A program made the position numbers and the translations under genes. Of a DNA stretch of 64,000 bases, positions 1 through 64,000 are shown piece after piece. Under the pieces are notes generated by a model. The model saw only the letters and a program-made list of their open reading frames with translations. It was not told where the DNA came from and made no database searches. The stretch's first letter is position 1; each line of letters starts with the position of its first letter. This stretch comes from Rubripirellula sp. (GTDB lineage: Bacteria; Planctomycetota; Planctomycetia; Pirellulales; Pirellulaceae). The stretch covers positions 1,216,001 to 1,280,000 of the forward strand of contig OZ244207.1 of assembly GCA_965216875.1 (NCBI GenBank). The letters run 5' to 3'.

Positions 1-30
1 GAACTCGTCACCCGTCAGTCACAGCGGCCT

Positions 31-1158
31 TTATCCGCGTTGTCGGGCATAGTGTTTGGCGAGTTCGTCTTTCGAGATACTGCCGTCGCGATCAAAATCG
101 GAAAGGTTCATTAGCGTCCTAGGCAGCTGTCCCGGTTTAGCCGGCGAAAACAATTCGGTGGCTTCGATCGCATTGCTGCGGTTTGTGTCGTGGCGTCGAA
201 ACATGGCCTGTGCTTTTCGATAGTCTTGATCTTCATAGCCTTTTTCTTTTCGTTGCTCGGCGATGGCAATCTCGACTTCCTTCCGCGTGACAACACCGTC
301 TTTGTCGGTGTCATAGTCGGTCATTTCCGGCGAACGTGTCGCTTCAAAACCGGCGCCTTCACGAGCCTCGATGCGGCCGTCGGCATTCCAGTCCTGTCTC
401 GAGAAGAGGGAATTGATCTTTTGTTGATCCGAAATCGTAAGTCCGAGTTGGCGGCGGTGCTTGGAAAGCATTGTTTCCAATTCAACGATAGTAAGTTTGC
501 CGTTTGAGTCTTCATCAAAGTCGGCCAGCCTACTAGGCAAATACGTTTTTGCCGTTTCTTCGTCGTCCAATTCGCCGTCCTTGTTCGTGTCGAATTTCTG
601 GATGAGACGACCGGCTCCGGAATGATCTACACCTTCGATGCCCAGTTCGCGGCGCAGACCTCTTGCGAAGGCGAAATGACGAGTGAGTTCGCCCAGCGTT
701 ACGATGCCGTCATGATTTCGGTCGTAGTCGTCTGGCGGGCCGTTTGGCCAACCTCGTTCGATCTCTTCTTCATCCAGCTGCCCGTTCTTGTTTTTGTCGA
801 AACGGCGTAGCTTTGTTTTGGCACTGTTGACATCGAGCGCCGTGATTCCAACATCATCACGCAGTTTGGCTTGGTGGACCGCAAACTCGAGATGCGAGAG
901 TTTGCCGTCGCGATTGAAGTCGAAGTCCTTGGCATCGTCGCGCCAAGGAATGCGAGACATTTCTCCGTTGTCGACAAAACCGTCTTCGTCCAAATCGTAA
1001 ACGGTCATCAGATTGGTCGCGTCGCGCAGGTCTTCGGCGATCAGGACAAGTGTGATCGGGTCCTTCGGGGACTCTTCCTCCTGAGCGTCCACAGCCCACG
1101 GAGAGCAAACCTGAAGGACAAATAACGCAACGAGACACAGCAACGCATTTCTGCTCAT
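31..1158 (-). CDS. secreted multi-EF-hand (calcium-binding) protein
   Basis: N-terminal signal peptide; many DxDxDG-type loops (DLDEDGFVD, DFNRDGKLS, DKNKNGQLD, DTDKDGVVT, DFDRDGSIS). Confidence 0.85.
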   Translation of the reverse strand: MSRNALLCLVALFVLQVCSPWAVDAQEEESPKDPITLVLIAEDLRDATNLMTVYDLDEDGFVDNGEMSRIPWRDDAKDFDFNRDGKLSHLEFAVHQAKLRDDVGITALDVNSAKTKLRRFDKNKNGQLDEEEIERGWPNGPPDDYDRNHDGIVTLGELTRHFAFARGLRRELGIEGVDHSGAGRLIQKFDTNKDGELDDEETAKTYLPSRLADFDEDSNGKLTIVELETMLSKHRRQLGLTISDQQKINSLFSRQDWNADGRIEAREGAGFEATRSPEMTDYDTDKDGVVTRKEVEIAIAEQRKEKGYEDQDYRKAQAMFRRHDTNRSNAIEATELFSPAKPGQLPRTLMNLSDFDRDGSISKDELAKHYARQRG

Positions 1159-1283
1159 CGAGGTTGCCTTGGTAAGCGGGTGAGGATGCTAATCACTTGC
1201 AGGATGACGGGATCAAGGTCATGGCCAACACCCAAATCCTGAATCCCCGTCTCCTTGATCATACCCTTCCGCTTTCACGAATG

Positions 1284-1730
1284 CTTGTAGCGTGTGTGCT
1301 CGCACGCACAAGCTTCGTCATCTCGGTAAGCGGCGATGAGTAACCGCGGATGAACGCAAATAGACGCAGATGGAGCTAAAGAACCTGCAATCAAGGCCGT
1401 CACATAATCTGTGTGCATCGGAGTCCATCTGCGGTTGCCACTCGCGCGCCCATAGTCGCCTTTCGCTCCGTCGAAAGTAGCGTCCCAAACTCCCCGCAAT
1501 TTCCGTAGCTTGTGTGCTCGCACGCACAGACTTCGCCACCTCGGGCAACGGCGATGAGTAACCGCAGATGAACGCAAATAGACACAGATAAATCTTCCGA
1601 ACCTGCAAAAATGATCATCCAACGACGAACTCACACAGAGACCTATCATCTGCGTGCATCTGAGTCCATCTGCGGTTCCCCCTCACGCACACATAGTCGC
1701 CTTTCGCTCCGCCGAAAGTAGCGTCCCCAA
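1284..1730. repeat. two tandem composite REP/BIME-like units containing the ACCGCAGAT...ATCTGCGGT palindromic family
   Basis: tgtgtgctcgcacgcaca, accgc(a/g)gatgaacgcaaatagac..catctgcggtt and catagtcgcctttcgctccg are each present twice. Confidence 0.8.
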
Positions 1731-1763
1731 GACACAAACAGTCCCGTGGTGTATGCCCACGCG

Positions 1764-2987
1764 CTACGACAACAGCACCGCTGAACGTCCTGAGGCCCAT
1801 TCGAGGTACAAGCGAATGCGAAGGATGTACTTGCGGCCGCGAAGCAGACGTACGTTGATCCGCGCGTTGAGTCCGGTGCCGCTATCATCGTCGCCAGCAA
1901 CGACTTCTTGTTCACCGTTGACGTCTTGTGACAGCACGATGAGCGTGTCGGAACGTCCGAACGTTTGAATGGTGTAGTCTCCAGTGAACTCGGGCTCGAT
2001 GACAAAGTTTTTTTGTTCACCGGCGGCAATGTCGAGGAATTCGGTTTGCAGAGGTAACAACTGCTTGAATTGGCGGTCGTCGATTTTGGGGTACAACTTA
2101 CGCGCTTCCGATTTGTCGACGTCGGTAAGGCCGTCGGTGGGGCGCAAGCCGTTGCGAAACCGTGCCGGTTCGACAATCAATCCAGCTCCAAAGCCGTAGT
2201 GCATGATGGAGTTCGGGTCCCAGTTGGAGCCTTCGACCTCTCGCCGCGAGAGCTTGCGGAGAATGTTGTGAAAGACCTGTTGCCGCGTCCAATTGTTGGG
2301 TGGCCCCGTGAACTCGTCGTACACGGCGTCCTCATCCCAGACGATGCCTGAGAACGGGTTTTGATGCTCGTGCGGAAAGCCGAGTGTATGCCCGATTTCG
2401 TGGATCGGTGTGTCGAGTCCTCCGCCTCGTGGATCACGTGTCAGGTCCCAACCAAAATTCATCGTACGTTCAAAACGACCTGGGAAATCGATGACATCGC
2501 GACCAACGTAAGACCACGACCCGTCGCCCCGAAGGAATCCAATGCGAATCTGAGCGTCATTGATGTTGTTGGTCTCCTCGAACTCAATTCCAATCCCCAC
2601 GTCTTCCCAGGCTTCGAAACCTCGTCGCACTAAATCTTCGTTGCTAGGCTCGCCTTTGAAGGGACCTTGCGAAAACATGTAGTACTTGAGTTTGGTGCCG
2701 CTCAGCCACTTCTTTTCCATGTAGCGTATCAGCCCGAGTCGTCGGTCCGAGACGCCAGGGTCGACCGGGCGCACAGGCGTTTCGGGCAGGTTGCACGTTC
2801 CCAAGCCGAAGTGATTGACGTTCGGTTTCTTACGTGGCCCGTCGTCTGATTTGCAGTGAGAATCGCAATCGTCAGAGTAGCCTTGTTCGTTGTTTTCGAG
2901 TTTGTCGAGACGGCGTGAAATTGCGTCCAGCTGTTTCTCGATCGTTTTGAGTGCTTTGTCTTTGTCGGCCACAGTAATCCTCCTCAA
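1764..2987 (-). CDS. M12/astacin-like zinc metallopeptidase with C-terminal beta (PPC-like) domain
   Basis: HEIGHTLGFPHEH zinc motif, SIMHY Met-turn, DDDSG..NARI C-terminal motif. Confidence 0.85.
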   Translation of the reverse strand: MRRITVADKDKALKTIEKQLDAISRRLDKLENNEQGYSDDCDSHCKSDDGPRKKPNVNHFGLGTCNLPETPVRPVDPGVSDRRLGLIRYMEKKWLSGTKLKYYMFSQGPFKGEPSNEDLVRRGFEAWEDVGIGIEFEETNNINDAQIRIGFLRGDGSWSYVGRDVIDFPGRFERTMNFGWDLTRDPRGGGLDTPIHEIGHTLGFPHEHQNPFSGIVWDEDAVYDEFTGPPNNWTRQQVFHNILRKLSRREVEGSNWDPNSIMHYGFGAGLIVEPARFRNGLRPTDGLTDVDKSEARKLYPKIDDRQFKQLLPLQTEFLDIAAGEQKNFVIEPEFTGDYTIQTFGRSDTLIVLSQDVNGEQEVVAGDDDSGTGLNARINVRLLRGRKYILRIRLYLEWASGRSAVLLS

Positions 2988-3488
2988 TCGTATTGGAACC
3001 TAACGCGGCGATGTCGATGGGAAGAGTTCCGGCCGCCGTGTCGTCGAACACAATTCATGATGCGGCTGCAGATCGATTTGACTACGGAGCGCGTTTGGAA
3101 ACGCGGGGGAAGCGATGTGGAATGCCGGCGGCTCTACCGGTTCAACTTCGTTCACTGTCCTCCTGTTCAGGAACCTATTGGTCGCGGACGACGCGATGCT
3201 CCACCCCTGTTCCACTGATTCCGGCGTGTGTTCCTATGGCTATGCTTTTACCCACAACGAATACTCGCGAGTCTGAGGCGCAGACTAGTTTTGTCGCAAC
3301 TCAACTGCCGTTTCCATCGCAGTGGCCATCGCCTCTCTACGAAGTCCTAGCGTCTTCAATCTGCTATACAGAACGATAGCTGTTGGCGAGTAGGATTTGC
3401 CGACCGAGGCCGAGCGTGCTTATACCTTCCCGGCGTTACTGAAAAGTTGTTGGCACTATTGACTACGAGAATTGAGAAGTTGGCCCGA

Positions 3489-4598
3489 ATGCACAGTATG
3501 TTCGCGATGCTCCTGGTCACGCTCGCAATCCTCTCAGCCGGATGTCGTGAGCAAACGACTCTGAAGCCGCAAGTGTCGAACGTCAAGGCTGACGAAGAGA
3601 TTCTGTTCTTCCCTACATACGGCCAGATTGATCCGGAAGCGGACGTTTGGCGGTTCGACGTTCATGGAAAAGCGTTCGAACCCGAAATGAGCTCAACGAA
3701 GCGTGCAGCATTGATTGAAATGTTGCAATTATCTGCGGACGCGGGGGACGCTGCATTTCTTGATGAACGGATTCGCCCGTTTGTCGTCGATAATGAACGT
3801 GGAAAGACGGTGGTGATTAGGACGGGCGGCGAACAATTCGTTGCCGGAACGTCCAAGTCAAACGGGCACTTTGACAGTTCGTTGACCGCCAAAACAAATT
3901 CATCGGCGCTAAGCGAAGGTCGGAACCCGATTCTACGTTTCGAGGCTGTTTTGCGCGACGGCGACAAGCGAGCGTTTAAGGGCCGTGTGCACCTCATTGC
4001 TCGGCAGGGCATTTCGGTCATCTCGGACATCGATGACACGATCAAGCATTCGCAAGTGACGGACAAGTCGGAGTTGTTGCAAAACACGTTTCTGCGTGAA
4101 TTTCGCGCAATCGACGGAATGCCTGAGTTGTATAGCGATCTGAACGCTTCGGGCGTGTCATTTCACTACGTTTCCGGCAGCCCTTGGCAGCTCTATGAAT
4201 CGCTCCAAGCATTCATGTCCGACGTTGGTTTTCCGGAGGGCACCTTTCACCTGAAGCATTTCCGACTCAAGGATTCGAGCGCGCTGGACCTGCTTTCATC
4301 GCAGGAGCAAACGAAACTTGCGGCGATCACGCCGCTGCTTGAAGCGTTCCCTCAACGTCGCTTCATTTTTATCGGCGATTCGGGGGAGCAGGACCCGGAG
4401 ATCTACGGTCAACTTGCACGAAAGTATTCTGATCAGATCGTCGGCATCTTCATTCGTAACGCAACCGGCGAAAAGAAACCTGATCAGCGGTTTGCTGACG
4501 CTTTTCGGGACCTGCCCGATGATCACTGGATCCTCTTTGATGAAGTGGCCGAAATCACGGAGCGGATCAACACGCTGGCAAGTCAAATGCCCCGATAA
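3489..4598 (+). CDS. App1-family phosphatidate phosphatase (DUF2183), probable lipoprotein
   Basis: ISDIDDTIK, HYVSGSPWQLY and FIGDSGEQDPEIY motifs; LSAGC lipobox. Confidence 0.85.
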   Translation: MHSMFAMLLVTLAILSAGCREQTTLKPQVSNVKADEEILFFPTYGQIDPEADVWRFDVHGKAFEPEMSSTKRAALIEMLQLSADAGDAAFLDERIRPFVVDNERGKTVVIRTGGEQFVAGTSKSNGHFDSSLTAKTNSSALSEGRNPILRFEAVLRDGDKRAFKGRVHLIARQGISVISDIDDTIKHSQVTDKSELLQNTFLREFRAIDGMPELYSDLNASGVSFHYVSGSPWQLYESLQAFMSDVGFPEGTFHLKHFRLKDSSALDLLSSQEQTKLAAITPLLEAFPQRRFIFIGDSGEQDPEIYGQLARKYSDQIVGIFIRNATGEKKPDQRFADAFRDLPDDHWILFDEVAEITERINTLASQMPR

Positions 4599-4751
4599 CC
4601 CTTCGTCAGCTCTGTCATCATCCCCTAGCTCTGTCATCATCCCCTAGTGATGATCAAATTGAGAGGTGATTCAGCCGGGCGAAGAGCCCGGCTACATCGC
4701 GCGACTGTAGCCAGAAGACTCAAGGCACCGGTCCGTTACCAACTCGCCCAG

Positions 4752-5366
4752 TTACTTTTTCGTGCGTGCCCGTACAAGCAGAAAGGCTTGCTTGTCGCTT
4801 GGCGTCGGAAGCTCGACGAGATAGACTTCGCCATCGTCCCATCGGAACGCAGTCTCTAGGGCTTGCTTGCCAATCACAGGACGGCCGATCGGTACATCGA
4901 CTCCGGAAATCAAACGAGTTCCATCGGTCGTTCCGACCAACATGGTCAATTCCACCGAGACCTTCAGTTCACCGTCGTCGGTTGTCGCCAAGACTCCGAT
5001 CCGTGTCCCCAGTGGACTATCCGGCTCAAACGACTTGATCGACAACCTGTCGTCTCCGGTCTTTTCGAGATACTCAATCGGCCCCCGCGTCGTCGTTTCG
5101 ACCGTCGCCTGACGCCCCGATGTCACGATCACATTTGGCGCCGAGATCACCTTTGCGCCAGGAATGTTTTTCCAGATATCCCAGTCCACTCCCGAGTCGA
5201 CCAAGCTTTTCGAATCGCTTTCCCACAACCCTTCGCGCACTTCGACAATCCGCATCTCGATATGAACCACCGGTCCCGTTGGTTCGGCCAAAGACTTCGG
5301 TGCGGGCTCATCGGCCAACCCGATGGATCCACACAGGACCAAACCGAACAAAAGAAACATTCGCAT
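4752..5366 (-). CDS. secreted hypothetical protein with a secretin-like segment
   Basis: signal peptide; IEMRIVEV and SAPNVIVTSGRQA resemble secretin core strands. Confidence 0.55.
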   Translation of the reverse strand: MRMFLLFGLVLCGSIGLADEPAPKSLAEPTGPVVHIEMRIVEVREGLWESDSKSLVDSGVDWDIWKNIPGAKVISAPNVIVTSGRQATVETTTRGPIEYLEKTGDDRLSIKSFEPDSPLGTRIGVLATTDDGELKVSVELTMLVGTTDGTRLISGVDVPIGRPVIGKQALETAFRWDDGEVYLVELPTPSDKQAFLLVRARTKK

Positions 5367-5442
5367 CACATTCTCCTTGTCAAAAACAATCATCCATGAA
5401 ACTTAGCGATCGAGATCGAACCGACAGATTCGATCTCGACCA

Positions 5443-5865
5443 CTAGAAATCGGTCAACGCTAGTTGATTGGCAGTGCTGAAAGAATCATTGAGGGCAGAC
5501 GATACTCCGTCATCGCTGACAACACGCCAATTCATTTGGTCATTGCCAAACAGTCGTGCCCGCGGTGTGGGCGTCGCGGTAAGAGGATCCACTGTCATCC
5601 GCTGCTCACCGGCGGCCGGTGGTACATGGTTCACGACAGCCAATCCGTCGGACCTAGCGTCCTGTCCGCCACCGACCATGCCACGCACCCCGTAGCCCAC
5701 CCATCCAGACACAACCGCGACGATCAGGAACGCAACGGGCTGCAATCGGAATCTTGCCCCGTTTCCGCGCTGATAGCCGGCGATCACATCGCCTACTCTT
5801 TCATCCAAGTGCGACGAAGGCTCAGGTTGCGCGCGAGCGGCGATTCGTTGTTCCAAGTCATCCAT
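5443..5865 (-). CDS. putative single-TM anti-sigma factor
   Basis: overlaps the stop of the ECF sigma gene; one hydrophobic segment. Confidence 0.55.
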   Translation of the reverse strand: MDDLEQRIAARAQPEPSSHLDERVGDVIAGYQRGNGARFRLQPVAFLIVAVVSGWVGYGVRGMVGGGQDARSDGLAVVNHVPPAAGEQRMTVDPLTATPTPRARLFGNDQMNWRVVSDDGVSSALNDSFSTANQLALTDF

Positions 5866-6361
5866 TTGCGCTGGCCCTTAGGTGTTGTCTCAGCTTGACC
5901 AAAGCCCTGCGGTATCGCGTCGCGACAGTCTGCAGCGGTGTGCCCGTGACCTCTCCGATCTCCCGGAAAGAAAGCCCGGTCTTCAAATGCAAATCCAATA
6001 GTTCTCTCGCTTCCGCAGTCAAGGAGGCGAGTGCTTCGTCGATCGCGTCATCTACAAAATCGCCGTCCGCCGTCGCTGTTTGTTCGACTGCCCACGATTG
6101 CTCCCAATCGGATTGGTCCAGCGACACGCTTCCTGGCCCCCGTCCTTCCTTGCGAGCCAGGTCGATCGCGGCGTTTCGAACCACACGAAACGCATACAGC
6201 CTGGGATCCTGCGGAGCAGATTGACGACGTGATAGCTGCACGAAAGCGTTGTGCACAGCATCCTCGGCAAGCTCCCGCCGACGCAGGACGTTCCACGCAA
6301 CGGAAAACAGTGCTTGGCGGTTTTGCCAATACAGTTGTGCAAGCCAGTTTGATTCGTCCAT
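5858..6361 (-). CDS. ECF RNA polymerase sigma factor
   Basis: AEDAVHNAF region 2; GLSFREIGEVTGTPLQTVATRYRRA region 4 HTH. Confidence 0.9.
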   Translation of the reverse strand: MDESNWLAQLYWQNRQALFSVAWNVLRRRELAEDAVHNAFVQLSRRQSAPQDPRLYAFRVVRNAAIDLARKEGRGPGSVSLDQSDWEQSWAVEQTATADGDFVDDAIDEALASLTAEARELLDLHLKTGLSFREIGEVTGTPLQTVATRYRRALVKLRQHLRASANG

Positions 6362-6586
6362 CCATCCAATCCGTGGGTTCTATTGGTATCCACGAAGCCC
6401 ACCCGAAGGATTATTCACCATCGAATCAATTTTGGGAAATTGGTCCCGCGCGGCCACAGCCAGTTCGCGCTGCTTGGTCCTGATTTTGAGCACTCATGCT
6501 TCACGCCAGGCCGGGCAATCTTCGACTTGGGGCTGGCTGCGAGCGTCTCTTCGTGCATTGGGTCATGAAAGGATTGACCAGGCATT

Positions 6587-7294
6587 TCACTGGTTGAATT
6601 GAATGGAGGGGCTCACGACATCCCAAGGAATCTGCATGATCGTTTCGTCATCGTCATCTCCATCCCCATCCCCATCGGTAGCAACGAACGCATAGAGAGG
6701 CGTGTCGTAGGGTGAGCCGGTTCCGTTGGTCACGATCAGCCGCACGTCAAACAGCACCATAGGCGGGTCGCTGTCAAACGGCTGGGGCAATGTGCGCCGG
6801 CGCATTGGTCGATAGGCGTCATCACGCAGCAATTCCAACACCTCTTTCTCCGCAGGTTGCGTTGGTCCTGTCGAATAGATCTGCCCCAGCTTCTTTGCCG
6901 TTTTGCCGAGTTTGTGTTGAGTCCATACGTCGCTGTTGTCAAACGTACCGAGCACAAGCCCGATGTTCTCACTTGAGATGACTCCGTGGCAGATGATCGG
7001 CTTGAGCAGTTCGGGATGCTTTCGGTACCGCGACTTCCGTTGGCGAATCGGCTGCAACGTGAGCGCGGCAACGATGAAACCGAACCCCGTGCGAGCCCAT
7101 TTGATCGTCAAGACAATAATGATGCCGGCAACCAGGGTCACGAAGCAGACAAAGATCGCAAGTAGAAAAGAGATCTCGTGCTGTGCGAGCATCGCTTTCG
7201 CACGCGGTGACCGCAAGTATTCGGAAACCTCTTTTTCAAGCCGGAATTGATCAACGGTGATCAAAGGCTTCGCATTTTCAAAATCAGCAGACAT
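6587..7294 (-). CDS. membrane hypothetical protein
   Basis: 235 aa ORF with two hydrophobic segments. Confidence 0.6.
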   Translation of the reverse strand: MSADFENAKPLITVDQFRLEKEVSEYLRSPRAKAMLAQHEISFLLAIFVCFVTLVAGIIIVLTIKWARTGFGFIVAALTLQPIRQRKSRYRKHPELLKPIICHGVISSENIGLVLGTFDNSDVWTQHKLGKTAKKLGQIYSTGPTQPAEKEVLELLRDDAYRPMRRRTLPQPFDSDPPMVLFDVRLIVTNGTGSPYDTPLYAFVATDGDGDGDDDDETIMQIPWDVVSPSIQFNQ

Positions 7295-7451
7295 AGGTCA
7301 GTCGCGTCTCACAAGCCAAGGAACCAACAAGGAGAGACAGGTTACCGGGTTAACCCCGATGACTGAAAGCGGGTGCCACCAAAACTCCCGAAGATTGGAA
7401 TCACAGACACCGTGGCGACTTCGGCGTCGAAGGCAGCGAAGCAAAGACTGG

Positions 7452-8145
7452 CGCCAAATGACCTCCGCGTCATCTGCGTCCATTCGTGTCCATCTGCGGT
7501 TTCACCAGGGGCAACAAAACGCGGCAATGAGGCAACAACAATTGAGCCGCGATCGCGTAAGCGACCGGGCCTTAGTCGCCTTCACACTCGCTGCGCGTCG
7601 GCAAAGGCCCGAGGCCTCACGGCCAGCGGCTCACGGAAATTCCTGTGGCGTCGGTCGCGATCTGTGTTGGCCTACACTGAGGGATTTTCATTGCGGCCAC
7701 GCAAAAGGTGTCTGACACCTTTTTCCGCTGTCCTGTGGCACGCCCCATTGCGAAGCCGTCATCTCCGGGCTTGGTCGCTACTACGTGCTATGTGATGACT
7801 GCTGCAAGACCGCACTGTCAGCATTGCCCGGGCTACGCACAAGATAGCGGGAACCACCGCGGGGACCGGCCGCCAAGACTCCCAACGTTGCGAGGCACAG
7901 ATGGACGCCAAATGACCTCCGCGTCATCTGCGTCCATTCGTGTCCATCTGCGGTTTCACCAGGGGCAACAAAACGCGGTAATGAGGCAACAACGGAGCCG
8001 CGATCGCGTAAGCGGCCGGGCCTTAATCGCCTTCACCCTAGCTGCGCGTCGGCAAGGGCCCGAGGCCTCACGGCCAGCGGCTCACGGAGATTCATGTGGC
8101 GCGGCCGCGATCTGTGTTGGCCTACGCTGAGGCATTTTCTTTGCG
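7452..8145. repeat. ~240-bp direct duplication (7452-7695 and 7906-8145) of a composite REP unit
   Basis: near-identical cgccaaatgacctcc...gatctgtgttggcctac(a/g)ctgagg blocks; 21-bp palindrome aaaaggtgtctgacacctttt at 7703-7723 between them. Confidence 0.9.
7729..7847 (+). pseudogene. 119-bp fragment of the 3' end of a homolog of island gene 18848-19327
   Basis: 108/119 identical to 19209-19327 by manual alignment, ending at the same TAG. Confidence 0.85.
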
Positions 8146-9540
8146 AATTGCCTTCACTTTCTCATCGACTTCGTTGTAGGCGACTTGGTGGGGCGGAGCG
8201 TTCGTCTTGCTGGCGATCGCAGCAGTGACTCCCGCATACTCGCCCATCGCAACGGCGTTTCCGGTCACTCGGTAGCTTGAATGGGCCACGAAGTCGCCAC
8301 TGATGCACCGCCCCGCCATCATGAGATTGTCAACGTTGGCAGCAAGCATTGCACCGAGCGGAATGTCAAACGGCTTCGCCTTGATTCCACGATTGCCGTA
8401 GCCGCCATCGCTTTTCTTGAGTGCGTGAATGTCGACGCAGAACTCCGAGGTGCAAACACTCTCGGCACTCTTCTTGCCGGCAACAACATCGGCCATCGTA
8501 ACACGCTCGCGCCCCTTCAAACGTCTGCCATCTCGCACGCCGATCTGCTCGCTCGTCGTCACCAGCCGAAGGTCTTTCCATTCCGGCAGCGTCTGCAATC
8601 CTCGCACGATCATGTTCAGTTCGTTTCTCGCACGAAACGTTGCGGCCGTAATCGCCGCGGCGTCGTCGGGACGCACGCCGTATTCATGGTTCATCATCAC
8701 GGACGCGATCGAACCTCCCATGTGGAAAATCGTGGGCTTGGTGTAACTCGGTTTGTAACCGCCTCGTTCGATTTCGGCTCGGAAACGATCTTTGTGCTTT
8801 CCGTCGCTGCTTCCTGTTCGCGTGAATGGCTTGATCAACTCCGGCGGTGCCGAGATCACTCCCATCAGCGACATCGGCTGACACGGACAATTCTCTGCGT
8901 CCGCATTTTCACCAATCTCAAACTCGCACCCTGCAAGCGCGCCAACATCGCCATCGCCGGTCGCGTCAATGACCACATCCGCTTTCCAAGCTTGGCGCCC
9001 TGACTTCGATTCGGTCATCACACCACGAATGCGGTTCGCAGAATCGACATCGACGCCGACAACGCGCGTATGAATCTGAACACCAATGCGAAGTTCGGTG
9101 ACAAGCGTTTCCAATACCCACTTCATCGTCTCGACATCATACATGTAGGACAGCCAAGACTGTGGACGCAAAGGTACATGACCATACTGATTGTTTGCAT
9201 CGTCCAGACGCCGAATCAATTCCGTGTTGAAACCCGGTTTGTCGGCATCGATCACGTATGACAGCATGCCGCTGGTCCAGACGCCCCCGAGACAACCATG
9301 GCATTCGAGGATTTGGACCGAAGCCCCTGCACGGGCCGCCGCGATCGCAGCACTGACTCCGGCCGGGCCACCACCGCAAACCAGCACGTCACATCGCCGT
9401 GCGATTGGAGTCTGCCGGGTGGGTTCGTTGACTGAATCTGGCGAAGCCGCCCCCGTCTCCTCAGCAAGGACCGACTGGATGCTACCGGAACCAAGAACCG
9501 CGGCCGTCCCAGCAAGCAAGTGACGTCGTTGAATAGGCAT
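8122..9540 (-). CDS. FAD-dependent oxidoreductase (Tat-exported)
   Basis: QRRHLL Tat motif; DVLVCGGGPAG; IDATGDGD; AGRCIS. Confidence 0.9.
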   Translation of the reverse strand: MPIQRRHLLAGTAAVLGSGSIQSVLAEETGAASPDSVNEPTRQTPIARRCDVLVCGGGPAGVSAAIAAARAGASVQILECHGCLGGVWTSGMLSYVIDADKPGFNTELIRRLDDANNQYGHVPLRPQSWLSYMYDVETMKWVLETLVTELRIGVQIHTRVVGVDVDSANRIRGVMTESKSGRQAWKADVVIDATGDGDVGALAGCEFEIGENADAENCPCQPMSLMGVISAPPELIKPFTRTGSSDGKHKDRFRAEIERGGYKPSYTKPTIFHMGGSIASVMMNHEYGVRPDDAAAITAATFRARNELNMIVRGLQTLPEWKDLRLVTTSEQIGVRDGRRLKGRERVTMADVVAGKKSAESVCTSEFCVDIHALKKSDGGYGNRGIKAKPFDIPLGAMLAANVDNLMMAGRCISGDFVAHSSYRVTGNAVAMGEYAGVTAAIASKTNAPPHQVAYNEVDEKVKAIRKENASA

Positions 9541-9695
9541 GGTCTTCCTTTGAAATCTCTCGTCGGCAGTATCGGCAGACGTACTTGGTTCACAATGATA
9601 CCTCAGTGATTCGCGATTCAGTGTCGACGCGCTCCGGCGGCCGATGCCAGAACATTTGATTACCGTTCGGCCGGACAAGACACCGATCTAGATTC

Positions 9696-9772
9696 GGCCG
9701 CGACCGCGCAAGCAGCCGGGCCTTGATCGTGCGCGTTGGCAAAGGCCCGAGGCCTCACGGCCAGCGGCTCAC
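9696..9772. repeat. REP-like element (gccgcga..gcccgaggcctcacggccagcggctcac family)
   Basis: same motif at 7544-7634, 7995-8085 and 51776-51804. Confidence 0.75.
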
Positions 9773-9821
9773 CGGTAGCTTCGTTTCGAATGGGGCATTC
9801 CCTGGCTGCGGATTGGGATGC

Positions 9822-9867
9822 AAAAAAAAAAGCCCGGTTGACCGTTGGTTGGTCGACCGGGCTTTTT
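9822..9867 (-). terminator. intrinsic terminator, probably the original tRNA-Arg terminator displaced by the island
   Basis: stem agcccggttgacc/ggtcgaccgggct with A and T runs, just beyond the duplicated tRNA 3' end. Confidence 0.8.
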
Positions 9868-9875
9868 CGGTTGCA

Positions 9876-9896
9876 GTACACCCCAGAGGATTCGAA
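9876..9896. repeat. att core, left copy (duplicated tRNA-Arg 3' end)
   Basis: gtacaccccagaggattcgaa is identical to 30184-30204. Confidence 0.95.
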
Positions 9897-10141
9897 TGCG
9901 CTCGACGATTCGCGATGCGATGATTCGCACGACGCGAATAAGGGAGCGGAAAAGGGGACACCGGCTATTGAAGAGAGTGAATCGATAGTGTTGACCCGCG
10001 CTTGGGAAGTCGACATCGTGCACATTGTCCAGGCACTTTCTGATAGCGCGCTGTGCGATCTCCTGGCCGTCGCGCGAGGGCTTCTTCGAACTGAGGAAAC
10101 GTCCAACGACTAAGTGTCCATCCCACCACGGTTTCGGGTGT

Positions 10142-10156
10142 CTGCCACGGTGGCAC
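10142..10156. promoter_or_regulatory. island palindrome, imperfect copy (ctgccacggtggcac)
   Basis: near match to GTGCCACWGTGGCAC, upstream of ORF 10204. Confidence 0.6.
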
Positions 10157-10203
10157 ACTCTTGATCATGCTTGAAATGCCGCCAGAACCATCGAGATAGA
10201 GCC

Positions 10204-10383
10204 ATGAACAACCCCTACGAGATATCAACCAGCGATCACCGCCGACAACGAAACGCCTATACGGGCCGTCAGATGTTCGTGTCGTTCCTGGGTGGCACCA
10301 TCTTGGGACTGGTCATCGCGGTCCTGGGCTTCATCATCCTGATCTTGTGGTCCGCTCTTCAGACGTATCAGATCGGCGTCTAG
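10204..10383 (+). CDS. small membrane protein (59 aa)
   Basis: NPY N-terminus and one long hydrophobic stretch. Confidence 0.6.
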   Translation: MNNPYEISTSDHRRQRNAYTGRQMFVSFLGGTILGLVIAVLGFIILILWSALQTYQIGV

Positions 10384-11621
10384 TGATCGTGACCGTAGCC
10401 TGAGAGGTTGGTATCCATCCCGAGCGCCTTGCCGAGCCGGTTCATTCGACCGTATTCCTCGTCCATCCTGAAGATGTGGTCGTCGTCCACGTAGGCACGA
10501 AGCCAATTGACGCCTCTTCCCAACGGACCTGGACTGTTCTCCGCCCAGTACCCTGTGAGCTGTCCTCTAGTTGCGCCCTTCTCGCGCAATGCAGTGTAGA
10601 GCTCTTCGCCTTTGAGCCCTTCGTCGAGCAACTTGTTGATCAACGGTCCGAGTTCTTCCTCCACTGGTCGACCAAATTCGTCCCGCTCAATCAAGTCCGG
10701 CTCAAACGATCCCATGCCCAACGCCTTCGCCAACCGGCTCGTGTATGGACGAGCCATCTGAGGATTCGACTCGATCACCCCCGGGAGTAATGCCTCCATC
10801 AAACTCTGACGCCGTCCTTCAGGCGACAAACTCTGTTGCAACGCATCCAGTTTCGCTGAGGCGAGTTCACCTTCCCGCTCGGCGGTCGCTCGCTGGATTG
10901 CAAGCTCCTGCTGCCGGAGCCCAAGTGCACCCTCGTTCGCCGCGGCCTGTTGTTGAGCCCCAAACATCTGAACAGCGAGTTCTGGGCGATACGCCATCAA
11001 TGCCTGCATAAACCGGCTGGGCCGTTGGTTGGTCGATGCAATTCGCTGAGCCTGCTGCTGAGCACGGTGGGTGGGCCTGTTTGCAAGGCGACTCGCCCGA
11101 CGCGCTCGACCACGATCGCGATTTGCTTGAGCAGCTGGGGACAGCGGGCGTCGACCTCCCATGTTTAGAGCTGTTGCCAAACGGCCCGGTGGAGCTTGAA
11201 ACCCTGGCCGCATTGGAGTGGCGTCCACATAGCCTTGCAAAGGTGCTCCAACCACACTCACGCGACCATCGGCGCCAACTGTTCGCTCGTAGGTCTCGGT
11301 CTTCGCAGGTTGGACCGGACCTCGTCTATGGACGTACGCGAGATTGCTATTGGGAGTCCCTGGAGAGGTGTCGCCAGCAATGTTTGGGAGTGACGGCGAG
11401 GGCGTGTAGCTCCCGTTGCGGCCACGCGTGACGCCGTAGCCGGCGTCACGGTTTACGTTTTGCCCTATCCCGAGCAGGGAACCCAGACGCGACTGTGGTC
11501 TCGAGCTGCGACTGCCCATTCCCAGTGCGGCTCCCAGTCGTGACTGTTGTCTGCGCGGTGGTGCAGAGCTGCTCAGCAGTGATTGGCGACCTGTTGTAGT
11601 AGTCGTATCAAAGTATGGCAT
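10380..11621 (-). CDS. low-complexity hypothetical protein with repeated RLxxALGMG-like motif
   Basis: long ORF; the motif occurs about 5 times. Confidence 0.7.
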   Translation of the reverse strand: MPYFDTTTTTGRQSLLSSSAPPRRQQSRLGAALGMGSRSSRPQSRLGSLLGIGQNVNRDAGYGVTRGRNGSYTPSPSLPNIAGDTSPGTPNSNLAYVHRRGPVQPAKTETYERTVGADGRVSVVGAPLQGYVDATPMRPGFQAPPGRLATALNMGGRRPLSPAAQANRDRGRARRASRLANRPTHRAQQQAQRIASTNQRPSRFMQALMAYRPELAVQMFGAQQQAAANEGALGLRQQELAIQRATAEREGELASAKLDALQQSLSPEGRRQSLMEALLPGVIESNPQMARPYTSRLAKALGMGSFEPDLIERDEFGRPVEEELGPLINKLLDEGLKGEELYTALREKGATRGQLTGYWAENSPGPLGRGVNWLRAYVDDDHIFRMDEEYGRMNRLGKALGMDTNLSGYGHDH

Positions 11622-11886
11622 CGTCTTGTCCCTCTTGTTTTTTGGACGCCCATGTTTGGAACATTGAGTAGAGCTCTTCACCTCGATCGCTGGGCTGATC
11701 GGCATCACCAAGCTGCGATTCGAGTTCGGCGATCTCCTCGGGTGTGCTATTGATCATTTTGAAGCAGGTTGATTTCTCGAATGGAACACCCATCATCGAT
11801 TCGTTGCTCCACGACTCCAATGCCCTTGAGAGACGATGGAAGAACATCCGCGTCTGTTCATCACCATTGCGTACCATTTCGACCAC
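11608..11886 (-). CDS. hypothetical protein
   Basis: 92 aa ORF overlapping the start of the next gene. Confidence 0.5.
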   Translation of the reverse strand: MVEMVRNGDEQTRMFFHRLSRALESWSNESMMGVPFEKSTCFKMINSTPEEIAELESQLGDADQPSDRGEELYSMFQTWASKKQEGQDDAIL

Positions 11887-11991
11887 TCCATGTTTTGTGT
11901 TTCGACTGATCTCATTCTCAAGAGTTGTTGTCTGCGATCAAGCCTTCAGTTCCTATCTGTTGTTGATTTCTTGAAGTTGTCGTTTGGAAGT

Positions 11992-12006
11992 GTGCCACAG
12001 TAGCAG
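11992..12006. promoter_or_regulatory. island palindrome, imperfect copy (gtgccacagtagcag)
   Basis: 13/15 match, located between divergent genes. Confidence 0.6.
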
Positions 12007-12077
12007 AGTCTGTGGCGGGAGGTTGGCAAGCGCACCTTCGATTCGGTAACAGCGCACATCCACAGCGAGCATTGACC

Positions 12078-12692
12078 ATGAACGAGACCACCCACGAAAT
12101 TGAAACAGGGGATCGACCTGAGCCGGATCGAACGTATTCGGAACCTCATCGCACCTGCCGTTGGTGCAACACATCGAAGCCGATAACGGAGTACCGCATC
12201 CAGTCGCGCGAGCCTGACGGCAGGGCTTATCGTTCGCACCAGTGCCGCCAGTGCCACAATCGTGTCGAGCGAGAGCGTTCAAGACGCAAACGAAAGGATC
12301 AAAGAGACCGTCGCATCCACTCCAAGTTGGCCCTCGTCGCCCGCGCCAAGTCCCAGCGCCGTTGTGTTGCCGCCCTGGCCGAGTCACTCCTCGAAGGCTT
12401 CGGGGGCGTTGAAGGCTTTGCAAAGGCTTGGACCGAAGCCATCACAGAAGCCACCGCTTGTAAGCGGATCCGAGCTGGTGAGGCTCTCGTCGTTTTCCTT
12501 CAATGGCTCGAAGAGCATCCCGAGGTAACCATGGATATCAGGACAGCGTCGGATGAGGAGCTCGAACGAGCCTACAGGGACGCGCTTGCAGCCGCTTTTA
12601 TCGAGTTTCTGCGTGATCATCGGGGAATCGCGACCCGACTGCTCGCTCAGTCAGGATTCGTTGAGGCTGAACCGTCAAACGTCGTGGAATAG
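12078..12692 (+). CDS. CxxC...CxxC zinc-ribbon protein
   Basis: CRWC and CRQC pairs followed by a basic helix. Confidence 0.7.
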   Translation: MNETTHEIETGDRPEPDRTYSEPHRTCRWCNTSKPITEYRIQSREPDGRAYRSHQCRQCHNRVERERSRRKRKDQRDRRIHSKLALVARAKSQRRCVAALAESLLEGFGGVEGFAKAWTEAITEATACKRIRAGEALVVFLQWLEEHPEVTMDIRTASDEELERAYRDALAAAFIEFLRDHRGIATRLLAQSGFVEAEPSNVVE

Positions 12693-12839
12693 CGACACGT
12701 CAATGAGAGCTCTCCGGCAACCATTGGGAGCCGCTTGGCTCTATGTGAATCGGCACCACGTCCAGCCGTGAGAGTACCTCCCGTTTCCCTCTCAATTGTG
12801 GTGACGTCGCCAAGCTCCTGGGCTTGAGGCAACCGCACT

Positions 12840-12854
12840 GTGCCACAGTGGCAC
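12840..12854. promoter_or_regulatory. island palindrome GTGCCACAGTGGCAC
   Basis: perfect 7-1-7 inverted repeat. Confidence 0.75.
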
Positions 12855-12959
12855 TTTCGCTGCCCCCTCTGCTTGGAGGGTGTTGCCGGAGGGTCCAGCG
12901 ATAATCTAAGAGGAGCCAGGTGTGCTCCAAAGAGCTTATTCACAAACCGGAGTTTCACC

Positions 12960-13358
12960 GTGCCCACGCAAGACAGTCATGACGCCTTCGCCAAGCTAAA
13001 CGCCGAAATCAAGGCGGCAGAGCATATCCTGAACAGGCTGCCTGGTAGCCGTTCCCAGAAGTGCTACGTTGAGGTTTGGGAGCAAGCGTACCTTCAATAC
13101 GGCGACGGTTGTGACGAAATCGAGACCAAGTTTTCGACCGAGTGCCTTTACGTTTTCGACGAGGGCAACAGGACGGCTGTTCCGCTACGTGAGCTTCCGA
13201 TCCTGAGCCGCGTCGCCGCAACGGAGCATGTCCCTCGCTTGTTTGATCGCGCGGTCGAGTTTGAGCAGGACGTAGCCGACCGAGCAAGCGAGGCCACATC
13301 CAAGCTCGCGGTTGCCAACCGCAAACGCAGGTCGAGTGACCTCAGAAGTACTGTTTGA
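12960..13358 (+). CDS. hypothetical protein
   Basis: GTG start after a ccggag RBS. Confidence 0.6.
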   Translation: MPTQDSHDAFAKLNAEIKAAEHILNRLPGSRSQKCYVEVWEQAYLQYGDGCDEIETKFSTECLYVFDEGNRTAVPLRELPILSRVAATEHVPRLFDRAVEFEQDVADRASEATSKLAVANRKRRSSDLRSTV

Positions 13359-13623
13359 TTGCAACTGTAACGCAACCTGACTGTGCACTCGGACATTACC
13401 TACCTCGTTTCTAAAGCCGCGGCCTAGGCTAGCTACCGAAATCCACTTGCCCGGTGGGTGGCCGCCCTTTTTCTCTCGGGCAACTCGCATTGGGCATGCA
13501 TATGTTCTCTATAACCGAACGCGATCGGCGTTGCCAAAGTACACCCCCTGACCCGTCGCGAAGACTCGCTCACTTTCGGTGCGCCGTAGCTCCGTACTCA
13601 ACCGGCCTCTTGAGGTTGGAGCA

Positions 13624-14061
13624 ATGAGGCATGATCAGTTTGAAGAGTGGATCACGTCGCTCGTTTCGGAAGTTCGAAGGATTCACCGCCTTCTTGCCGA
13701 TAGTGTTTCGCCAGGAATTGAGGTAGCGAGAGCAGAACGCGCTGAGGATGACCTCTGCGGTCAGGCCCTGGCTCTCTTCAGGCTGCTTTCGAGGCACCGA
13801 CGCAAACTCTCGTTTGATGAGGTCGCCAAGCTCTCAGACGCCTTTCGCAACCCCTACCCAAAGCATGAAACGATCAGGCGCGCGCTCGAACGTCTTTCGG
13901 TCCAGCTTGCAGACCATGGATTCCACGTTCGTCTCTCCCGCGGGACCGCTATCCTCGTCGACCTGACCGACAAAATTCCCGACAAACTCACCGGTGTCCA
14001 TTCCGAGACATCCCAGGAACAATCAGACCACTCCATAGGAGACTCACGTCATGAGTGCTGA
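13624..14061 (+). CDS. hypothetical protein, possible winged-helix DNA-binding protein
   Basis: LSFDEVAK...ETIRRALERLSVQL pattern resembles a wHTH. Confidence 0.5.
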   Translation: MRHDQFEEWITSLVSEVRRIHRLLADSVSPGIEVARAERAEDDLCGQALALFRLLSRHRRKLSFDEVAKLSDAFRNPYPKHETIRRALERLSVQLADHGFHVRLSRGTAILVDLTDKIPDKLTGVHSETSQEQSDHSIGDSRHEC

Positions 14062-14227
14062 GGCAACGCTGCTCCCCGTAACTGAACTCGAGGTCCGACA
14101 AGAGATCGCGGCGAAACTCCGCGAGCTGAAGGCGCTACGGAAGATCGCCAGGGCTCTTGGGGAATTCGAGGAGGAGAGTCATCACGCTGCACGGTCTCGT
14201 GCACTGCTCAGTGAGGTAGCCGATTAG
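14051..14227 (+). CDS. small helical protein (58 aa, MSAEATLLPVTELEVRQEIAAKLRELKALRK...), not in the ORF track
   Basis: taggag RBS, ATG at 14051, TAG at 14225-14227 overlapping the palindrome. Confidence 0.6.
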   Translation: MSAEATLLPVTELEVRQEIAAKLRELKALRKIARALGEFEEESHHAARSRALLSEVAD

Positions 14228-14241
14228 TGCCACTGTGGCAC
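14227..14241. promoter_or_regulatory. island palindrome GTGCCACTGTGGCAC
   Basis: perfect copy directly upstream of the polymerase-like gene. Confidence 0.75.
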
Positions 14242-14257
14242 TTTAATAGATCCATCT

Positions 14258-15700
14258 GTGGTCGAGCAGGCCCACCGGAGATCCGACAATGCCCCAAAAA
14301 AAAGGGGGCTGCGCGAGATGGTTAGCGCAGCCCCCGAGCAGTTTGATCCGACAATGCTGATACCGGAGTTTCAAATGATTATGGGTTGTGACGCAAAAGA
14401 TTCAAGCCTTGCTCCCAACTCGAGCAGCCAACTTGAATCCGAACCGGCGAAGGCCTATCAAAGGCTCAAGGTCGAGCCTGAAGGAGCTCCAGTTGGACAT
14501 CATGTTGCAGTTCATCGCGACCTGCTTGATTGGATGGAAGACCACGTACAGAACGATGACGTGCGCCATGAGCTTACGCTCTGCTTTCAGACCTACATGA
14601 GAGAAGGACAATTCCTGATCAACCAAAAGCGGTTTGGCCACGGTTTTGGCGGTACGGCGACGAAGGCTCTTCGGACAGCTCTTGGCAAGTGCCCCTTCGT
14701 CGAACGCTTGTCCGAAGGGATCCCGGGAGTATGCTCGAGCGAATACCGATTCCGGCTTCGAGCGATTTCCCGCAATTTGCGGGGCAAAACGTGGTCACCA
14801 GATAACGGTATCCTCCTGTTCTCGGTTCCTCCCGGATATTGCCGGTTGGTGCGGGTGCCTTCTGACTGGATGGCCCATCGAGCGTCTAGATGGGTTCAGT
14901 TCTGTGCTAAGCGTGGTCTTCCTCTTCCGGCTGATTTGCGTGCCGACTCCCCGCTTGCATCGGCTACCTTCGATGCGATCCGGCGCATTTGTGTTCCCGC
15001 CGTCGTCGATGCTACGGGCGTCGTGTGTGCCGAAAAGATTTCTTTCCTTCTTGAATTTCATAAGTCATTGCTTACGAAGAGGGTTCGTCGCAAGTACTGC
15101 GCCAAGGACGGCAGGACCTATCACGCGATAACCAATTGTCCAAGGGTTCTCAGACGTCAGCTGCTCCTAAATGGCGAGCCGTTGCGTGAGGCTGACCTAA
15201 GCTGCTCGCACTTCTACCTATTGGCGACCCAGATAGCTGATGTCGATGAGCGAGACCGACTGCTAGAACTCATCCGTTCGGGGCGCTTTTACGAGACCGT
15301 CGCGGAACTCTCGGGTGAAGAGTTCGTAGATCGAGCGGAACTGAAGCAGGAAATGCAACGACAGTGTTTGTTTGGGCGAGACGGGCGAATCTCGTCGCGA
15401 CCTTTGTGGCCTGCTCTACGGAAGGTCTCGCGGCAGCTCTGTAGCCTAATCCTTCGCTTAAGGCGGGGCTTCGCCAAGAAGAACGCCTCTAACTTTGCCA
15501 AGCTAATTCAACGGCTAGAGGGCCGTTTAATGGATGATGCCCACTACAAACTGATTGAAGAAGGCATTGATGGTATTCGGCTCCACGACGGGTTTCTTGT
15601 CGCTGAAAGCAGTATCGATCGCGTTGCCCAAATCATTAGAGATGCTGGCGTGAAGGTCTTCGGCGCAGAGCCCAGAATTGGGATCAAGACCGGAGATTGA
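14258..15700 (+). CDS. family-A DNA polymerase / T7-RNAP-like palm-domain protein (candidate replicase; start uncertain, possibly 14354 or later)
   Basis: GRTYH..., motif A-like EADLSCSH, motif B-like RAELK..LFG, IQRLEG, motif C-like RLHDGFLV. Confidence 0.65.
   Translation: MVEQAHRRSDNAPKKRGLREMVSAAPEQFDPTMLIPEFQMIMGCDAKDSSLAPNSSSQLESEPAKAYQRLKVEPEGAPVGHHVAVHRDLLDWMEDHVQNDDVRHELTLCFQTYMREGQFLINQKRFGHGFGGTATKALRTALGKCPFVERLSEGIPGVCSSEYRFRLRAISRNLRGKTWSPDNGILLFSVPPGYCRLVRVPSDWMAHRASRWVQFCAKRGLPLPADLRADSPLASATFDAIRRICVPAVVDATGVVCAEKISFLLEFHKSLLTKRVRRKYCAKDGRTYHAITNCPRVLRRQLLLNGEPLREADLSCSHFYLLATQIADVDERDRLLELIRSGRFYETVAELSGEEFVDRAELKQEMQRQCLFGRDGRISSRPLWPALRKVSRQLCSLILRLRRGFAKKNASNFAKLIQRLEGRLMDDAHYKLIEEGIDGIRLHDGFLVAESSIDRVAQIIRDAGVKVFGAEPRIGIKTGD
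14296..14335 (-). terminator. minus-strand intrinsic terminator-like hairpin
   Basis: 11-bp perfect stem gggggctgcgc/gcgcagccccc preceded by A8 on the plus strand. Confidence 0.6.
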
Positions 15701-15703
15701 ACC

Positions 15704-15822
15704 GCAAATGCTCCGGAGGAATACCGCGTCTGCGTTCCCTTGCGCGTAGCCGCGGACGCCGACGAGCGGGGCAAGAAGCCACAGCGAGCATCATCACCGA
15801 CGTTCGCGACGAGATCCTCTGA
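15704..15822 (+). pseudogene. frameshifted fragment paralogous to gene 16317-16874
   Basis: ANAPEEYR..ADERGKK/PTASIITDVRDEIL* versus AKAPAEHR..ASERDTKPTAKIIAEARDEII. Confidence 0.7.
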
Positions 15823-15897
15823 ACGCCCAAGGTGGCCGCGGAGACGTCTCCGATAACCTATGTGCTGTGGCGATGAACACGCCAGGAAAATCAGGGT

Positions 15898-16320
15898 ATG
15901 CAAATTTGCATACCCAAACACCGAAGTTACACCGACCCACGATTCATTAATGACACTTTCAGACACGATTCCAGACAAGATGTTTCGACGAAACCTGGGA
16001 ACTCTGCATCTCCAGCAGCTTGCGCGGCTTGGTATTGGCTCGCACAGTTTGACGACAAGGGACTGGCCGACAAGTCGATCGGGATTCTCTCCGGGAGCCT
16101 AGAGGCGATGACCACATCCCCCTTCAACAAGTGCCGAGAGTCGCTGATGAACTCCCGAGCGAACAAAAGGAAGCTCACTAACGATGCCCAGCTCAAACTC
16201 CTTTGGTCGGCCTGGGAGAAAGCGAAGGCCGGTAAGACCGTGAAGGCACTTCGGCCTGTAAAGCAGATCGCATGTTGCGACGCAGCCTATTACGCCTTAA
16301 AGAGGATCCGAGATCGATGA
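15898..16320 (+). CDS. hypothetical protein (possibly 5'-truncated)
   Basis: 140 aa ORF; ATGA overlap with the next gene. Confidence 0.45.
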   Translation: MQICIPKHRSYTDPRFINDTFRHDSRQDVSTKPGNSASPAACAAWYWLAQFDDKGLADKSIGILSGSLEAMTTSPFNKCRESLMNSRANKRKLTNDAQLKLLWSAWEKAKAGKTVKALRPVKQIACCDAAYYALKRIRDR

Positions 16321-16874
16321 TCAACGTTGTCCACCCAGGCAAAGTAGCCCGCCTCAAGCAGCTCGAAGGCGTCGTCGAACGAGGCAAAAAGACGTTCGTG
16401 AAAGTCGGCAACGCCTTGAAAGAGATCCGCGACCAGGAGCTGTACAAGGTCACGCACAGGAGCTTCGCAGCGTACGTGGAAGATCGGTTCGGATTTAAGC
16501 GACACAACGCGTATCACCTGATTCAGGCTGCTGAGGCTAGCGATTCTGTTAAACACGTTCAACATATTGAGAATGCTCGCCAGGCGGCTGAAGTCGCGAA
16601 GGCTCCCGCCGAGCACCGCGATGCGGTTGTCGAGCGAGCAGCCGAGATCGCTAGCGAACGCGACACCAAGCCAACAGCCAAGATCATCGCCGAGGCACGC
16701 GACGAGATCATCGGCGCCAAGCAGGGCTCACCGATCGAAGCTGCACCGCGAACCGACCCGGTAGAGGCCCTGGCGGCGATCGTTCGAACGCTTGAAACCG
16801 ATCAACTCGTTGCCATGCGGAATCTGATTGATTCAGTCCTGGGCGAGGTGAACTCAAGCGGAGGGAAGTGCTGA
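16317..16874 (+). CDS. phage-type HTH protein (DUF3102-like N-terminus)
   Basis: LEGVVERGKKTFVKVGNALKEIRDQELYK..SFAAYVEDRFGFKRHNAYHLIQAA pattern, common in prophage proteins. Confidence 0.7.
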   Translation: MINVVHPGKVARLKQLEGVVERGKKTFVKVGNALKEIRDQELYKVTHRSFAAYVEDRFGFKRHNAYHLIQAAEASDSVKHVQHIENARQAAEVAKAPAEHRDAVVERAAEIASERDTKPTAKIIAEARDEIIGAKQGSPIEAAPRTDPVEALAAIVRTLETDQLVAMRNLIDSVLGEVNSSGGKC

Positions 16875-16915
16875 AGGTCGACAGTGGTCTTCTAGGCTTC
16901 CAGCCAAACTAGTTT

Positions 16916-16930
16916 GTGCCACTGTGGCAC
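16916..16930. promoter_or_regulatory. island palindrome GTGCCACTGTGGCAC
   Basis: perfect copy upstream of ORF 16965. Confidence 0.75.
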
Positions 16931-16964
16931 TTTAGCATCACCATCCACTAACCAAGGAACCACG

Positions 16965-17237
16965 ATGGACTCAACCGACAGCAGCCAGATCCGACTCGTT
17001 CGGGTCAAGGGCTACGCAAACCTTGTGATGCAGCAATACCTCGACGGGCAGTGGCGAAACATCCCTGTCGTTGAATTGTCGGGCAAAGAGATTGACGTTC
17101 CCAAGGACATCCCGCGCAAGCCACGCAAGAAGAAGGCTGCGGCGAAGCCAAAGCCGAAGAACAAACCAATGTCCAGACGCAGCCGCGTTCCAGCCGGCGG
17201 CAGCAATACGCCTCTTGGGCGGAGAAGGCTCGCGTAA
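16965..17237 (+). CDS. small protein with a Lys/Arg-rich tail
   Basis: aagga RBS; 90 aa. Confidence 0.6.
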   Translation: MDSTDSSQIRLVRVKGYANLVMQQYLDGQWRNIPVVELSGKEIDVPKDIPRKPRKKKAAAKPKPKNKPMSRRSRVPAGGSNTPLGRRRLA

Positions 17238-17387
17238 CGGGGCTGCACGCAATTTGATGGAATCGATCGGTTGAAGGGATAGTTCGTGCATTCGGTTACG
17301 GGCATACTCAAATAGTGGCTGGCACGGAAATACCTGATACAATCTTGGCGTGAAATCGTACTACCATTCGTCCTAGAGGAAGAATCG

Positions 17388-17669
17388 ATGCCGAGATTAA
17401 ACTTGAGGATCAAGCACAAGAAAATCAATTCAGAAGATCGAGGATTTCACATCAAGATTGTCGGCCCATTTAAGGCTGCCAAGGGCGTTCACTTCGAGTC
17501 AACCAATGGTACTTCTTCCATGAGGCTGCAACGATTTCGATTGGAAGAGGGCGTTCTTGAAATCAAGAGCAAGTTGCACTGCAATGTGAAGTATCTCGGT
17601 GTTTGGGTCCCCCCCTTCTCTAAGCACACGATTACGAAGGGAGGAAAAGACGTCGCAAGCTTTGAATAG
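17388..17669 (+). CDS. hypothetical protein (93 aa)
   Basis: gagga RBS followed by ATG. Confidence 0.6.
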   Translation: MPRLNLRIKHKKINSEDRGFHIKIVGPFKAAKGVHFESTNGTSSMRLQRFRLEEGVLEIKSKLHCNVKYLGVWVPPFSKHTITKGGKDVASFE

Positions 17670-17983
17670 AGCTAACCAGTATTGGAGTTAAAGGCGATTG
17701 GAGGGGCCTGTTTTTCCTGATTGAGATCGACCGGAATCAATGCTCCATGTTGGTTCCGCGGAAATTGCTCAAGAGATTCTGCCTGGACCTTCTGTAGCTC
17801 CCGTGCGGCTCTCTGAATTGGCTAGTATTGGACAGAAGTGCCAGCAGCTAGTACCGGAATGACTGAAGTGAATCTGGCCTGCTGCTCTTCATGTGCACTA
17901 ATACACGACTCTATTCATCGGACCATTGGTGGCCGAGAGAATGTGCAGCATGCTTTATGATTGTGAGAAAAGGGGAGTCCAAG

Positions 17984-18226
17984 ATGCAATCGAAGACCAC
18001 GGGCCCGAAAGGGCAGATGCAGCTCTACGAACACTGGAGTGAGAGCGCGAGCGGCCATGTCGAGACCACCGAGATTGCGGAGCTGACCGTCGTGGACGGC
18101 AACGTCGTGCTCATCGTATCTTCGCGCACCGAGAAGTTCATTCCGGGCTCGGTTGGCGCTGCGTGGAAGAAAGAGTTCACGATCGGCGGACGGCAGTTGG
18201 CGGAATTGATTCAGAACAACACGTAA
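17984..18226 (+). CDS. hypothetical protein (80 aa)
   Basis: ggggag RBS followed by ATG. Confidence 0.6.
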   Translation: MQSKTTGPKGQMQLYEHWSESASGHVETTEIAELTVVDGNVVLIVSSRTEKFIPGSVGAAWKKEFTIGGRQLAELIQNNT

Positions 18227-18237
18227 CGAGGGCAAGT

Positions 18238-18369
18238 ATGGGCACGTATCCCATCCAAATTCCAGTGAAGTCTTACGGTGGGAAAGACCCCAAACTCATC
18301 CGCGAATACCGCGTTTGCGGCCAGGCCGCGAACGATATTCAGGCATGCCTGAACGAACAGGCAAGGTAG
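18238..18369 (+). CDS. short or truncated hypothetical protein (43 aa)
   Basis: gagg RBS followed by ATG; may be a pseudogene. Confidence 0.35.
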   Translation: MGTYPIQIPVKSYGGKDPKLIREYRVCGQAANDIQACLNEQAR

Positions 18370-18460
18370 CCAGCGACATACCTTTACAAACCACCAGATC
18401 GCCTAGGCAACGTAACGGAATCACATTTTTCCGCGAAGAGCCTTTGATAGGAGCCAAAAT

Positions 18461-18712
18461 ATGAGCCGCAAATGGAAACAGGTCACCGGCAAGGTGCGCG
18501 TCCAAAACGAAGAAGGGAATGAACTGGAGTGGGATGTTGTCCACGAGTTTTCCGAGTGCAAGACCATGCACGGCACGAGCGTATCAAAAAGCAGGCTGAA
18601 GGATGTGCGGAGCCCGGATGGAAGGGCGATCTACTCCCGCGATGAGGGTGAGTTTTTTTTCGCGGATGAGCCGAACTCCATCTATCGTGTGGTGGAGGAG
18701 TGGGAACTCTAG
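18461..18712 (+). CDS. hypothetical protein (83 aa)
   Basis: aggag RBS followed by ATG. Confidence 0.65.
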   Translation: MSRKWKQVTGKVRVQNEEGNELEWDVVHEFSECKTMHGTSVSKSRLKDVRSPDGRAIYSRDEGEFFFADEPNSIYRVVEEWEL

Positions 18713-18847
18713 TCAACTAACGATTGCGGGGGAAAGCTAGGACATCACTCTACGCGTTGCATTATCACTGATTCATCCGGCGCCGCGGCGGACACATCGA
18801 CCCAATGCAGTACGCCGCTCCGTAGCGAAAGGGAGGTTTTGACGATC

Positions 18848-19327
18848 ATGGTCCAAGCAAAACTCATCCAGGGCCACCTCTATTACGACTGCGGCATTCG
18901 TCAGGTCGAGGAATCGGATCCACACGTTATTGACGTTTGCACCTGGAGATACGACGGATTAATGAGAGGCGAGCGCACGTCACCAGATTGTGATCAGCCA
19001 TATCACTACCATCAGTTCACTGAGTACCGGTCCTATTTGTATGGTCGCAACAAGCCTGATTCGGAACGGCGTTATACATCCATTAGGTTTCCTTCAGAGG
19101 AGAAGGCCTTGGATCGAATGTTGGACTCCAATGCGTTCTACGTAGAGCTAACTGGTGCCTTCGAAGAGCTTGGCTTTATGGAGACATTAGCAAAGGACGA
19201 CACCTGCATGTCCTGTGGCACGCCCCATTGCGAAGCGGTCATTTCCGGGCTCGGTCACTACTACGTGCTATGTGACGACTGCTGCAAGACCGCGCTTTCA
19301 GCATTGCCCGGCCTGCGCACAGGGTAG
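18848..19327 (+). CDS. hypothetical protein with C-terminal CxxC..CxxC zinc ribbon
   Basis: ggagg RBS; CMSCG...LCDDCC. Confidence 0.65.
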   Translation: MVQAKLIQGHLYYDCGIRQVEESDPHVIDVCTWRYDGLMRGERTSPDCDQPYHYHQFTEYRSYLYGRNKPDSERRYTSIRFPSEEKALDRMLDSNAFYVELTGAFEELGFMETLAKDDTCMSCGTPHCEAVISGLGHYYVLCDDCCKTALSALPGLRTG

Positions 19328-19468
19328 AGCTTCACCTTGCGACTCACGCCCATCCTGCGGCTAGTGGTCTTATCGGCGATCGTCCGGGCGTTTGAGGCTG
19401 ACCAGCCGGTGTAAACCAGGCTGCGATTGGAGCCGACGTCCCAGCCAAGAAGCCGATCTCGACTTTGC

Positions 19469-19483
19469 GTGCCACTGTGGCAC
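19469..19483. promoter_or_regulatory. island palindrome GTGCCACTGTGGCAC
   Basis: perfect copy between convergent modules. Confidence 0.75.
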
Positions 19484-19703
19484 ATATGTACCGACCGTAC
19501 CTCCTCCAAGGCCCAGTCACGACGAAGTTTGCGGCATAGCCACTGCCACGTTCAGTTTGGACGAACCGACACGCTTCTAGGGCGTCGACGCTCCGCTTAG
19601 CTACTGTGCCCGAACTTGCCAGGTGAATCTCTTCACCGCCTTGATGGCCAAACGCCGAACAGTAGGATGCTCGCTCCAGCGCCGCTGTTGCGAGGGCGCC
19701 AGG

Positions 19704-20750
19704 TCAATCCTGTGCAGATTCCCTTCCTTTGGTGATGTCCCAGCCGAGATAATCCGAAAGCGAGTCCACTGTGGCATCAATCTCGTCGTTTGCAACACCA
19801 GCATGATGAGCCGCGGCCTCTATATGTTCACGTGCCACCGGCTGGGAGACGTCCCTTTGAGAGATCCAATAGAATTGGCGATCAAAATCGTCCAAAAAGA
19901 CGAAGCCTCCAAACGCCGAGTGGTTAGCGGCGGTAGCCACCCAAATACTGTTGGGGACATTGGGCAACGATGGTTCTTCTTGCAACTCTTTGCTGAACGC
20001 GCGCGTTAGCGATCCAGTTAACCCCGATTGGTAATTCCAACTTCCCATGAATCCCTTAAACCAATCTCGCCAGCCCTGAGATTTGCAGTGCTCGAAAGCT
20101 AGGCCTCTTGCATGTCGGAGGAAGCCCATGATCACCGCTCCACGAAGCTCATGACTTCGTTCAAAGGGGACGAAAAGGCGGTTCGCTGCTGGTTCCGGAG
20201 CTAGCGTGCCGTAGACATCGATCTTCGCAGAAAGGCCCAAGTCCGGGAGCCACTCTTGTCGCGTTGTACCCATGACTGCATCCCACGTATGAAGACCACC
20301 GGGTGCTTCGATACCAAACAACGAAAGCTGATACGACGACAGCATATTCGGCAGGTGGTCGCTCTGATCTAGGCAGCCTCGTTGACGCCAATGATCGAAG
20401 AGCTCCTGGAGACTGGCGTGCTGCAGTTTCGCGACTTCCTCTCGATCGTCGAACCAGAATCCTCTTGGGGCAGGCTGACTAGAAGCTACAGTCTCTATCG
20501 CCAAGTCAAGGTCGCCCTTTGCGAGGACTTCAAAATCGGAAGGTTGGACGTAATCGTCTTCATGTTGGTCTCTATTAAACGCGTCAAGAATCGTTTCTAG
20601 ACTGTCGCTAGAGTCTCGCACCTTTTCCAGCAAGACGACTAGTTCGTCTTTGTCTTTCGGAAAGGCTGGAGGCGAAACAACTCGAACGCCGTCGACGTTG
20701 CCTTCATGACATTGAGTGAATTTGCTGCTAACCAGGAGATTCCCATCCAC
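19704..20750 (-). CDS. hypothetical protein, possibly the detached C-terminal part of the HD/ATPase gene
   Basis: same strand, no clear RBS or start, 255 bp downstream of the HD/ATPase ORF. Confidence 0.5.
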   Translation of the reverse strand: MDGNLLVSSKFTQCHEGNVDGVRVVSPPAFPKDKDELVVLLEKVRDSSDSLETILDAFNRDQHEDDYVQPSDFEVLAKGDLDLAIETVASSQPAPRGFWFDDREEVAKLQHASLQELFDHWRQRGCLDQSDHLPNMLSSYQLSLFGIEAPGGLHTWDAVMGTTRQEWLPDLGLSAKIDVYGTLAPEPAANRLFVPFERSHELRGAVIMGFLRHARGLAFEHCKSQGWRDWFKGFMGSWNYQSGLTGSLTRAFSKELQEEPSLPNVPNSIWVATAANHSAFGGFVFLDDFDRQFYWISQRDVSQPVAREHIEAAAHHAGVANDEIDATVDSLSDYLGWDITKGRESAQD

Positions 20751-21005
20751 GTCACTGGACCTGACGTGATACCTCGCGAGCTATCACCAAGACGATGGGC
20801 GCATGAGCCACCATCGTTCGAATTTGAACCTTTTGTTGAGCGGAAGCCAGCATGGACGTACTGTCTAACGTCCTCTGTGTTCGACCTTTCCCGTTACCAC
20901 GAGAACCTTCGTGGGCAGGGGGCAATCTACTTCTTGTCCGGCGAAAACGGTAAGCCCGCAATAGCAACTGGAAACCTATACCTTCGGGGAGGACGCATCC
21001 AACAA

Positions 21006-22742
21006 TCACATTTCATCTACTCGTTGCGCAACATCATCCATCACAAGAAAGACGGTAACTTTGGTCCCAGAATAACTCGGTGGCGAATCGGACTCAGGAT
21101 CTTTAGGAGAGCAATATGCTGGAAACTCCACCAAGTCAGCTTCAGGGAGTTCCTCGATTACGAAGTATTTTGACGCGCCTTCAATCGTCATACGTAGCGG
21201 TCTGGAACCGTACTGAAATGTTTCGACAACAATTCGGTCGCCGCCGAGGAAGCAGGAAAGGAACCCAATCCCAAACTGCGAGCAGGCCTCTAGATGAATG
21301 CCCATCTCCTCCAAACGCTCGCACTCAGCCGAAAACTCAGGAGAGCGATAGAAACTCTTTCCGACTTGCATGAAGAAGTTCTCGACCTGATCAAGGGACA
21401 TTCCAATCCCGTTGTCGCGAAACTCGATTCGTGGGCCCTCGTCTGGATTGCTAGCCACATGGGGCAAGCCGCTGCCGTCCCAGACTTGGATCCGCGGTAC
21501 GTAATTGACCGGCTTCCCCTGATGGGAATGTGCCTCCGCCCGCGCTTGCTGGTAGCGGCAGGCGTCGAGCGAGTTTTGGAGCAGCTCCCGTAGGAACATC
21601 GTCTCGTCCGGGTAGAGACTCTTGTCCATCAAGAGCTTCATAATCCGTTCGTAGTCCAGCTGGAATCGGAACCCTCCTGCGACGAATCGAGGGTCGGCCA
21701 TATTCACTTGGTAGCGATCAACGATGGGCGCGAGCCTCAACTGGTACCGATCCGCCATTTCGTTTGGGAGCTCCCGAACGAGCCTAGTTGCGTCCTGCAA
21801 TTCGCGGTCGACCCAATCGAGATAGGCGTGGACCGCAACATAGTCTTCCGGAGTCTCGCAGTCAGCGATGAACTCGATCCTTTCGGTAGTAACATTGACG
21901 CCTTTGATGCTTAGGTGTTTGTTCCATTCGGCAATCGAGATCGACTCGGTGAAGTGAATTGAGTGAAAGGCCGAGCATGGAGTGCGAGTGCGATCGAAAT
22001 CTAGGATGTCACCTAGGCGTAGGCAGCAAGCAAGATATCGAAGATTGATGCGTGTATTGCCCAAGTGGTCCGCGTTGCGCATCCGCAATACGCATTGCTC
22101 TGGCTTTCGTGGATCTCGAGACTGGCGTACGCCCCAATTGTGGCTTTCGCAAAGGATGCCGATGTCCAGCGTCAATGTCGCTCCCCGAAAACGTAATCTC
22201 TCCGCAAGATGCGACTGGATGAATCTGTGTACTCGCTCTGCATGGCGTTGACGAATGAACTCAGCGAAGACCGCGTCGCGAACGCAATCTGCTTTGACCG
22301 TCTCGCCATTCCTTTCTGCCTGGTCGGCGTCATCAAGACGCCCGCGATTGTGCCGGCAATGCGACTTGTACTCGTCAGAGTCGAGGATCGCCTGTTTTTC
22401 ATCAGCCTCGGATACGAACATTCCCACATCGTGGAGCAAGATCGACAACCACTGAAAAGCTAGCTCAATCGCGTTGAGTTGGATCGACTCTGGCTCATGG
22501 CTCTGACGAGGCAGAAAGTCGTGGACATGACCAGCAACGTTGAGCAAGTGGTCGAGGTCGTGCTTTGTGTACTGTCTGAACGTATGTTGAATTCGGTCGA
22601 TGAAAGGCTCCACGACGTCCGAAACCTCGAGCACTAGGCCCTGAAGCTGCTTGACCTCCGCTCGAGTCACCTCTTCATAGTCGTGAAGGTTGTTGAACTG
22701 CTGAAAGAGCCTGTGACTCTCGATCGAATCTCGGAAACCCAT
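21006..22742 (-). CDS. HD-domain (HD-CE-like) + Hsp90/GHKL-type ATPase protein
   Basis: HDLDH and LLHDVGM; FLRELLQNSLDA, DNGIGM, QFGIGFLS, GTKVTV GHKL boxes. Confidence 0.85.
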   Translation of the reverse strand: MGFRDSIESHRLFQQFNNLHDYEEVTRAEVKQLQGLVLEVSDVVEPFIDRIQHTFRQYTKHDLDHLLNVAGHVHDFLPRQSHEPESIQLNAIELAFQWLSILLHDVGMFVSEADEKQAILDSDEYKSHCRHNRGRLDDADQAERNGETVKADCVRDAVFAEFIRQRHAERVHRFIQSHLAERLRFRGATLTLDIGILCESHNWGVRQSRDPRKPEQCVLRMRNADHLGNTRINLRYLACCLRLGDILDFDRTRTPCSAFHSIHFTESISIAEWNKHLSIKGVNVTTERIEFIADCETPEDYVAVHAYLDWVDRELQDATRLVRELPNEMADRYQLRLAPIVDRYQVNMADPRFVAGGFRFQLDYERIMKLLMDKSLYPDETMFLRELLQNSLDACRYQQARAEAHSHQGKPVNYVPRIQVWDGSGLPHVASNPDEGPRIEFRDNGIGMSLDQVENFFMQVGKSFYRSPEFSAECERLEEMGIHLEACSQFGIGFLSCFLGGDRIVVETFQYGSRPLRMTIEGASKYFVIEELPEADLVEFPAYCSPKDPESDSPPSYSGTKVTVFLVMDDVAQRVDEM

Positions 22743-22857
22743 GCCCGCCCCTGACGCTGCTCTCGGTGTTGCAAGTCCCGGTGGGACTGCTCGTGGGAGT
22801 ATTCTACGGAATGGTTTCTGCGCTGTCGTGGTGCCGCGGCTTGGGCCGGTGAAATGT

Positions 22858-22872
22858 GTGCCACAGTGGCAC
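22858..22872. promoter_or_regulatory. island palindrome GTGCCACAGTGGCAC
   Basis: perfect copy 115 bp upstream of the HD/ATPase gene. Confidence 0.75.
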
Positions 22873-23408
22873 TATTGGGCCGGAGGTAAATGAACGGTCG
22901 GTCGATGCAAACGACTTGAGTTCAGGGAGAGCCAAATTCCCGTCGGTGTCACCAACCAGGGAAATTCAGTGATTCGGCGTCGGCCATCGGAGCATCGAAT
23001 CGACAGTTGGTAAGTCGCTTAAAAACTGCCCTACATATGGCATTCAACCATTGATGCGTCGTTCCGGCTTCGCTGCCGGACGGGCTCCCCTCGGCTTGGG
23101 CCGAGGCTTCGCTACGCTCGGCCTCCACACCGGCTGCATCCATGTCCCGAAGGCACATTCGCGGCGACCATCCATGAGTCGCCGTGCCTTACGGAATTTC
23201 GTCACTCGATGCGTAGGGCGTCACCGCCCGCGCTCGCTCCGACGTGAGACATCGTCTTTTACTTAGTTGACATTCTGCGGGAATTTTGACGTGATCTCCG
23301 CTGCTCATTGGAACATCTACCGAAGTTCCGGCGGCGTGGCGACATCTTCTCCTTTGGCAACGGTTTCTACGCCCCCGCTATCCGGCACCTGCTGAGGCAG
23401 AATCAAAA

Positions 23409-24827
23409 ATGAAGCGCAAGTGTGGCGTTCGTTTACAAATTCCGATTCACGTAAAACGCTACTGCGGGGGAAGCCGAACACGAGAATCTCCAATACAATG
23501 CACTTTGCATACGACCAAACGTGAATTGAAAGCACATCTAGTGACCAGGGCTGACCGAGTATGGCCGAAACCTCGAAGCAGAAATGTGGGGTCCTTTGGC
23601 AATCTTGAACTCTACGCTGGAACTCTGTTTCTCGCGGAATCAGAGGGGACAATCACACAATCCACACTCACGTCTGATGAGAAAGGGCTAGGCCAGCGCC
23701 TACGCGGCTTACTTTTGGTTCAACGCGTGACGCCCACGACTGCGGGTGATTTGATTACTGAGCTTCAAGCTTACGAGTGGATTCAGCGTCAAGACACTTT
23801 TCCAAGAAGCTATTCATTGACACCCGATGGTGTCGCTGCAGCCCAAATTGCGAAGACTGATCGACACGGTTTCCGGCGGTTGTTGCTCATGAAAATGCAA
23901 CAACGCTTTGTAGTGCCAGGCTGGTTCGTCGATCGTTTGCACACGATAAACCCGCACGGTGGTGATGTTGTCCTTCCAGGACCACGCCCTGGTTGGCGGC
24001 CAGCAGTATGCCAACTTGCAGACGATAAATGGCGAGAAAGTCTTGAGAGTGAGGTTGCAATATCTCATGAACACAATACTGCGACGATTGATAACGCATT
24101 CCCGGTACCGCTTGACCGATGGATACGAGAGGTGAAGCGCGAGTGGGCTGATTTCAAAATTACCCGATCAAAAAGCACGACGTATGCGCCTCGTGGACGA
24201 CTTGCAAGAGCAATGAGAAGAGCCGCAATTCAGTTGCTCTTCAACAATAAACCGTTTGGATGCAGCTATCACACTTCAGATCAGTCAATGCATCCTGTTC
24301 CACCACGATCGTTCCAGTCGTGGTGCCCGCTACTGGATGCACTGGAACTGATCGGCTACACCGACGCACATCCGGATATCATGGGACGGCTTATTTTTCC
24401 ATGTGCCGCCTTTCGGCGTACCGTGAATGCAGAGGAATTTGAGCGAACGGAAATTAGATCACCGGACGCCAAAGTGTTGGTTATAAACCAACCCAAATGG
24501 TCCGAGAACATGGCTGGAGTCTTCAACAATACGCTTTGGAACGTTTATTCTCGTTTCGCAAAGAAAGTTCGGACGAGATACATTTCAGTTCAAGATGTGC
24601 GTGACGAAGTCTGCAGACAGCTGAGATTAAGCTCACTTCTGTTTGACACATTTCTTGAAAAAACCGTTCGCCATACAGCAACTCGCAAGGACGAGACCGG
24701 AGGTATTATGATTGCACTTGAAAGTGATTTACAACCAAAGCAACAAACTGGTAGCGGTCTCCTGCGGCGTCCGGTCTACATGGATGGAATTGCTCACTCC
24801 TTGATATCAGTATCTGTAACCCAATAA
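23409..24827 (+). CDS. hypothetical protein, probable winged-helix domains
   Basis: LITELQAYEWIQ..YSLTPDG wHTH-like segment; ISVQDVRDEVCRQLRLS helix. Confidence 0.7.
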   Translation: MKRKCGVRLQIPIHVKRYCGGSRTRESPIQCTLHTTKRELKAHLVTRADRVWPKPRSRNVGSFGNLELYAGTLFLAESEGTITQSTLTSDEKGLGQRLRGLLLVQRVTPTTAGDLITELQAYEWIQRQDTFPRSYSLTPDGVAAAQIAKTDRHGFRRLLLMKMQQRFVVPGWFVDRLHTINPHGGDVVLPGPRPGWRPAVCQLADDKWRESLESEVAISHEHNTATIDNAFPVPLDRWIREVKREWADFKITRSKSTTYAPRGRLARAMRRAAIQLLFNNKPFGCSYHTSDQSMHPVPPRSFQSWCPLLDALELIGYTDAHPDIMGRLIFPCAAFRRTVNAEEFERTEIRSPDAKVLVINQPKWSENMAGVFNNTLWNVYSRFAKKVRTRYISVQDVRDEVCRQLRLSSLLFDTFLEKTVRHTATRKDETGGIMIALESDLQPKQQTGSGLLRRPVYMDGIAHSLISVSVTQ

Positions 24828-24843
24828 CAACCAAGCGAAGACC

Positions 24844-26223
24844 ATGACAAATCCGTTGCTGCGACGTGGCAAGGAAATGCCGATTGACAAGTCTGCTCGC
24901 TACGCGAAGCTTGGACTTACCGATAACCCGTTTCCTGCAGAACCGACCGTCTCGCCAGATCATCCTGATCCACGTCGGAATGGGAGCATATATTGCGAGA
25001 CACTTCACGAAGATAAAATGCAGAGTTTTGAATCTCTGCTTATCGCACGATCCGAAGGTCCAACGGTTCGACCTCTCGTTTTTCTGATGGATCACACCAC
25101 GGCACGAGGCCGCGGAATTGGAAAAACTGCGTTTCTAAATAGACGACAGAATGAAATTTTGCGGGACTTTGGAAGCGCGGCTTCGCGAGGCGACGAAGTT
25201 GTGTTCGCCGTTCACATCATTCCTCCGGTGAATCCAGAATGCAGAAAGTTTTGGGAACTCACTCGCCTAATCTGCGATCGCTTGATTGATCGAAATGTCA
25301 TTCTTCAAGCAGTGTGCCGTCTTCGGGCCACATATCCCAAGATGCCAGAAACCGTTTTTGAGGAAGTTGGTGAAATAGATGAGTGGCCAGAGACTATTGG
25401 AAGCGATGACTGGCTGCGAGAACGTCGAGTTGACCGACATGAGCTAAATCGCCACGTTAGACAGCAACTCTACAAGGCGGGCGTGCGTGACATGGTTGCT
25501 GACAAAATAGCCGCCAACGGAAACAATCGTGCGGTACTACGGTCATGGTTGTTCTCGAGCATGAAAATCACGACCTGGCGCAAGGAGGGGCCGCAAATCG
25601 TATTTGACGACTTTGTTAAAGTATTCCGAGCTGCTGGCTTTACGCGAGGATTGCTGTTGATCGACGAAATGGAGAAGATCGTAAGGCCGCAGAACTCGAC
25701 GGAACGGCGCAATTTTGTGGAAAGCCTAAGGTACTTTCTAATTGATGGAGACTGTGAAGCAGCCCGAACTGGGTTTTACGGAACCGTACTGACGATTCAC
25801 CCAGGAATCCAAGAGCTCTTACTTCAGCATTGGCAGGTCACGGGCCTGGATCGGTCCGCTCCACTTCATGAGCCAGACGTAAAACAGAATGAGATTTCAT
25901 TTGGTCCATTGAGTCGTGAGCATGCAGATTTGTTAGTACAGGAATATTTAGGCCATTATGGAAAAGATACTGCATCGACGGGAGTATCGCCTTTCACGAA
26001 GGAGGCAATTGACGCTGCACTAGTTAAGTCTCGGCACGTGCCTGGGCCGATGCTGAACCTCTTGTTCAATGCAATAGAAAGAGCGGCAGAAAGAGGTGTC
26101 GAGAGTATTGACGGGCCTTTTATTGAACAGCTTTACGACGAACGAAATCAGCATGGAGAAGCCCTCGTTCAGCCCGATCAGCTTCCTGCTCCACAGACAC
26201 TCCTGATGGATGAAGAAGATTGA
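24844..26223 (+). CDS. P-loop (AAA+-like) ATPase
   Basis: N-terminal LGLTDNPF; Walker A GRGIGKT; Walker B LLLIDEME. Confidence 0.85.
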   Translation: MTNPLLRRGKEMPIDKSARYAKLGLTDNPFPAEPTVSPDHPDPRRNGSIYCETLHEDKMQSFESLLIARSEGPTVRPLVFLMDHTTARGRGIGKTAFLNRRQNEILRDFGSAASRGDEVVFAVHIIPPVNPECRKFWELTRLICDRLIDRNVILQAVCRLRATYPKMPETVFEEVGEIDEWPETIGSDDWLRERRVDRHELNRHVRQQLYKAGVRDMVADKIAANGNNRAVLRSWLFSSMKITTWRKEGPQIVFDDFVKVFRAAGFTRGLLLIDEMEKIVRPQNSTERRNFVESLRYFLIDGDCEAARTGFYGTVLTIHPGIQELLLQHWQVTGLDRSAPLHEPDVKQNEISFGPLSREHADLLVQEYLGHYGKDTASTGVSPFTKEAIDAALVKSRHVPGPMLNLLFNAIERAAERGVESIDGPFIEQLYDERNQHGEALVQPDQLPAPQTLLMDEED

Positions 26224-26657
26224 CTGACGAAGGATCGCCACTTGATTTTAGATTGCTGTCAGAGCGGGCCGTGACCGATTCTTTGATCGAATCGAAAGAC
26301 GCCGATTCGTATGGATCGCTGCGAGTTTGTCCTATTGGTCGCCTACTTTTTGTCGTCGAAGGAATAAGAAAAAGCGCAAACACTGCATCCGGGTTAAACG
26401 AAATACGAGAAGGGCGGACCGACTTTCACAGCATTCAAGCGTCTGGCGGCTTGTTGGTTGCTGGCGTGACCTCTCAGGATGTTTGCGATCAAATGTTTCA
26501 GCCCGAAGACGACTATGAATCCTGCAGTATATCCGAGAAAGTCTTTGGACGCGGTCTCTCTCCAGATGTAACGACCGATTTGCTCGCACTCGCATCGTTT
26601 GATCGAAAATTCGACGCGGAAACGACGCGTCAATACGAAGAGGCTAGTGATGCGTGA
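26220..26657 (+). CDS. hypothetical protein
   Basis: overlaps both neighbouring genes, consistent with translational coupling. Confidence 0.6.
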   Translation: MTDEGSPLDFRLLSERAVTDSLIESKDADSYGSLRVCPIGRLLFVVEGIRKSANTASGLNEIREGRTDFHSIQASGGLLVAGVTSQDVCDQMFQPEDDYESCSISEKVFGRGLSPDVTTDLLALASFDRKFDAETTRQYEEASDA

Positions 26658-27171
26658 CCTAGTTTTCGATGCGGATCATCTGCCTGAGCTTCTTGGCCAG
26701 TATTTTGATCCCACCGGCGTTAACAGAGGATATGGAGCATTCGCCCCCTCAGACGCGTTTTCAAGGCCGCTCGCTGTTGCACTAAATCAAATATTGGCGG
26801 ACTGGCGAACGTGTATTTCCACTGACACCCTACCTTCTTCGCTAGTCGTTATATCCACATTCGCTTTTATTGAGCTTGGCAGAAAGTGGGACCAGATGGT
26901 TGACGGGCGATTTAGTCCGAGCCAGTGTCGTGCTTTCACGGCTCAGCCGCCAACGTGGGTGAGTATCGCTCCGCTCGATGAGGATTTGCTACCTAGTTAT
27001 TGTGACGTACCTCAGGCCGTCACACTCGGCAACGGAGATACCGTTCCAATTGAATGGACAGACGCCGTCCACGTAGCAACAGTTCTTTCAAGGGAAGAGA
27101 GCACACTCTTGATCTCTGGCGATCAAAGGCTCTCGTGTATTCCAGATATTGCACATCGAGTAATGACATAG
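26650..27171 (+). CDS. PIN-like domain protein
   Basis: LVFDAD at the N-terminus, E in FAFIEL, EWTDAVHVATV and LISGDQRL at the C-terminus. Confidence 0.65.
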   Translation: MRDLVFDADHLPELLGQYFDPTGVNRGYGAFAPSDAFSRPLAVALNQILADWRTCISTDTLPSSLVVISTFAFIELGRKWDQMVDGRFSPSQCRAFTAQPPTWVSIAPLDEDLLPSYCDVPQAVTLGNGDTVPIEWTDAVHVATVLSREESTLLISGDQRLSCIPDIAHRVMT

Positions 27172-27295
27172 ACCTACATATAGACTCACGGCTCTTTTGC
27201 GAACGAGAAGGATGCCTCACAATTTCAGACGGGAATCCCAGCTGCGTTTCCCCCTGTCTACCATTCCGGTCCATTGTTTCAGTTGAGGTTTATTG

Positions 27296-27442
27296 CTACG
27301 AAGATCGACTTTGAACGATCGCCGCAATGATTTCTTTGGTCGCTTCGTCCAGAGTGGATCACGACTGCGAAACGATGCGTAAAGAGGCATCCAAGTCGTC
27401 CGCCGAGCGGGCAGCGCCACTTATCGCCGGGCAAAACTGCAT
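27296..27442 (-). pseudogene. interrupted small ORF (..LRIVSQS*STLDEATKEIIAAIV..)
   Basis: internal TGA at 27359-27361 where TGG would give a W-x-T-L motif. Confidence 0.35.
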
Positions 27443-27601
27443 GATTCCCAACGATTCAGAAGATTGTATCGTTTCCGTCGGGTGACGAACCTATCGCTGC
27501 GGTGACAAATGCTCCGGTGGCCGACACCGAAGCGAGTTCGCCAGAAGCCGATATGACTTCGGCTGGACAAACCGAAGCAGTCACTCATGCCGCTGAATCA
27601 C

Positions 27602-27616
27602 GTGCCACTGTGGCAC
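27602..27616. promoter_or_regulatory. island palindrome GTGCCACTGTGGCAC
   Basis: perfect copy just past the excisionase stop. Confidence 0.75.
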
Positions 27617-27635
27617 AGAATCGACCGAGCCAGCC

Positions 27636-27914
27636 TCATCGTGTCGCGGCCAGCGCGTCAATCACTTGATCCGGACGGAACCTCCTGCAGGTGCCGATTT
27701 TGATCGACGGGACCTCCTCATTGCGGACGAGCTGTTGGAGCTTCGACCCACTAATCCCAAGCCGTCTAGCCATCTCATCAGCGTCAACGAGGAAGTGCTC
27801 ATCTGGCTCCCGGGCGTCGGTCTGGTCGCGCCGTCGCTCGATCTCGTCGCAGACCATTGAGACGAACTGGTCGATCTCGACGCCCTGAAGGAAGATCTGC
27901 TGTCCTGTTGCCAT
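27636..27914 (-). CDS. excisionase-like helix-turn-helix protein
   Basis: LVDADEMARRLGISGSKLQQLVRNEEVPSIKIGTCRRF, an HTH_17-type pattern. Confidence 0.85.
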   Translation of the reverse strand: MATGQQIFLQGVEIDQFVSMVCDEIERRRDQTDAREPDEHFLVDADEMARRLGISGSKLQQLVRNEEVPSIKIGTCRRFRPDQVIDALAATR

Positions 27915-28059
27915 CACTAGCTCCTTGGTACACGGTGGCTCGTACTTGCACCGACCGATCAAGCGATGATCTCACAGTGTCGTTGCAGGTAGTTTATCGG
28001 TGAAGCCTCCGTACCGGCCGGGAAATCAGATTGGATGGTGGGGCTTGGCCGAGGCAACC

Positions 28060-28074
28060 GTGCCACAGTGGCAC
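28060..28074. promoter_or_regulatory. island palindrome GTGCCACAGTGGCAC (extends to 19 bp, 28058-28076)
   Basis: perfect copy upstream of the excisionase. Confidence 0.75.
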
Positions 28075-28407
28075 GGATTGAAGTTGCGGGGACCTCCTCT
28101 CAACTACCCGAGCCGTTTTTGGTGTTGCGCTCTCGATGGGGAATGTAAATCAAGAAGCGATCGCGAATTGGGTCCCCACCCCCATGTCGCCACAAGTTTT
28201 TCCTCATGCACTGAGATGCTGCCCGCGTAGCATTCCCGCGACCAGATGGTCAGCGACTTATAGGATCTGCTACGCAACACTTTGCGCTGAGCCCGATCGA
28301 GCTAAGGATTTTGGTTGTCGTCCTCTTGGACAGCTGCAGCCGCAACCTCCAGAGAGTAGCAGCTCTGTGGCAACCTCGGGTGATGCGAGTCATGGAGAGA
28401 GCCCAGG

Positions 28408-28803
28408 ATGAATGTTGACGCACGCACGTTTGGAGAGCAGTTTTGGTCGTTGTTCGAATCGGAGGACATCGACGCCGCAACCTGCCGGTTCGCGGTACAG
28501 CGAGCTCTGATTCACGCCGCGGAAGGATTGGCCGAACTGGATTGTTTCCTACAGGAGGCGTACCGTTGTTTCGAAGCGACTGGAGACAAAACCCGCGCCC
28601 ACGATGTTGGGACGATCGTTGAGGCGATCCTGCTTGGTTGTCGAGCGTATGAGCACGGCAGCACCGAGATCGAAGGGACCAACCTACTGGTCCTGAAGAC
28701 GATGCTGTCGGTTGGCCGCAAGGCCACTGGTGGAAACGCCTGTGTGGATGAACTCAGCGACGCGCTTGACCACCGTCAAGACGAAGCTGTGGCATCAGCA
28801 TAG
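28408..28803 (+). CDS. hypothetical protein
   Basis: 131 aa ORF followed by the hairpin cccgccg..cggcggg. Confidence 0.55.
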   Translation: MNVDARTFGEQFWSLFESEDIDAATCRFAVQRALIHAAEGLAELDCFLQEAYRCFEATGDKTRAHDVGTIVEAILLGCRAYEHGSTEIEGTNLLVLKTMLSVGRKATGGNACVDELSDALDHRQDEAVASA

Positions 28804-28915
28804 GTTGTGCTGCTGAGGTCCCGCCGTTTCACGCGGCGGGGCCATTTGGCCTACGCGTGTGCGAAAGAGGAGGGTCCGGAGGCTCCATCGATAACCTTTG
28901 CAGGAGGAACACCGC

Positions 28916-30258
<1,343 letters not shown>

Positions 30259-30420
30259 GTCGTGTTGTGTGGCGTGATTTTAGCGTCGGGTCCGCGTTTC
30301 GCAAGGCGGTCCTTTTAGGACTGGTTTCTTCTCTCGCGGGTTCGCGGTATCTGCCCCGTTTTGCGGGCTGATTCGTGTCTGGGGCCGGTTGCACAGTCAC
30401 GATTGCGCCCGTGGCGGTGG

Positions 30421-31170
30421 CTAGGCGGCGTCGCTCTGGGGGGCGGTTGTGATCGCGTGCAGCGTACTGCACATCCCGTCGAGCACTTCGTCACGAACCG
30501 GTAATCGGCGACCGCACCAGGCTCGGTTGAGCAGAACTTCGATCCCGATGTAATTCCGTCCCGAAAACTCCGACCGCATCGTTCGCGTGATGCTGTCGCA
30601 CGTCCCCCGGCGCGGATAATTCCGACGAACCCGCAACATCGGCACTTCTTCGTACATCTCGTCGATCCAGTCGAGACACAAGTCGACTTCGTCATCGGCC
30701 GACGGGTCGTACAACAACCCCACATCGGCTCGGCGCAGTTTCCCTTTTTCATAAAGTGGGAACGTGCGGACCGACAAATGGATCACGTAGGAAAAATGCC
30801 GAAACAATTGTTCGATCGACGCTCGAACGCGGTCCCGATAAGGCGCGTGAATCAAGTCGATCAACTGTTGCCGATCCTCACTGCCAAAGTCGCGCGTCAG
30901 TGGTGAGAAGAGTTGGCGATGGTGCAGCGATCGCGACACATCAATCAACTCGTTGGCATAACCATTAAAAACGAGTGGAGCGTAGAGCTTTTCCGACATC
31001 CGCTTGGCCGCGTAGGTCGCCGCCTCGTCGGTCGTCCATTTGTAGGGCTCGTCGTCGCTTCCGCGGCGTTTGGTTTTCTTTTGCTTGGCCGCCGTTGCCG
31101 AATTGATGAGCGCACGTAGCTGCGGCGGGACACTGTGGCCCCCAACTTCGCAGCTGACCAAGACACTCAT
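30421..31170 (-). CDS. N-formylglutamate amidohydrolase family protein
   Basis: LVSCE.GG..VP, LIDVSRS, PYRDRV, HLSVRTF, DVGLLYDP, RRNYP, GIEV. Confidence 0.75.
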   Translation of the reverse strand: MSVLVSCEVGGHSVPPQLRALINSATAAKQKKTKRRGSDDEPYKWTTDEAATYAAKRMSEKLYAPLVFNGYANELIDVSRSLHHRQLFSPLTRDFGSEDRQQLIDLIHAPYRDRVRASIEQLFRHFSYVIHLSVRTFPLYEKGKLRRADVGLLYDPSADDEVDLCLDWIDEMYEEVPMLRVRRNYPRRGTCDSITRTMRSEFSGRNYIGIEVLLNRAWCGRRLPVRDEVLDGMCSTLHAITTAPQSDAA

Positions 31171-31429
31171 CCGACTTCCTTTCGGTGATTCCTCAATAGG
31201 GCGAGTGTTTCCGTTGACACTCGGACGCACATTCTATGGATCGGGACGGCGGGGGGTAAATGTCGATTTGGTTGATAGCATTGGGGTTGGTGGTGGGAGG
31301 TTGGCCACGAGAAATTGGCCACGAGAAACACGAGAAGGCACAAAAAGGATTCGGGGTGGAGTGATGGAGGGGTAAGGGAGTTTGGGGGCTGGCCACGGAG
31401 GGCACGGAGGGTCGGGTGGGGATGGGTTG

Positions 31430-31620
31430 GAACCGCACGCTATCGCGTTGCGGCTGATGGTAGGGCCCGACGCTAGCGCGTTCGGCTCACGATGGGAGAG
31501 TTTTGCGTGGATAGATGCGGCAGATGGTTCATTGCGAAGGGCCCGACGCTGGAGGGAATGATTGTAATAATCAGCCCCTCTCCGGGCCTTAGAGCCCGAC
31601 TCTCCCAAGGGAGAGTGTTT
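31430..31620. repeat. REP-like cluster
   Basis: gaaccgcacgctatcgcgttgcggctgat..gctagcgcgttcggctcac (also at 33701) and ccctctccgggcctt..ctctcccaagggagagt (also at 35814 and 39950). Confidence 0.75.
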
Positions 31621-31755
31621 GAGGTGCAGTCGCGGTCGCGGCTCACGGGCGGTCTTTGGGGAAATCTTGTCTTGTGCTGGAGGGGAAAAGTTGGCTATCG
31701 ACCGTGGTGAGTTTGATCGTTAGAAGACCTCAAGTCCCCCAGGAAGCTGCGCACG

Positions 31756-33501
31756 ATGCCTTTGCTTCAACGACTCCTTTGCGTCAGTTTGGCCTTTTTT
31801 GCCACCACTTCGGCTCTGTCCGCTGTCGCTCAAAGTGACCTATCGTCTGAACCGTACGTCGTTTTTGTCGCCGAAGACAGCGCCTACGCTCGTTGTGGTC
31901 CGGCTGGTGATTACTACCGCACCGATCCGCTGCGGCACGGTCAGGCTCTTGAGGTGTACGCGGAAACCGACGACGGTTGGCTCGGTATCCGTCCGCCCGA
32001 AGAGAGCTTTTGCTGGGTGATCGCGGAAACCATTGAGCTGAATTCCAATGGCGATTTCGGCACGATCATCGAAGACAAAACGGTCGCTTGGATCGGCACC
32101 CACTTGGGCCGCGCCAAAAAATATCGCTGGCAGGTCCAACTGGCCAAAGGCGAAGAGATCACGATCATCGGCCGCAGTGAACGCGAAGGACCCGACGGGC
32201 CTCAGCTTTGGTATCGCATCGTTCCGCCATCGGGTGAGTTCCGCTGGGTTCACCGCGATCAAGTCGTTGAAACTTCTGAAGACCTTGTGGCGAGCGTTCG
32301 CAAAACAAAAAGCACAACTGAATTCTTACCGGCCGCACCCGCTCGCAAACCGAGTTCAACGGAAGCTCGCACCGCCAGCACTCAGCGCCGCACGCAACCC
32401 TCGGATGATGCGAATCGTCCCTCGGTCAACAAGATCGCCAAAGCAAACGACGGCCCCCAATCGTCTCGTCGCAATTCACCCAAACCGGGCGCACGTTCGA
32501 TCTTGGTGAAAGATTCCGAGACCATCGGTAGTTCGCCGATTGGCAGCGGTTTGAAAGACGACTGGAAAGAACAAGACCAGGCGAAGCCGGTTGAAGAAAC
32601 GGCCAAGACATCACCTGCTCGTTCACTGACCGAAGTCGTCAAGCAAGGTGCACTCGCGTCGATTGAATTCTTGACGCAGCCACGGATGACTGAAATTGGC
32701 TTGAACGAAACGCCGAACATCGCTGACACAGCGGGCGAAGACAATTGGGTCGCTGGCGCACAGCCTCCGGTTGGTGCTTCGGGCGTTCAAGTCGCCGCCG
32801 CCAACTTGGCTCCACCTATCGGCGCCGTACCAGCCAGCGTTCCACCGCAAACATCACCCCTTCAACCGGTGTCGGCCAACGTGCCACTGGCGCCGGCACC
32901 CGTCGTCGTTTCGCCCGAGCAGATCGCTCGCGTGCAACGCGAAGTGCAAGGAGCCAATGTCGATCAGCTGAGTTTGATCTTGTCGCGTTTGATGGCTGAA
33001 CGTGCCAGTGCTCAAGAAGTCCAACCGGTTGTTCAAGCGGCGAGCTCGCTTGCGGTTGCAAACGTCGACGATGTCACTGCCGGACGAGCTCGGATGTTGG
33101 CAGATCGTTCCATGCAGTACCAACGCGTGGCTCAGCGTCGCGGTGCAACCGTGACGCCAAACGGTGGCGCCGTTGCACAGGCCAACGTGCAGCAAGCAGT
33201 CGGTTCGCCGACTCAGTACTTGAACACGGGCGTGATGCAGGTCTCGGCGGTCAACGATCCGCATTCTTCGGTGACTCAGGAAGGTTACCTGGTGCAGGTC
33301 TATTCGGTTCGTCCGAACAGTCCACCTTTTGCACTGACCGACAACGCTGGTCGAACGCTGGCGTACGTGACGCCTTCGCCAGGCATCAACATCCGCTCCC
33401 ATTTGAATAGTCATGTTCGAGTGCGAGGAACTCAAGGGTTCCTGAGAGGATTGAACACGCCCCATATCTTGGTGCGATCGGCATCGCGGGTCGTTCAGTA
33501 G
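31756..33501 (+). CDS. secreted protein with SH3-like domains
   Basis: signal peptide; ARCGP..YY, GWLGIRPP and WYRIVPPSGEFRWV repeats. Confidence 0.75.
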   Translation: MPLLQRLLCVSLAFFATTSALSAVAQSDLSSEPYVVFVAEDSAYARCGPAGDYYRTDPLRHGQALEVYAETDDGWLGIRPPEESFCWVIAETIELNSNGDFGTIIEDKTVAWIGTHLGRAKKYRWQVQLAKGEEITIIGRSEREGPDGPQLWYRIVPPSGEFRWVHRDQVVETSEDLVASVRKTKSTTEFLPAAPARKPSSTEARTASTQRRTQPSDDANRPSVNKIAKANDGPQSSRRNSPKPGARSILVKDSETIGSSPIGSGLKDDWKEQDQAKPVEETAKTSPARSLTEVVKQGALASIEFLTQPRMTEIGLNETPNIADTAGEDNWVAGAQPPVGASGVQVAAANLAPPIGAVPASVPPQTSPLQPVSANVPLAPAPVVVSPEQIARVQREVQGANVDQLSLILSRLMAERASAQEVQPVVQAASSLAVANVDDVTAGRARMLADRSMQYQRVAQRRGATVTPNGGAVAQANVQQAVGSPTQYLNTGVMQVSAVNDPHSSVTQEGYLVQVYSVRPNSPPFALTDNAGRTLAYVTPSPGINIRSHLNSHVRVRGTQGFLRGLNTPHILVRSASRVVQ

Positions 33502-33528
33502 GTTTTGGTTTGCAGTCGTTGGGCGGGT

Positions 33529-33820
33529 GGCCTGAAGATTCCGGCTAAAGCTCGGTACTACGAACGGGCGAGGCCGTGAGACCATGGGGCCTCGAAATGG
33601 GTGTTGAAGAGTTCATTGCCCGGCCGCTTACGCGATCGCGGCTCATGAGATCTGCCGCCGAGCGCTAGCTCGCGGTTCCTGCTTGGTCGACGGTTTGTGG
33701 GAACCGCACGCTATCGCGTTGCGGCTGATTGTAAGGCCCGACGCTAGCGCGTTCGGCTCACGGTGGGAGAAAGGGGCGTTGAAGAGTTCGTGCCCGGCCG
33801 CTTACGCGATCGCGGCTCAT
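33529..33820. repeat. REP/BIME-like cluster
   Basis: gttgaagagttc..gcccggccgcttacgcgatcgcggctcatgagat occurs twice; tgaagattccggctaaagctcg also occurs at 40020. Confidence 0.8.
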
Positions 33821-33903
33821 GAGATTACCGGGTCTCGGGCGTCCATCAGACGGCTGATCGTTGCCCCTGGTGACCTGGGGGCTCAGCCGCTACGATTTTG
33901 TCT

Positions 33904-34263
33904 ATGAACAGCGACAAATTGGCCAAGCGACGTACATTGCTGCGGAACATCGTGGTGATGGCTTTTGCAGACGGTTCCCTCGGTGAACGCGAGGTGAATC
34001 TGGTCGCTGATCGCTGCGCCGAGCTTGGGCTCGATGGCTACGACATGCGGAAAGCGGTCGAGTTCGCTCTTAGTGATGAAGCCAAGTTGGAGCTGCCAAC
34101 CGATCCAGAAGAACGCATGGAATTGATGCGGGATCTGATTCGGATGATGGCGGCCGACGGTATCTTGGCCGAAGGTGAGAAACGGTTGTTCGCGCTGGCT
34201 GCTGCGAAGATGGAAATCGGAGCGGCAGAGGTCGAACAGTTGCTTGACGAAATGCTCGAGTAG
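33904..34263 (+). CDS. TerB-like tellurite resistance family protein
   Basis: MAFADGSLGEREV and MMAADGILAEGEK duplicated motif. Confidence 0.8.
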   Translation: MNSDKLAKRRTLLRNIVVMAFADGSLGEREVNLVADRCAELGLDGYDMRKAVEFALSDEAKLELPTDPEERMELMRDLIRMMAADGILAEGEKRLFALAAAKMEIGAAEVEQLLDEMLE

Positions 34264-34268
34264 AGGCC

Positions 34269-34898
34269 GTGGCTCGAATTCTGATCACATCGGGCCCCAC
34301 GCGTCAGTACCTCGACCCTGTGCGCTACCTGACCAACGCATCGAGCGGACGGATGGGCGCGGCGCTGGCCGAATCGGCACTCGAGCTAGGCCACGAAGTG
34401 GTGATCATCTCGGGCCCCGTCTCGATCGAGTACCCGTCGGCCGCTGAAATCGTTCCGGTTGAAACGACCGACGACATGTTGGAAGCGGCGGTGAGAGTTT
34501 TTGAAGATTGCCAGGGTGCGATCGGAGCAGCGGCGCCATGCGATTACATGCCGCGGTTTGTCCAGCAGTCGAAGATTGCCAAAACGGGCGAGCCACTGAA
34601 ACTTGAACTTGTCGAAACGGCCGATGTGGTCGCGACCCTTGGCCAACGCAAACGAAGCGACCAATGGGTCGTCGGCTTTGCTCTCGAAACCGAAGACCAT
34701 CGCTTTCGTGCGATCGCAAAACTAGAACGCAAACATTGTGACTTGATGGTCAGTAATGGACCGTCGGCGATCGATGCGATGGACAATGATGTTGAATTAT
34801 TGGATCCCGAAGGCAACGTGCTCGCTCACGTGATCGGATCCAAAGCAACGGTCGCTCAGCGATTGTTGCAAGAGATTGACCGGAGACTTGTGAACTGA
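34269..34898 (+). CDS. coaB: phosphopantothenate-cysteine ligase
   Basis: [34 protein letters not shown]. Confidence 0.9.
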
Positions 34899-35803
34899 TG
34901 GACCTTTCTGTTTCGCTCGGACGACTCACGCTAAAGAACCCAATCATGGTTGCCTCGGGCACCTTTGGGTATGCACGTGAAATGGAAGGCATCGTCGATG
35001 TCTCACAACTCGGCGGCGTTTTGCCAAAGACGATCACTCAGGAGCCACGGATTGGCAACGCCCCGTGGCGAACCGTCGAAACGTCGGCCGGATTGCTCAA
35101 TGCGATCGGGTTGGATAACGACGGTGTCGATGCATTCCTCGAGCACCACTTGCCCTATTTGAAGGACGTTGGCACGGCGATCGTTGTGAGTGTTGCCGGG
35201 CGAACGGAAGAGGAGTTCGTTTCGCTGGCCCAGCGAGTTGGCGGCCAAGAAGGTGTCTCGGCGATTGAACTCAATTTGTCCTGCCCCAACGTTTCGGGCG
35301 GGATCGATTTTGGAACCAACGCCGAGTCGTGTCGCAAAGTGGTGGCTGCCGCCCGCGAGCGATGCGACGTTCCGGTTCTTGCAAAGCTAACACCCAACGT
35401 GACGAAGATTGCCGACATCGCCAAAGGTGCTGAAGATGGCGGCGCGGATGCGGTTTGTTTGATCAACACGGTGCTCGGCATGTCAGTCGATTGGCGGCGA
35501 CGCAAACCGATGCTCGGCAATGTGGTTGGCGGGTTGAGTGGACCGGCGATCAAACCGATTGCGTTGCGATGCGTGCATCAAGTGGCGTGTGCGACCAACA
35601 TTCCAATCATAGGGATTGGGGGCATCGCAACGATCGACGATGTGATGCAGTTTCTAGTGACCGGTGCGAGCGCGGTTCAAATTGGAACGGCGAACTATTA
35701 CGACCCAACGGTTTCGGCACGGTTGGTCGAAGAGTTGCCAGCGGCACTGGGTGAACTCGGTGTCGGTTCGGTCAGTGAGTGCGTTCGGTCGCTGCAAGTT
35801 TGA
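34898..35803 (+). CDS. pyrD: dihydroorotate dehydrogenase (class 1)
   Basis: [43 protein letters not shown]. Confidence 0.95.
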
Positions 35804-36060
35804 CAAAACAAACCCTCTCCGGGCCTTAGCGCCCGGCTCTCCCAAGGGAGAGTGTTCTGATGTACTGCGCATCAGCAATCACCCTCTCGCATGCGGGGTT
35901 TTCCTGACAGGGTTTGTCAGGTGGGGGGCGAGAGATGAGCATTGATTTTGTGATTTTTTTGCACCCCCTCTGATTTGTGTACTAGGTTTGCAGTGTGACG
36001 TAGGGAAAAACCGCATCGGACAGCGCGGTACCTGACGTCATTGTTTTTTGGGGCAGACCT

Positions 36061-36450
36061 ATGTGGCTATGCTTTGACCTGGTGGATGATGGATTCATCA
36101 CTTCTGACCAGGCGATGAAAATTCTCCGTCAACAAATGTCATGTCGAACGCCAATTGGGCAGATCGCAGTTGAAAGCAGCGTGATGACCATGGGGCAGGT
36201 GTTCGATGTGCTGGCGAAGCAATTTGAGTCTGAACTTCCCTTTGGCGAACTCGCCATTGAGATGGGTTACCTGAGTCGTGAGCAACTGGGGGATCTGATT
36301 TTGAAACAACTCGACAGTGTTCCATCACAAGCCGAGTTGTTGACTAAATCAGGCATGCTCACGGAGGAAGATCTAGGCAGAGCAGTTCAAGCCAGACGCC
36401 ACCGTCGGATGGGCGCACCACAGGAGCTCGATTTACTCGAGGCTTCTTAG
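36061..36450 (+). CDS. hypothetical protein with MshEN-like repeats
   Basis: PIGQIAVESSVMT and PFGELAIEMGYLSREQL repeats. Confidence 0.6.
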   Translation: MWLCFDLVDDGFITSDQAMKILRQQMSCRTPIGQIAVESSVMTMGQVFDVLAKQFESELPFGELAIEMGYLSREQLGDLILKQLDSVPSQAELLTKSGMLTEEDLGRAVQARRHRRMGAPQELDLLEAS

Positions 36451-36614
36451 GGATTCGCCGGTGGTTTCGTTCATCGCATGTGGCGAGCGTTCGGTTTTGG
36501 GGCCGACGCTCGCCACGCGATGAACCAAATTTGTGCTTTCGAAAAACGTGGGCTGAAGATTCCGACGCCCCGCGATGAAACGACGAGCGTTGTCAAACGC
36601 TGCGCCGTTTCTTT

Positions 36615-38396
36615 CTAGGTAAAGCGGCCGTGCAACATCCAGGCATGAGGCTTGGCGGTTGTGGTTTGAGGTGTACGAGCTTTTGAAGCGAGTTGCCGAA
36701 AGATCCACCACCATCCGCGATCCGTTTCCACGCGATAGTAGTCGCGGCCAATGGCAGGGCCTTTCCACCAACCCGTCTCAATCCGTTCGGGCCCCCAATA
36801 GCGAACGACTCGATAGAGAACTCCGTCGAGCCGAAAGCGATCAGGAGGTTGGTGGCCGCCAGTGGCGTCGTCGAATTCGACAACCAACGGAATCGGTCGC
36901 GACAACAAAGACAGCGGACGACGCATGGCATCGTGAGGCGAGACAGTAGGTCGACCAGCCACATGCTTGCGTGACATTTCCAAAGCAGAAACATCCTTGC
37001 GAGGTGAGCTCTGGTCTAAAAACGATACCGACACATTTGAATGAGGGGCGTTCGTCGTTCGGCTTGTTGGACTTGACGCTTGTTGTGAGGCAACCCTCTT
37101 TCGTTTCGTTGTCTGTTGCAGCGGGGATTTCTTCAAACCACCTGTCAACGACTCGACGTGAAAGGCCTTTTCGGGAAGCGGATCACTGCAAAGCGTGACT
37201 CCAACCACCGCATCTCGCCCCAAGCGACCACTTAACGAGTCGACCAATCGAGAGATTCCGCCGCCACTGGTCCAATCAGCATCACGCTCGAACAACGATG
37301 TTTGATTGCTTCGCAGTGGTCCGGTCAAGTTAATCTCGATCGTCAATTTCACCACCGACGATGGCAAACGTTTGTTTTCGATCTGATTGGTGACCAAGCC
37401 GTAAAGGTGAGTGACATCGGACGTGGGCGCGAACAACCCGACCTCGAAGGTCAGTGGCGGGTGGATCGCAAGGTCCAGGTGACATGTCAATCGCAGTGCC
37501 CCACGGTTACATGTCACCAAGCCCGCCCTGGCTTTTTCAAGCAATTGGCGAACACGATCAAACAGAATCTCTTGGTCACTGGTCGGGTATTCCAGTTCCA
37601 TTGCAAATGAATGTTCGGCCGGTAATCGGTGCACGACCAACGCTTCGTCCATTTCTCCCGTCGTCTGCTTGATGCGGTGCAGTAACGTTTCACCCAAGCG
37701 AGCAGCCAGACCACTGCGAGGCAATTCGAACAACTGGGCGTTCGTTTCGATACCCAAGCGATGCAACGTCGCGACCGTCGACGAATCCAACCGCAGCGAT
37801 TCGACTGGTAACGGTTCGATGGAATGCATGGTTTGCTCGGTCGGAGCGATCGTTTCGCGATCCGGAGCACAATGAGCCAACGCCCAAGCCGCTCCGACGC
37901 TATCGGCGATCGCCATTCGGGCCACCAATCGATGTGACTTTAGGAGTTCGCGGACCGCGTCGAGCACACCCTGCTCGCCGCCAAACAGGTGAGCGAGCCC
38001 AGCGATGTCACACAACAACGATTCGGGATGATGCAACGCACAGCTTGCCCACAAGTAATCATCAAGCGATTCGATAGCCACTAGCGGACAGATCGTCATC
38101 GCAAACTGGTTGGCCAACTGATCAAGCGCTTCGCGATCGGCGAGCGCGTCGTGCTGCAGGACTTGCAATCCACCGGTGACCGCTTGAGCGATTTCGGTCG
38201 CGCCGGCAACGGGAGTTCCCAAACGCACACCAAGCTTGCGGCAGGCGGGGCAACACGCCGCAACCAACCGACCGCGGCGAGGATCTTCGTGCCAAAGCAA
38301 GGTCGCCCCCGTTTCATCAGGCGCGGCGTTGTTTTCTTGGCTTCGCAGACGCTGGATGGGCCAGTTCGGAAGCCAAACGCATAGTAGCCGTTTCAT
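36615..38396 (-). CDS. imuB: ImuB, catalytically inactive Y-family polymerase
   Basis: MKRLLCVWLPNWPIQR start, LAHLFGGE, GPERIETGWW, RDYYRVE, LHGRF. Confidence 0.9.
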   Translation of the reverse strand: MKRLLCVWLPNWPIQRLRSQENNAAPDETGATLLWHEDPRRGRLVAACCPACRKLGVRLGTPVAGATEIAQAVTGGLQVLQHDALADREALDQLANQFAMTICPLVAIESLDDYLWASCALHHPESLLCDIAGLAHLFGGEQGVLDAVRELLKSHRLVARMAIADSVGAAWALAHCAPDRETIAPTEQTMHSIEPLPVESLRLDSSTVATLHRLGIETNAQLFELPRSGLAARLGETLLHRIKQTTGEMDEALVVHRLPAEHSFAMELEYPTSDQEILFDRVRQLLEKARAGLVTCNRGALRLTCHLDLAIHPPLTFEVGLFAPTSDVTHLYGLVTNQIENKRLPSSVVKLTIEINLTGPLRSNQTSLFERDADWTSGGGISRLVDSLSGRLGRDAVVGVTLCSDPLPEKAFHVESLTGGLKKSPLQQTTKRKRVASQQASSPTSRTTNAPHSNVSVSFLDQSSPRKDVSALEMSRKHVAGRPTVSPHDAMRRPLSLLSRPIPLVVEFDDATGGHQPPDRFRLDGVLYRVVRYWGPERIETGWWKGPAIGRDYYRVETDRGWWWIFRQLASKARTPQTTTAKPHAWMLHGRFT

Positions 38397-39438
38397 GACG
38401 AGCGGTTGAGATCGATGGAAGCGAAACGTTGCCTTGATGGGGCGAACTTGGATGGGGTTGAATCTGAGCTTGCGAATCAATGAAAAGAGAAACGCTTTGA
38501 CCGATCGGACCGCCACGACAACGATCAAGCGTGACTTCGAGATCTCGTTGATTGGTTTGCAAAGGGGGGGCGTGTGCATCGCTTGCCCGAGCAACATGGT
38601 TTGCTTGATGAGCAACATGGTGTGCCCGGTGAGCGACATGAAAGCGGATGTCTGTAAAGCTTGGGCAGCCGCGTACGGACAAAGGGCGAATGAAAAGTCC
38701 GGGCGTGTTTCCGGTTTCGGAGGCAAGTTGAAAACGCCTTGCATCGCGATCATCAAGGTTCGGGCCGACATGCGCCCAGACGGCCGCGACGGCTGGACAT
38801 CGCAGCGCTTGATCGATTGCCCAAACCACGTCGGCAAGTTTGTCCGGACGCACCCAAATGATTCTCTCGGCCGCGATTCCGAGTGCGATGGCGGCCGGTG
38901 GGTAAAACGTGTCCGCACCGCCAACGATCACCAGCGGACCCACCGATTGTTGCAGTCGCACGCGAGCGGCCAGGATTGCCAGTGAGGCTGCGCCACTGCC
39001 GTCGGAATCGGCAACCCATTCGGTGATCGCATCGGTGCGCAAACCTTGGTTGGGTAACAACGCATCAAGGGTGCTCGAGCCGGTTGAAAAGAGTTTGTCG
39101 TCCGCGTCATCGGTTCGCGCGGTGGTCACGCAACCCACTTGGGCTCTGAGTCGGCGGAGGGTGTCGTCGCGCGAGTCGCTTGAACTGCACGACTCGTTCG
39201 AGGTTGACGACGCTGACTTGTCGTTTGCGGTTTGCGTTTTGGTAACGACCGATTCGACGACCGACTTGGAAATCCTTTTCGTGGTTGTCGCTGTTTGGGA
39301 TGCTCGGCGATGGGGTGTGCGAAGGCGTTGGTTGTGGCGGGTGGATGAGGGCGCAGGCGAATCGGCAATCGCAGTCGCGGTGGGCGAGCGGGTGGACGGT
39401 TCGTCGAAAAGAAAGGTTTGCTGAGTCGCCATCGTCAT
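38317..39438 (-). CDS. imuA: ImuA (RecA/SulA-like) translesion accessory protein
   Basis: STGSSTLDALLP..GL, FYPPA, WAIDQALRC, RRFQLASETG. Confidence 0.88.
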   Translation of the reverse strand: MTMATQQTFLFDEPSTRSPTATAIADSPAPSSTRHNQRLRTPHRRASQTATTTKRISKSVVESVVTKTQTANDKSASSTSNESCSSSDSRDDTLRRLRAQVGCVTTARTDDADDKLFSTGSSTLDALLPNQGLRTDAITEWVADSDGSGAASLAILAARVRLQQSVGPLVIVGGADTFYPPAAIALGIAAERIIWVRPDKLADVVWAIDQALRCPAVAAVWAHVGPNLDDRDARRFQLASETGNTPGLFIRPLSVRGCPSFTDIRFHVAHRAHHVAHQANHVARASDAHAPPLQTNQRDLEVTLDRCRGGPIGQSVSLFIDSQAQIQPHPSSPHQGNVSLPSISTARHETATMRLASELAHPASAKPRKQRRA

Positions 39439-39552
39439 GCTGGTCGTCAGAAAGGTGGCAAACAGAGGCAATTCGATTGCAAAGGTCGCCGCGAGTGGTC
39501 CGCCATGGGTTACAGTCAAAAGGGGCGGGCAGCGTCAGTTGCTAGCATTGCA

Positions 39553-39566
39553 TGTTCTTTTGTACA
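39553..39566. promoter_or_regulatory. candidate LexA/SOS box TGTTC-N4-GTACA
   Basis: near-palindrome 115 bp upstream of imuA. Confidence 0.55.
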
Positions 39567-39591
39567 GTATCTCTTCGGCGAGGGAAACGAA

Positions 39592-39873
39592 TTGGTCCAG
39601 AAAATCCGCTGGGTGCTTCTTGTTTTGGCGATCGTCACGGCGCTTGCGGTGGCGATCCAGAACAACGATTCGACTGAAATTCAGCTCTTTTTCTTTAAGC
39701 GTTCCCTGCCGTTGTCGGTCTTGGTTCTCTCCACCACTGCGGTCGGCTTCCTGATGGGGGCACTGACCACGGTGTTGATGTTGAGGCGATCGGAAAAGGC
39801 AAAAAAGGCGGCTTCCAAGCCCTCACCGGCCGAAGCAGGGTCATCGGAAGCCGCCGCCGAGTCGAACGCGTAG
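39592..39873 (+). CDS. LapA/DUF1049-family small membrane protein
   Basis: two TM segments around QNNDSTEIQLFF..SLPLS. Confidence 0.75.
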   Translation: MVQKIRWVLLVLAIVTALAVAIQNNDSTEIQLFFFKRSLPLSVLVLSTTAVGFLMGALTTVLMLRRSEKAKKAASKPSPAEAGSSEAAAESNA

Positions 39874-39892
39874 GGCCGTGGTGCTTGAATTA

Positions 39893-40055
39893 CCCTCCCA
39901 CTTGTGGGAGGGTCGGGCGCTAAAGCCCGGGGAGGGCCATTCGCGGTGCCCCTCTCCGGGCCTGAGAGCCCGACTCTCCCAAGGGAGAGTCATGACACCT
40001 AGCCTTTAGGCGGAACGTGTGAAGATTCCGGCTAAAGCTCGTTACTACGAACGAC
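39893..40055. repeat. REP-like cluster
   Basis: ccctcccacttgtgggaggg hairpin plus two other dispersed repeat motifs. Confidence 0.7.
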
Positions 40056-40065
40056 TCGATACCAA

Positions 40066-40323
40066 CTATTTGGCTCGGGCTGCCCGGCGTGCTGCCATTT
40101 GCTGGCGTCGTTTGGCGACCAGGTCGTATCGCAGCAGTACCAGGCGGGCCAAATCGCCCATGTGGTTGAGGCCACTTTCGTGATCCAGGGCCGCTGCAAT
40201 ATTCTTTGGCTCGTCAACCGTCTCAGCTGCAGTGTTTGCTGCCACAGCGTTGTCGGCTGGTGCTGGCATCACGGCAGTGCTGGTGCTGGCGGTGGGGGCG
40301 TCGAAGAGAAGCATTTGAGTCAT
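40066..40323 (-). CDS. hypothetical protein (85 aa)
   Basis: ggag RBS followed by ATG; C-terminus HMGDLARLVLLRYD. Confidence 0.65.
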   Translation of the reverse strand: MTQMLLFDAPTASTSTAVMPAPADNAVAANTAAETVDEPKNIAAALDHESGLNHMGDLARLVLLRYDLVAKRRQQMAARRAARAK

Positions 40324-40592
40324 CGGGTTGTCTCCGTCGAAAGAGCGGCCTGTCGCCTGAGCAATCCATGTCTCACTCAGGTAGGAGCATTCTTCGCGGG
40401 GCCGGTGACACGTTAGGTCAGGGGCTAAAAAGAAAAACGAAAAGCTGCCAAAACGCCGTAAAACACCGTGAAAAAGCAGGCGTCCCCGTAGCTACCTTCG
40501 CCAGAAGGTGGAAGTATTGGCAAACGCTTCACCACCGGATCACGCTCTGCGAGCGTCGCGACGAGCAGACGAAGGCTCACAACAAACCACCT

Positions 40593-41309
40593 ATGCAACA
40601 GATCAAATTCCGCGGCTATCGCCTCCACCACCGAAACCGCGAGGCGACTGAATCGATGATTCGCCAAAGCGAGCAGTTCGCCGCCTTTTTCAATCCTGCC
40701 GACGACCGGCCATTGATCATCGACTGTGGCGCCAACATCGGCGTCACCGTGCTCGATTGGAAAAGCCGTTGGCCGGGAGCACGAATCGTCTGCTTCGAAC
40801 CTGACCCGTTCGCCTTTGAACTGTTGCAAAAGAACATCGACGCCAACGACATTCCCGACGTGCGCTGCATCAACGCGGCCGTCGCGGGCGAAGAGGGCAC
40901 GACAACGCTCTTCGGTGACATCTCACGCGATGGCGATGCACGCGGCAATTCGATCGATCCAAACTGGGGCGACCGGGGCGACAGCGGCCAAGTTGTGGTC
41001 GCCTGCAAACGATTGTCACGCTTCCTGACCGAACGCGTCGACTTTCTAAAACTTGATGTTGAAGGAGTCGAGCAGCAAGTGATTGATGAAATCACCGATC
41101 AGCTCCGTCTCGTCCACGCGATGTACATCGAAGTGCACGAGACGCAGGCAGGTGACAATGGTGAGGCAGCCATTCGCCGTCAAGTCGAAACCGCAGGATT
41201 CAAAATCGAATCGGAACCACGCTACAAACCCCACGCACTGCCCGAACACTTGGCGGATTGGGCCGAGTCGGTCGGAGCTAGGCAAAGCCAATTGTTGTGT
41301 TGGCGATAG
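40593..41309 (+). CDS. FkbM-family methyltransferase
   Basis: IIDCGANIG, CFEPDP, VDFLKLDVEGVE. Confidence 0.9.
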   Translation: MQQIKFRGYRLHHRNREATESMIRQSEQFAAFFNPADDRPLIIDCGANIGVTVLDWKSRWPGARIVCFEPDPFAFELLQKNIDANDIPDVRCINAAVAGEEGTTTLFGDISRDGDARGNSIDPNWGDRGDSGQVVVACKRLSRFLTERVDFLKLDVEGVEQQVIDEITDQLRLVHAMYIEVHETQAGDNGEAAIRRQVETAGFKIESEPRYKPHALPEHLADWAESVGARQSQLLCWR

Positions 41310-41358
41310 TAGGGTGCCGTGCTTGCACGCACCACATCTACTTGCGGTACCGTGCGCG

Positions 41359-43305
41359 TTACGGAAGCTTCAGTCGATAGTGAACGACACCGTCGTTGCC
41401 TACCAACCGAATGTCCGAAATCTCGATTCTCCCGGGGCCGCGCGATGGATCGATCCGTACCGCGACGAGCGGGCTCGTAGTTTCAAACGCAATGGCATAC
41501 TGATGCGGCTTGCCATCGTTCGTGACTTTAAAGGATTGACTGCGGTCGATTTTGAAGGGCCCGCCATCGAGCTGCTGCCAATAGAGTTGACCGCTTCCCG
41601 AACAACGGGAGGTCATCGTGAACTGCAACGTAAAGGATGTTTGATCGATCGGCCTGGGCATTTGGTGGCTGAGGTAGGGATCTTTGCCCGAACTGTTGAC
41701 CTGCAACGCTCCGTTGGACGCCGACAAGGTACACGTGCCTCCAGGTTGCCATCCGGCGACTGCTTTACCACGCGGCTTAGCGCCCGATTTCTTTTGTCCC
41801 CTGGCACCTCCTTTTAAGCTGGCTTTGCCCTCTTGTGAGATGTCGTATTTCGACGAATCAAACCTCGGATTGGGTAGGGGCCGAACTGCGTCGGTCGCGA
41901 CCAGGTGTTCTTCGATCAGGGCGTCGAGATGTTGCACGCGATCGGCGAAGTGGTCAGCAAGATTGTGTTGCTCGCCAATGTCGTCTTTGAGATTGAACAG
42001 CTTGTATCGATGGGCTCCATCGTCACCACCGTGGAAGATGCGGATCAGTTTCCAGTCGCCTTGATGCACGCTGGCCGCCGGGGGTAACCAGTCTGGCACA
42101 CCGGGCGCGTGAGGGAAGTAAGTGAAGATGGCTTTGCGTGTGAGTGGCCGACCTTTCAACGCAGGAACGATGCTGGTGCCATCGAAGGTTTGATTGGGCT
42201 GGGCGTCGATCGACAACATTTCGAGTAGCGTTGGATAAAAATCGCTGCTTTGGATGATCTCATCGCATGTGGAACCTTCATCGATCGATCCTGGTTGTAC
42301 CACGATCGCCGGTCCACGCACGCCTCCTTCGTACATCGTTGCTTTGCCGCCACGAAGTGGTGTGTTACTTGTCGCGGTCCCGCCGTCGACAAGGTTGTAC
42401 ATGTTTCCCCCATTGTCGGACGCAAAGATGATGATGGTGTTGTCAGCGATCTTTAGGCGATCGAGTGTGTCGAGCAGCGTCCCAACGGCATCGTCCATGC
42501 TCTCGATCATCGCCGCATAGGTTGGACTGCGTTGCGGCTGATTGGGATCGATCCGTTTCTTGTATTTGTCGATCAGCGATTGCTTGGCATCAAACGGAGC
42601 ATGAACGCTGAACATCCAATAGTTCAAAAAGAACGATTCGTCTTTGTGTTGTTCCATGAAGGCAACGGCTTCCTTTGCCATCCGGTCTTCGATGTGTTCG
42701 TCAGGAATGTCGGGATCGTGATCAAAGTCCTTGAAACGCCACGGTGCCACATAACTGCCCGCCGGCCCAGGGCCAGGGTGATGGGGGACATCGACATCAA
42801 AGCCGTGCTCGAGTGGTGAATAGGGTTCGGCACCTAGATGCCACTTGCCAAAATGCCCCGTCGCATAGCCGTTGTCCTTGAACATCTCGGCGAGCGTGTA
42901 GTAGCGGGTATCAAGTCGCGTGACCGAAGCTGGTACGGTCGAAAACTTGTTGGGCGGTGCAATGGTTGAGGGGCTAGCTTGTAAAACCACCTTGGGCAGA
43001 TGGCATGTCGGAGAGGTGATGCCGTGACGCGCGGGGCTGAGGCCGGTGAGAAGACTCGCCCGGGTCGGTGAACAGAGCGGGCTCGAGGAATAGGCTCGAC
43101 GGAAAGTCATCCCACGCTTTGCCAGTCGCTCGATATTCGGAGTTTGGTAAAGCGTGGTTGTGCCGTAGAGCGTTGTGTCGCTCCAGCCGAGATCGTCGGC
43201 AAGAATCAAGACGACGTTGGGTTTGTGTTCGTCGGCGACGAGAGGCACGCAGGGAATCGCGGCGACAAACAGAGACAACAACAAAGGTTTTACAAAGTGA
43301 AGCAT
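41359..43305 (-). CDS. sulfatase (arylsulfatase-like)
   Basis: [17 protein letters not shown] formylglycine motif, GKWHLG, SDNGG. Confidence 0.95.
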
Positions 43306-43534
43306 GGTGCAGAGAGCGTGTGGTGGATGGTAGGGAATCAAGATTGTAGTCCCGAAAACGCCCAGCTGTGTTCAATCGGTGAGCCGCGATCGCGGCAGCG
43401 GCCGGGCCCCTGTTCGAATGATTCCCGTAGCTACGCTCGCCAGAGCGTGGGGCGTCACAGCGTGACCAACCAAAACGATCCACACTGCGCCGCCATAGAT
43501 CTCGACGCACGGAATGTGTCATGCGGAGCATGGC

Positions 43535-44395
43535 CTACTTTTCGATTGGCACGCCGTCTTCCTTGCCCCACTGCGACCAACCGCGAACGTAGACCTTGAC
43601 TTTGGGATATCCAGCGAGCTCTAGAGCGAAAGCCTCGACCGAGGCTCGACCACCCGACTGTCAGTAACAGACCGTGGTCTGTTCGGGCTCAATCCGGTAT
43701 TCGCGAAAGAGTGCGTCGAGCTGTTTGCGAGACTTGAATCGGCCGTCGTCGGCAATCAAGTGCGTCCACTCAAGGTGAGTCGACTTGGGCACACGCCCCG
43801 CTTTGAATTCGCCATCACTGCGAGTGTCGACGACATGGAATTCATCACTCGTGTGCGATGCGTTGACTTCATCCAAATCGGCGACACGATCCGTTTGGAA
43901 TTCGACGACAAATTCGGTCGCTGCAACGGTTGGGGTTTTCGGTTCGATTCGTAGGTTCGCCTTGGTCCAATGATCCCAGCCACCATCGAGCAGTGCGACG
44001 TTCTTGACACCGACGTATTTCAGTAGCCACCAGATGCGCGCCGAGTTTGAGATGTTGTCGCCATAAACCACGACGCGACTGGTGGAGGTCACGCCAATTT
44101 CACCAACAAGTTTGGACCAATTTGCCGAATCGTTGAGCCCGTTTGGAGAAGTTGCCAAGCCTTTCCAGACGCCGATGTCAACTCGATGGGCACCAGGGAC
44201 ATGCCCCTCGCGGTAGTTATCCTCACTACGAACATCGAGCACAACCAAGTCGCCCGAACCGAGTGACTGAGAAAGTTGCTGAACCGATACGAGCATTTTT
44301 CCTCGGTCTTGTGAAGGTGCTTGCGCAAACGTCAGCCCCTGGGTGAAGAGCAAAGTCACAGCGGCAAAGGGAAAAAGTAGTTGATGTGGATTCAT
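43535..44395 (-). CDS. secreted two-domain rhodanese/sulfurtransferase with in-frame UGA at the catalytic position (probable selenoprotein)
   Basis: frame continues VCY-TGA-QSGGRASVEAFALELAGYPKVKVYVRGWSQW...IEK-TAG; GHVPGA and LLDGGW motifs. Confidence 0.8.
43631..43646 (-). promoter_or_regulatory. candidate bacterial SECIS hairpin
   Basis: AGCCUC-GGUC-GAGGCU stem-loop starting 14 nt after the UGA at 43661-43663. Confidence 0.6.
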
Positions 44396-44817
44396 GTCGA
44401 AGCCGGAGTTCGTTGGGCGTTCCGATGGGATGATCTCTGTCGCACCACACGTTTCCATTGGAGTTTGGGCTTGCTGAAGTTTATCAACATCCCGAGCGTC
44501 AGACCGGTGACTTTGAGATAATTGAGCATCTTTCCAATGTCTTGGTCGCCGATCGTTTTGATCGTCTTCGTGTCTACAACGATGGCGTCAAAACAGATCA
44601 GGTCAGGGATGAAGTCGCCGACCTTCACGGACTTGTATTCGACAGGGTAGTGTTGCTGTTGGACGTGACGGACATTTCGGAGCCCAAACTCGACAACGAG
44701 AGCGTTCTCGTAGATCTTTTCGTGGAAGCCGTGCCCGAGTTCGTTCAGCACCTCCATCGAACTTCCGATGATCTGGTGCGTTTCGTTGCGATAGAGTTCC
44801 TCTTGATCAGCCATCAT
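44392..44817 (-). CDS. GxxExxY family protein
   Basis: LGHGFHEKIYENAL, QQ..PVEYK, PDLI, NYLKVTG..GMLINF. Confidence 0.92.
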   Translation of the reverse strand: MMADQEELYRNETHQIIGSSMEVLNELGHGFHEKIYENALVVEFGLRNVRHVQQQHYPVEYKSVKVGDFIPDLICFDAIVVDTKTIKTIGDQDIGKMLNYLKVTGLTLGMLINFSKPKLQWKRVVRQRSSHRNAQRTPAST

Positions 44818-44950
44818 TGCCCCTTTGAGTAGCTGGTTCGCAGATGCGGCCAAGACCGCGTTCACCTGAATTGTAGCCGGACATTGCAGCGTCGTTAGAC
44901 GCACGGCTCGAGGACTTGTCTTTGCCCGCAGGTAGGACCAGTGGTGGTGG

Positions 44951-45790
44951 ACCGCAGATGGACGCAAATGAACGCAGATGAATGCGATGCCGAGGGGGAG
45001 TGAATCGAGCAAGGAGGTCGATAAGAGGATCGCCGTTCGCACCCTTCTTGGCAGTTTTTTTGACACCATCTGCGTGTATCTGAGTTCATTTGCGGTCTGG
45101 TGTCTCGTTAGACGGACAGGTGTTCAACCGCAGATAGACGCAAATGAACGCAGATAAAATGCGAAGCCGAGAGGGAGTGAATCGAGCAAGGAATTCGATG
45201 AAAGGATCGCCGTTCGCACCCTTCTTGACAGTTTTTTTGACACCATCTGCGTGTATCTGAGTTCATTTGCGGTCTGGTGTCTCGTTAGACGGACAGGTGT
45301 TCAACCGCAGATAGACGCAAATGAACGCAGATAAAATGCGAAGCCGAGAGGGAGTGAATCGAGCAAGGAATTCGATGAAAGGATCGTCGTTCGCGTCCTT
45401 CTTGGCAGTTTCTTTGACACCATCTGCGTGCATCTGAGTTCATCTGCGGTCTGGTGTCTCGTTGGAGCGAAGGTCGGTGGACCGCAGATAGACGCAGATT
45501 AACGCAGATGAATGTGAAGCCGAGAGGGAGTGAATCGAGCAAGGAATTCGATGAAACGATCGCCGTTCGTGCCCTTATTGGTAGTTTTTTGACACCATCT
45601 GCGTGCATCTGAGTTCATCTGCGGTCCCGGTGTCTCGTTAGACCGACAGTTGGTGAACCGCAGATGGACGCAAATGGATGCGATGCCGAGAGGAATTGAA
45701 TCGAACCAAGAGATCGAGAGCAAACGCATTTCATGTTCTCATTCTTGAATCATTCGATTTGATCTGCGTCTATCTGAGTTCATCAGCGGT
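44951..45790. repeat. tandem array of five ~177-bp palindromic units
   Basis: units start at 44951, 45127, 45304, 45481 and 45657; arms accgcagat(g/a)gacgca.. and ..atctgagttcat(c/t)tgcggt. Confidence 0.95.
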
Positions 45791-45838
45791 CGCACTTCTC
45801 GCCAGTTCATCAGTCCAGCTCCCTGCAAGTGACTGACT

Positions 45839-47329
45839 CTATTTTGCAGAAGGTGTTGGCTTTTTTCTGGGGCGCTTCCGAGGCGCTGGGACGGGCGGTC
45901 TGGTTGGGAGGGCATCGAGCGGGTCGAAGAACCTCATGTTTGTGCCAACCCTGTCGTAATCGCCCAGGTCTTCACGCATCGATTCGGCAAGCCCCAGTAA
46001 TCTTGAAACCACTTGCGGGTTGTCTTTGGCCACGTTGGTCGTCTCACCGAGGTCGTTATGAAGGTCGACTAGAAACGGTTTTGCAAAACCAACACGGTCC
46101 GCGGGAGCAATGTGCGTGTTCCGGCTGAAGGGGGCGGCTCCCTTCGGCTCCTTTTCTCTTGGTAGATGCAATTTCCATTTCCCCTGACGAACGGCTTGCA
46201 AATGCACGCGAAGGTAATAGAAGTAAGCCTTGTCTGCGTCGGCCTTCTCGAACTCGCCGTGGAAAAGGTGGCGAATGTCGTCGCCGTCAATCGTTCGATC
46301 GGCCGGCACGTCAGCGCCAGCAAGTCCTGCGAACGTTGGCAGGATGTCCATCGTCGTGGCAATCGATTCGCATGTCGTCTTTGCAGGGACACGACCGGGC
46401 GCCCATAGGATCGTGGGCACACGCACGCCACCTTCAAAGGTCGATACCTTGCCGCTTCGAAGCGGGCCCGCCGATCCGCCATGGTCGGTAGGCAAGTGGC
46501 CGTCCTTGTGGTTTTTGTTCTTGATCAACCATGGGCCGTTGTCACTGGTGAACAGCACGTACGTGTTCTCAGACAACTCGAGTTCGTTGAGCGTATCGAG
46601 GATTCTGCCCACGTTGTGGTCGATCTCTTCAATGACGTCGCCGTAGAGACCACGCTTGCTCTTGCCTTTGAATTTCGCCGAAGCATCCAGACGCGTGTGT
46701 GGCATCGTGTGCGGGATGTAGACGAAGAACGGTGCTTGCTGGTTCTTCTTGATGAAGGCGATCGCTTCATCGGTGTAGCGCTCCGTCAATGTTGCCATGT
46801 TTGCGGCAGGTTCGATCAGCTCTTCGTTTCGGTAGAGATTGGCCAGTCGATCGTTGCTGGTGGGGGTGCCGAAGAAGTAGTCAAATCCTTGACGGGTAGG
46901 AAACAGATCGATGAAGAATCCTGATTGAGCATGTTTGGCCAAGTCCCATTTCCCGAAGCAGGCCGTTGCATACCCTTGCGTTTTGAGGACTTCGGCGACC
47001 GTGATTTCATCTTCGTGCAGGACGGGATGAATCTGTTTGGTGTGCCCACGTTCCGCCACACGCATCGGATAGCAACCTGTCATCAGCGCCGCTCGCGACG
47101 GCCCACAAACTGGCTGAGCATAGAAGCTCGTGAACTTCATGCCTTGTCTTGCCATCGCATCGAGTCGCGGCGTGCGAATGTCGGGCGAGCCGAAGCAACC
47201 GACGTCTTGGTACCCTTGGTCATCGGTGAAGATAATGACGAAGTTGGGCTTTTCGGCAGCAACGCAATCGTTAGTTATCGGAATGCCGACAAGAGCGAGG
47301 ACGATCCATGACGCGAGTGAGCGATTCAT
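45839..47329 (-). CDS. sulfatase
   Basis: PNFVIIFTDDQG, CGPSR motif, SDNGPW. Confidence 0.95.
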   Translation of the reverse strand: MNRSLASWIVLALVGIPITNDCVAAEKPNFVIIFTDDQGYQDVGCFGSPDIRTPRLDAMARQGMKFTSFYAQPVCGPSRAALMTGCYPMRVAERGHTKQIHPVLHEDEITVAEVLKTQGYATACFGKWDLAKHAQSGFFIDLFPTRQGFDYFFGTPTSNDRLANLYRNEELIEPAANMATLTERYTDEAIAFIKKNQQAPFFVYIPHTMPHTRLDASAKFKGKSKRGLYGDVIEEIDHNVGRILDTLNELELSENTYVLFTSDNGPWLIKNKNHKDGHLPTDHGGSAGPLRSGKVSTFEGGVRVPTILWAPGRVPAKTTCESIATTMDILPTFAGLAGADVPADRTIDGDDIRHLFHGEFEKADADKAYFYYLRVHLQAVRQGKWKLHLPREKEPKGAAPFSRNTHIAPADRVGFAKPFLVDLHNDLGETTNVAKDNPQVVSRLLGLAESMREDLGDYDRVGTNMRFFDPLDALPTRPPVPAPRKRPRKKPTPSAK

Positions 47330-48361
47330 CTAATTGCCTGCGAGTTTTAGTTTTCCAACTTGAACGGCAGCACCCATGTTGGCGATCCCGGGACCAACAT
47401 AGTCTTTTCCGAACGGCAGGATCATCGGTTCCTCGTAGGGCCGATGCGGCACCATCGCAGCAAGCTCGTCGAGGCGAGCGAGGAGATCTTGCGGCAACGG
47501 GCCTTTTTCGACGGCTGCAACGCTTGCTTCGAGGTGTTCAACCGTTTTGCAGCCGATCGGGATGGTTGAAACCGCGGGATTCGACAGCGCGAATCGGAGG
47601 CACATTTCGTAAGCTGGCATCCCACTCTGGTCGAGCAGATCGTAATAGCCGAGCAGTTGTTTTCGTCGTGATTCAGCAAGCCAAATCGGTTTCGCGCGGA
47701 CCTCGTCGTCGGCGCGGCGAGTGAGAAAACCCTGTCCAAAGGCCGATCCGAGGACGATCCCCATGTCTCGTTCGACGGCAGCAGGGATCACAGTCGCAGC
47801 AGCTTCGCGAAAGAGCACGTTGTAGTTGAAGGCGGTCAACACAACGTCAAACAGATCGCTCTGGACCAACGAGGTCATCTCGGTAACGGTGGTTCCAGCC
47901 AATCCGGTGTAGCGGATTTTGCCCTCTGTTTTCAGTTCGGACATGAGCTCCAATGCTGGACCGCCAAGCGGATCGTAGCTCGTCCACCACGGGTACTGTT
48001 GAGGTCGGTCAGGTTCGTGGACCATCAGGATGTCGATGTGATCGCGTCCAAGTAGCCGCAGACTTTCATCCACGGATTGACGTAGGCCGTCGATGTCCTG
48101 GGGGTCGAAGGGCTGAGGGCGTCCGCCGAGTTTGGTTGTAATGATCAACGGAGCATCGAGACCTTTGATCGCCTCGCCAACTGTTTTTTCGCTGTCGGCA
48201 TAGGCCGGAGCGGTATCAATCGCGTTGATCCCCAGCTCAATTGCCTTTCGCATGATGCGACTGGTTTCGCGAGTGCCTCCAGCGAGCGAGGAGGTGTAGA
48301 GACCGCCGATGGAAAGGAGACTGATATCGAGGTTCGTCCGGCCAAGTCGTCTTGTTTCCAT
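47330..48361 (-). CDS. aldo/keto reductase
   Basis: RRLGRTNL, GINAIDTAPAY, TKLG, SLRLLGRDHIDILMVH. Confidence 0.92.
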   Translation of the reverse strand: METRRLGRTNLDISLLSIGGLYTSSLAGGTRETSRIMRKAIELGINAIDTAPAYADSEKTVGEAIKGLDAPLIITTKLGGRPQPFDPQDIDGLRQSVDESLRLLGRDHIDILMVHEPDRPQQYPWWTSYDPLGGPALELMSELKTEGKIRYTGLAGTTVTEMTSLVQSDLFDVVLTAFNYNVLFREAAATVIPAAVERDMGIVLGSAFGQGFLTRRADDEVRAKPIWLAESRRKQLLGYYDLLDQSGMPAYEMCLRFALSNPAVSTIPIGCKTVEHLEASVAAVEKGPLPQDLLARLDELAAMVPHRPYEEPMILPFGKDYVGPGIANMGAAVQVGKLKLAGN

Positions 48362-48663
48362 CGTTCCCTGTCCCTTTCCGAGCGTCGAACCGCAGCCAGC
48401 TCATAGCCACAGCGGCATTGATGTTGGAGCCAGCCCTATTGTTGCCGCTGCAGCTGGCATGTCGAGAATAGAATGCGACATGGCATTAATGGTTTGCGAC
48501 ACAACGGCAAACGCATTGCCACGCGAACGCAGCGGTACGGTTTGGCCGCAGGTGTTCGGAAGCGTTACACTCGGCTAGAGAAAGCTGGCGAACGATCGTC
48601 GGCGAACCAGCAAAACAAGGATGACGCCGCCCGTCATCTGGCAAAAGCAAGGCGACGATCAGC

Positions 48664-49422
48664 ATGAAGTTGGCGTGTATCCATTCCAGTTCCGACCGAG
48701 CGAAGACCACCTACGAGCAGCTCTCGCGAAAGATCGATTTTGTCGATGCGAACGAGGCTGATGTGATCCTCGCCTTGGGCGGTGATGGACTGATGCTGCA
48801 TGCGTTGCACAAGTTCCTCGATTTGGACACGCCGATTTATGGGCTCAACTGCGGGACAGTTGGCTTCTTGATGAATCAGCAAAGCGAGGAAGACCTCGTC
48901 GAGCGAGTTCGTGCGGCGGAGGCTTCGTCTCTGTTTCCACTGCGAACGGAAGTGACGACCGTGAGCGGCGAAACTCACGAACAACTTGCGTTCAATGAGG
49001 TTTCGGTCATACGCCATAGTGGTCAAACGGCGAACCTTCGCCTCGCAATCAATGGTGTCCAACGCATGGAAAAACTTGCATGTGATGGGCTGTTGGTGGC
49101 GACCCCGATGGGCAGCACGGCCTACAACCTGTCGGCTCACGGCCCGATCATTCCGTTGGGATCGAATGTCCTCGCGCTCACGCCGGTAAGTCCCTTTCGG
49201 CCGCGACGTTGGCGCGGCGCGTTGTTGCCTTGCACGTCTGTGGTTGAGTTGACGAACCTCGACCCCGCAAAACGCCCACTCGGGGCTTCCGCTGACTTTC
49301 ATGAAGTCCGCGACGTCGTCTCCCTAAGTGTTCGGCAAGACCGTTCCAGGCCATTTCACATCCTGTTCGACCCCAATCAATCGCTGGAAGAACGGATCTT
49401 TCGAGAACAGTTTGCCCACTGA
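48664..49422 (+). CDS. nadK: NAD kinase
   Basis: LGGDG, GTVGFL, AFNE, DGLLVATPMGSTAYNLSAHGP. Confidence 0.95.
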   Translation: MKLACIHSSSDRAKTTYEQLSRKIDFVDANEADVILALGGDGLMLHALHKFLDLDTPIYGLNCGTVGFLMNQQSEEDLVERVRAAEASSLFPLRTEVTTVSGETHEQLAFNEVSVIRHSGQTANLRLAINGVQRMEKLACDGLLVATPMGSTAYNLSAHGPIIPLGSNVLALTPVSPFRPRRWRGALLPCTSVVELTNLDPAKRPLGASADFHEVRDVVSLSVRQDRSRPFHILFDPNQSLEERIFREQFAH

Positions 49423-49473
49423 GATTCTGCATGGGCAATGTCGTGACGGATCTGGTTCCTCAACGAATGATGG

Positions 49474-50994
49474 TTACTCGATCAACTCGGGATCACCTGG
49501 TTGCCAGGTTTTGTCGAACCAGGGCGGGAGCGGGCCGTAGACGCGCCAGAGCATGTTCCACCCTTTACCCGGAATCGTTTGCACCCAGTTGTTCTCTTTT
49601 CCTTCTGGGGCCTCGGGGCCAAAGTAGATGTCCCAAGAGCCATCGGCGTTCTGGATCATGCCAGGTTTGTTGTTGTCGATGCCCGGAAACCGCTCGTCGG
49701 TCTGCAACATCGATCGCGTCTGGTTGTCGTACAAAGTGAACGACCAGAAATCTTTGGCTGGAGGCTTCGGGGGTACGTGCACTTTGTAGGTCTTACTGCC
49801 GTCGAGGAAGTCCCCCTCGGCATCGGTGTAGGCGATGGCGTACTTTGACCCTTTGCCAATGATCTTGAACGTCATGGCGGGCGTGATTCCGGTCGCATAA
49901 AAGTGGAAGCCGGCCCGTGCGTCCAGCTGCATCGCGCCATCGACGAGGAACTCGTGATTGCCCTTGGTCGCTTCGAAAGGATTTGTCCAAACCTTACTCT
50001 TGCCTGGATACAAGTAGAACTCTTGATTGCGCGGCTTGGAGATGATCGTGCGAACGGCAACCGCGCCAACGTCAGCAGCTTCCGAGAGGATTTCCTTCAT
50101 CCGTGCGTCGGGCGCAAACTTCTTTCCCTTTTTGATCCCGATGGCGGAAAGCGTGCCCAGGATTTCAGGGTTTTGCCCGTCGCTCGGTTCAAGCTGGACG
50201 ACCTCATTGATCTCGTTGAAGATTTCGAAATCCATCCGGTGGATGGTGTTGAAGGATTCACCGGAAACGTTCACAAAGTTCATCTTCGGTGGATTGTTCT
50301 TTTGCGAAAGTGGATAGACGCGGACGAGTTTCTTTGTCGTCTCGACCGCTGGCTTGGTCGAACCGTCGACCTGGAAGCCTCGCCAGATCACCCAGTTGCC
50401 ATAGGTATTGCTCTTGGCCACGAGATAGCCTTCGGGAACATCCCCTTCGTAGCCCGGAGGAAGAATCAGAAACTTGCCGCCCTTGTTTTTGTCGGGCCCC
50501 AATCGACCGAAGTCGGTGACGTATTTGAACCAGTGGTCATCGATAATGCCGAGCACGTCGGGCGGCGTTTCGACGACCATCGGTTCGCCCGGCTTCATCT
50601 CGAGCCAAAGCATCATGTAGACGCTTGTTGTGTTTGCGGTCAGGAACAACGCCTTTGAGTCCATCAGTTCCTCGAAAACGAGCGCTGTCTGATTTGGCGG
50701 CCCGAACTCGAGCAGCCCCCTACGAATAGCGCTCATCGACGCGATTTGAATGCCGTTGAGGTAGGCTTGGACGCCGTTGTGGAAATCCAAATAGTCGTAG
50801 ATGTTCTCGATGGAGTCCGGATCGGGAATGCCGTCCTTGAGAGCAAAGTTTCCGACGCGGGTTTCGACTTTGTCCGCAGTAGCGATTCCTTCCGGAATCT
50901 CAGTCGTCATCTTCAGTTTCGGTGGTTCTGCGGCCACCGCATTGCCGGCTACCAGCACGACGGCCAGGGCTCCCATTGTCATCATGCGTTTCAT
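49474..50994 (-). CDS. DUF1254/DUF1214 secreted protein
   Basis: LTANTTSVY, GPDKNKGGKFLILPP, FWSFTLYD, NADGSWDIYFGP. Confidence 0.9.
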   Translation of the reverse strand: MKRMMTMGALAVVLVAGNAVAAEPPKLKMTTEIPEGIATADKVETRVGNFALKDGIPDPDSIENIYDYLDFHNGVQAYLNGIQIASMSAIRRGLLEFGPPNQTALVFEELMDSKALFLTANTTSVYMMLWLEMKPGEPMVVETPPDVLGIIDDHWFKYVTDFGRLGPDKNKGGKFLILPPGYEGDVPEGYLVAKSNTYGNWVIWRGFQVDGSTKPAVETTKKLVRVYPLSQKNNPPKMNFVNVSGESFNTIHRMDFEIFNEINEVVQLEPSDGQNPEILGTLSAIGIKKGKKFAPDARMKEILSEAADVGAVAVRTIISKPRNQEFYLYPGKSKVWTNPFEATKGNHEFLVDGAMQLDARAGFHFYATGITPAMTFKIIGKGSKYAIAYTDAEGDFLDGSKTYKVHVPPKPPAKDFWSFTLYDNQTRSMLQTDERFPGIDNNKPGMIQNADGSWDIYFGPEAPEGKENNWVQTIPGKGWNMLWRVYGPLPPWFDKTWQPGDPELIE

Positions 50995-51146
50995 CTCAGT
51001 TCTCCCTGGAGGTCGTGTTTTGGGTGTTGGCTGGCTGGTTGATGTTTCGGATGAGATTCACTGTCTCTCTGCAAACAATCATAGACAGAAGTTCAAGGCC
51101 AGCGTCACTTTCGAGGCATCGAGCCTGCAGGCCAAACACAAACAAA

Positions 51147-51181
51147 AAAAGGCTGCTCGCAGTTGATGCAAGCAGCCTTTT
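51147..51181 (-). terminator. tmRNA terminator
   Basis: aaaaggctgct..agcagcctttt hairpin with an A run. Confidence 0.8.
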
Positions 51182-51186
51182 GAAGA

Positions 51187-51560
51187 TGGAGGCGGCGGGA
51201 ATCGAACCCGCGTCCCGCGATGCGTCCACGATGGCGTCTACGTGTGTAGTCGAGCTATTTTGGCTTCCGAGGAAACCGATTCACTCACCACGGCGCTGCC
51301 CGACAGGCTCCGCCGCTCGCTAACTCGAATCTTGGTTTAGCCGGCCGCGTCTCGAGTAGGACGGTCGACGATCCAGAATTGCGACGGACATTCAGGCGAC
51401 TCTGGCGATCCCCATCAGTCCGGGCTACCTGTTCTTAGGCGGCCAGCTGAAGATTTTCATCTGCAACTAAAAGTTTCGATCAGATTTTTACGTGGCCTTC
51501 TGATCAACCACGACACGCAACCATCGCTTCATGTCATCCGGTCGAATCCAGATCGCCCCC
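51187..51560 (-). ncRNA. ssrA: tmRNA; tag peptide ADENLQLAA* at 51435-51464
   Basis: GGGGGCG..GGATTCGAC 5' end, GGGTTCGATTCCC..CGCCTCCA 3' end with a G3-U pair, tag ending LAA. Confidence 0.96.
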
Positions 51561-51927
51561 GGATTCAACGGCCTGCCTTCGTCACAAACGCTTCAGTTTG
51601 AAACGCTTCGGTCGAAAGCTTATGGCGATGTTGAGTTCCCATTTTCTCGGCAAAACAGACACGCTTTGCCCACAAAATGTTCACTCCTATCTTAGGCAGC
51701 CACCCAACCCCGGTAAATGCCCAAGAATTCGAGTCGCATCGGCCTGGGCGGACCGGTTGCCAGGGAGCGGGGAAGTGCCCGCGGCCTCACGGCCAGCGGC
51801 TCACGACCGTATTGGGTGTTTGTCGCACGAATGGTTGGCCATCCTGCCGATTGGCCATCTGGCCGGTGGAGCCGAATCGGTTACAACGTCTGACGAAATC
51901 CAATATGCCGCGACAACTGCCCGCCCA

Positions 51928-52671
51928 ATGACCCAACTGGACGTTCTCTACGAAGACAATCACTTGCTGGTGATCAACAAGCAGGCTGAGATCGCCACGA
52001 TGGGCACGCCCGAAGGGCCCACGATCCATTCGATCGCTGCCGATTACATCAAGGAAAAATACAACAAGCCTGGCAACGTTTACGTCGGTATCGTCAGTCG
52101 GCTTGATGCGATGACCACTGGTGTCCTGGTGCTTGCTAGAACGAGTAAGGCGGCCGGAAGATTGACGACCCAGTTTTCGGGCAAATCAAAACAATCGGGC
52201 GCGGCCAAGATTTACCTCGCCGCTTTCGAGGGCCAACTCGACCGGCCTTCGGGAGAACTCGAAGATTACATTCGCAAGAACGATCACGCCAAACGGAGCA
52301 AGATCGTTGGGCCAGAAAGGGAAGGTGCGAAACTCGCGCGGCTTCGGTACATGACGGTAGGCCAAACCGACGACGAGACACTTGTTGCCATTCAGTTAAT
52401 GACCGGACGCAAACATCAAATTCGTGTTCAGTTTGCGGATCGACGCAATCCCGTGGTTGGCGATCGCAAGTATGGCGCACGATCGGTGTTCCCAGCGGGG
52501 ATCGCGCTGCATAGTTGGCGACTGAGAATCGAACATCCAACACGCAAGGAAGACATGTGGTTTGAAGCGGCGTTGCCACGCAGTTGGAAACGGTTTTCGC
52601 GTTTGTTGACACCGGCTAAGGTAGATGAAATCGAATCCGCATTTGAGTTTGAAGCGGACGGGGCATCGTGA
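51928..52671 (+). CDS. RluA-family pseudouridine synthase
   Basis: VLYEDNHLLVINK, SRLDAMTTG, TGRKHQIRVQ, GDRKYG. Confidence 0.93.
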   Translation: MTQLDVLYEDNHLLVINKQAEIATMGTPEGPTIHSIAADYIKEKYNKPGNVYVGIVSRLDAMTTGVLVLARTSKAAGRLTTQFSGKSKQSGAAKIYLAAFEGQLDRPSGELEDYIRKNDHAKRSKIVGPEREGAKLARLRYMTVGQTDDETLVAIQLMTGRKHQIRVQFADRRNPVVGDRKYGARSVFPAGIALHSWRLRIEHPTRKEDMWFEAALPRSWKRFSRLLTPAKVDEIESAFEFEADGAS

Positions 52672-52684
52672 CCGAAGGGGCAAC

Positions 52685-53173
52685 GTGACAAAAAACGAGG
52701 GCAGTTCGAATTCCTTTGTTCCCCAGCGGATCGTTTCGGGAGGGCAGACCGGAGTCGATCGCGGAGCGCTCGAAGTGGCGATCGCTTTGGGAATCGAACA
52801 TGGTGGCTGGTGCCCCGCGGGCCGGCTCTCCGAAGATGGTTCGATTCCGAGTCGCTATGAATTGGTCGAGTGCGATTCGGCCGACTACCGCGTTCGCACC
52901 GAACAGAATGTGGTCGACAGTGATGCGACGTTGATCCTCTACCGTGGTCGACTCAAAGGAGGCACGTTGCTGACGCGGAATCTTGCCGACCGGCATCGGC
53001 GCCCCTTTTTGACCGTTCGCATGGAACGAGATGATCCGGCGATCGTCCACGCTTGGCTCGATAAGACCAAACCGCAAACGTTGAACATTGCCGGGCCGAG
53101 GGAAAGTACCTGCCCTGGGATTTTTGACGAATCGATCGTGTATCTACTTCCGTGTCTTGGGAGTGCGTCGTAG
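52685..53173 (+). CDS. putative molybdenum-carrier / SLOG-family protein
   Basis: IVSGGQTGVDRGAL, GGWCPAGR, RTEQNV.DSDATL, LNIAGPRES. Confidence 0.88.
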   Translation: MTKNEGSSNSFVPQRIVSGGQTGVDRGALEVAIALGIEHGGWCPAGRLSEDGSIPSRYELVECDSADYRVRTEQNVVDSDATLILYRGRLKGGTLLTRNLADRHRRPFLTVRMERDDPAIVHAWLDKTKPQTLNIAGPRESTCPGIFDESIVYLLPCLGSAS

Positions 53174-53644
53174 CTCACGTGCCAAGCAGGCTTTGTGCAT
53201 GGGTTTGTAACGAGCGGATTGCTGATGGATCCATCTATCTTCTCAGATGGGTGGCAACGGCAGATGGAAGAGATTGTCATGCGGAGCATGACCTACGGAT
53301 GACGCGACATCGTACCCTGGGAATTGCGGTATTTTCACTCGTCCAGCGGGGTTCGGGTGTGCTGTCCGAGAAGTCCGCACAACCGGAACGCAAGTCGGGA
53401 ATCCGCACTGAATTCCTAGTTGCGAAAGCAAGCCCGACTCGCAAGGTCGCCGATACGTTGCCATGTTCCGCTAACCCTAAAAGCTGTTCGCGTTCGACAA
53501 TACGCGAAACCTGGTTGGCGTGAAACACACACTTCCCAACCCACCCGCCACGCAGCGTCCCAAGTGGAAAACCAACGAACACACATTATCTAGGCACCGT
53601 GTTCAAGGATGGTCGGACGTTTGCATTCAGGAGGAACTTCATCC

Positions 53645-55306
53645 ATGTGTCTCCCTCTTTCTCTGATGATTCGTCGTGCTTGTTTTGCTCTTCTCGCAGC
53701 ACTCACCAGCCTTGCAATCTCTCCCATCGTTGTCGCCGAACAAATCGATTGCGGCAATGAATTCCAAGGCTGCGAACCAGTGATGTCGTCCTGCGAGTTT
53801 GAATTGCAGCAGAGCGAAACGGCAAACGAATTTGAAGATGAACTTTGTGGTTGGGCCACGCACGATTCGTGTCCCGTACCACGTGTCGCCATGGCGTCGC
53901 GAACGTCCTCGACATTCCAGCTGTATCCCGACGCGCTCGCTTGGCCCATCGAAGAAACCGAGCCGCAACCCAGCAACACCTTCGAAGAATCGCTGGCGAC
54001 CGCCGCCGCAACCGCCTGTGCATCGGCGGGGATTTCGGTCGAGCAGATCATTGAACCGTTTGCGATGGTCGGCCCCAACATGCCGCACACCCTTGAGCAA
54101 GTCAAACGTTTCCAGCAATGGTGGGCGGACGCGTTTGAAAAAGCAAAAGCGGAAGCGGAACGGGCAGCGGACGAGGAGGAAGCTGATGAAGCGTCCGAGC
54201 CAGCCGTCGAAGCCACCGCGGTTGAAGAAGTGATTGATGAGGCCGGCGTGATTGCTGCGGTAGAAGCGTTTCCCGCACCAACCGTTGACGAAGTACTCGA
54301 TTCGATCGCGGAGGCAGTTGGGCTAAGTGCTGACAAGAATGCTGCGGAGGATGCCGAGGCTGTCGATGTCGTTGCCGGACCAATTGACGCTGATGCCGAA
54401 GCAAGCGAGTTTGCGGAACCTTCGGTCGATCCGGCGTGGGAACTACTCGCCTCGGAGGACGCAACGGAAACATCCCCCTCGGACCTGGAACAATGGGGGC
54501 CAAGCGTCGTGATCTTTGTTGAGACCGAAGTGGTCGAAGAAACGGAAAAGGCGGACGCTGAACCGAGCAGCGAAGTGCCTAGCCCCGCGGTTTCTCAGGT
54601 TGGTTCGTCACCCATCATCGTGACGTTGGAAGAAGCCTACATGCCCTACGATTTGGCGGCTCGCGATCTTCGCGTGTGGAGTGTGTTCCCGATGGTGACC
54701 GACCCGTATTGCTCGCGAGGCCGTTCGGAATGTGACCCGATTTGGACGGCCACCGAAGCTGCGCCAGCGGCAGTAGCAAACGAATCCGAAGAGAACCAAC
54801 CTGAAGAGAAGGTTGCTGAGGCACCGGTCGACGAAGCAGACTTGGCGGTCGTTGAGGAAGTCGACGCCAATGAAGCGAGTGTCGAGGTTGTTGCAGAAGA
54901 GGCGGCAGCAGCCGAGGTTGCATTCACACTCAACACCTCGCCCGATTGTTTGCTTGATGATCTGATTTGGCGTGTCGATAGTGTGGCGATTGACTACGCC
55001 GATTGGGCACAGTTGACCACGTACGGCGATACCCTGGTGCGGGTGTCGGTGCGAAGTAGCCGGGTACGAGAATCAGCCGTGTCGCAACTTGCCTCGGTCT
55101 GGCCGCTACCTTCGAAGATCGTTCCGCCGGTCAAAGAAACAGCAGGGGCGGCACTGTTGGCTCGAGCTGGTGCGGTGGTCGAAAGTGATGTCTGCCTGGA
55201 ACCGTTTGAGCAACCTGAGTCGTTCGAGTTGGGCGAACCCGGCGACGTTATCGTCAACGACGCGGTTCAGATCGCCGAGGCACCCGCGGAGTCGACCCTG
55301 CGGTAG
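53645..55306 (+). CDS. acidic secreted hypothetical protein
   Basis: signal peptide, E/A-rich, long ORF. Confidence 0.7.
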   Translation: MCLPLSLMIRRACFALLAALTSLAISPIVVAEQIDCGNEFQGCEPVMSSCEFELQQSETANEFEDELCGWATHDSCPVPRVAMASRTSSTFQLYPDALAWPIEETEPQPSNTFEESLATAAATACASAGISVEQIIEPFAMVGPNMPHTLEQVKRFQQWWADAFEKAKAEAERAADEEEADEASEPAVEATAVEEVIDEAGVIAAVEAFPAPTVDEVLDSIAEAVGLSADKNAAEDAEAVDVVAGPIDADAEASEFAEPSVDPAWELLASEDATETSPSDLEQWGPSVVIFVETEVVEETEKADAEPSSEVPSPAVSQVGSSPIIVTLEEAYMPYDLAARDLRVWSVFPMVTDPYCSRGRSECDPIWTATEAAPAAVANESEENQPEEKVAEAPVDEADLAVVEEVDANEASVEVVAEEAAAAEVAFTLNTSPDCLLDDLIWRVDSVAIDYADWAQLTTYGDTLVRVSVRSSRVRESAVSQLASVWPLPSKIVPPVKETAGAALLARAGAVVESDVCLEPFEQPESFELGEPGDVIVNDAVQIAEAPAESTLR

Positions 55307-55405
55307 GTCGCGTTTCGGTCGAACGCAGAACGACCACGTCGACTCATCTGGCGGGATACAGTCGACGTGGTTGGGGTATGCGTCATCGTCGCCGCGGACC
55401 ACTTG

Positions 55406-56710
55406 CTAACGTCGGTCGCGCCAAACCGCGCCCGTTGGAAATTCGTGGTCGCGCAGCGAATCTTCGAGCATCGTGATGCTGTAGCCCGGCTTGGTCGGCA
55501 AGCGGTACTTTGCCTTTTCGACTCGTAGGCGATCGACGAAGTGTTCGTGCAGGTGATCCGAAAACTCGAGCACCACTCCGTCGAGCGACGGCGAGATGGC
55601 GATGTAGTTGACCGCCGAAAGGTGTTGGATGTAGTTGCATAAGCCAACGCCGCCGGCATGGGGGCAAACGGGGATTTCGAATTTGGCGGCCATCAGCATG
55701 ATCGCCAAGAGTTCGTTGACCCCACCGACGCGACACGAATCGATCTGGCAATACTGCATCGCGCCCGCTTGCATGAACTGTTTGAACATCACACGGTTTG
55801 CGATGGCTTCACCCGTTGCCACACCGATCGGAGCGATGTCTTTCGAGATGCGAGCGTGTGCGAGGACATCATCAGGCGAGGTGGGTTCTTCGATCCAGAC
55901 GGGATTGAATTTCGCGAGCTTGCCCATCTGATCGACCGCTTCAGCGGCGTCCCAAACTTGGTTGGCGTCCATCATCAGATGTCGATCCTCGCCAATTTCT
56001 TCGCGAATGATTGCGGCTCGGTGCAGGTCGTCGTCGAGATTGGCCCCCACTTTCATTTTGAACCAGTCGAAACCGAGGTCGAGATACTTGCGGCAGAGTT
56101 CCCGACGATGGTCGTCGCTATACCCCATCCACCCGGCGCTTGACGTGTAGCAGGGCAAACCGCCTGCGAGCAGTTCTTCTTCGCGTTCAGCTTTGGTTGA
56201 CTCGTTCTGTTTCAGGATGGCGATCGCTTCGTCAGGAGTCAGCGCATCGGTGATGTGGTGAAAGTCAATGCAGGAAACCAACTGCTCGGGCGACATGTCC
56301 GAAAGCAGCTTCCATACAGGTTTGCCCTGTTGTTTGGCGTAGAGGTCCCAGAGAGCATTCACGACGGCCGCGAACGAGGTGTGGATCAAACCTCGTTCGG
56401 GCCCCAGCCAACGCAATTGACTTTCGTTACAGGTGTCGTGCCAAAATGCGGCGAAGTCATCGGTGATCGACTCGAGCGTGCGGCCGACGACGAACCGCTT
56501 GAGTGTTTTGATCGCTGCGACGCAGAGCTCGGTGCCGCGGCCGAGTGTGAAAGTAATTCCATGTCCTTCAAGCCCGTCGACGTCGGTGGTCAATGTGACG
56601 TAGGCACAGGAATAATCGGGGTCGACGTGAATCGCATCCGATCCGTGCAGTGCGTCGGATGTGGGAAAACGGATGTCGCGTACATCGAGATCGGTAATCT
56701 TGGTTGGCAT
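55406..56710 (-). CDS. L-fuconate dehydratase-like enolase-superfamily protein
   Basis: DIRFPTS..GSDA, FKMKVG, DANQ, EEPTSPDD, PHAGGVGLC. Confidence 0.9.
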   Translation of the reverse strand: MPTKITDLDVRDIRFPTSDALHGSDAIHVDPDYSCAYVTLTTDVDGLEGHGITFTLGRGTELCVAAIKTLKRFVVGRTLESITDDFAAFWHDTCNESQLRWLGPERGLIHTSFAAVVNALWDLYAKQQGKPVWKLLSDMSPEQLVSCIDFHHITDALTPDEAIAILKQNESTKAEREEELLAGGLPCYTSSAGWMGYSDDHRRELCRKYLDLGFDWFKMKVGANLDDDLHRAAIIREEIGEDRHLMMDANQVWDAAEAVDQMGKLAKFNPVWIEEPTSPDDVLAHARISKDIAPIGVATGEAIANRVMFKQFMQAGAMQYCQIDSCRVGGVNELLAIMLMAAKFEIPVCPHAGGVGLCNYIQHLSAVNYIAISPSLDGVVLEFSDHLHEHFVDRLRVEKAKYRLPTKPGYSITMLEDSLRDHEFPTGAVWRDRR

Positions 56711-56801
56711 TGTGGTGGCGAAACGAGGTGGGAGCGGCAGCGCGAGGGATGCGTCGGACGCTTGGGGAAGGAGTGGAGTAGAAAATGGAGAATGCCGGTG
56801 A

Positions 56802-59693
56802 TCAATACAACAATAACGCTGCGTCGCTCGCCAACAGGGTGCAGCATACCTGAGTCCAGGCTGCGACTTCAGTGGGCTCGAGATCGGAATCGACCGGCGC
56901 ATCACCGACGGCAAGCAGGGCCGACGCATCGTCACGCGATCCTTGATAACGCCCGGTCATGAATTCAATCAAAGATTGGACCACACCGAGCTCACGATCA
57001 TTGGCATTGCGACAAGCGATCCATTGATAAAGCTGGTTGATCCTCGCTTCATCGTCGGAGTGCGTTTTGATCAAACGCTGGGCAAGCGATCGAGCCATTT
57101 CAATTCGTTGGATTTCGTTCAATAGGCCAAGCGATTGAAGTGGCGTGTTGGTTCGCGAGCGACGAACACAGCTTGATTCGCGATCGGGCGCATCGAAAAG
57201 CGTCATCATTGGATGGGGGCTTGTGCGTTTCCAATAGACGTACAGGCTTCGCCGATAAACTTGTTGCCCTTCGTCGCGAACGTATTTCTTGGTGTTGCTC
57301 GCCGGATGCGCCAGGGCCATCCACATGCCAGCCGGTTGGTAGGGACGAAACCCTTCGCCGCCCATATGATCATCAAGCAGGCCGCTGGTTAGTAGCCCGA
57401 TGTCGCGAAGGACTTCTGCATCGAGTCGGTAGCTTGATGCACGAGCGTAGAGATGGTTTTCGGGATCGTCGATGTCGCGTCGCCAAACACTGCTTTGGCG
57501 AAACGTTCGGCTGGTCACCATTTGCCGCAAGAGTTGTTTCAGGTTCCAACCGTTCTCTTGCAACTCGACCGCCAACCAATCAAGCAATTCCGGATGAGTC
57601 GGTTGCATTCCTTGCAGCCCAAAGTCCTCGGGCGTGCGGACCAACCCAAAACCGAACGTTCGCTGCCAGATTCGATTGACCAGGACACGCGAGACCAACG
57701 GGTTCTCTGACGACGTGAGCCAAGCCGCCAACCCAAGTCGGTTGCGCGGCGCATCATCAGGCAAGTCGCCCAAAACGCTGAGGATGCCTGGTGTGAGGGG
57801 TTCGCCAACGGGCAAGTCGTACTCGCCGCGATTGAGCATTCGCGTTTGCCGAGGTTTCGCAAGCTCTCGTGCAACCAGGGTGGTCGTGAAACTGTTTTGT
57901 GCTTCGGTGATTTCACGCGATAGCTGGGCAGCTCGAACTTGTAGGTCTCCCGAGCCGAAGGGACCGGCCGCGTCGGCGATCATCGCCATCTGGTCGTTGC
58001 GATCACACTTCGCCCAGTCGCCGGTTTTGGCCAACGCATCCCACGGATTGGAAACTTGCAATTCAAGTTGCGCCATTCCGCCGAACCCAACGACTCGGAC
58101 TTCGAGATTGTGTTGGCCCTCAGACAACGAGATAGGAACTGTCAGTCGGGGCTCGTGATTGTCTTTGGTAACGAGAGGCTCGGGCTTACCGTCGACGTAC
58201 ACCGCAGTGCCGGCTGCACCCGAGAGTGTCAATTGAAGGTGCTGGTCCGTACCGACCTTGGCTTGAAAGGCGATCGAAACGGATTGGTCCTTGCCGGGGA
58301 GTTTGTTGCGAGCTTGTTTACCCGAAATGGTTCCAGGCAGTCCGACCGCTTTCTGCCATTGATCGCTCGGTGAGGCACTTGAGTCGTAGGGTTGTGAGAT
58401 CCGCCAATTGAAGGTGCGCCATTTGCTCCGGGCTCGAGAAAACTCGACGTGCGCATTCCCGTCGCCAACTCGGACGCTCGCTTCATCAAGCAAGGCGTCA
58501 CGACGTTGTTCCATTTCGTTCCACCGCATCCATGCCGCTTGTCCATCGGGAACATTGACGGTCGGCCCGTAGGTGTAAGAGTTTCCATCGAGCGCTGGTT
58601 CGGCAGTGTTGTTGAAGAACGCCAGAAGTTGGTAGTACTCCGACTGCGGAATGGGGTCGTATTTGTGCGTGTGGCATCGCGCGCAGGTGAGTGACAATCC
58701 AAGAAAAACAGTTCCGAGAGTTTCGACTCGGTCAAAGTTGTTTTTCATTTGAAACTCGGCGGGAATGGCGCCGCCTTCACCCGTGCTCGGGTTAAGCCGC
58801 ACATAGCCCGTTGCCACCCGTTGTGCGAGTGTTGGATTTGGCATCAAGTCGCCGGCAATTTGCCAGGTGATGAACTTGTCGAGCGGAAGGTTCTGGTTCA
58901 GGGCGCCAACGACCCAATCACGATACGGGTAGATGCCGCGTCGGTTATCCAAATGCAATCCGTGGGTGTCACCGTAGCGAACGGCGTCGAGCCAGTAGCG
59001 GGCTTGATGTTCGCCAAACCGCGCACTCTCGAGCAACGAATCGACGAGACGTTCATAGGCACCTTCGGAATCATCCTGCAAGAACGTTGCCAATTGCTCG
59101 GCCGTTGGTGGCAGGCCGGTGAGTACCAGTGCGACGCGCCGAGCAAGGACAGACTTGTCGGCTTCCGGCGCGAACGAAACCTTGGCCTCGCGTAATCCAT
59201 GTTCGATGTACCAATCGATGGCGGACACATCGCTTGGCAGGCCTGGCTGTTTTTGCGGTGGTACGAAAGCCCAATGCGTTGCGTATTGGCCTCCCGATTC
59301 AATCCACCGTTTCAACAGCGCTCGCTCGTCCTCGGTCAGCTGTTTCTCAGCACCCTCGGGCGGCATGGGGTCGTCTTCGGAAAAGATCCTCGACAACAAT
59401 TCACTTTGCGCTGGCGCCTCTGGATCGATTGCTTTGTAACCGCCAAGGTCGGTGGTCGCCGCTTCAAGCGAATCGAGTCTCAGGTCGGATTGATCGTCCG
59501 AATCGGGCCCGTGGCAAACGAAACACTTGTCGGAAAGGATCGGCAGGATCTGTTTGGCAAAATCGACCTTGGTCGATGAAGAAGTTGTCGAGTCGTCGGG
59601 CTGAGCCGCTGCGGACTGCGCTTTGACCTGTGCGAGGGGGGCGACGGCAAGCAGCGCAACCAAGGCTGCGCGAAGGAATCGAGGTTTGCACAT
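56802..59693 (-). CDS. PSD1 and planctomycete cytochrome c domain protein (DUF1549/DUF1553)
   Basis: CFVCHG, CARCHTHKYDPI, WLDAVRYGDTHG, HPELLDWLA, TPLQSL. Confidence 0.93.
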   Translation of the reverse strand: MCKPRFLRAALVALLAVAPLAQVKAQSAAAQPDDSTTSSSTKVDFAKQILPILSDKCFVCHGPDSDDQSDLRLDSLEAATTDLGGYKAIDPEAPAQSELLSRIFSEDDPMPPEGAEKQLTEDERALLKRWIESGGQYATHWAFVPPQKQPGLPSDVSAIDWYIEHGLREAKVSFAPEADKSVLARRVALVLTGLPPTAEQLATFLQDDSEGAYERLVDSLLESARFGEHQARYWLDAVRYGDTHGLHLDNRRGIYPYRDWVVGALNQNLPLDKFITWQIAGDLMPNPTLAQRVATGYVRLNPSTGEGGAIPAEFQMKNNFDRVETLGTVFLGLSLTCARCHTHKYDPIPQSEYYQLLAFFNNTAEPALDGNSYTYGPTVNVPDGQAAWMRWNEMEQRRDALLDEASVRVGDGNAHVEFSRARSKWRTFNWRISQPYDSSASPSDQWQKAVGLPGTISGKQARNKLPGKDQSVSIAFQAKVGTDQHLQLTLSGAAGTAVYVDGKPEPLVTKDNHEPRLTVPISLSEGQHNLEVRVVGFGGMAQLELQVSNPWDALAKTGDWAKCDRNDQMAMIADAAGPFGSGDLQVRAAQLSREITEAQNSFTTTLVARELAKPRQTRMLNRGEYDLPVGEPLTPGILSVLGDLPDDAPRNRLGLAAWLTSSENPLVSRVLVNRIWQRTFGFGLVRTPEDFGLQGMQPTHPELLDWLAVELQENGWNLKQLLRQMVTSRTFRQSSVWRRDIDDPENHLYARASSYRLDAEVLRDIGLLTSGLLDDHMGGEGFRPYQPAGMWMALAHPASNTKKYVRDEGQQVYRRSLYVYWKRTSPHPMMTLFDAPDRESSCVRRSRTNTPLQSLGLLNEIQRIEMARSLAQRLIKTHSDDEARINQLYQWIACRNANDRELGVVQSLIEFMTGRYQGSRDDASALLAVGDAPVDSDLEPTEVAAWTQVCCTLLASDAALLLY

Positions 59694-59821
59694 GTCGGAC
59701 TTGCTCGTTCTCCCTTTGCGACCCGTTTGGCGGGATTGGAACAGGTCGCGATCGACTATGGGTTGGCGTTGCCCAAAGGTGGTTCAGGCAAACTCCAACC
59801 AAGATACCGAAGGCCTGAGCT

Positions 59822-60775
59822 CTATCGGCGCTCGATCCAGGGATTTTCTTCGTCACTGACGACGATATTCGAGTTGACGAAACTGACGATGGCTTGAATG
59901 ACACCGGAGCTCTGTTCGTTAACAAGGCGAACTCCACCCAACGAAGTGTTGGGCATCACCAAATCGAAACCATCGGCGGTTCCGCGCCCGAGCCGTTTCT
60001 TGACGCTTTCGATACGCTTGGCGATTCGTCGAGCCTCGTCGGCCTCGTCGTGCGTTTTTCCTGCTGCAATCATGATTGGCAGGCGGACCAAGTTGGGGTC
60101 GTTCAGGGCTGGGTCAAGCGCGACACCTTTGATTTGCTTTTCCGGAGAAATCAAAACGAGTGCTTTGACGTCTTGACCTTGCTTGACGCGCCCGATGCTT
60201 TGAAATTGCCAATCGCGTTGTGCCCATCGGGCTGCCATCACACAGCCTTCGCCGACACCAACGACCACGAGTGCGTTGAGGTTAAGCGATTCGTCGTTGT
60301 TTTCATCTTTCAAGAACGCCTTGGCCTTTTCCAAGTCGAACGAGATGATGTTTTCGATGTCGCGTTTGGACATCTGTTCGACGTTGAATTCTTTGGTTTC
60401 GCCCGCTCGGTTGGTGTATTCCTTGCTTGTGCCGTGACCGCGATAGTTTGGCGCCAGAACGGCACAGCCCGCTTTGTTCAGGGCGATCACCAGCTTGGCG
60501 TAGGCACCCGCTTGTCCTTTCCATTCATGCACCAGCAATACGGTGGTGGCATCTTTGCCTCGATCCGAAGGGAAATAGAACGCGCTCAACTTCACACCAT
60601 CTTTGGTTTTGAGCGTTACCGGTCGCGGTTTCGGCTTGTCGTCACTGCGTTTGCGGTTGGATTGTGCCATCGCCGATGAGGCGACCGCGACGACCATCAA
60701 AAAGATGAACGTCATCACGAGACGTTGTCGAATGGTCTTGGCTCTTTCGTCTTTTGCTGCAGCGACTGCTCGCAT
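59822..60775 (-). CDS. alpha/beta hydrolase-fold protein (start uncertain)
   Basis: TKDGVKL, RGHGTS; GVGEG occupies the nucleophile elbow with no Ser. Confidence 0.75.
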   Translation of the reverse strand: MRAVAAAKDERAKTIRQRLVMTFIFLMVVAVASSAMAQSNRKRSDDKPKPRPVTLKTKDGVKLSAFYFPSDRGKDATTVLLVHEWKGQAGAYAKLVIALNKAGCAVLAPNYRGHGTSKEYTNRAGETKEFNVEQMSKRDIENIISFDLEKAKAFLKDENNDESLNLNALVVVGVGEGCVMAARWAQRDWQFQSIGRVKQGQDVKALVLISPEKQIKGVALDPALNDPNLVRLPIMIAAGKTHDEADEARRIAKRIESVKKRLGRGTADGFDLVMPNTSLGGVRLVNEQSSGVIQAIVSFVNSNIVVSDEENPWIERR

Positions 60776-61098
60776 CGAGTATCCCCTCTTTCTGTGCATC
60801 ATTGCTTGAGTGGTGAATCTGGTCATTGCGTCCGCAATGACCGAAGCCGTGAGCCAAGGCCATTCTTGAGGCCCGAGCCGAGACTACATTGGGGTGGTAT
60901 CGTCAGTGGAGAGGAGCCAAATTTCGTCTCTTCCTCAACACTGAACTTCATTTTAGAGGTTAGACGCCATCTTGAGTGGGGTCAAACTCGCATTTCGCCT
61001 TGTTGGACAACCTCAAGACGCGTGCTCCATCTATAATCCTCAGTCCCGCCAAGAAGATTCTCACCTCATTCCTGCTCGCCCAAGGTCTATCGGCCGTG

Positions 61099-64000
61099 AT
61101 GCCATCGCTTACCCCCCGACTTGTCCCGTTCATGGTCGTTGTTGGGCTAGTCGCCTACCCCGTCTCGGCTTTCGCGCAGCGCGATTTGACCGAGATTCCG
61201 AAGCCTGATCCGGTGGCCGAGTTGGCCGCGATGAAGGTCGACCCTGCGGCGGCCGCAAATCTGTACGCAGCCGATCCTGACATTCGCAAGCCGATTCAGA
61301 TGAATTTTGATTCGGCGGGCGGTCTTTGGATCGCGAGCAGCGAGGTTTATCCGCAAATCCAACCGGGGGAAAAGGCAAACGACAAAATCATCGTCTTGCG
61401 CGACACCAACGGCGATGGAACCGGTGACAAGGCGACCGTTTTCGCGGATGGACTTTTGATTCCGACCGGAGTCCTGCCCGATGGCCCCAATGCCGCTTAC
61501 GTTGCTGAAAGCACGCGGCTGATTTACTTGCAGGACACCGACGGAGACGGCAAGGCGGATCGTGGGCGCGTCGTTTTGAGTGGGTTCGGTACCGAAGACA
61601 CACACCACCTGGTCCACACTTTGCGCTGGGGGCCAGACGGATGTTTGTACTTCAATCAATCGATCTACATCCACAGTCACGTTGATACGCCGTACGGCAG
61701 TCGCCATCTCGATGGCGGTGGCATTTGGCGATATCGCCCCGACACCGGCCAACTCGAAGTCTTCTGCAAGGGTTTTGTGAATCCTTGGGGACACGTGTTT
61801 GATTCGGTGGGCGAGTCGTTTGCTACGGACGGTGCCTACTTTGAAGGAATCAACTACGTCTTTCCCGACTCCGTGTTTGTCACTTCGCCTGGCGCGACCC
61901 GCTGGCTCAAGGGGATGAATCCTGGAAGTCCCAAACACTGTGGCCTCGAGATACTGTCTGGCAAACACATTCCGGAAAGTTGGGCTGGCGATTTTGTGAC
62001 GAACGATTTTCGTTCGCACCGTGTTTGTCGTTTCACTGTGCGACCAGCCGGTAGTGGCTACATCGGGCGCCAACAACCCGAGATCATCACAACACCGCAC
62101 GTTGCGTTTCGCCCGATTGATGCGCGGATGGGGCCCGATGGAGCGATCTACGTTGCCGATTGGTACAACCCAATCATCCAACATGGCGAAGTCGATTTTC
62201 GTGATGATCGTCGCGATCGAAAGCATGGCCGCATCTGGCGCGTTTCCTTCCCGTCGCGTCCCCTCGACCGTTGGCCGAATTTCGAATCACTCGACGACGA
62301 TCAGTTGATTGACGCTTTGGAAGCCGATGCGCTCGCCGTTCGCCAATTTGCACGCCAAGAGCTTTGGGGCCGCGCCAAGGCGGCGCCGGAAGCAGTGATG
62401 AAAAAACTGCGATCGTGGCGCGACCGTTCGCCGTCACCACAGCGCGGGCTTGAAGTGCTGTGGATGAATGAAGTGCTCAGTCAAGTGTCGCTGTCCGACG
62501 CCCAAAAAGCGATTGCGCTGGCCGACGCTGGCGGGGCAAAGGCGACCCGAACGGTGCTGCGAAGTGTTTGGCGGTTACGGTTAAACGCCGACGCGGGCTC
62601 GACCCTGCGAAATCAATTGAGCGAGTTGGTTGTTTCCCGGACCAACGACGAAGACCCGCGCGTCCGATTGGAGGCGGTCGTCAGCAACGGACAACGAACC
62701 GGTGCCGAGGCAGCCTCCTTGGTCGCTGCGGCCGTGTCAAAACCGGTGGATCCGAACTTGGATTTTGCGATTTGGCAATCGCTTCGAAGTCTCGACCAAA
62801 CCACCGACGGGTCGGTCTTGGCGAAGATTGATTGGAACAATCGTTGGGGCGAGCTTGCGTTTGCCGTTGGAGCGATTGGGACACCCGCGGCTGCTCAGAC
62901 AGCCGTGGATGTGGTCGTTGCCCAGCAATCGAGCGATCTACCTGCCGGTTTGGTTTCGGCAGTTGCCAGTGCCGGTAACGCCAATCAGCTTGGCGCTGTT
63001 CTCGCGCACGTGGTGGCGAAAAAGGGCAAGGACTTGCAGCGGTCTGACTTGCAGTCGTTAATTGATCGTACGGCGCGCGACAAAACCGTTCCCGCGGACG
63101 CAGCGAATCGATTGTCGCAGCTGGCCAAGCAACACAGTGACGCATTGACCTCGAGTCCCGCGTTGATGGATGCGCTCGCGGCTGCCGCGGCGGCGTGGAA
63201 TGCCAACGCGCTGGAAGCGACCTTCATCCAGCTGCTTCCCGACGCAAAGGGTGAAACGAAGGCGGATTTGATCGCTGCGATGGGGCGATTCAATTCACAA
63301 TCCGCACGACAAACCATCGATCGCTTGTCTCGTGATCAAGATTTGGCGACGCGTGTTGCCGCGACACGAGCGATTGCGTCCAACCGTCCTCGTGCTGCGA
63401 TCAACGCGGTGGTGAACCTTTCGAAGGAAGACGCGACCGGTGACGCGGGCGATGACCTTGTTGTGCAGTTGATGAAACGCAAAGACCTGCCGGCGTTGAT
63501 TGCCAAGCGAATCGAAAGTGAAACGTTGGGAGCCGACCGCGCCCGGCACTTGCTGCGGCGAGTGCGAACCGCTGGCGGTAATGGTGCATTGGAGGCGGCG
63601 ATCACCAAAGCTGGAAAGCTGAGCGACGCGTCATGGAAATTGACGCCCGAACTTTCAAAGCAGCTTGAATCGCTCGTCAAAGCGGAAGGAAACGCCGCCC
63701 GAGGCGAAGCGATCTATCGCCGAGCCAACCTGCAATGCATCAATTGCCATGCGATCGGAACAGCGGGTGGATTGGTCGGGCCGAACTTGATCAGTATGGG
63801 AGGAAGTTCGCAAGTGGATTACATCATCGAATCGCTTCTTGCTCCGAATGCCAAGCTGAAAGAAGGATTCACGACCCTGAGTGTGTTGACCGAAGATGGC
63901 GAAGCGATCAATGGAATTGTGGTCGGCAAATCAGACGAGTCCGTTCGCTTGCGGCTTGCCGATGGGAAGTACCGCGAGATTGATACCGAAGAGATCACGG
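61099..64000 (+). CDS. PVC-type heme-binding CxxCH protein (runs off the window; absent from the ORF track)
   Basis: reads MPSLTPRL..; DTNGDG/DTDGDG, GPDG, NPWG, DWYN, GRIWR propeller motifs; HEAT-like region; CINCH at ~63736. Confidence 0.9.
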   Translation, partial: MPSLTPRLVPFMVVVGLVAYPVSAFAQRDLTEIPKPDPVAELAAMKVDPAAAANLYAADPDIRKPIQMNFDSAGGLWIASSEVYPQIQPGEKANDKIIVLRDTNGDGTGDKATVFADGLLIPTGVLPDGPNAAYVAESTRLIYLQDTDGDGKADRGRVVLSGFGTEDTHHLVHTLRWGPDGCLYFNQSIYIHSHVDTPYGSRHLDGGGIWRYRPDTGQLEVFCKGFVNPWGHVFDSVGESFATDGAYFEGINYVFPDSVFVTSPGATRWLKGMNPGSPKHCGLEILSGKHIPESWAGDFVTNDFRSHRVCRFTVRPAGSGYIGRQQPEIITTPHVAFRPIDARMGPDGAIYVADWYNPIIQHGEVDFRDDRRDRKHGRIWRVSFPSRPLDRWPNFESLDDDQLIDALEADALAVRQFARQELWGRAKAAPEAVMKKLRSWRDRSPSPQRGLEVLWMNEVLSQVSLSDAQKAIALADAGGAKATRTVLRSVWRLRLNADAGSTLRNQLSELVVSRTNDEDPRVRLEAVVSNGQRTGAEAASLVAAAVSKPVDPNLDFAIWQSLRSLDQTTDGSVLAKIDWNNRWGELAFAVGAIGTPAAAQTAVDVVVAQQSSDLPAGLVSAVASAGNANQLGAVLAHVVAKKGKDLQRSDLQSLIDRTARDKTVPADAANRLSQLAKQHSDALTSSPALMDALAAAAAAWNANALEATFIQLLPDAKGETKADLIAAMGRFNSQSARQTIDRLSRDQDLATRVAATRAIASNRPRAAINAVVNLSKEDATGDAGDDLVVQLMKRKDLPALIAKRIESETLGADRARHLLRRVRTAGGNGALEAAITKAGKLSDASWKLTPELSKQLESLVKAEGNAARGEAIYRRANLQCINCHAIGTAGGLVGPNLISMGGSSQVDYIIESLLAPNAKLKEGFTTLSVLTEDGEAINGIVVGKSDESVRLRLADGKYREIDTEEIT

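Follow-up and report, generated by a model that had tools for sequence, protein, structure and literature searches.

A tRNA-integrated element and its palindromes

The window analysed here, a 64,000-nucleotide stretch of Rubripirellula sp. contig OZ244207.1, contains an element of 20,329 bp integrated at a tRNA-Arg gene. Its features are as follows.

9876..9896 (+): left att repeat, 21 bp, a copy of the tRNA-Arg 3′ end
10142..10156: palindrome with one arm mismatch and centre G, 47 bp upstream of a 59-aa membrane-type ORF
10380..11711 (-): Gln/Ala-rich low-complexity protein, with similar genes in three related islands (a weak sequence link)
11992..12006: palindrome with two arm mismatches, 71 bp upstream of the Zn-finger gene
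12078..12692 (+): CxxC..CxxC Zn-finger and helical protein, candidate reader
12840..12854: perfect palindrome, 105 bp upstream of ORF 12960
13624..14061 (+): 145-aa ORF that looks winged-helix-like by eye but matched no family; candidate reader
14227..14241: perfect palindrome, 76 bp upstream of the polymerase-fold gene
14318..15700 (+): 460-aa family-A (PolA/T7) polymerase-fold protein, TV-Pol-like, catalytic residues conserved
16317..16874 (+): 185-aa phage-type protein with a DUF3102-like lead and no ParB N-terminal domain; candidate reader
16916..16930: perfect palindrome, 34 bp upstream of a row of small ORFs
19469..19483: perfect palindrome, convergent gene ends on both sides
19704..22742 (-): HD-CE/HATPase cargo gene in pieces; 20657-21044 inverted relative to X5
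22858..22872: perfect palindrome, 115 bp upstream of the HD-CE/HATPase gene
22973..27531 (+): swappable cargo block of four genes
27602..27616: perfect palindrome, immediately beyond the end of the excisionase gene
27636..27914 (-): excisionase (HTH_17, TIGR01764)
28060..28074: perfect palindrome, 145 bp upstream of the excisionase gene
28061..28201 (-): conserved non-coding block, 70% identical to G284:C8 and 64% to G396:C16
28916..30211 (+): tyrosine integrase, extending across the right att repeat
30183..30258 (-): tRNA-Arg(ACG), where the element is integrated, with the right att repeat at 30184-30204

The element thus has the gene set of a satellite, with an integrase, an excisionase and a replication gene but no virion genes. 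No capsid or terminase family was matched among the island ORFs scanned, and a PHROGs scan of 25 of them gave no virion families, apart from a weak resemblance of the excisionase to a small-terminase HTH. We saw neither conjugation genes in the window nor an MrpR-like second recombinase-fold gene in the element, and PADLOC gave no real match on the island cargo.

The palindrome, GTGCCAC(A/T)GTGGCAC, is present in seven perfect copies (12840, 14227, 16916, 19469, 22858, 27602 and 28060) and two near-perfect copies with two mismatches each (10142 and 11992); a scan of the window recovered the same positions that the first-pass annotation had reported. At up to three mismatches there are 10 matches in the window against 1.42 expected, a number reached in none of 100 shuffles, and the tenth (31127, three mismatches) lies outside the element. 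All nine palindromes fall between the att repeats at 9876-9896 and 30184-30204, so the confinement noted at first reading is real, and it extends to the genome-wide count which that reading had called for. With any centre base allowed, the host genome of 8,264,643 bp contains seven perfect copies, all seven inside the element and none in the remainder of the 8.26-Mb genome; a single arm mismatch is found in two more copies, 10142 and one elsewhere, and two mismatches in 34. A generic core regulon or REP element was rejected, since relaxed sites outside the island number 19 as compared with 25-67 for other spacers. A host SOS or LexA box was likewise rejected, as scans of 430 bases upstream of the lexA domain match and 700 upstream of that of recA found no site.

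Re-reading the surroundings of the copies bore out two remarks on their flanks, namely that gaggcaaccg stands directly 5′ of 12840 and 28060 and ttt directly 3′ of 12840, 14227 and 16916; comparison of the flanks otherwise gave no homology. The suggestion that the sites stand upstream of genes is correct for eight of the nine, which lie 13-145 bp upstream of a start codon of our choosing (the 13-bp case being a doubtful 55-aa ORF), but not for 19469, which fronts no gene: it sits between convergent gene ends with no chosen start within 600 bp. A -10-like hexamer is found at one of the nine island sites against an 11% background, and is therefore not in excess.

Module exchange and hairpin folding

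A close relative of the element, X5, is mostly 95-99% alike, with four modules swapped and one segment (20657-21044) inverted relative to the window. All nine palindrome positions fall in aligned X5 pieces while the four modules differ, letter-level conservation being visible for site 10142 only (among 40 of 374 differences listed). Because the sites lie in the retained backbone beside swapped cargo they can be said to mark modules, as initially proposed, without being swap points. The further proposal that they are crossover points for the exchange of cargo cassettes is encouraged by their position next to variable modules and by the different gene order in the window and its distant relatives. 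The island alignment envisaged for it nonetheless placed none of 12 X5 breakpoints inside a palindrome (the shortest distances being 91, 97, 115 and 121 bp), and the cargo-block breakpoints in X5 (22993 and 27511) correspond to a separate 23-bp inverted repeat, 22973-22995 / 27509-27531. The copies' unrelated flanks also count against it, as do their arms of seven bases around one base, tyrosine-recombinase sites typically being longer. We consider crossover at the palindromes extremely improbable. Comparison of the island DNA with 30 relatives gave matches limited to two short stretches, and no close relatives were found for the polymerase and integrase in viral contigs, for the Zn-finger alignment in metagenome contigs, or for the extended pattern in either.

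The polymerase-fold protein has a minimal family-A core (the conserved Arg, two Asp and the fingers Lys) with a fold that agrees. Across 118 sequences R266 and D293 are invariant and K343, H423 and D424 are kept in at least 90%, and in structural comparison a mitochondrial RNA polymerase scores best (Z 15.1, rmsd 3.2, 249 aligned). This raises the question of whether the palindromes are hairpin promoters or priming signals for this protein, as first suggested by analogy to phage N4, and each perfect copy can fold into a stem of at least six pairs with a 3-base loop at about -6 kcal/mol. However, the N4 polymerase is described (PMC4496689) as depending on a template-strand loop with a purine at -11, a G at -10 and a sheared G:A pair, whereas the loop here is CAG or CTG in either orientation. 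Of 63 other loci that encode a member of the polymerase family, many of them short contigs, at most four have a palindrome cluster, and the polymerase has no match in 38 kb of a phage, described below, that bears identical sites. The hairpin analogy was not supported and is very improbable. On the same locus count we rejected the polymerase as the protein that reads the palindromes; a PolA-fold reader is unlikely.

TV-Pol elements, in the accessible portion of the survey by Iyer et al. 2008 (PMC2579912), have a minimal family-A polymerase without exonuclease and a lambda-type integrase and occur also in planctomycetes; that portion makes no mention of a dispersed palindrome. The island protein is likened to these by core residues and fold, and the island differs in that no D5 helicase was seen. 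Other repeated dyads are present at other polymerase loci (G128:C1, G370:C1 and G335:C1).

The site in related islands and in phages

Four related Pirellulaceae islands with different integrases each have their own variant of TG(A/C)CA-N3-TG(T/G)CA, with five sites in G396:C16, eight in G382:C71, four in G077:C2, and two plus two relaxed in G284:C8; G284:C8 and G077:C2 were discovered only once the motif had been defined. Near 63 polymerase-family loci the 3-base spacer was counted 27 times, compared with 2-10 for eight other spacers. Sites recur at matching junctions. The window, G396 and G077 each have one upstream of the Zn-finger gene, G396 and G284 each have one upstream of parB-pol, and the conserved block has one next to it in G284 and G396 as it does in the window, the one in G284:C8 being at the same place. 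By analogy to cos regions the block might conceivably be a packaging site. Its core has 28 matches in viral contigs and 9 in 400 family genomes, but except for those in G284 and G396 they lack the flanking G-run and palindrome cluster, and we treated them as chance.

The exact site is also dispersed in a 38-kb contig of an uncultured tailed phage, IMGVR_UViG_3300007643_000034, with 17 sites, of which 15 are identical to the island's, mostly at gene junctions; a -10-like hexamer precedes 7 of the 17 as against 9% of random positions. The host of this phage is probably a member of the Pirellulaceae. Relatives of its tail-tube protein occur in 4 of 45 genomes from the Rubripirellula host's family, there is a 59% relative whose name refers to a Pirellulaceae genome, and the GC content of the phage, 0.56, is that of the Rubripirellula host. 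The phage encodes a LexA-type protein of 76 aa, a ParB-like protein of 327 aa and small HTH proteins. Ten further viral contigs have at least three dispersed sites of the TGACA variant, compared with none of 28 control loci. The exact motif was found in at least 119 stretches in a scan of genome contigs, nearly all single copies among the matches listed, with two copies in L074 only; five of 400 family genomes are positive and none has a dispersed cluster.

These observations raise the possibility that the element is a capsid-less phage satellite whose sites copy the operator of a helper, the helper's regulator acting in trans. The identity of the site with those of the 38-kb phage, the GC match and the missing capsid and terminase families are all consistent with this, as are the absence of any match to the island proteins in the 38 kb of that phage and the dispersed phage counterparts of the G396 variant. 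The motif is also kept across islands whose integrases, excisionases and polymerase subfamilies are unrelated. However, the exact site is dispersed in one phage contig only, and in none of 10 tail-tube-relative loci, two terminase-relative loci or four genomes with related prophages (whose DNA was read in loci of 3-4 kb). Neither a helper phage nor, by two Pfam families and the phage's own protein, a terminase was found in the host genome G000, and nothing in the conserved block matched the phage loci compared beyond the palindrome. The motif shape spans phages of 36-61% GC, so that convergence is possible. We regard a helper-copied operator as unlikely. With similar reserve we suggest that a planctomycete satellite family with a PolA-fold replicase might use its helper's operator before excision, replication and cargo genes, TG(A/C)CA-N3-TG(T/G)CA being a widespread phage regulatory word whose reader belongs to an undescribed protein family.

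An alternative explanation is that the sites maintain the excised circle, either as parS-like loading sites for a ParB-type clamp or as dispersed iterons for a winged-helix initiator. There are ParB-like matches in G396, G284, G077, G382 and the 38-kb phage, with a site right upstream of the gene in G396 and G284 and over its start in the phage. Iteron-like clusters of this 15-mer are seen within a Pirellulaceae prophage's HTH_36 gene, 3′ of a primase gene on G077:C11 and on several viral contigs, and one site in G077:C2 lies at the split point of the polymerase gene. On the other hand, a scan of window ORFs gave no match to a ParB N-terminal (CTPase) domain, the site is missing from G373:C88 despite its parB and two polymerase genes, and the palindrome positions stay aligned in X5, where other sequence takes the place of the polymerase gene and of codons 1-60 of 16317. 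The dispersal of island sites at gene starts also differs from the layout of the iteron clusters, and we think circle maintenance improbable.

A probable operator network and its candidate readers

We favor the explanation that the palindromes are double-stranded operators for one dimeric regulator that would switch the element's transcription units jointly, and give it a probability of roughly one half. The symmetry, free centre base and unrelated flanks fit a dimer reading duplex DNA, and, given an identical palindrome along a phage genome, the island sites are likelier to be regulator docking sites than cut-and-swap points. Confinement to the element, location in the backbone near gene starts and away from breakpoints, variants in four islands and the 15 identical phage sites all support operators. 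Against them stand the missing excess of -10-like hexamers at the island sites, 19469, which fronts no gene, the location of some of the relatives' and phages' sites within coding sequence, and the tight iteron-like clusters of the same motif at apparent replication origins. The regulator would dock on the palindromes and switch the excisionase, the Zn-finger gene, the polymerase operon and the cargo heads together, presumably with repression during integration and release upon induction. It is probably encoded by the element. Of the first-pass proposals, an operator regulon for an element-encoded HTH protein is thus the best supported, by the matching junctions in the islands and the identical phage sites, but the reader it supposed was not found.

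Our first candidate for the reader is the Zn-finger protein 12078, and the second is a ParB-like or 16317-type protein. A cluster mate of 12078 at 90% or more lies on a contig that is as long as that of X5, homologues at 30-35% are present in three palindrome-bearing islands, and two palindrome-bearing phage contigs encode weak look-alikes (phmmer E 8e-5 among ~70 proteins, hhalign probability 0.7%). None was found in the 38-kb phage or in G382 (83% complete, searched without a positive control), and 11 of 13 stretches around other homologues have no palindrome cluster. The structure model is poor (pLDDT 65, pTM 0.35), and a fold search gave HNH-associated finger matches only. No protein common to all carriers of the motif was found.

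Dispersed phage operators include the mycobacteriophage L5 stoperators, the phiC31 conserved inverted repeats and the P1 C1 operators. The 38-kb phage resembles these in having many copies of one site at gene junctions; the L5 and P1 sites are asymmetric, whereas the island site is symmetric and is present on a capsid-less element. Known satellites include the PICI and P4 types, and mobilisable islands are activated by a helper's activator through AcaCD or SetCD sites. The island is like the PICI and P4 satellites in being a small tRNA-integrated element with an integrase, excisionase, replication-type gene and defence-type cargo and no capsid match, but no packaging gene was identified and its polymerase is of another class.

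The SPBRE of Bacillus prophage SPbeta is similarly a 15-bp motif at several intergenic and promoter regions of one integrated element, and its reader, the master repressor MrpR, was found long after the motif was detected computationally (PMC10516654). Its sequence and host differ, and SPbeta is a complete prophage whose repressor is known, whereas the island has no virion gene match and shares its site with an unrelated phage. The OB operator of plasmid RK2, according to PMC11790492, is a palindrome whose centre is a single unpaired base (TTTAGCGGCTAAA is part of the oligonucleotide); the ParB-family protein KorB binds it and represses from a distance. The unpaired centre base and the ParB-like genes of four related islands and the phage recall this system, but the half-site is another and the window has neither a ParB N-terminal domain nor, as far as was seen, conjugation genes.

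A limited literature search, in which full-text matching of short DNA words is noisy, found no description of the motif in print. The phages and mobile elements of the Planctomycetota are little studied, and the finding supplies a predicted but defined operator on a small element of a closed genome, together with variants in four islands and a phage that shares the site exactly. Should the reader belong to the phage, the element would be a satellite that senses its helper by DNA operator mimicry. Should the element encode its own reader, this would be a new regulator family, and the sites could also bind a phage regulator, or the element's regulator act on the phage.

The element and its palindromic sites

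The palindrome GTGCCAC(A/T)GTGGCAC is a real feature of the integrated element, and a motif scan recovered all nine copies at the positions reported in the first-pass annotation.

Features of the element (window coordinates)
9876-9896 and 30184-30204: 21-bp att repeats, element length between them 20,329 bp; the right repeat is the 3′ end of tRNA-Arg(ACG)
12840, 14227, 16916, 19469, 22858, 27602 and 28060: perfect palindromes
10142 and 11992: near-perfect palindromes
28061-28201: conserved non-coding block with a G-run, CGCGATYG and TTTACATT
Gene content: tyrosine integrase, excisionase, Gln/Ala-rich protein, Zn-finger protein (12078, named like other island genes by its start), family-A polymerase-fold protein, DUF3102-like protein (16317; a lead) and small ORFs
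Cargo: broken HD-CE/HATPase gene and a four-gene block

At up to three mismatches the window contains 10 matches (1.42 expected), and the proposed island specificity holds genome-wide: all seven perfect copies in the 8,264,643-bp single-contig genome lie within the element. The genome contains 27 instances of the relaxed form TG(A/C)CA-N3-TG(T/G)CA, eight of them in the element; other spacers give 25-67, and no instance of the relaxed form was found 5′ of lexA or recA. The confinement, the spacer counts and the absence at lexA and recA together rule out both a REP and a host regulon. A gene start, as chosen in this analysis, follows eight of the nine sites at a distance of 13-145 bp. The flanks outside the symmetrical 15-mer are mutually unrelated; when 153 flank pairs were compared, a distinct 23-bp inverted repeat was the sole match to reach the upper end of the null distribution.

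The polymerase has a confident structure model (pLDDT 90), with a fold like those of Taq and T7 DNA polymerases and of T7-type RNA polymerases; its catalytic residues are kept, and it resembles the TV-Pol family (PMC2579912). It had been suggested that such a protein uses the sites as hairpin promoters, by analogy to phage N4. The N4 polymerase reads a purine at -11, G at -10 and a sheared G:A pair (PMC4496689). The palindromes have CAG or CTG as their loop, whichever strand is read; the analogy fails at the loop, hairpin promoters are very improbable, and the polymerase is unlikely to be the reader.

Several other repeats were observed. Segments 19209-19327, inside the element, and 7729-7847, just outside it, are 91% identical over 119 bp. 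Non-coding segment 23033-23377 matches G000:C1:644172-644541 in the same genome at 77% identity, a stretch next to the remnant of an integrase and an operon of defence type; G137:C1:91237-91583 matches it at 75%. At G000:C1:591000-632638, beside a second integrase-bearing island, large arrays comprise about 48 tRNA genes within 42 kb.

Module replacement in a close relative

The same element is present on contigs of sequencing run X5. Most of it is 95-99% identical to the window's copy, and four modules are replaced.

Modules replaced in X5 (window coordinates)
14356-15832: polymerase gene
15978-16497
17229-18796
22993-27511

The alignment also omits 40 bases at 12702-12743, and 20657-21044, part of the HD-CE/HATPase gene, is inverted relative to the window. 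None of the 12 ends of these replaced, skipped and inverted segments falls in a palindrome, the nearest being 91, 97, 115 and 121 bp away, and three more loose ends (10004, 13782, 27744) also lie outside the sites. The earlier suggestion that the palindromes are crossover points for exchanging cargo, which would place breakpoints of homologous islands at the motif, is not supported, and we give it almost no credence. The ends of the large replaced cargo block coincide with the 23-bp inverted repeat (22973-22995 and 27509-27531), not with palindromes, and this repeat is a better candidate for cassette exchange.

The site positions are retained through these module swaps, all nine lying within aligned X5 pieces; identity of the site itself was observed for 10142 alone, among the 40 of 374 letter differences listed. 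Cluster mates of the integrase, excisionase, 13624 and 12078 are present on contigs equal in length to those of X5; the polymerase, 15898 and 16317 have none.

Related islands and phages

Of 400 genomes of the host's family, 56 contain members of the polymerase family. Among the 63 polymerase loci read, four have a dispersed cluster, two have two sites and four have one; because many of the 63 are short contigs, absence from the others is weak evidence.

Related islands (genome:contig) and their sites
G396:C16: 5 sites, CTGACAC(C/G)GTGTCAG type
G382:C71: 8 sites
G077:C2: 4 sites
G284:C8: 2 strict and 2 relaxed sites

The motif definition drew on the window, G396 and G382; G284:C8 and G077:C2 were found later through a Zn-finger search. 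Site shape is conserved across these islands, whose integrases differ from the window's, whose excisionases are DUF1580-type and whose polymerases are of three types. A site precedes parB-pol in G396 and G284, and one lies beside the conserved 120-bp block in the window, G284 and G396. The window, G284:C8 and G396:C16 have this block in common although their integrases are unrelated, and it may act as a signal for packaging or transfer or as a promoter signal.

Individual islands have further peculiarities. The polymerase-fold gene at G077:C2:602725-604183 is broken in two after motif A; a palindrome lies at the break, and the second start codon overlaps it. Each end of that island also has another dyad, GGACA-N3-TGTCC (L196-L197; G077:C2:594317, 607582, 607613), which possibly represents integrase arm sites. 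The G284:C8 island, integrated at the same tRNA-Arg site as the window's, has a 712-aa Cys-rich gene (15480-17618) between the Gln/Ala-rich gene and parB, reminiscent of planctomycete phage tail genes and without a family match. At G373:C88:45174-50720 parB stands between two polymerase-fold genes that belong to different subfamilies, and there are no palindromes.

The exact 15-mer occurs in 55 IMG/VR stretches. The genes of one contig, IMGVR_UViG_3300007643_000034 (38,094 bp, GC 0.56), mark it as a tailed bacteriophage: PHROGs identify terminase, portal and head genes, and there are tail-tube, helicase, ParB-like, LexA-type and sigma-like genes. Of its 17 sites, 15 are identical to the island's; the sites precede both early and late genes, and a few fall inside genes. 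Scored with a weight table, 7 of 17 phage sites follow a -10-like hexamer (9% of random positions), as does 1 of 9 island sites (11% random). Since tail-tube relatives occur in 4 of 45 host-family genomes, and one 59% relative is named from a Pirellulaceae genome, the phage's host probably belongs to the same family as the window's. No site cluster was found in 10 tail-tube-relative loci, two terminase-relative loci or four genomes with related prophages, which counts against a general phage-family trait. A search with the G396 variant gave 87 stretches, of which 79 loci were read. At least three dispersed sites occur in 16 of these loci, drawn from 10 contigs, as against 0 of 28 unrelated-pattern control loci, and the phages concerned range from 36 to 61% GC. 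In two related phage contigs (L425:646-2439, L471:3519-5318) the TGACA variant lies within the first codons of a portal-like gene.

Candidate readers and the action of the sites

No protein is common to all palindrome carriers. The Zn-finger protein is present in four of five palindrome islands, with a site before its gene in the window, G396 and G077 and none seen in G284, and has weak look-alikes in two palindrome-bearing phages; searches of the 38-kb phage contig and G382 did not recover it, and 11 of 13 stretches around other homologues lack a cluster. Control by a helper phage's regulator, consistent with the identity of island and phage sites, is a minority possibility. Against the 38-kb phage, island proteins gave no tblastn match and insignificant phmmer scores; no terminase was found in the window's genome. 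That the sites serve partition or replication seems improbable. ParB-like genes occur in the four other islands and the phage; none turned up among the window ORFs scanned, and G373:C88 carries such a gene without any sites. The 15-mer is also packed into tight iteron-like clusters: one lies within the HTH_36 gene of a Pirellulaceae prophage, another follows the primase gene of G077:C11, and several viral contigs have them too.

L5, phiC31, P1 and helper-activated islands offer further comparisons. In the available excerpts of the literature on planctomycete satellites, phiC31 repeats, satellites with stoperators or mimicked operators, and motif half-sites, we found no description of the motif or element family. 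New here are the occurrence of the site on a family of capsid-less elements and the island site's identity with a phage's.

We put at about even odds (roughly 0.5) that the sites are read by an element-encoded regulator, the first of the original proposals; site position, confinement and retention favour it, and for the reader there are candidates only. The sites' action is likely similar to that of SPBRE/MrpR of SPbeta (PMC10516654) or KorB/OB of RK2 (PMC11790492), a likeness of action rather than a claim of membership. A dimeric protein would bind the duplex site and regulate, probably repress, the adjoining promoters, and the excision and replication genes would thereby remain silent until induction.

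Follow-up and report, generated by a model that had tools for sequence, protein, structure and literature searches.

The rhodanese locus and its interrupted reading frame

The window analysed here is the whole stretch of 64,000 nucleotides from Rubripirellula sp. that covers positions 1,216,001-1,280,000 of a genome assembled as a single contig of 8,264,643 bases. On its minus strand lies a rhodanese gene whose ATG (44395-44393) shares a 4-nt overlap (ATGA) with the TGA stop codon of the upstream gene, which encodes a PD-(D/E)XK protein of the GxxExxY type. Besides this protein, the neighbourhood comprises two sulfatases (one on each side), an aldo-keto reductase and a methyltransferase. Neither a conserved partner gene nor a hint at the substrate was found in this neighbourhood, and the upstream genes differ among the orthologous loci.

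The open reading frame of the rhodanese gene halts after ...E-Q-T-T-V-C-Y at a TGA codon. Past this codon, the same frame reads Q-S-G-G-R-A-S-V-E-A-F-A-L-E-L-A-G-Y... and stays open for 41 codons up to a TAG. The original prediction had taken this continuation for an intact rhodanese C-terminus, and the open frame down to the TAG was indeed recovered. The features of the locus are collected in Table 1.

Table 1. Features of the rhodanese gene, given as positions within the window
Feature	Position	Strand	Remarks
Complete predicted selenoprotein CDS	43535..44395	minus	286 codons with the Sec codon counted, followed by TAG 43535-43537; translation with TGA = U
Predicted signal peptide (residues 1-24) with a putative cleavage site behind T-F-A	44324..44395	minus	by inspection only
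N-terminal rhodanese domain, catalytic position without Cys	43961..44287	minus	best stretch of Pfam PF00581, residues 38-146 of P0001
C-terminal catalytic rhodanese domain, limits approximate	43559..43861	minus	second Pfam stretch; domain 2 of 1uar on residues 182-287
Cys codon TGT, two residues ahead of the Sec codon (C-Y-U)	43667..43669	minus	
TGA, predicted Sec codon at the catalytic position	43661..43663	minus	translation and alignment to solved rhodaneses
SECIS-type hairpin: lower stem, 2-nt bulge, 7-bp upper stem, GGUC loop	43624..43655	minus	MFE and conservation

Translated through the TGA, the window's protein contains two Rhodanese stretches in a Pfam search (E 4.4e-36). A phmmer search against solved structures aligned its residues 34-287 with tandem rhodaneses, the best matches being 8k55 (2.7e-29) and 1uar (4.3e-29), and further matches were obtained with E. 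coli SseA (1urh), Azotobacter RhdA (1e0c) and E. coli YnjE (3ipo/2wlr). The predicted fold of the window's protein is already fixed by these matches. The solved Cys-type enzymes share the fold and the domain order (E 1e-22 to 3e-29) and likewise carry the catalytic residue in a loop of the C-x4-R type. In contrast to the window's protein, all of them have Cys at the catalytic position and none possesses an additional Cys at position -2, at an identity of about 30%. Among these enzymes, YnjE is an extracytoplasmic, periplasmic protein. In the alignments to 8k55 and 1uar, the TGA stands opposite the catalytic Cys of ...Y-C-R-I-G-E-R-S-S, in agreement with the earlier proposal that the codon falls on the catalytic position.

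The assignment to a named enzyme family was also considered. The best NCBIfam match is the SseA-type model NF008557, which is covered from position 39 to 278 of 281 (E 4e-35). Despite the same architecture, the score of 121.3 bits for this 3-mercaptopyruvate sulfurtransferase SseA equivalog is well below its cut-off of 250. The models for the LYCAU rhodanese (NF041203, a single-domain model of 126 positions; 59.3 bits vs 115) and for the selenite/tellurite-reduction rhodanese ExtH (NF040901; 66.2 bits vs 200) gave similar outcomes. Since every NCBIfam model falls below its cut-off, membership in the SseA, LYCAU-rhodanese, ExtH and TsoB families was rejected.

Signs of export

At the N-terminus, the window's protein displays a hydrophobic core (best 10-residue Kyte-Doolittle value of 2.25) and a T-F-A/A-Q-A site, while its n-region is devoid of Lys and Arg. 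Most of the inspected orthologues combine a K/R-containing n-region with a hydrophobic core and an A-x-A-type site, and two of them (L053 and L121) have lipobox-like motifs. Of the signal peptide claimed by the original prediction, the hydrophobic stretch and a cleavage-type site are seen by eye, but the basic residue of the n-region is absent. Judged by inspection, the window's rhodanese is likely exported, and export is also probable for the family of its orthologues.

Orthologues with TGA or Cys at the same codon

Among 41 related genomes, the window's own included, 11 contained a match at E <= 1e-20, giving 12 matching places. Three of these (G000, G033 and G034, which represent three different families of the order) carry one TGA each, and this lies at the identical codon within V-C-Y-*-Q-S-G-G-R. 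The orthologue of another Rubripirellula genome, G002, reads V-C-Y-C-Q-T-G-G-R with a TGT codon. SelA and SelB were found in G033, G034 and G002. Because G002 retains both proteins, its Cys is regarded as a gene-specific replacement and not as a consequence of the loss of the Sec trait. In a class-wide sample of 401 genomes, 101 matched at E <= 1e-40; the matches are mostly Cys forms of 33-45% identity, and TGA was observed in G000, the window's own genome, only.

A protein database yielded 426 matches at E <= 1e-30. Among the best 120 of these, 61 end exactly at ...CY, the end that a gene caller would set at this TGA, 56 carry C-x-x-G-x-R, and 3 have other ends. The public call for the window's gene, P0122, is a protein of 244 aa that ends at residue 244, and the corresponding gene of a second assembly (P0002, 98% identical) also has the TGA. 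As 61 of the best 120 (of 426) proteins are cut at the same place, the whole planctomycete enzyme clade appears to be mis-annotated as truncated.

To compare the codon at the nucleotide level, loci were sampled from species-representative genomes (45) and metagenomes (62). From locus L007 onward, the active-site codon was located through the pattern x6-[C/*]-x2-G-x-R together with an ALE-like motif, so that distant homologues without this pattern are uncounted, and a row was kept if at least 30 nt before and at least 66 nt after the codon were available. This gave 87 rows (55 with TGA, 32 with TGT/TGC). After removal of duplicate segments and of one spurious out-of-frame match in L129, 46 distinct TGA forms and 28 distinct TGT/TGC forms were left. 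The TGA forms share ancestry, and their counts are therefore those of non-independent events. Of these forms, 45 have a complete 3' end, and in each of them the frame is open for another 40-50 codons. An alternation of TGA and Cys at this codon, which had been suggested as a check of the selenoprotein assignment, is accordingly present.

A SECIS-type hairpin downstream of the UGA

A hairpin starts 13 nt past the UGA. Its upper stem is formed by positions 43647-43641 paired with 43636-43630 and amounts to 7 bp when G.U is counted; the GGUC loop at 43640-43637 begins 20 nt after the UGA, and a lower stem, 6 bp long in the window's sequence, lies beyond the 2-nt bulge. The element has an MFE of -15.7 kcal/mol. 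The 6-bp stem with a GGUC loop that had originally been noticed 14 nt downstream is this upper stem minus its terminal G.U pair. In the published bSECIS model, as summarised in PMC13188914, the loop has 3-9 nt, the upper stem 4-16 bp, a G stands at loop position 1 or 2, the distance from the UGA is 16-37 nt, and the MFE is <= -7.5. The window's hairpin lies within all four of these constraints (4-nt loop and 7-bp stem; GG first, i.e. both first loop positions are G; 20 nt; MFE -15.7).

The stability of the fold by itself turned out to be uninformative. The energy of the 86-nt fold is unremarkable (z -0.50), with 58 of 200 shuffles folding equally well, and when the window's sequence was recoded synonymously, 70 of 2000 variants equalled or exceeded its stability. 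Furthermore, the MFE criterion of -7.5 kcal/mol fails to separate the two groups, as 27 of the 28 Cys forms pass it too. Because the 86-nt fold is non-significant and the MFE threshold non-discriminating, fold energy was dropped as evidence, and the conservation of synonymous sites was used instead.

This conservation is pronounced in the codons that make up the hairpin core and loop, namely +6 to +9, where the TGA forms agree in 182 of 183 synonymous choices. Codon +6 is GCC in 45/45 TGA forms, +7 is TCG in 46/46, +8 is GTC in 45/46 and +9 is GAG in 46/46, while Cys forms with the same residue have synonymous entropies of 1.70, 1.28, 1.44 and 0 bits (GAG 4/4), respectively. With the same residues, the Cys forms thus vary among GCC, GCG, GCA and GCT or between GTC and GTG. 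The flanking codons of the TGA forms show synonymous entropies of 1.0-2.0 bits. All five core pairs can be formed in 44 of the 46 TGA forms vs 8 of the 28 Cys forms, and the GGUC loop is found in 45/46 vs 8/28.

In the consensus structure computed by RNAalifold, a lower stem of 4 bp is followed by a 2-nt bulge and by an upper stem of 7 bp, which the GGUC loop caps. Since the core stem is invariant, it is silent on covariation, and the covariation signal comes from pair 18-33 alone. This pair joins two third-codon positions and is the one that can vary freely; it was found as A-U in 29 cases, G-C in 6 and C-G in 1, and unpaired in 10. The 7 double changes seen at this pair were reached by none of 500 shuffles. 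In comparison with SelB-dependent intragenic SECIS elements, for which E. coli fdhF is the paradigm, the distance of 20 nt, the small G-first loop, the 7-bp stem and the bulge below it are alike, and there is no essential difference; the GGUC loop is presumably also that of fdhF. The predicted element is of the ordinary proximal, canonical bacterial SECIS type. The peptide A-S-V-E-A in itself favours a partial palindrome, and the SECIS may have arisen in this way.

Selenocysteine machinery of the genome

A profile search of the genome detected selA (412.9 bits vs a cut-off of 22.8), selB (343.5 bits vs 242 with the full-length model and 55.7 vs 23.2 with the wing-3 domain) and selD (249.3 bits vs 125), which adjoin one another at about 325-331 kb, all on the minus strand. 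In addition, ARAGORN located a tRNA-Sec with anticodon UCA at 7,784,436-7,784,530, which scored 71.5 bits vs 47 with Rfam model RF01852. The complete machinery that a selenoprotein would need, and whose presence had been proposed for examination, was thus found with scores above curated cut-offs.

Two other genes of this genome have one in-frame TGA each: a SelW-like (Rdx) gene with a C-A-A-U motif, and a molybdopterin-enzyme-like ORF, adjoining the sel cluster, with ...S-L-U-H-G. Judging from these two genes, the predicted Sec machinery is used elsewhere in the genome. A genome-wide scan for TGA combined with a GGU-loop hairpin gave 41 candidates, mostly chance-looking frames, and among them the rhodanese alone stood out.

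Distribution of Sec and Cys forms in the family tree

A quick maximum-likelihood tree was built from 114 rows (37 Sec, 77 Cys), with the catalytic position masked as X. Nine TGA forms were left out because their 3' end was open or they had less than 205 residues upstream. The tree places 36 of the 37 Sec rows in a single clade of 49 rows (SH-aLRT 99), within which 13 Cys rows occur, scattered and each on its own. The one Sec row missing from it, L136, is placed outside the clade without support, among rows that are otherwise all Cys. Forcing L136 into the clade gives a better likelihood (p-AU 0.66). As a clade including L136 is not rejected, the data agree with a single origin of Sec.

The best tree requires no fewer than 14 changes between the labels Sec and Cys; counted on well-supported branches, the minimum is 5. 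The root was not inferred, and gain and loss are therefore formally indistinguishable; the single nesting of Cys rows among Sec rows would most simply suggest repeated reversion from Sec to Cys. One Cys form, L117, still has an intact hairpin, and L008, the Cys form from the same genus as the window, has lost two core pairs via S-to-T and E-to-D changes. Together with L008 and two Sec forms from marine metagenomes, the window's protein makes up one group (support 95), in which its own terminal branch is long (0.68).

A Cys residue close to the Sec position is a further trait of this clade. The 46 distinct TGA forms divide into V-C-Y-U (31), [V/I]-T-C-U (13) and forms with no nearby Cys (2), meaning that 44 of them have a Cys at one of the positions -2 and -1. 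In the tree, it is present in 35 of 36 Sec rows and 9 of 13 Cys rows of the clade, and in 0 of 65 rows outside. A link of this Cys with Sec beyond shared ancestry was unsupported in a test on 5 independent pairs (sign test p 1, no power). For this reason, the neighbouring Cys is presented as a clade trait only. We hypothesize that its position would fit a selenenylsulfide partner for Sec.

Interpretation and alternative explanations

Taken together, these results make it highly probable that the catalytic UGA of the rhodanese gene is decoded as selenocysteine by means of the genome's own SelB and tRNA-Sec and the GGUC-loop hairpin. The ribosome would pause at the UGA, and SelB-GTP-Sec-tRNA(Sec) would bind the apical stem-loop and insert Sec, giving rise to a protein of 286 residues in place of a 244-residue stub without the catalytic loop.

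The gene might alternatively be a pseudogene of a Cys-type rhodanese, with a TGA that arose by simple nonsense mutation or through faulty assembly. Such a reading would agree with the TGT codon of the same-genus orthologue, with the lack of TGA in the other 100 matching genomes of the class-wide sample and with the long branch of the window's protein. However, the identical TGA recurs in 46 distinct sequences from many assemblies, and in every one of the 45 complete cases the frame behind it continues for 40-50 codons. Moreover, the catalytic loop at the C-terminus is undamaged, and the freeze of synonymous sites is confined to the TGA forms. An error of assembly is ruled out by the TGA in the independent assembly P0002, 98% identical, and in 45 other sequences. 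A genome lacking Sec machinery, together with orthologues that all encode Cys, had been named as the outcome expected of a simple nonsense mutation, but the machinery is present and orthologues with TGA exist. Of all explanations considered, we thus give the pseudogene the faintest chance. Almost as implausible is the idea that the hairpin is a mere by-product of the peptide G-G-R-A-S-V-E-A and that another element brings about the recoding. The peptide is found in Cys forms as well, 8 of 28 Cys forms retain the five core pairs, and the MFE threshold leaves the TGA and Cys groups unseparated. In contrast, the near-complete identity of synonymous choices at +6 to +9 in TGA forms, at codons that vary in Cys forms, is at odds with a by-product, as are the loss of two core pairs in the same-genus Cys form and the agreement of position and loop with the published SECIS model.

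It is also conceivable that the UGA mostly leads to termination and thus to the 244-residue product, or is read through by a near-cognate Trp or Cys tRNA, with the Sec form being minor and selenium-dependent. Sec insertion at UGA is known to compete with termination, which lends this possibility some weight. Nevertheless, it leaves the strict conservation of the 41-residue tail and the SelB-type hairpin unexplained, and it has to be set against a complete Sec machinery and other TGA genes of classic selenoprotein families in the same genome. We therefore consider it improbable, and decoding of the UGA as selenocysteine is the preferred reading.

The predicted signal peptide would probably direct the rhodanese to the periplasm. 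There, the selenol would replace the catalytic thiol in sulfane-sulfur transfer, with an Se-S intermediate instead of the Cys persulfide, and the Cys two residues upstream might engage Sec in a selenenylsulfide, by which Sec would be protected or resolved in this oxidising environment. We put forward this chemistry, i.e. a selenol sulfur carrier combined with a selenenylsulfide to the upstream Cys, tentatively and with nearly even chances. A more far-reaching proposal is that the planctomycete clade constitutes a distinct variant, namely an exported, selenenylsulfide-forming (C-Y-U or T-C-U) periplasmic Se-S redox enzyme and not a plain persulfide carrier, for which sulfane sulfur or selenium/tellurium oxyanions would be the substrates and whose C-x-U spacing would have arisen independently of that in LYCAU; this we regard as rather unlikely.

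Relation to known selenoproteins

Selenocysteine-containing rhodaneses have been predicted before. A rhodanese-related sulfurtransferase (COG2897) appears in 2005 as a new predicted selenoprotein family with 3 sequences from the Sargasso Sea (PMC1088965), and again in 2008 with 1 sequence from the GOS data (PMC2398784). The family is also included in the reviews of 2022 and 2026, the latter referring to it as 'form 4' with the motif UxxG. The window's protein resembles this family in its two-domain SseA-type rhodanese architecture, in the Sec at the position of the catalytic Cys within U-x-x-G (U-Q-S-G in the window), in the SECIS directly after the UGA and in the many Cys homologues. By these descriptions, the window's gene can be likened to a COG2897-type ('form 4') Sec-rhodanese, with a putative assignment to the COG itself. 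The searched passages on the family speak neither of planctomycetes nor of export, and a neighbouring Cys at -2/-1 is likewise absent from them. In size, the clade described here (61 of the best 120 of 426 matches) differs from the 1-3 sequences counted in the COG2897 surveys.

The 2026 review lists the LYCAU rhodanese (NF041203) as 'form 3' with the motif CxU. It likewise has a rhodanese domain and a Cys two residues ahead of Sec, but it consists of a single domain, and its best stretch falls on the N-terminal domain of the window's protein. Because LYCAU is a different family, the C-x-U spacing common to both would be convergent.

As for the organisms, the Sec machinery and selenoproteins of marine (Pirellulaceae-type) planctomycetes were described in 2016. 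The S9 Table of that study names 13 candidates, among which there is no rhodanese. In the searched passages of the selenoproteome literature, planctomycetes are unmentioned alongside rhodanese. The claim that an exported Sec-rhodanese of a planctomycete would be notable was overrated, given the COG2897 Sec-rhodaneses predicted in 2005, the planctomycete selenoproteins of 2016 and the other Sec genes in this genome. We came across no published account of the planctomycete clade with its size, the export signals, the Cys at -2/-1 or the Sec/Cys pair within one genus, all of which we consider modest additions.

Implications

What is known of recoding is left unchanged by these results, as the SECIS appears canonical and the prediction of the family dates back to 2005; the find is well founded but comes as no surprise. 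For the annotation of the genome, it means that the window's gene is stored publicly as a stub of 244 residues that lacks the catalytic loop. For the biology of this marine Pirellulaceae bacterium, a predicted extracytoplasmic sulfur-transfer enzyme is added to its selenoproteome. Moreover, the interleaved Sec and Cys forms amount to a natural experiment, in which a pair from the same genus differs in exactly that residue, the hairpin of the Cys member having decayed. Such a pair offers a way to ask what a rhodanese gains from selenium.

Possible synonymous constraint around the rhodanese UGA

The alignment of orthologous rhodanese loci carrying TGA at the active-site codon (TGA forms) revealed that the two codons just 5′ of the UGA (window 43664-43669) are nearly fixed synonymously, with TAC in 33/33 and TGT in 29/31 sequences. 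Downstream of it, codon +4, counted from the active-site codon, is GGA in 33 of the 46 TGA forms versus 5 of 25 orthologues with a cysteine codon, a preference which places an A in the bulge of the hairpin. These codon choices may reflect constraints imposed by the UGA context or by contacts with SelB.

Two other genes of this genome contain an in-frame TGA, namely a molybdopterin-enzyme or FmdB-like ORF and a SelW-like gene. The GGUC hairpin of the rhodanese type was not seen in the post-UGA folds of either.

Features in the window and elsewhere on its contig (G000:C1)
Feature	Location	Strand	Remarks
tRNA-Arg(ACG)	window 30183-30258	minus	
Tandem ORF-like repeats	window 44900-45730	minus	upstream of the PD-(D/E)XK gene
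tmRNA gene	window 51187-51560	minus	tag ADENLQLAA
selD match	G000:C1:325282-326163	minus	
Molybdopterin-enzyme or FmdB-like ORF	G000:C1:333089	plus	in-frame TGA (...S-L-U-H-G); adjoins sel cluster
EF-Tu/SelB-like open frame	G000:C1:390949-392115	minus	477 aa; one in-frame TAG
tRNA, anticodon CUA	G000:C1:3282034-3282109	minus	labelled tRNA-Pyl by ARAGORN
tRNA, four-base anticodon tttc	G000:C1:3442059-3442132		outside window; identity called unknown by ARAGORN
SelW-like Rdx protein	G000:C1:4983994	minus	in-frame TGA (C-A-A-U)

Repeats and unusual tRNA calls

The several short, near-identical ORF-like units, which start with MVSKKL... and MNSDTRRWCQ..., look like a repeated element. Outside the window, the CUA tRNA and the TAG-bearing EF-Tu/SelB-like frame could represent an amber suppressor with its target, or two unrelated artefacts. 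ARAGORN also called the tRNA with a four-base anticodon.

Possible fusion proteins

The selD match is situated within an open frame of 749 aa. Since this far exceeds the length of a plain SelD (about 350 aa), the frame may encode a fusion protein. In two orthologous loci from soil metagenomes or MAGs (L054 and L123), the Sec-rhodanese frame runs open upstream, with no intervening stop, into SAM-methyltransferase-like sequence that bears a signal peptide. This arrangement could correspond to a methyltransferase-rhodanese fusion or to neighbouring genes sharing a common frame.
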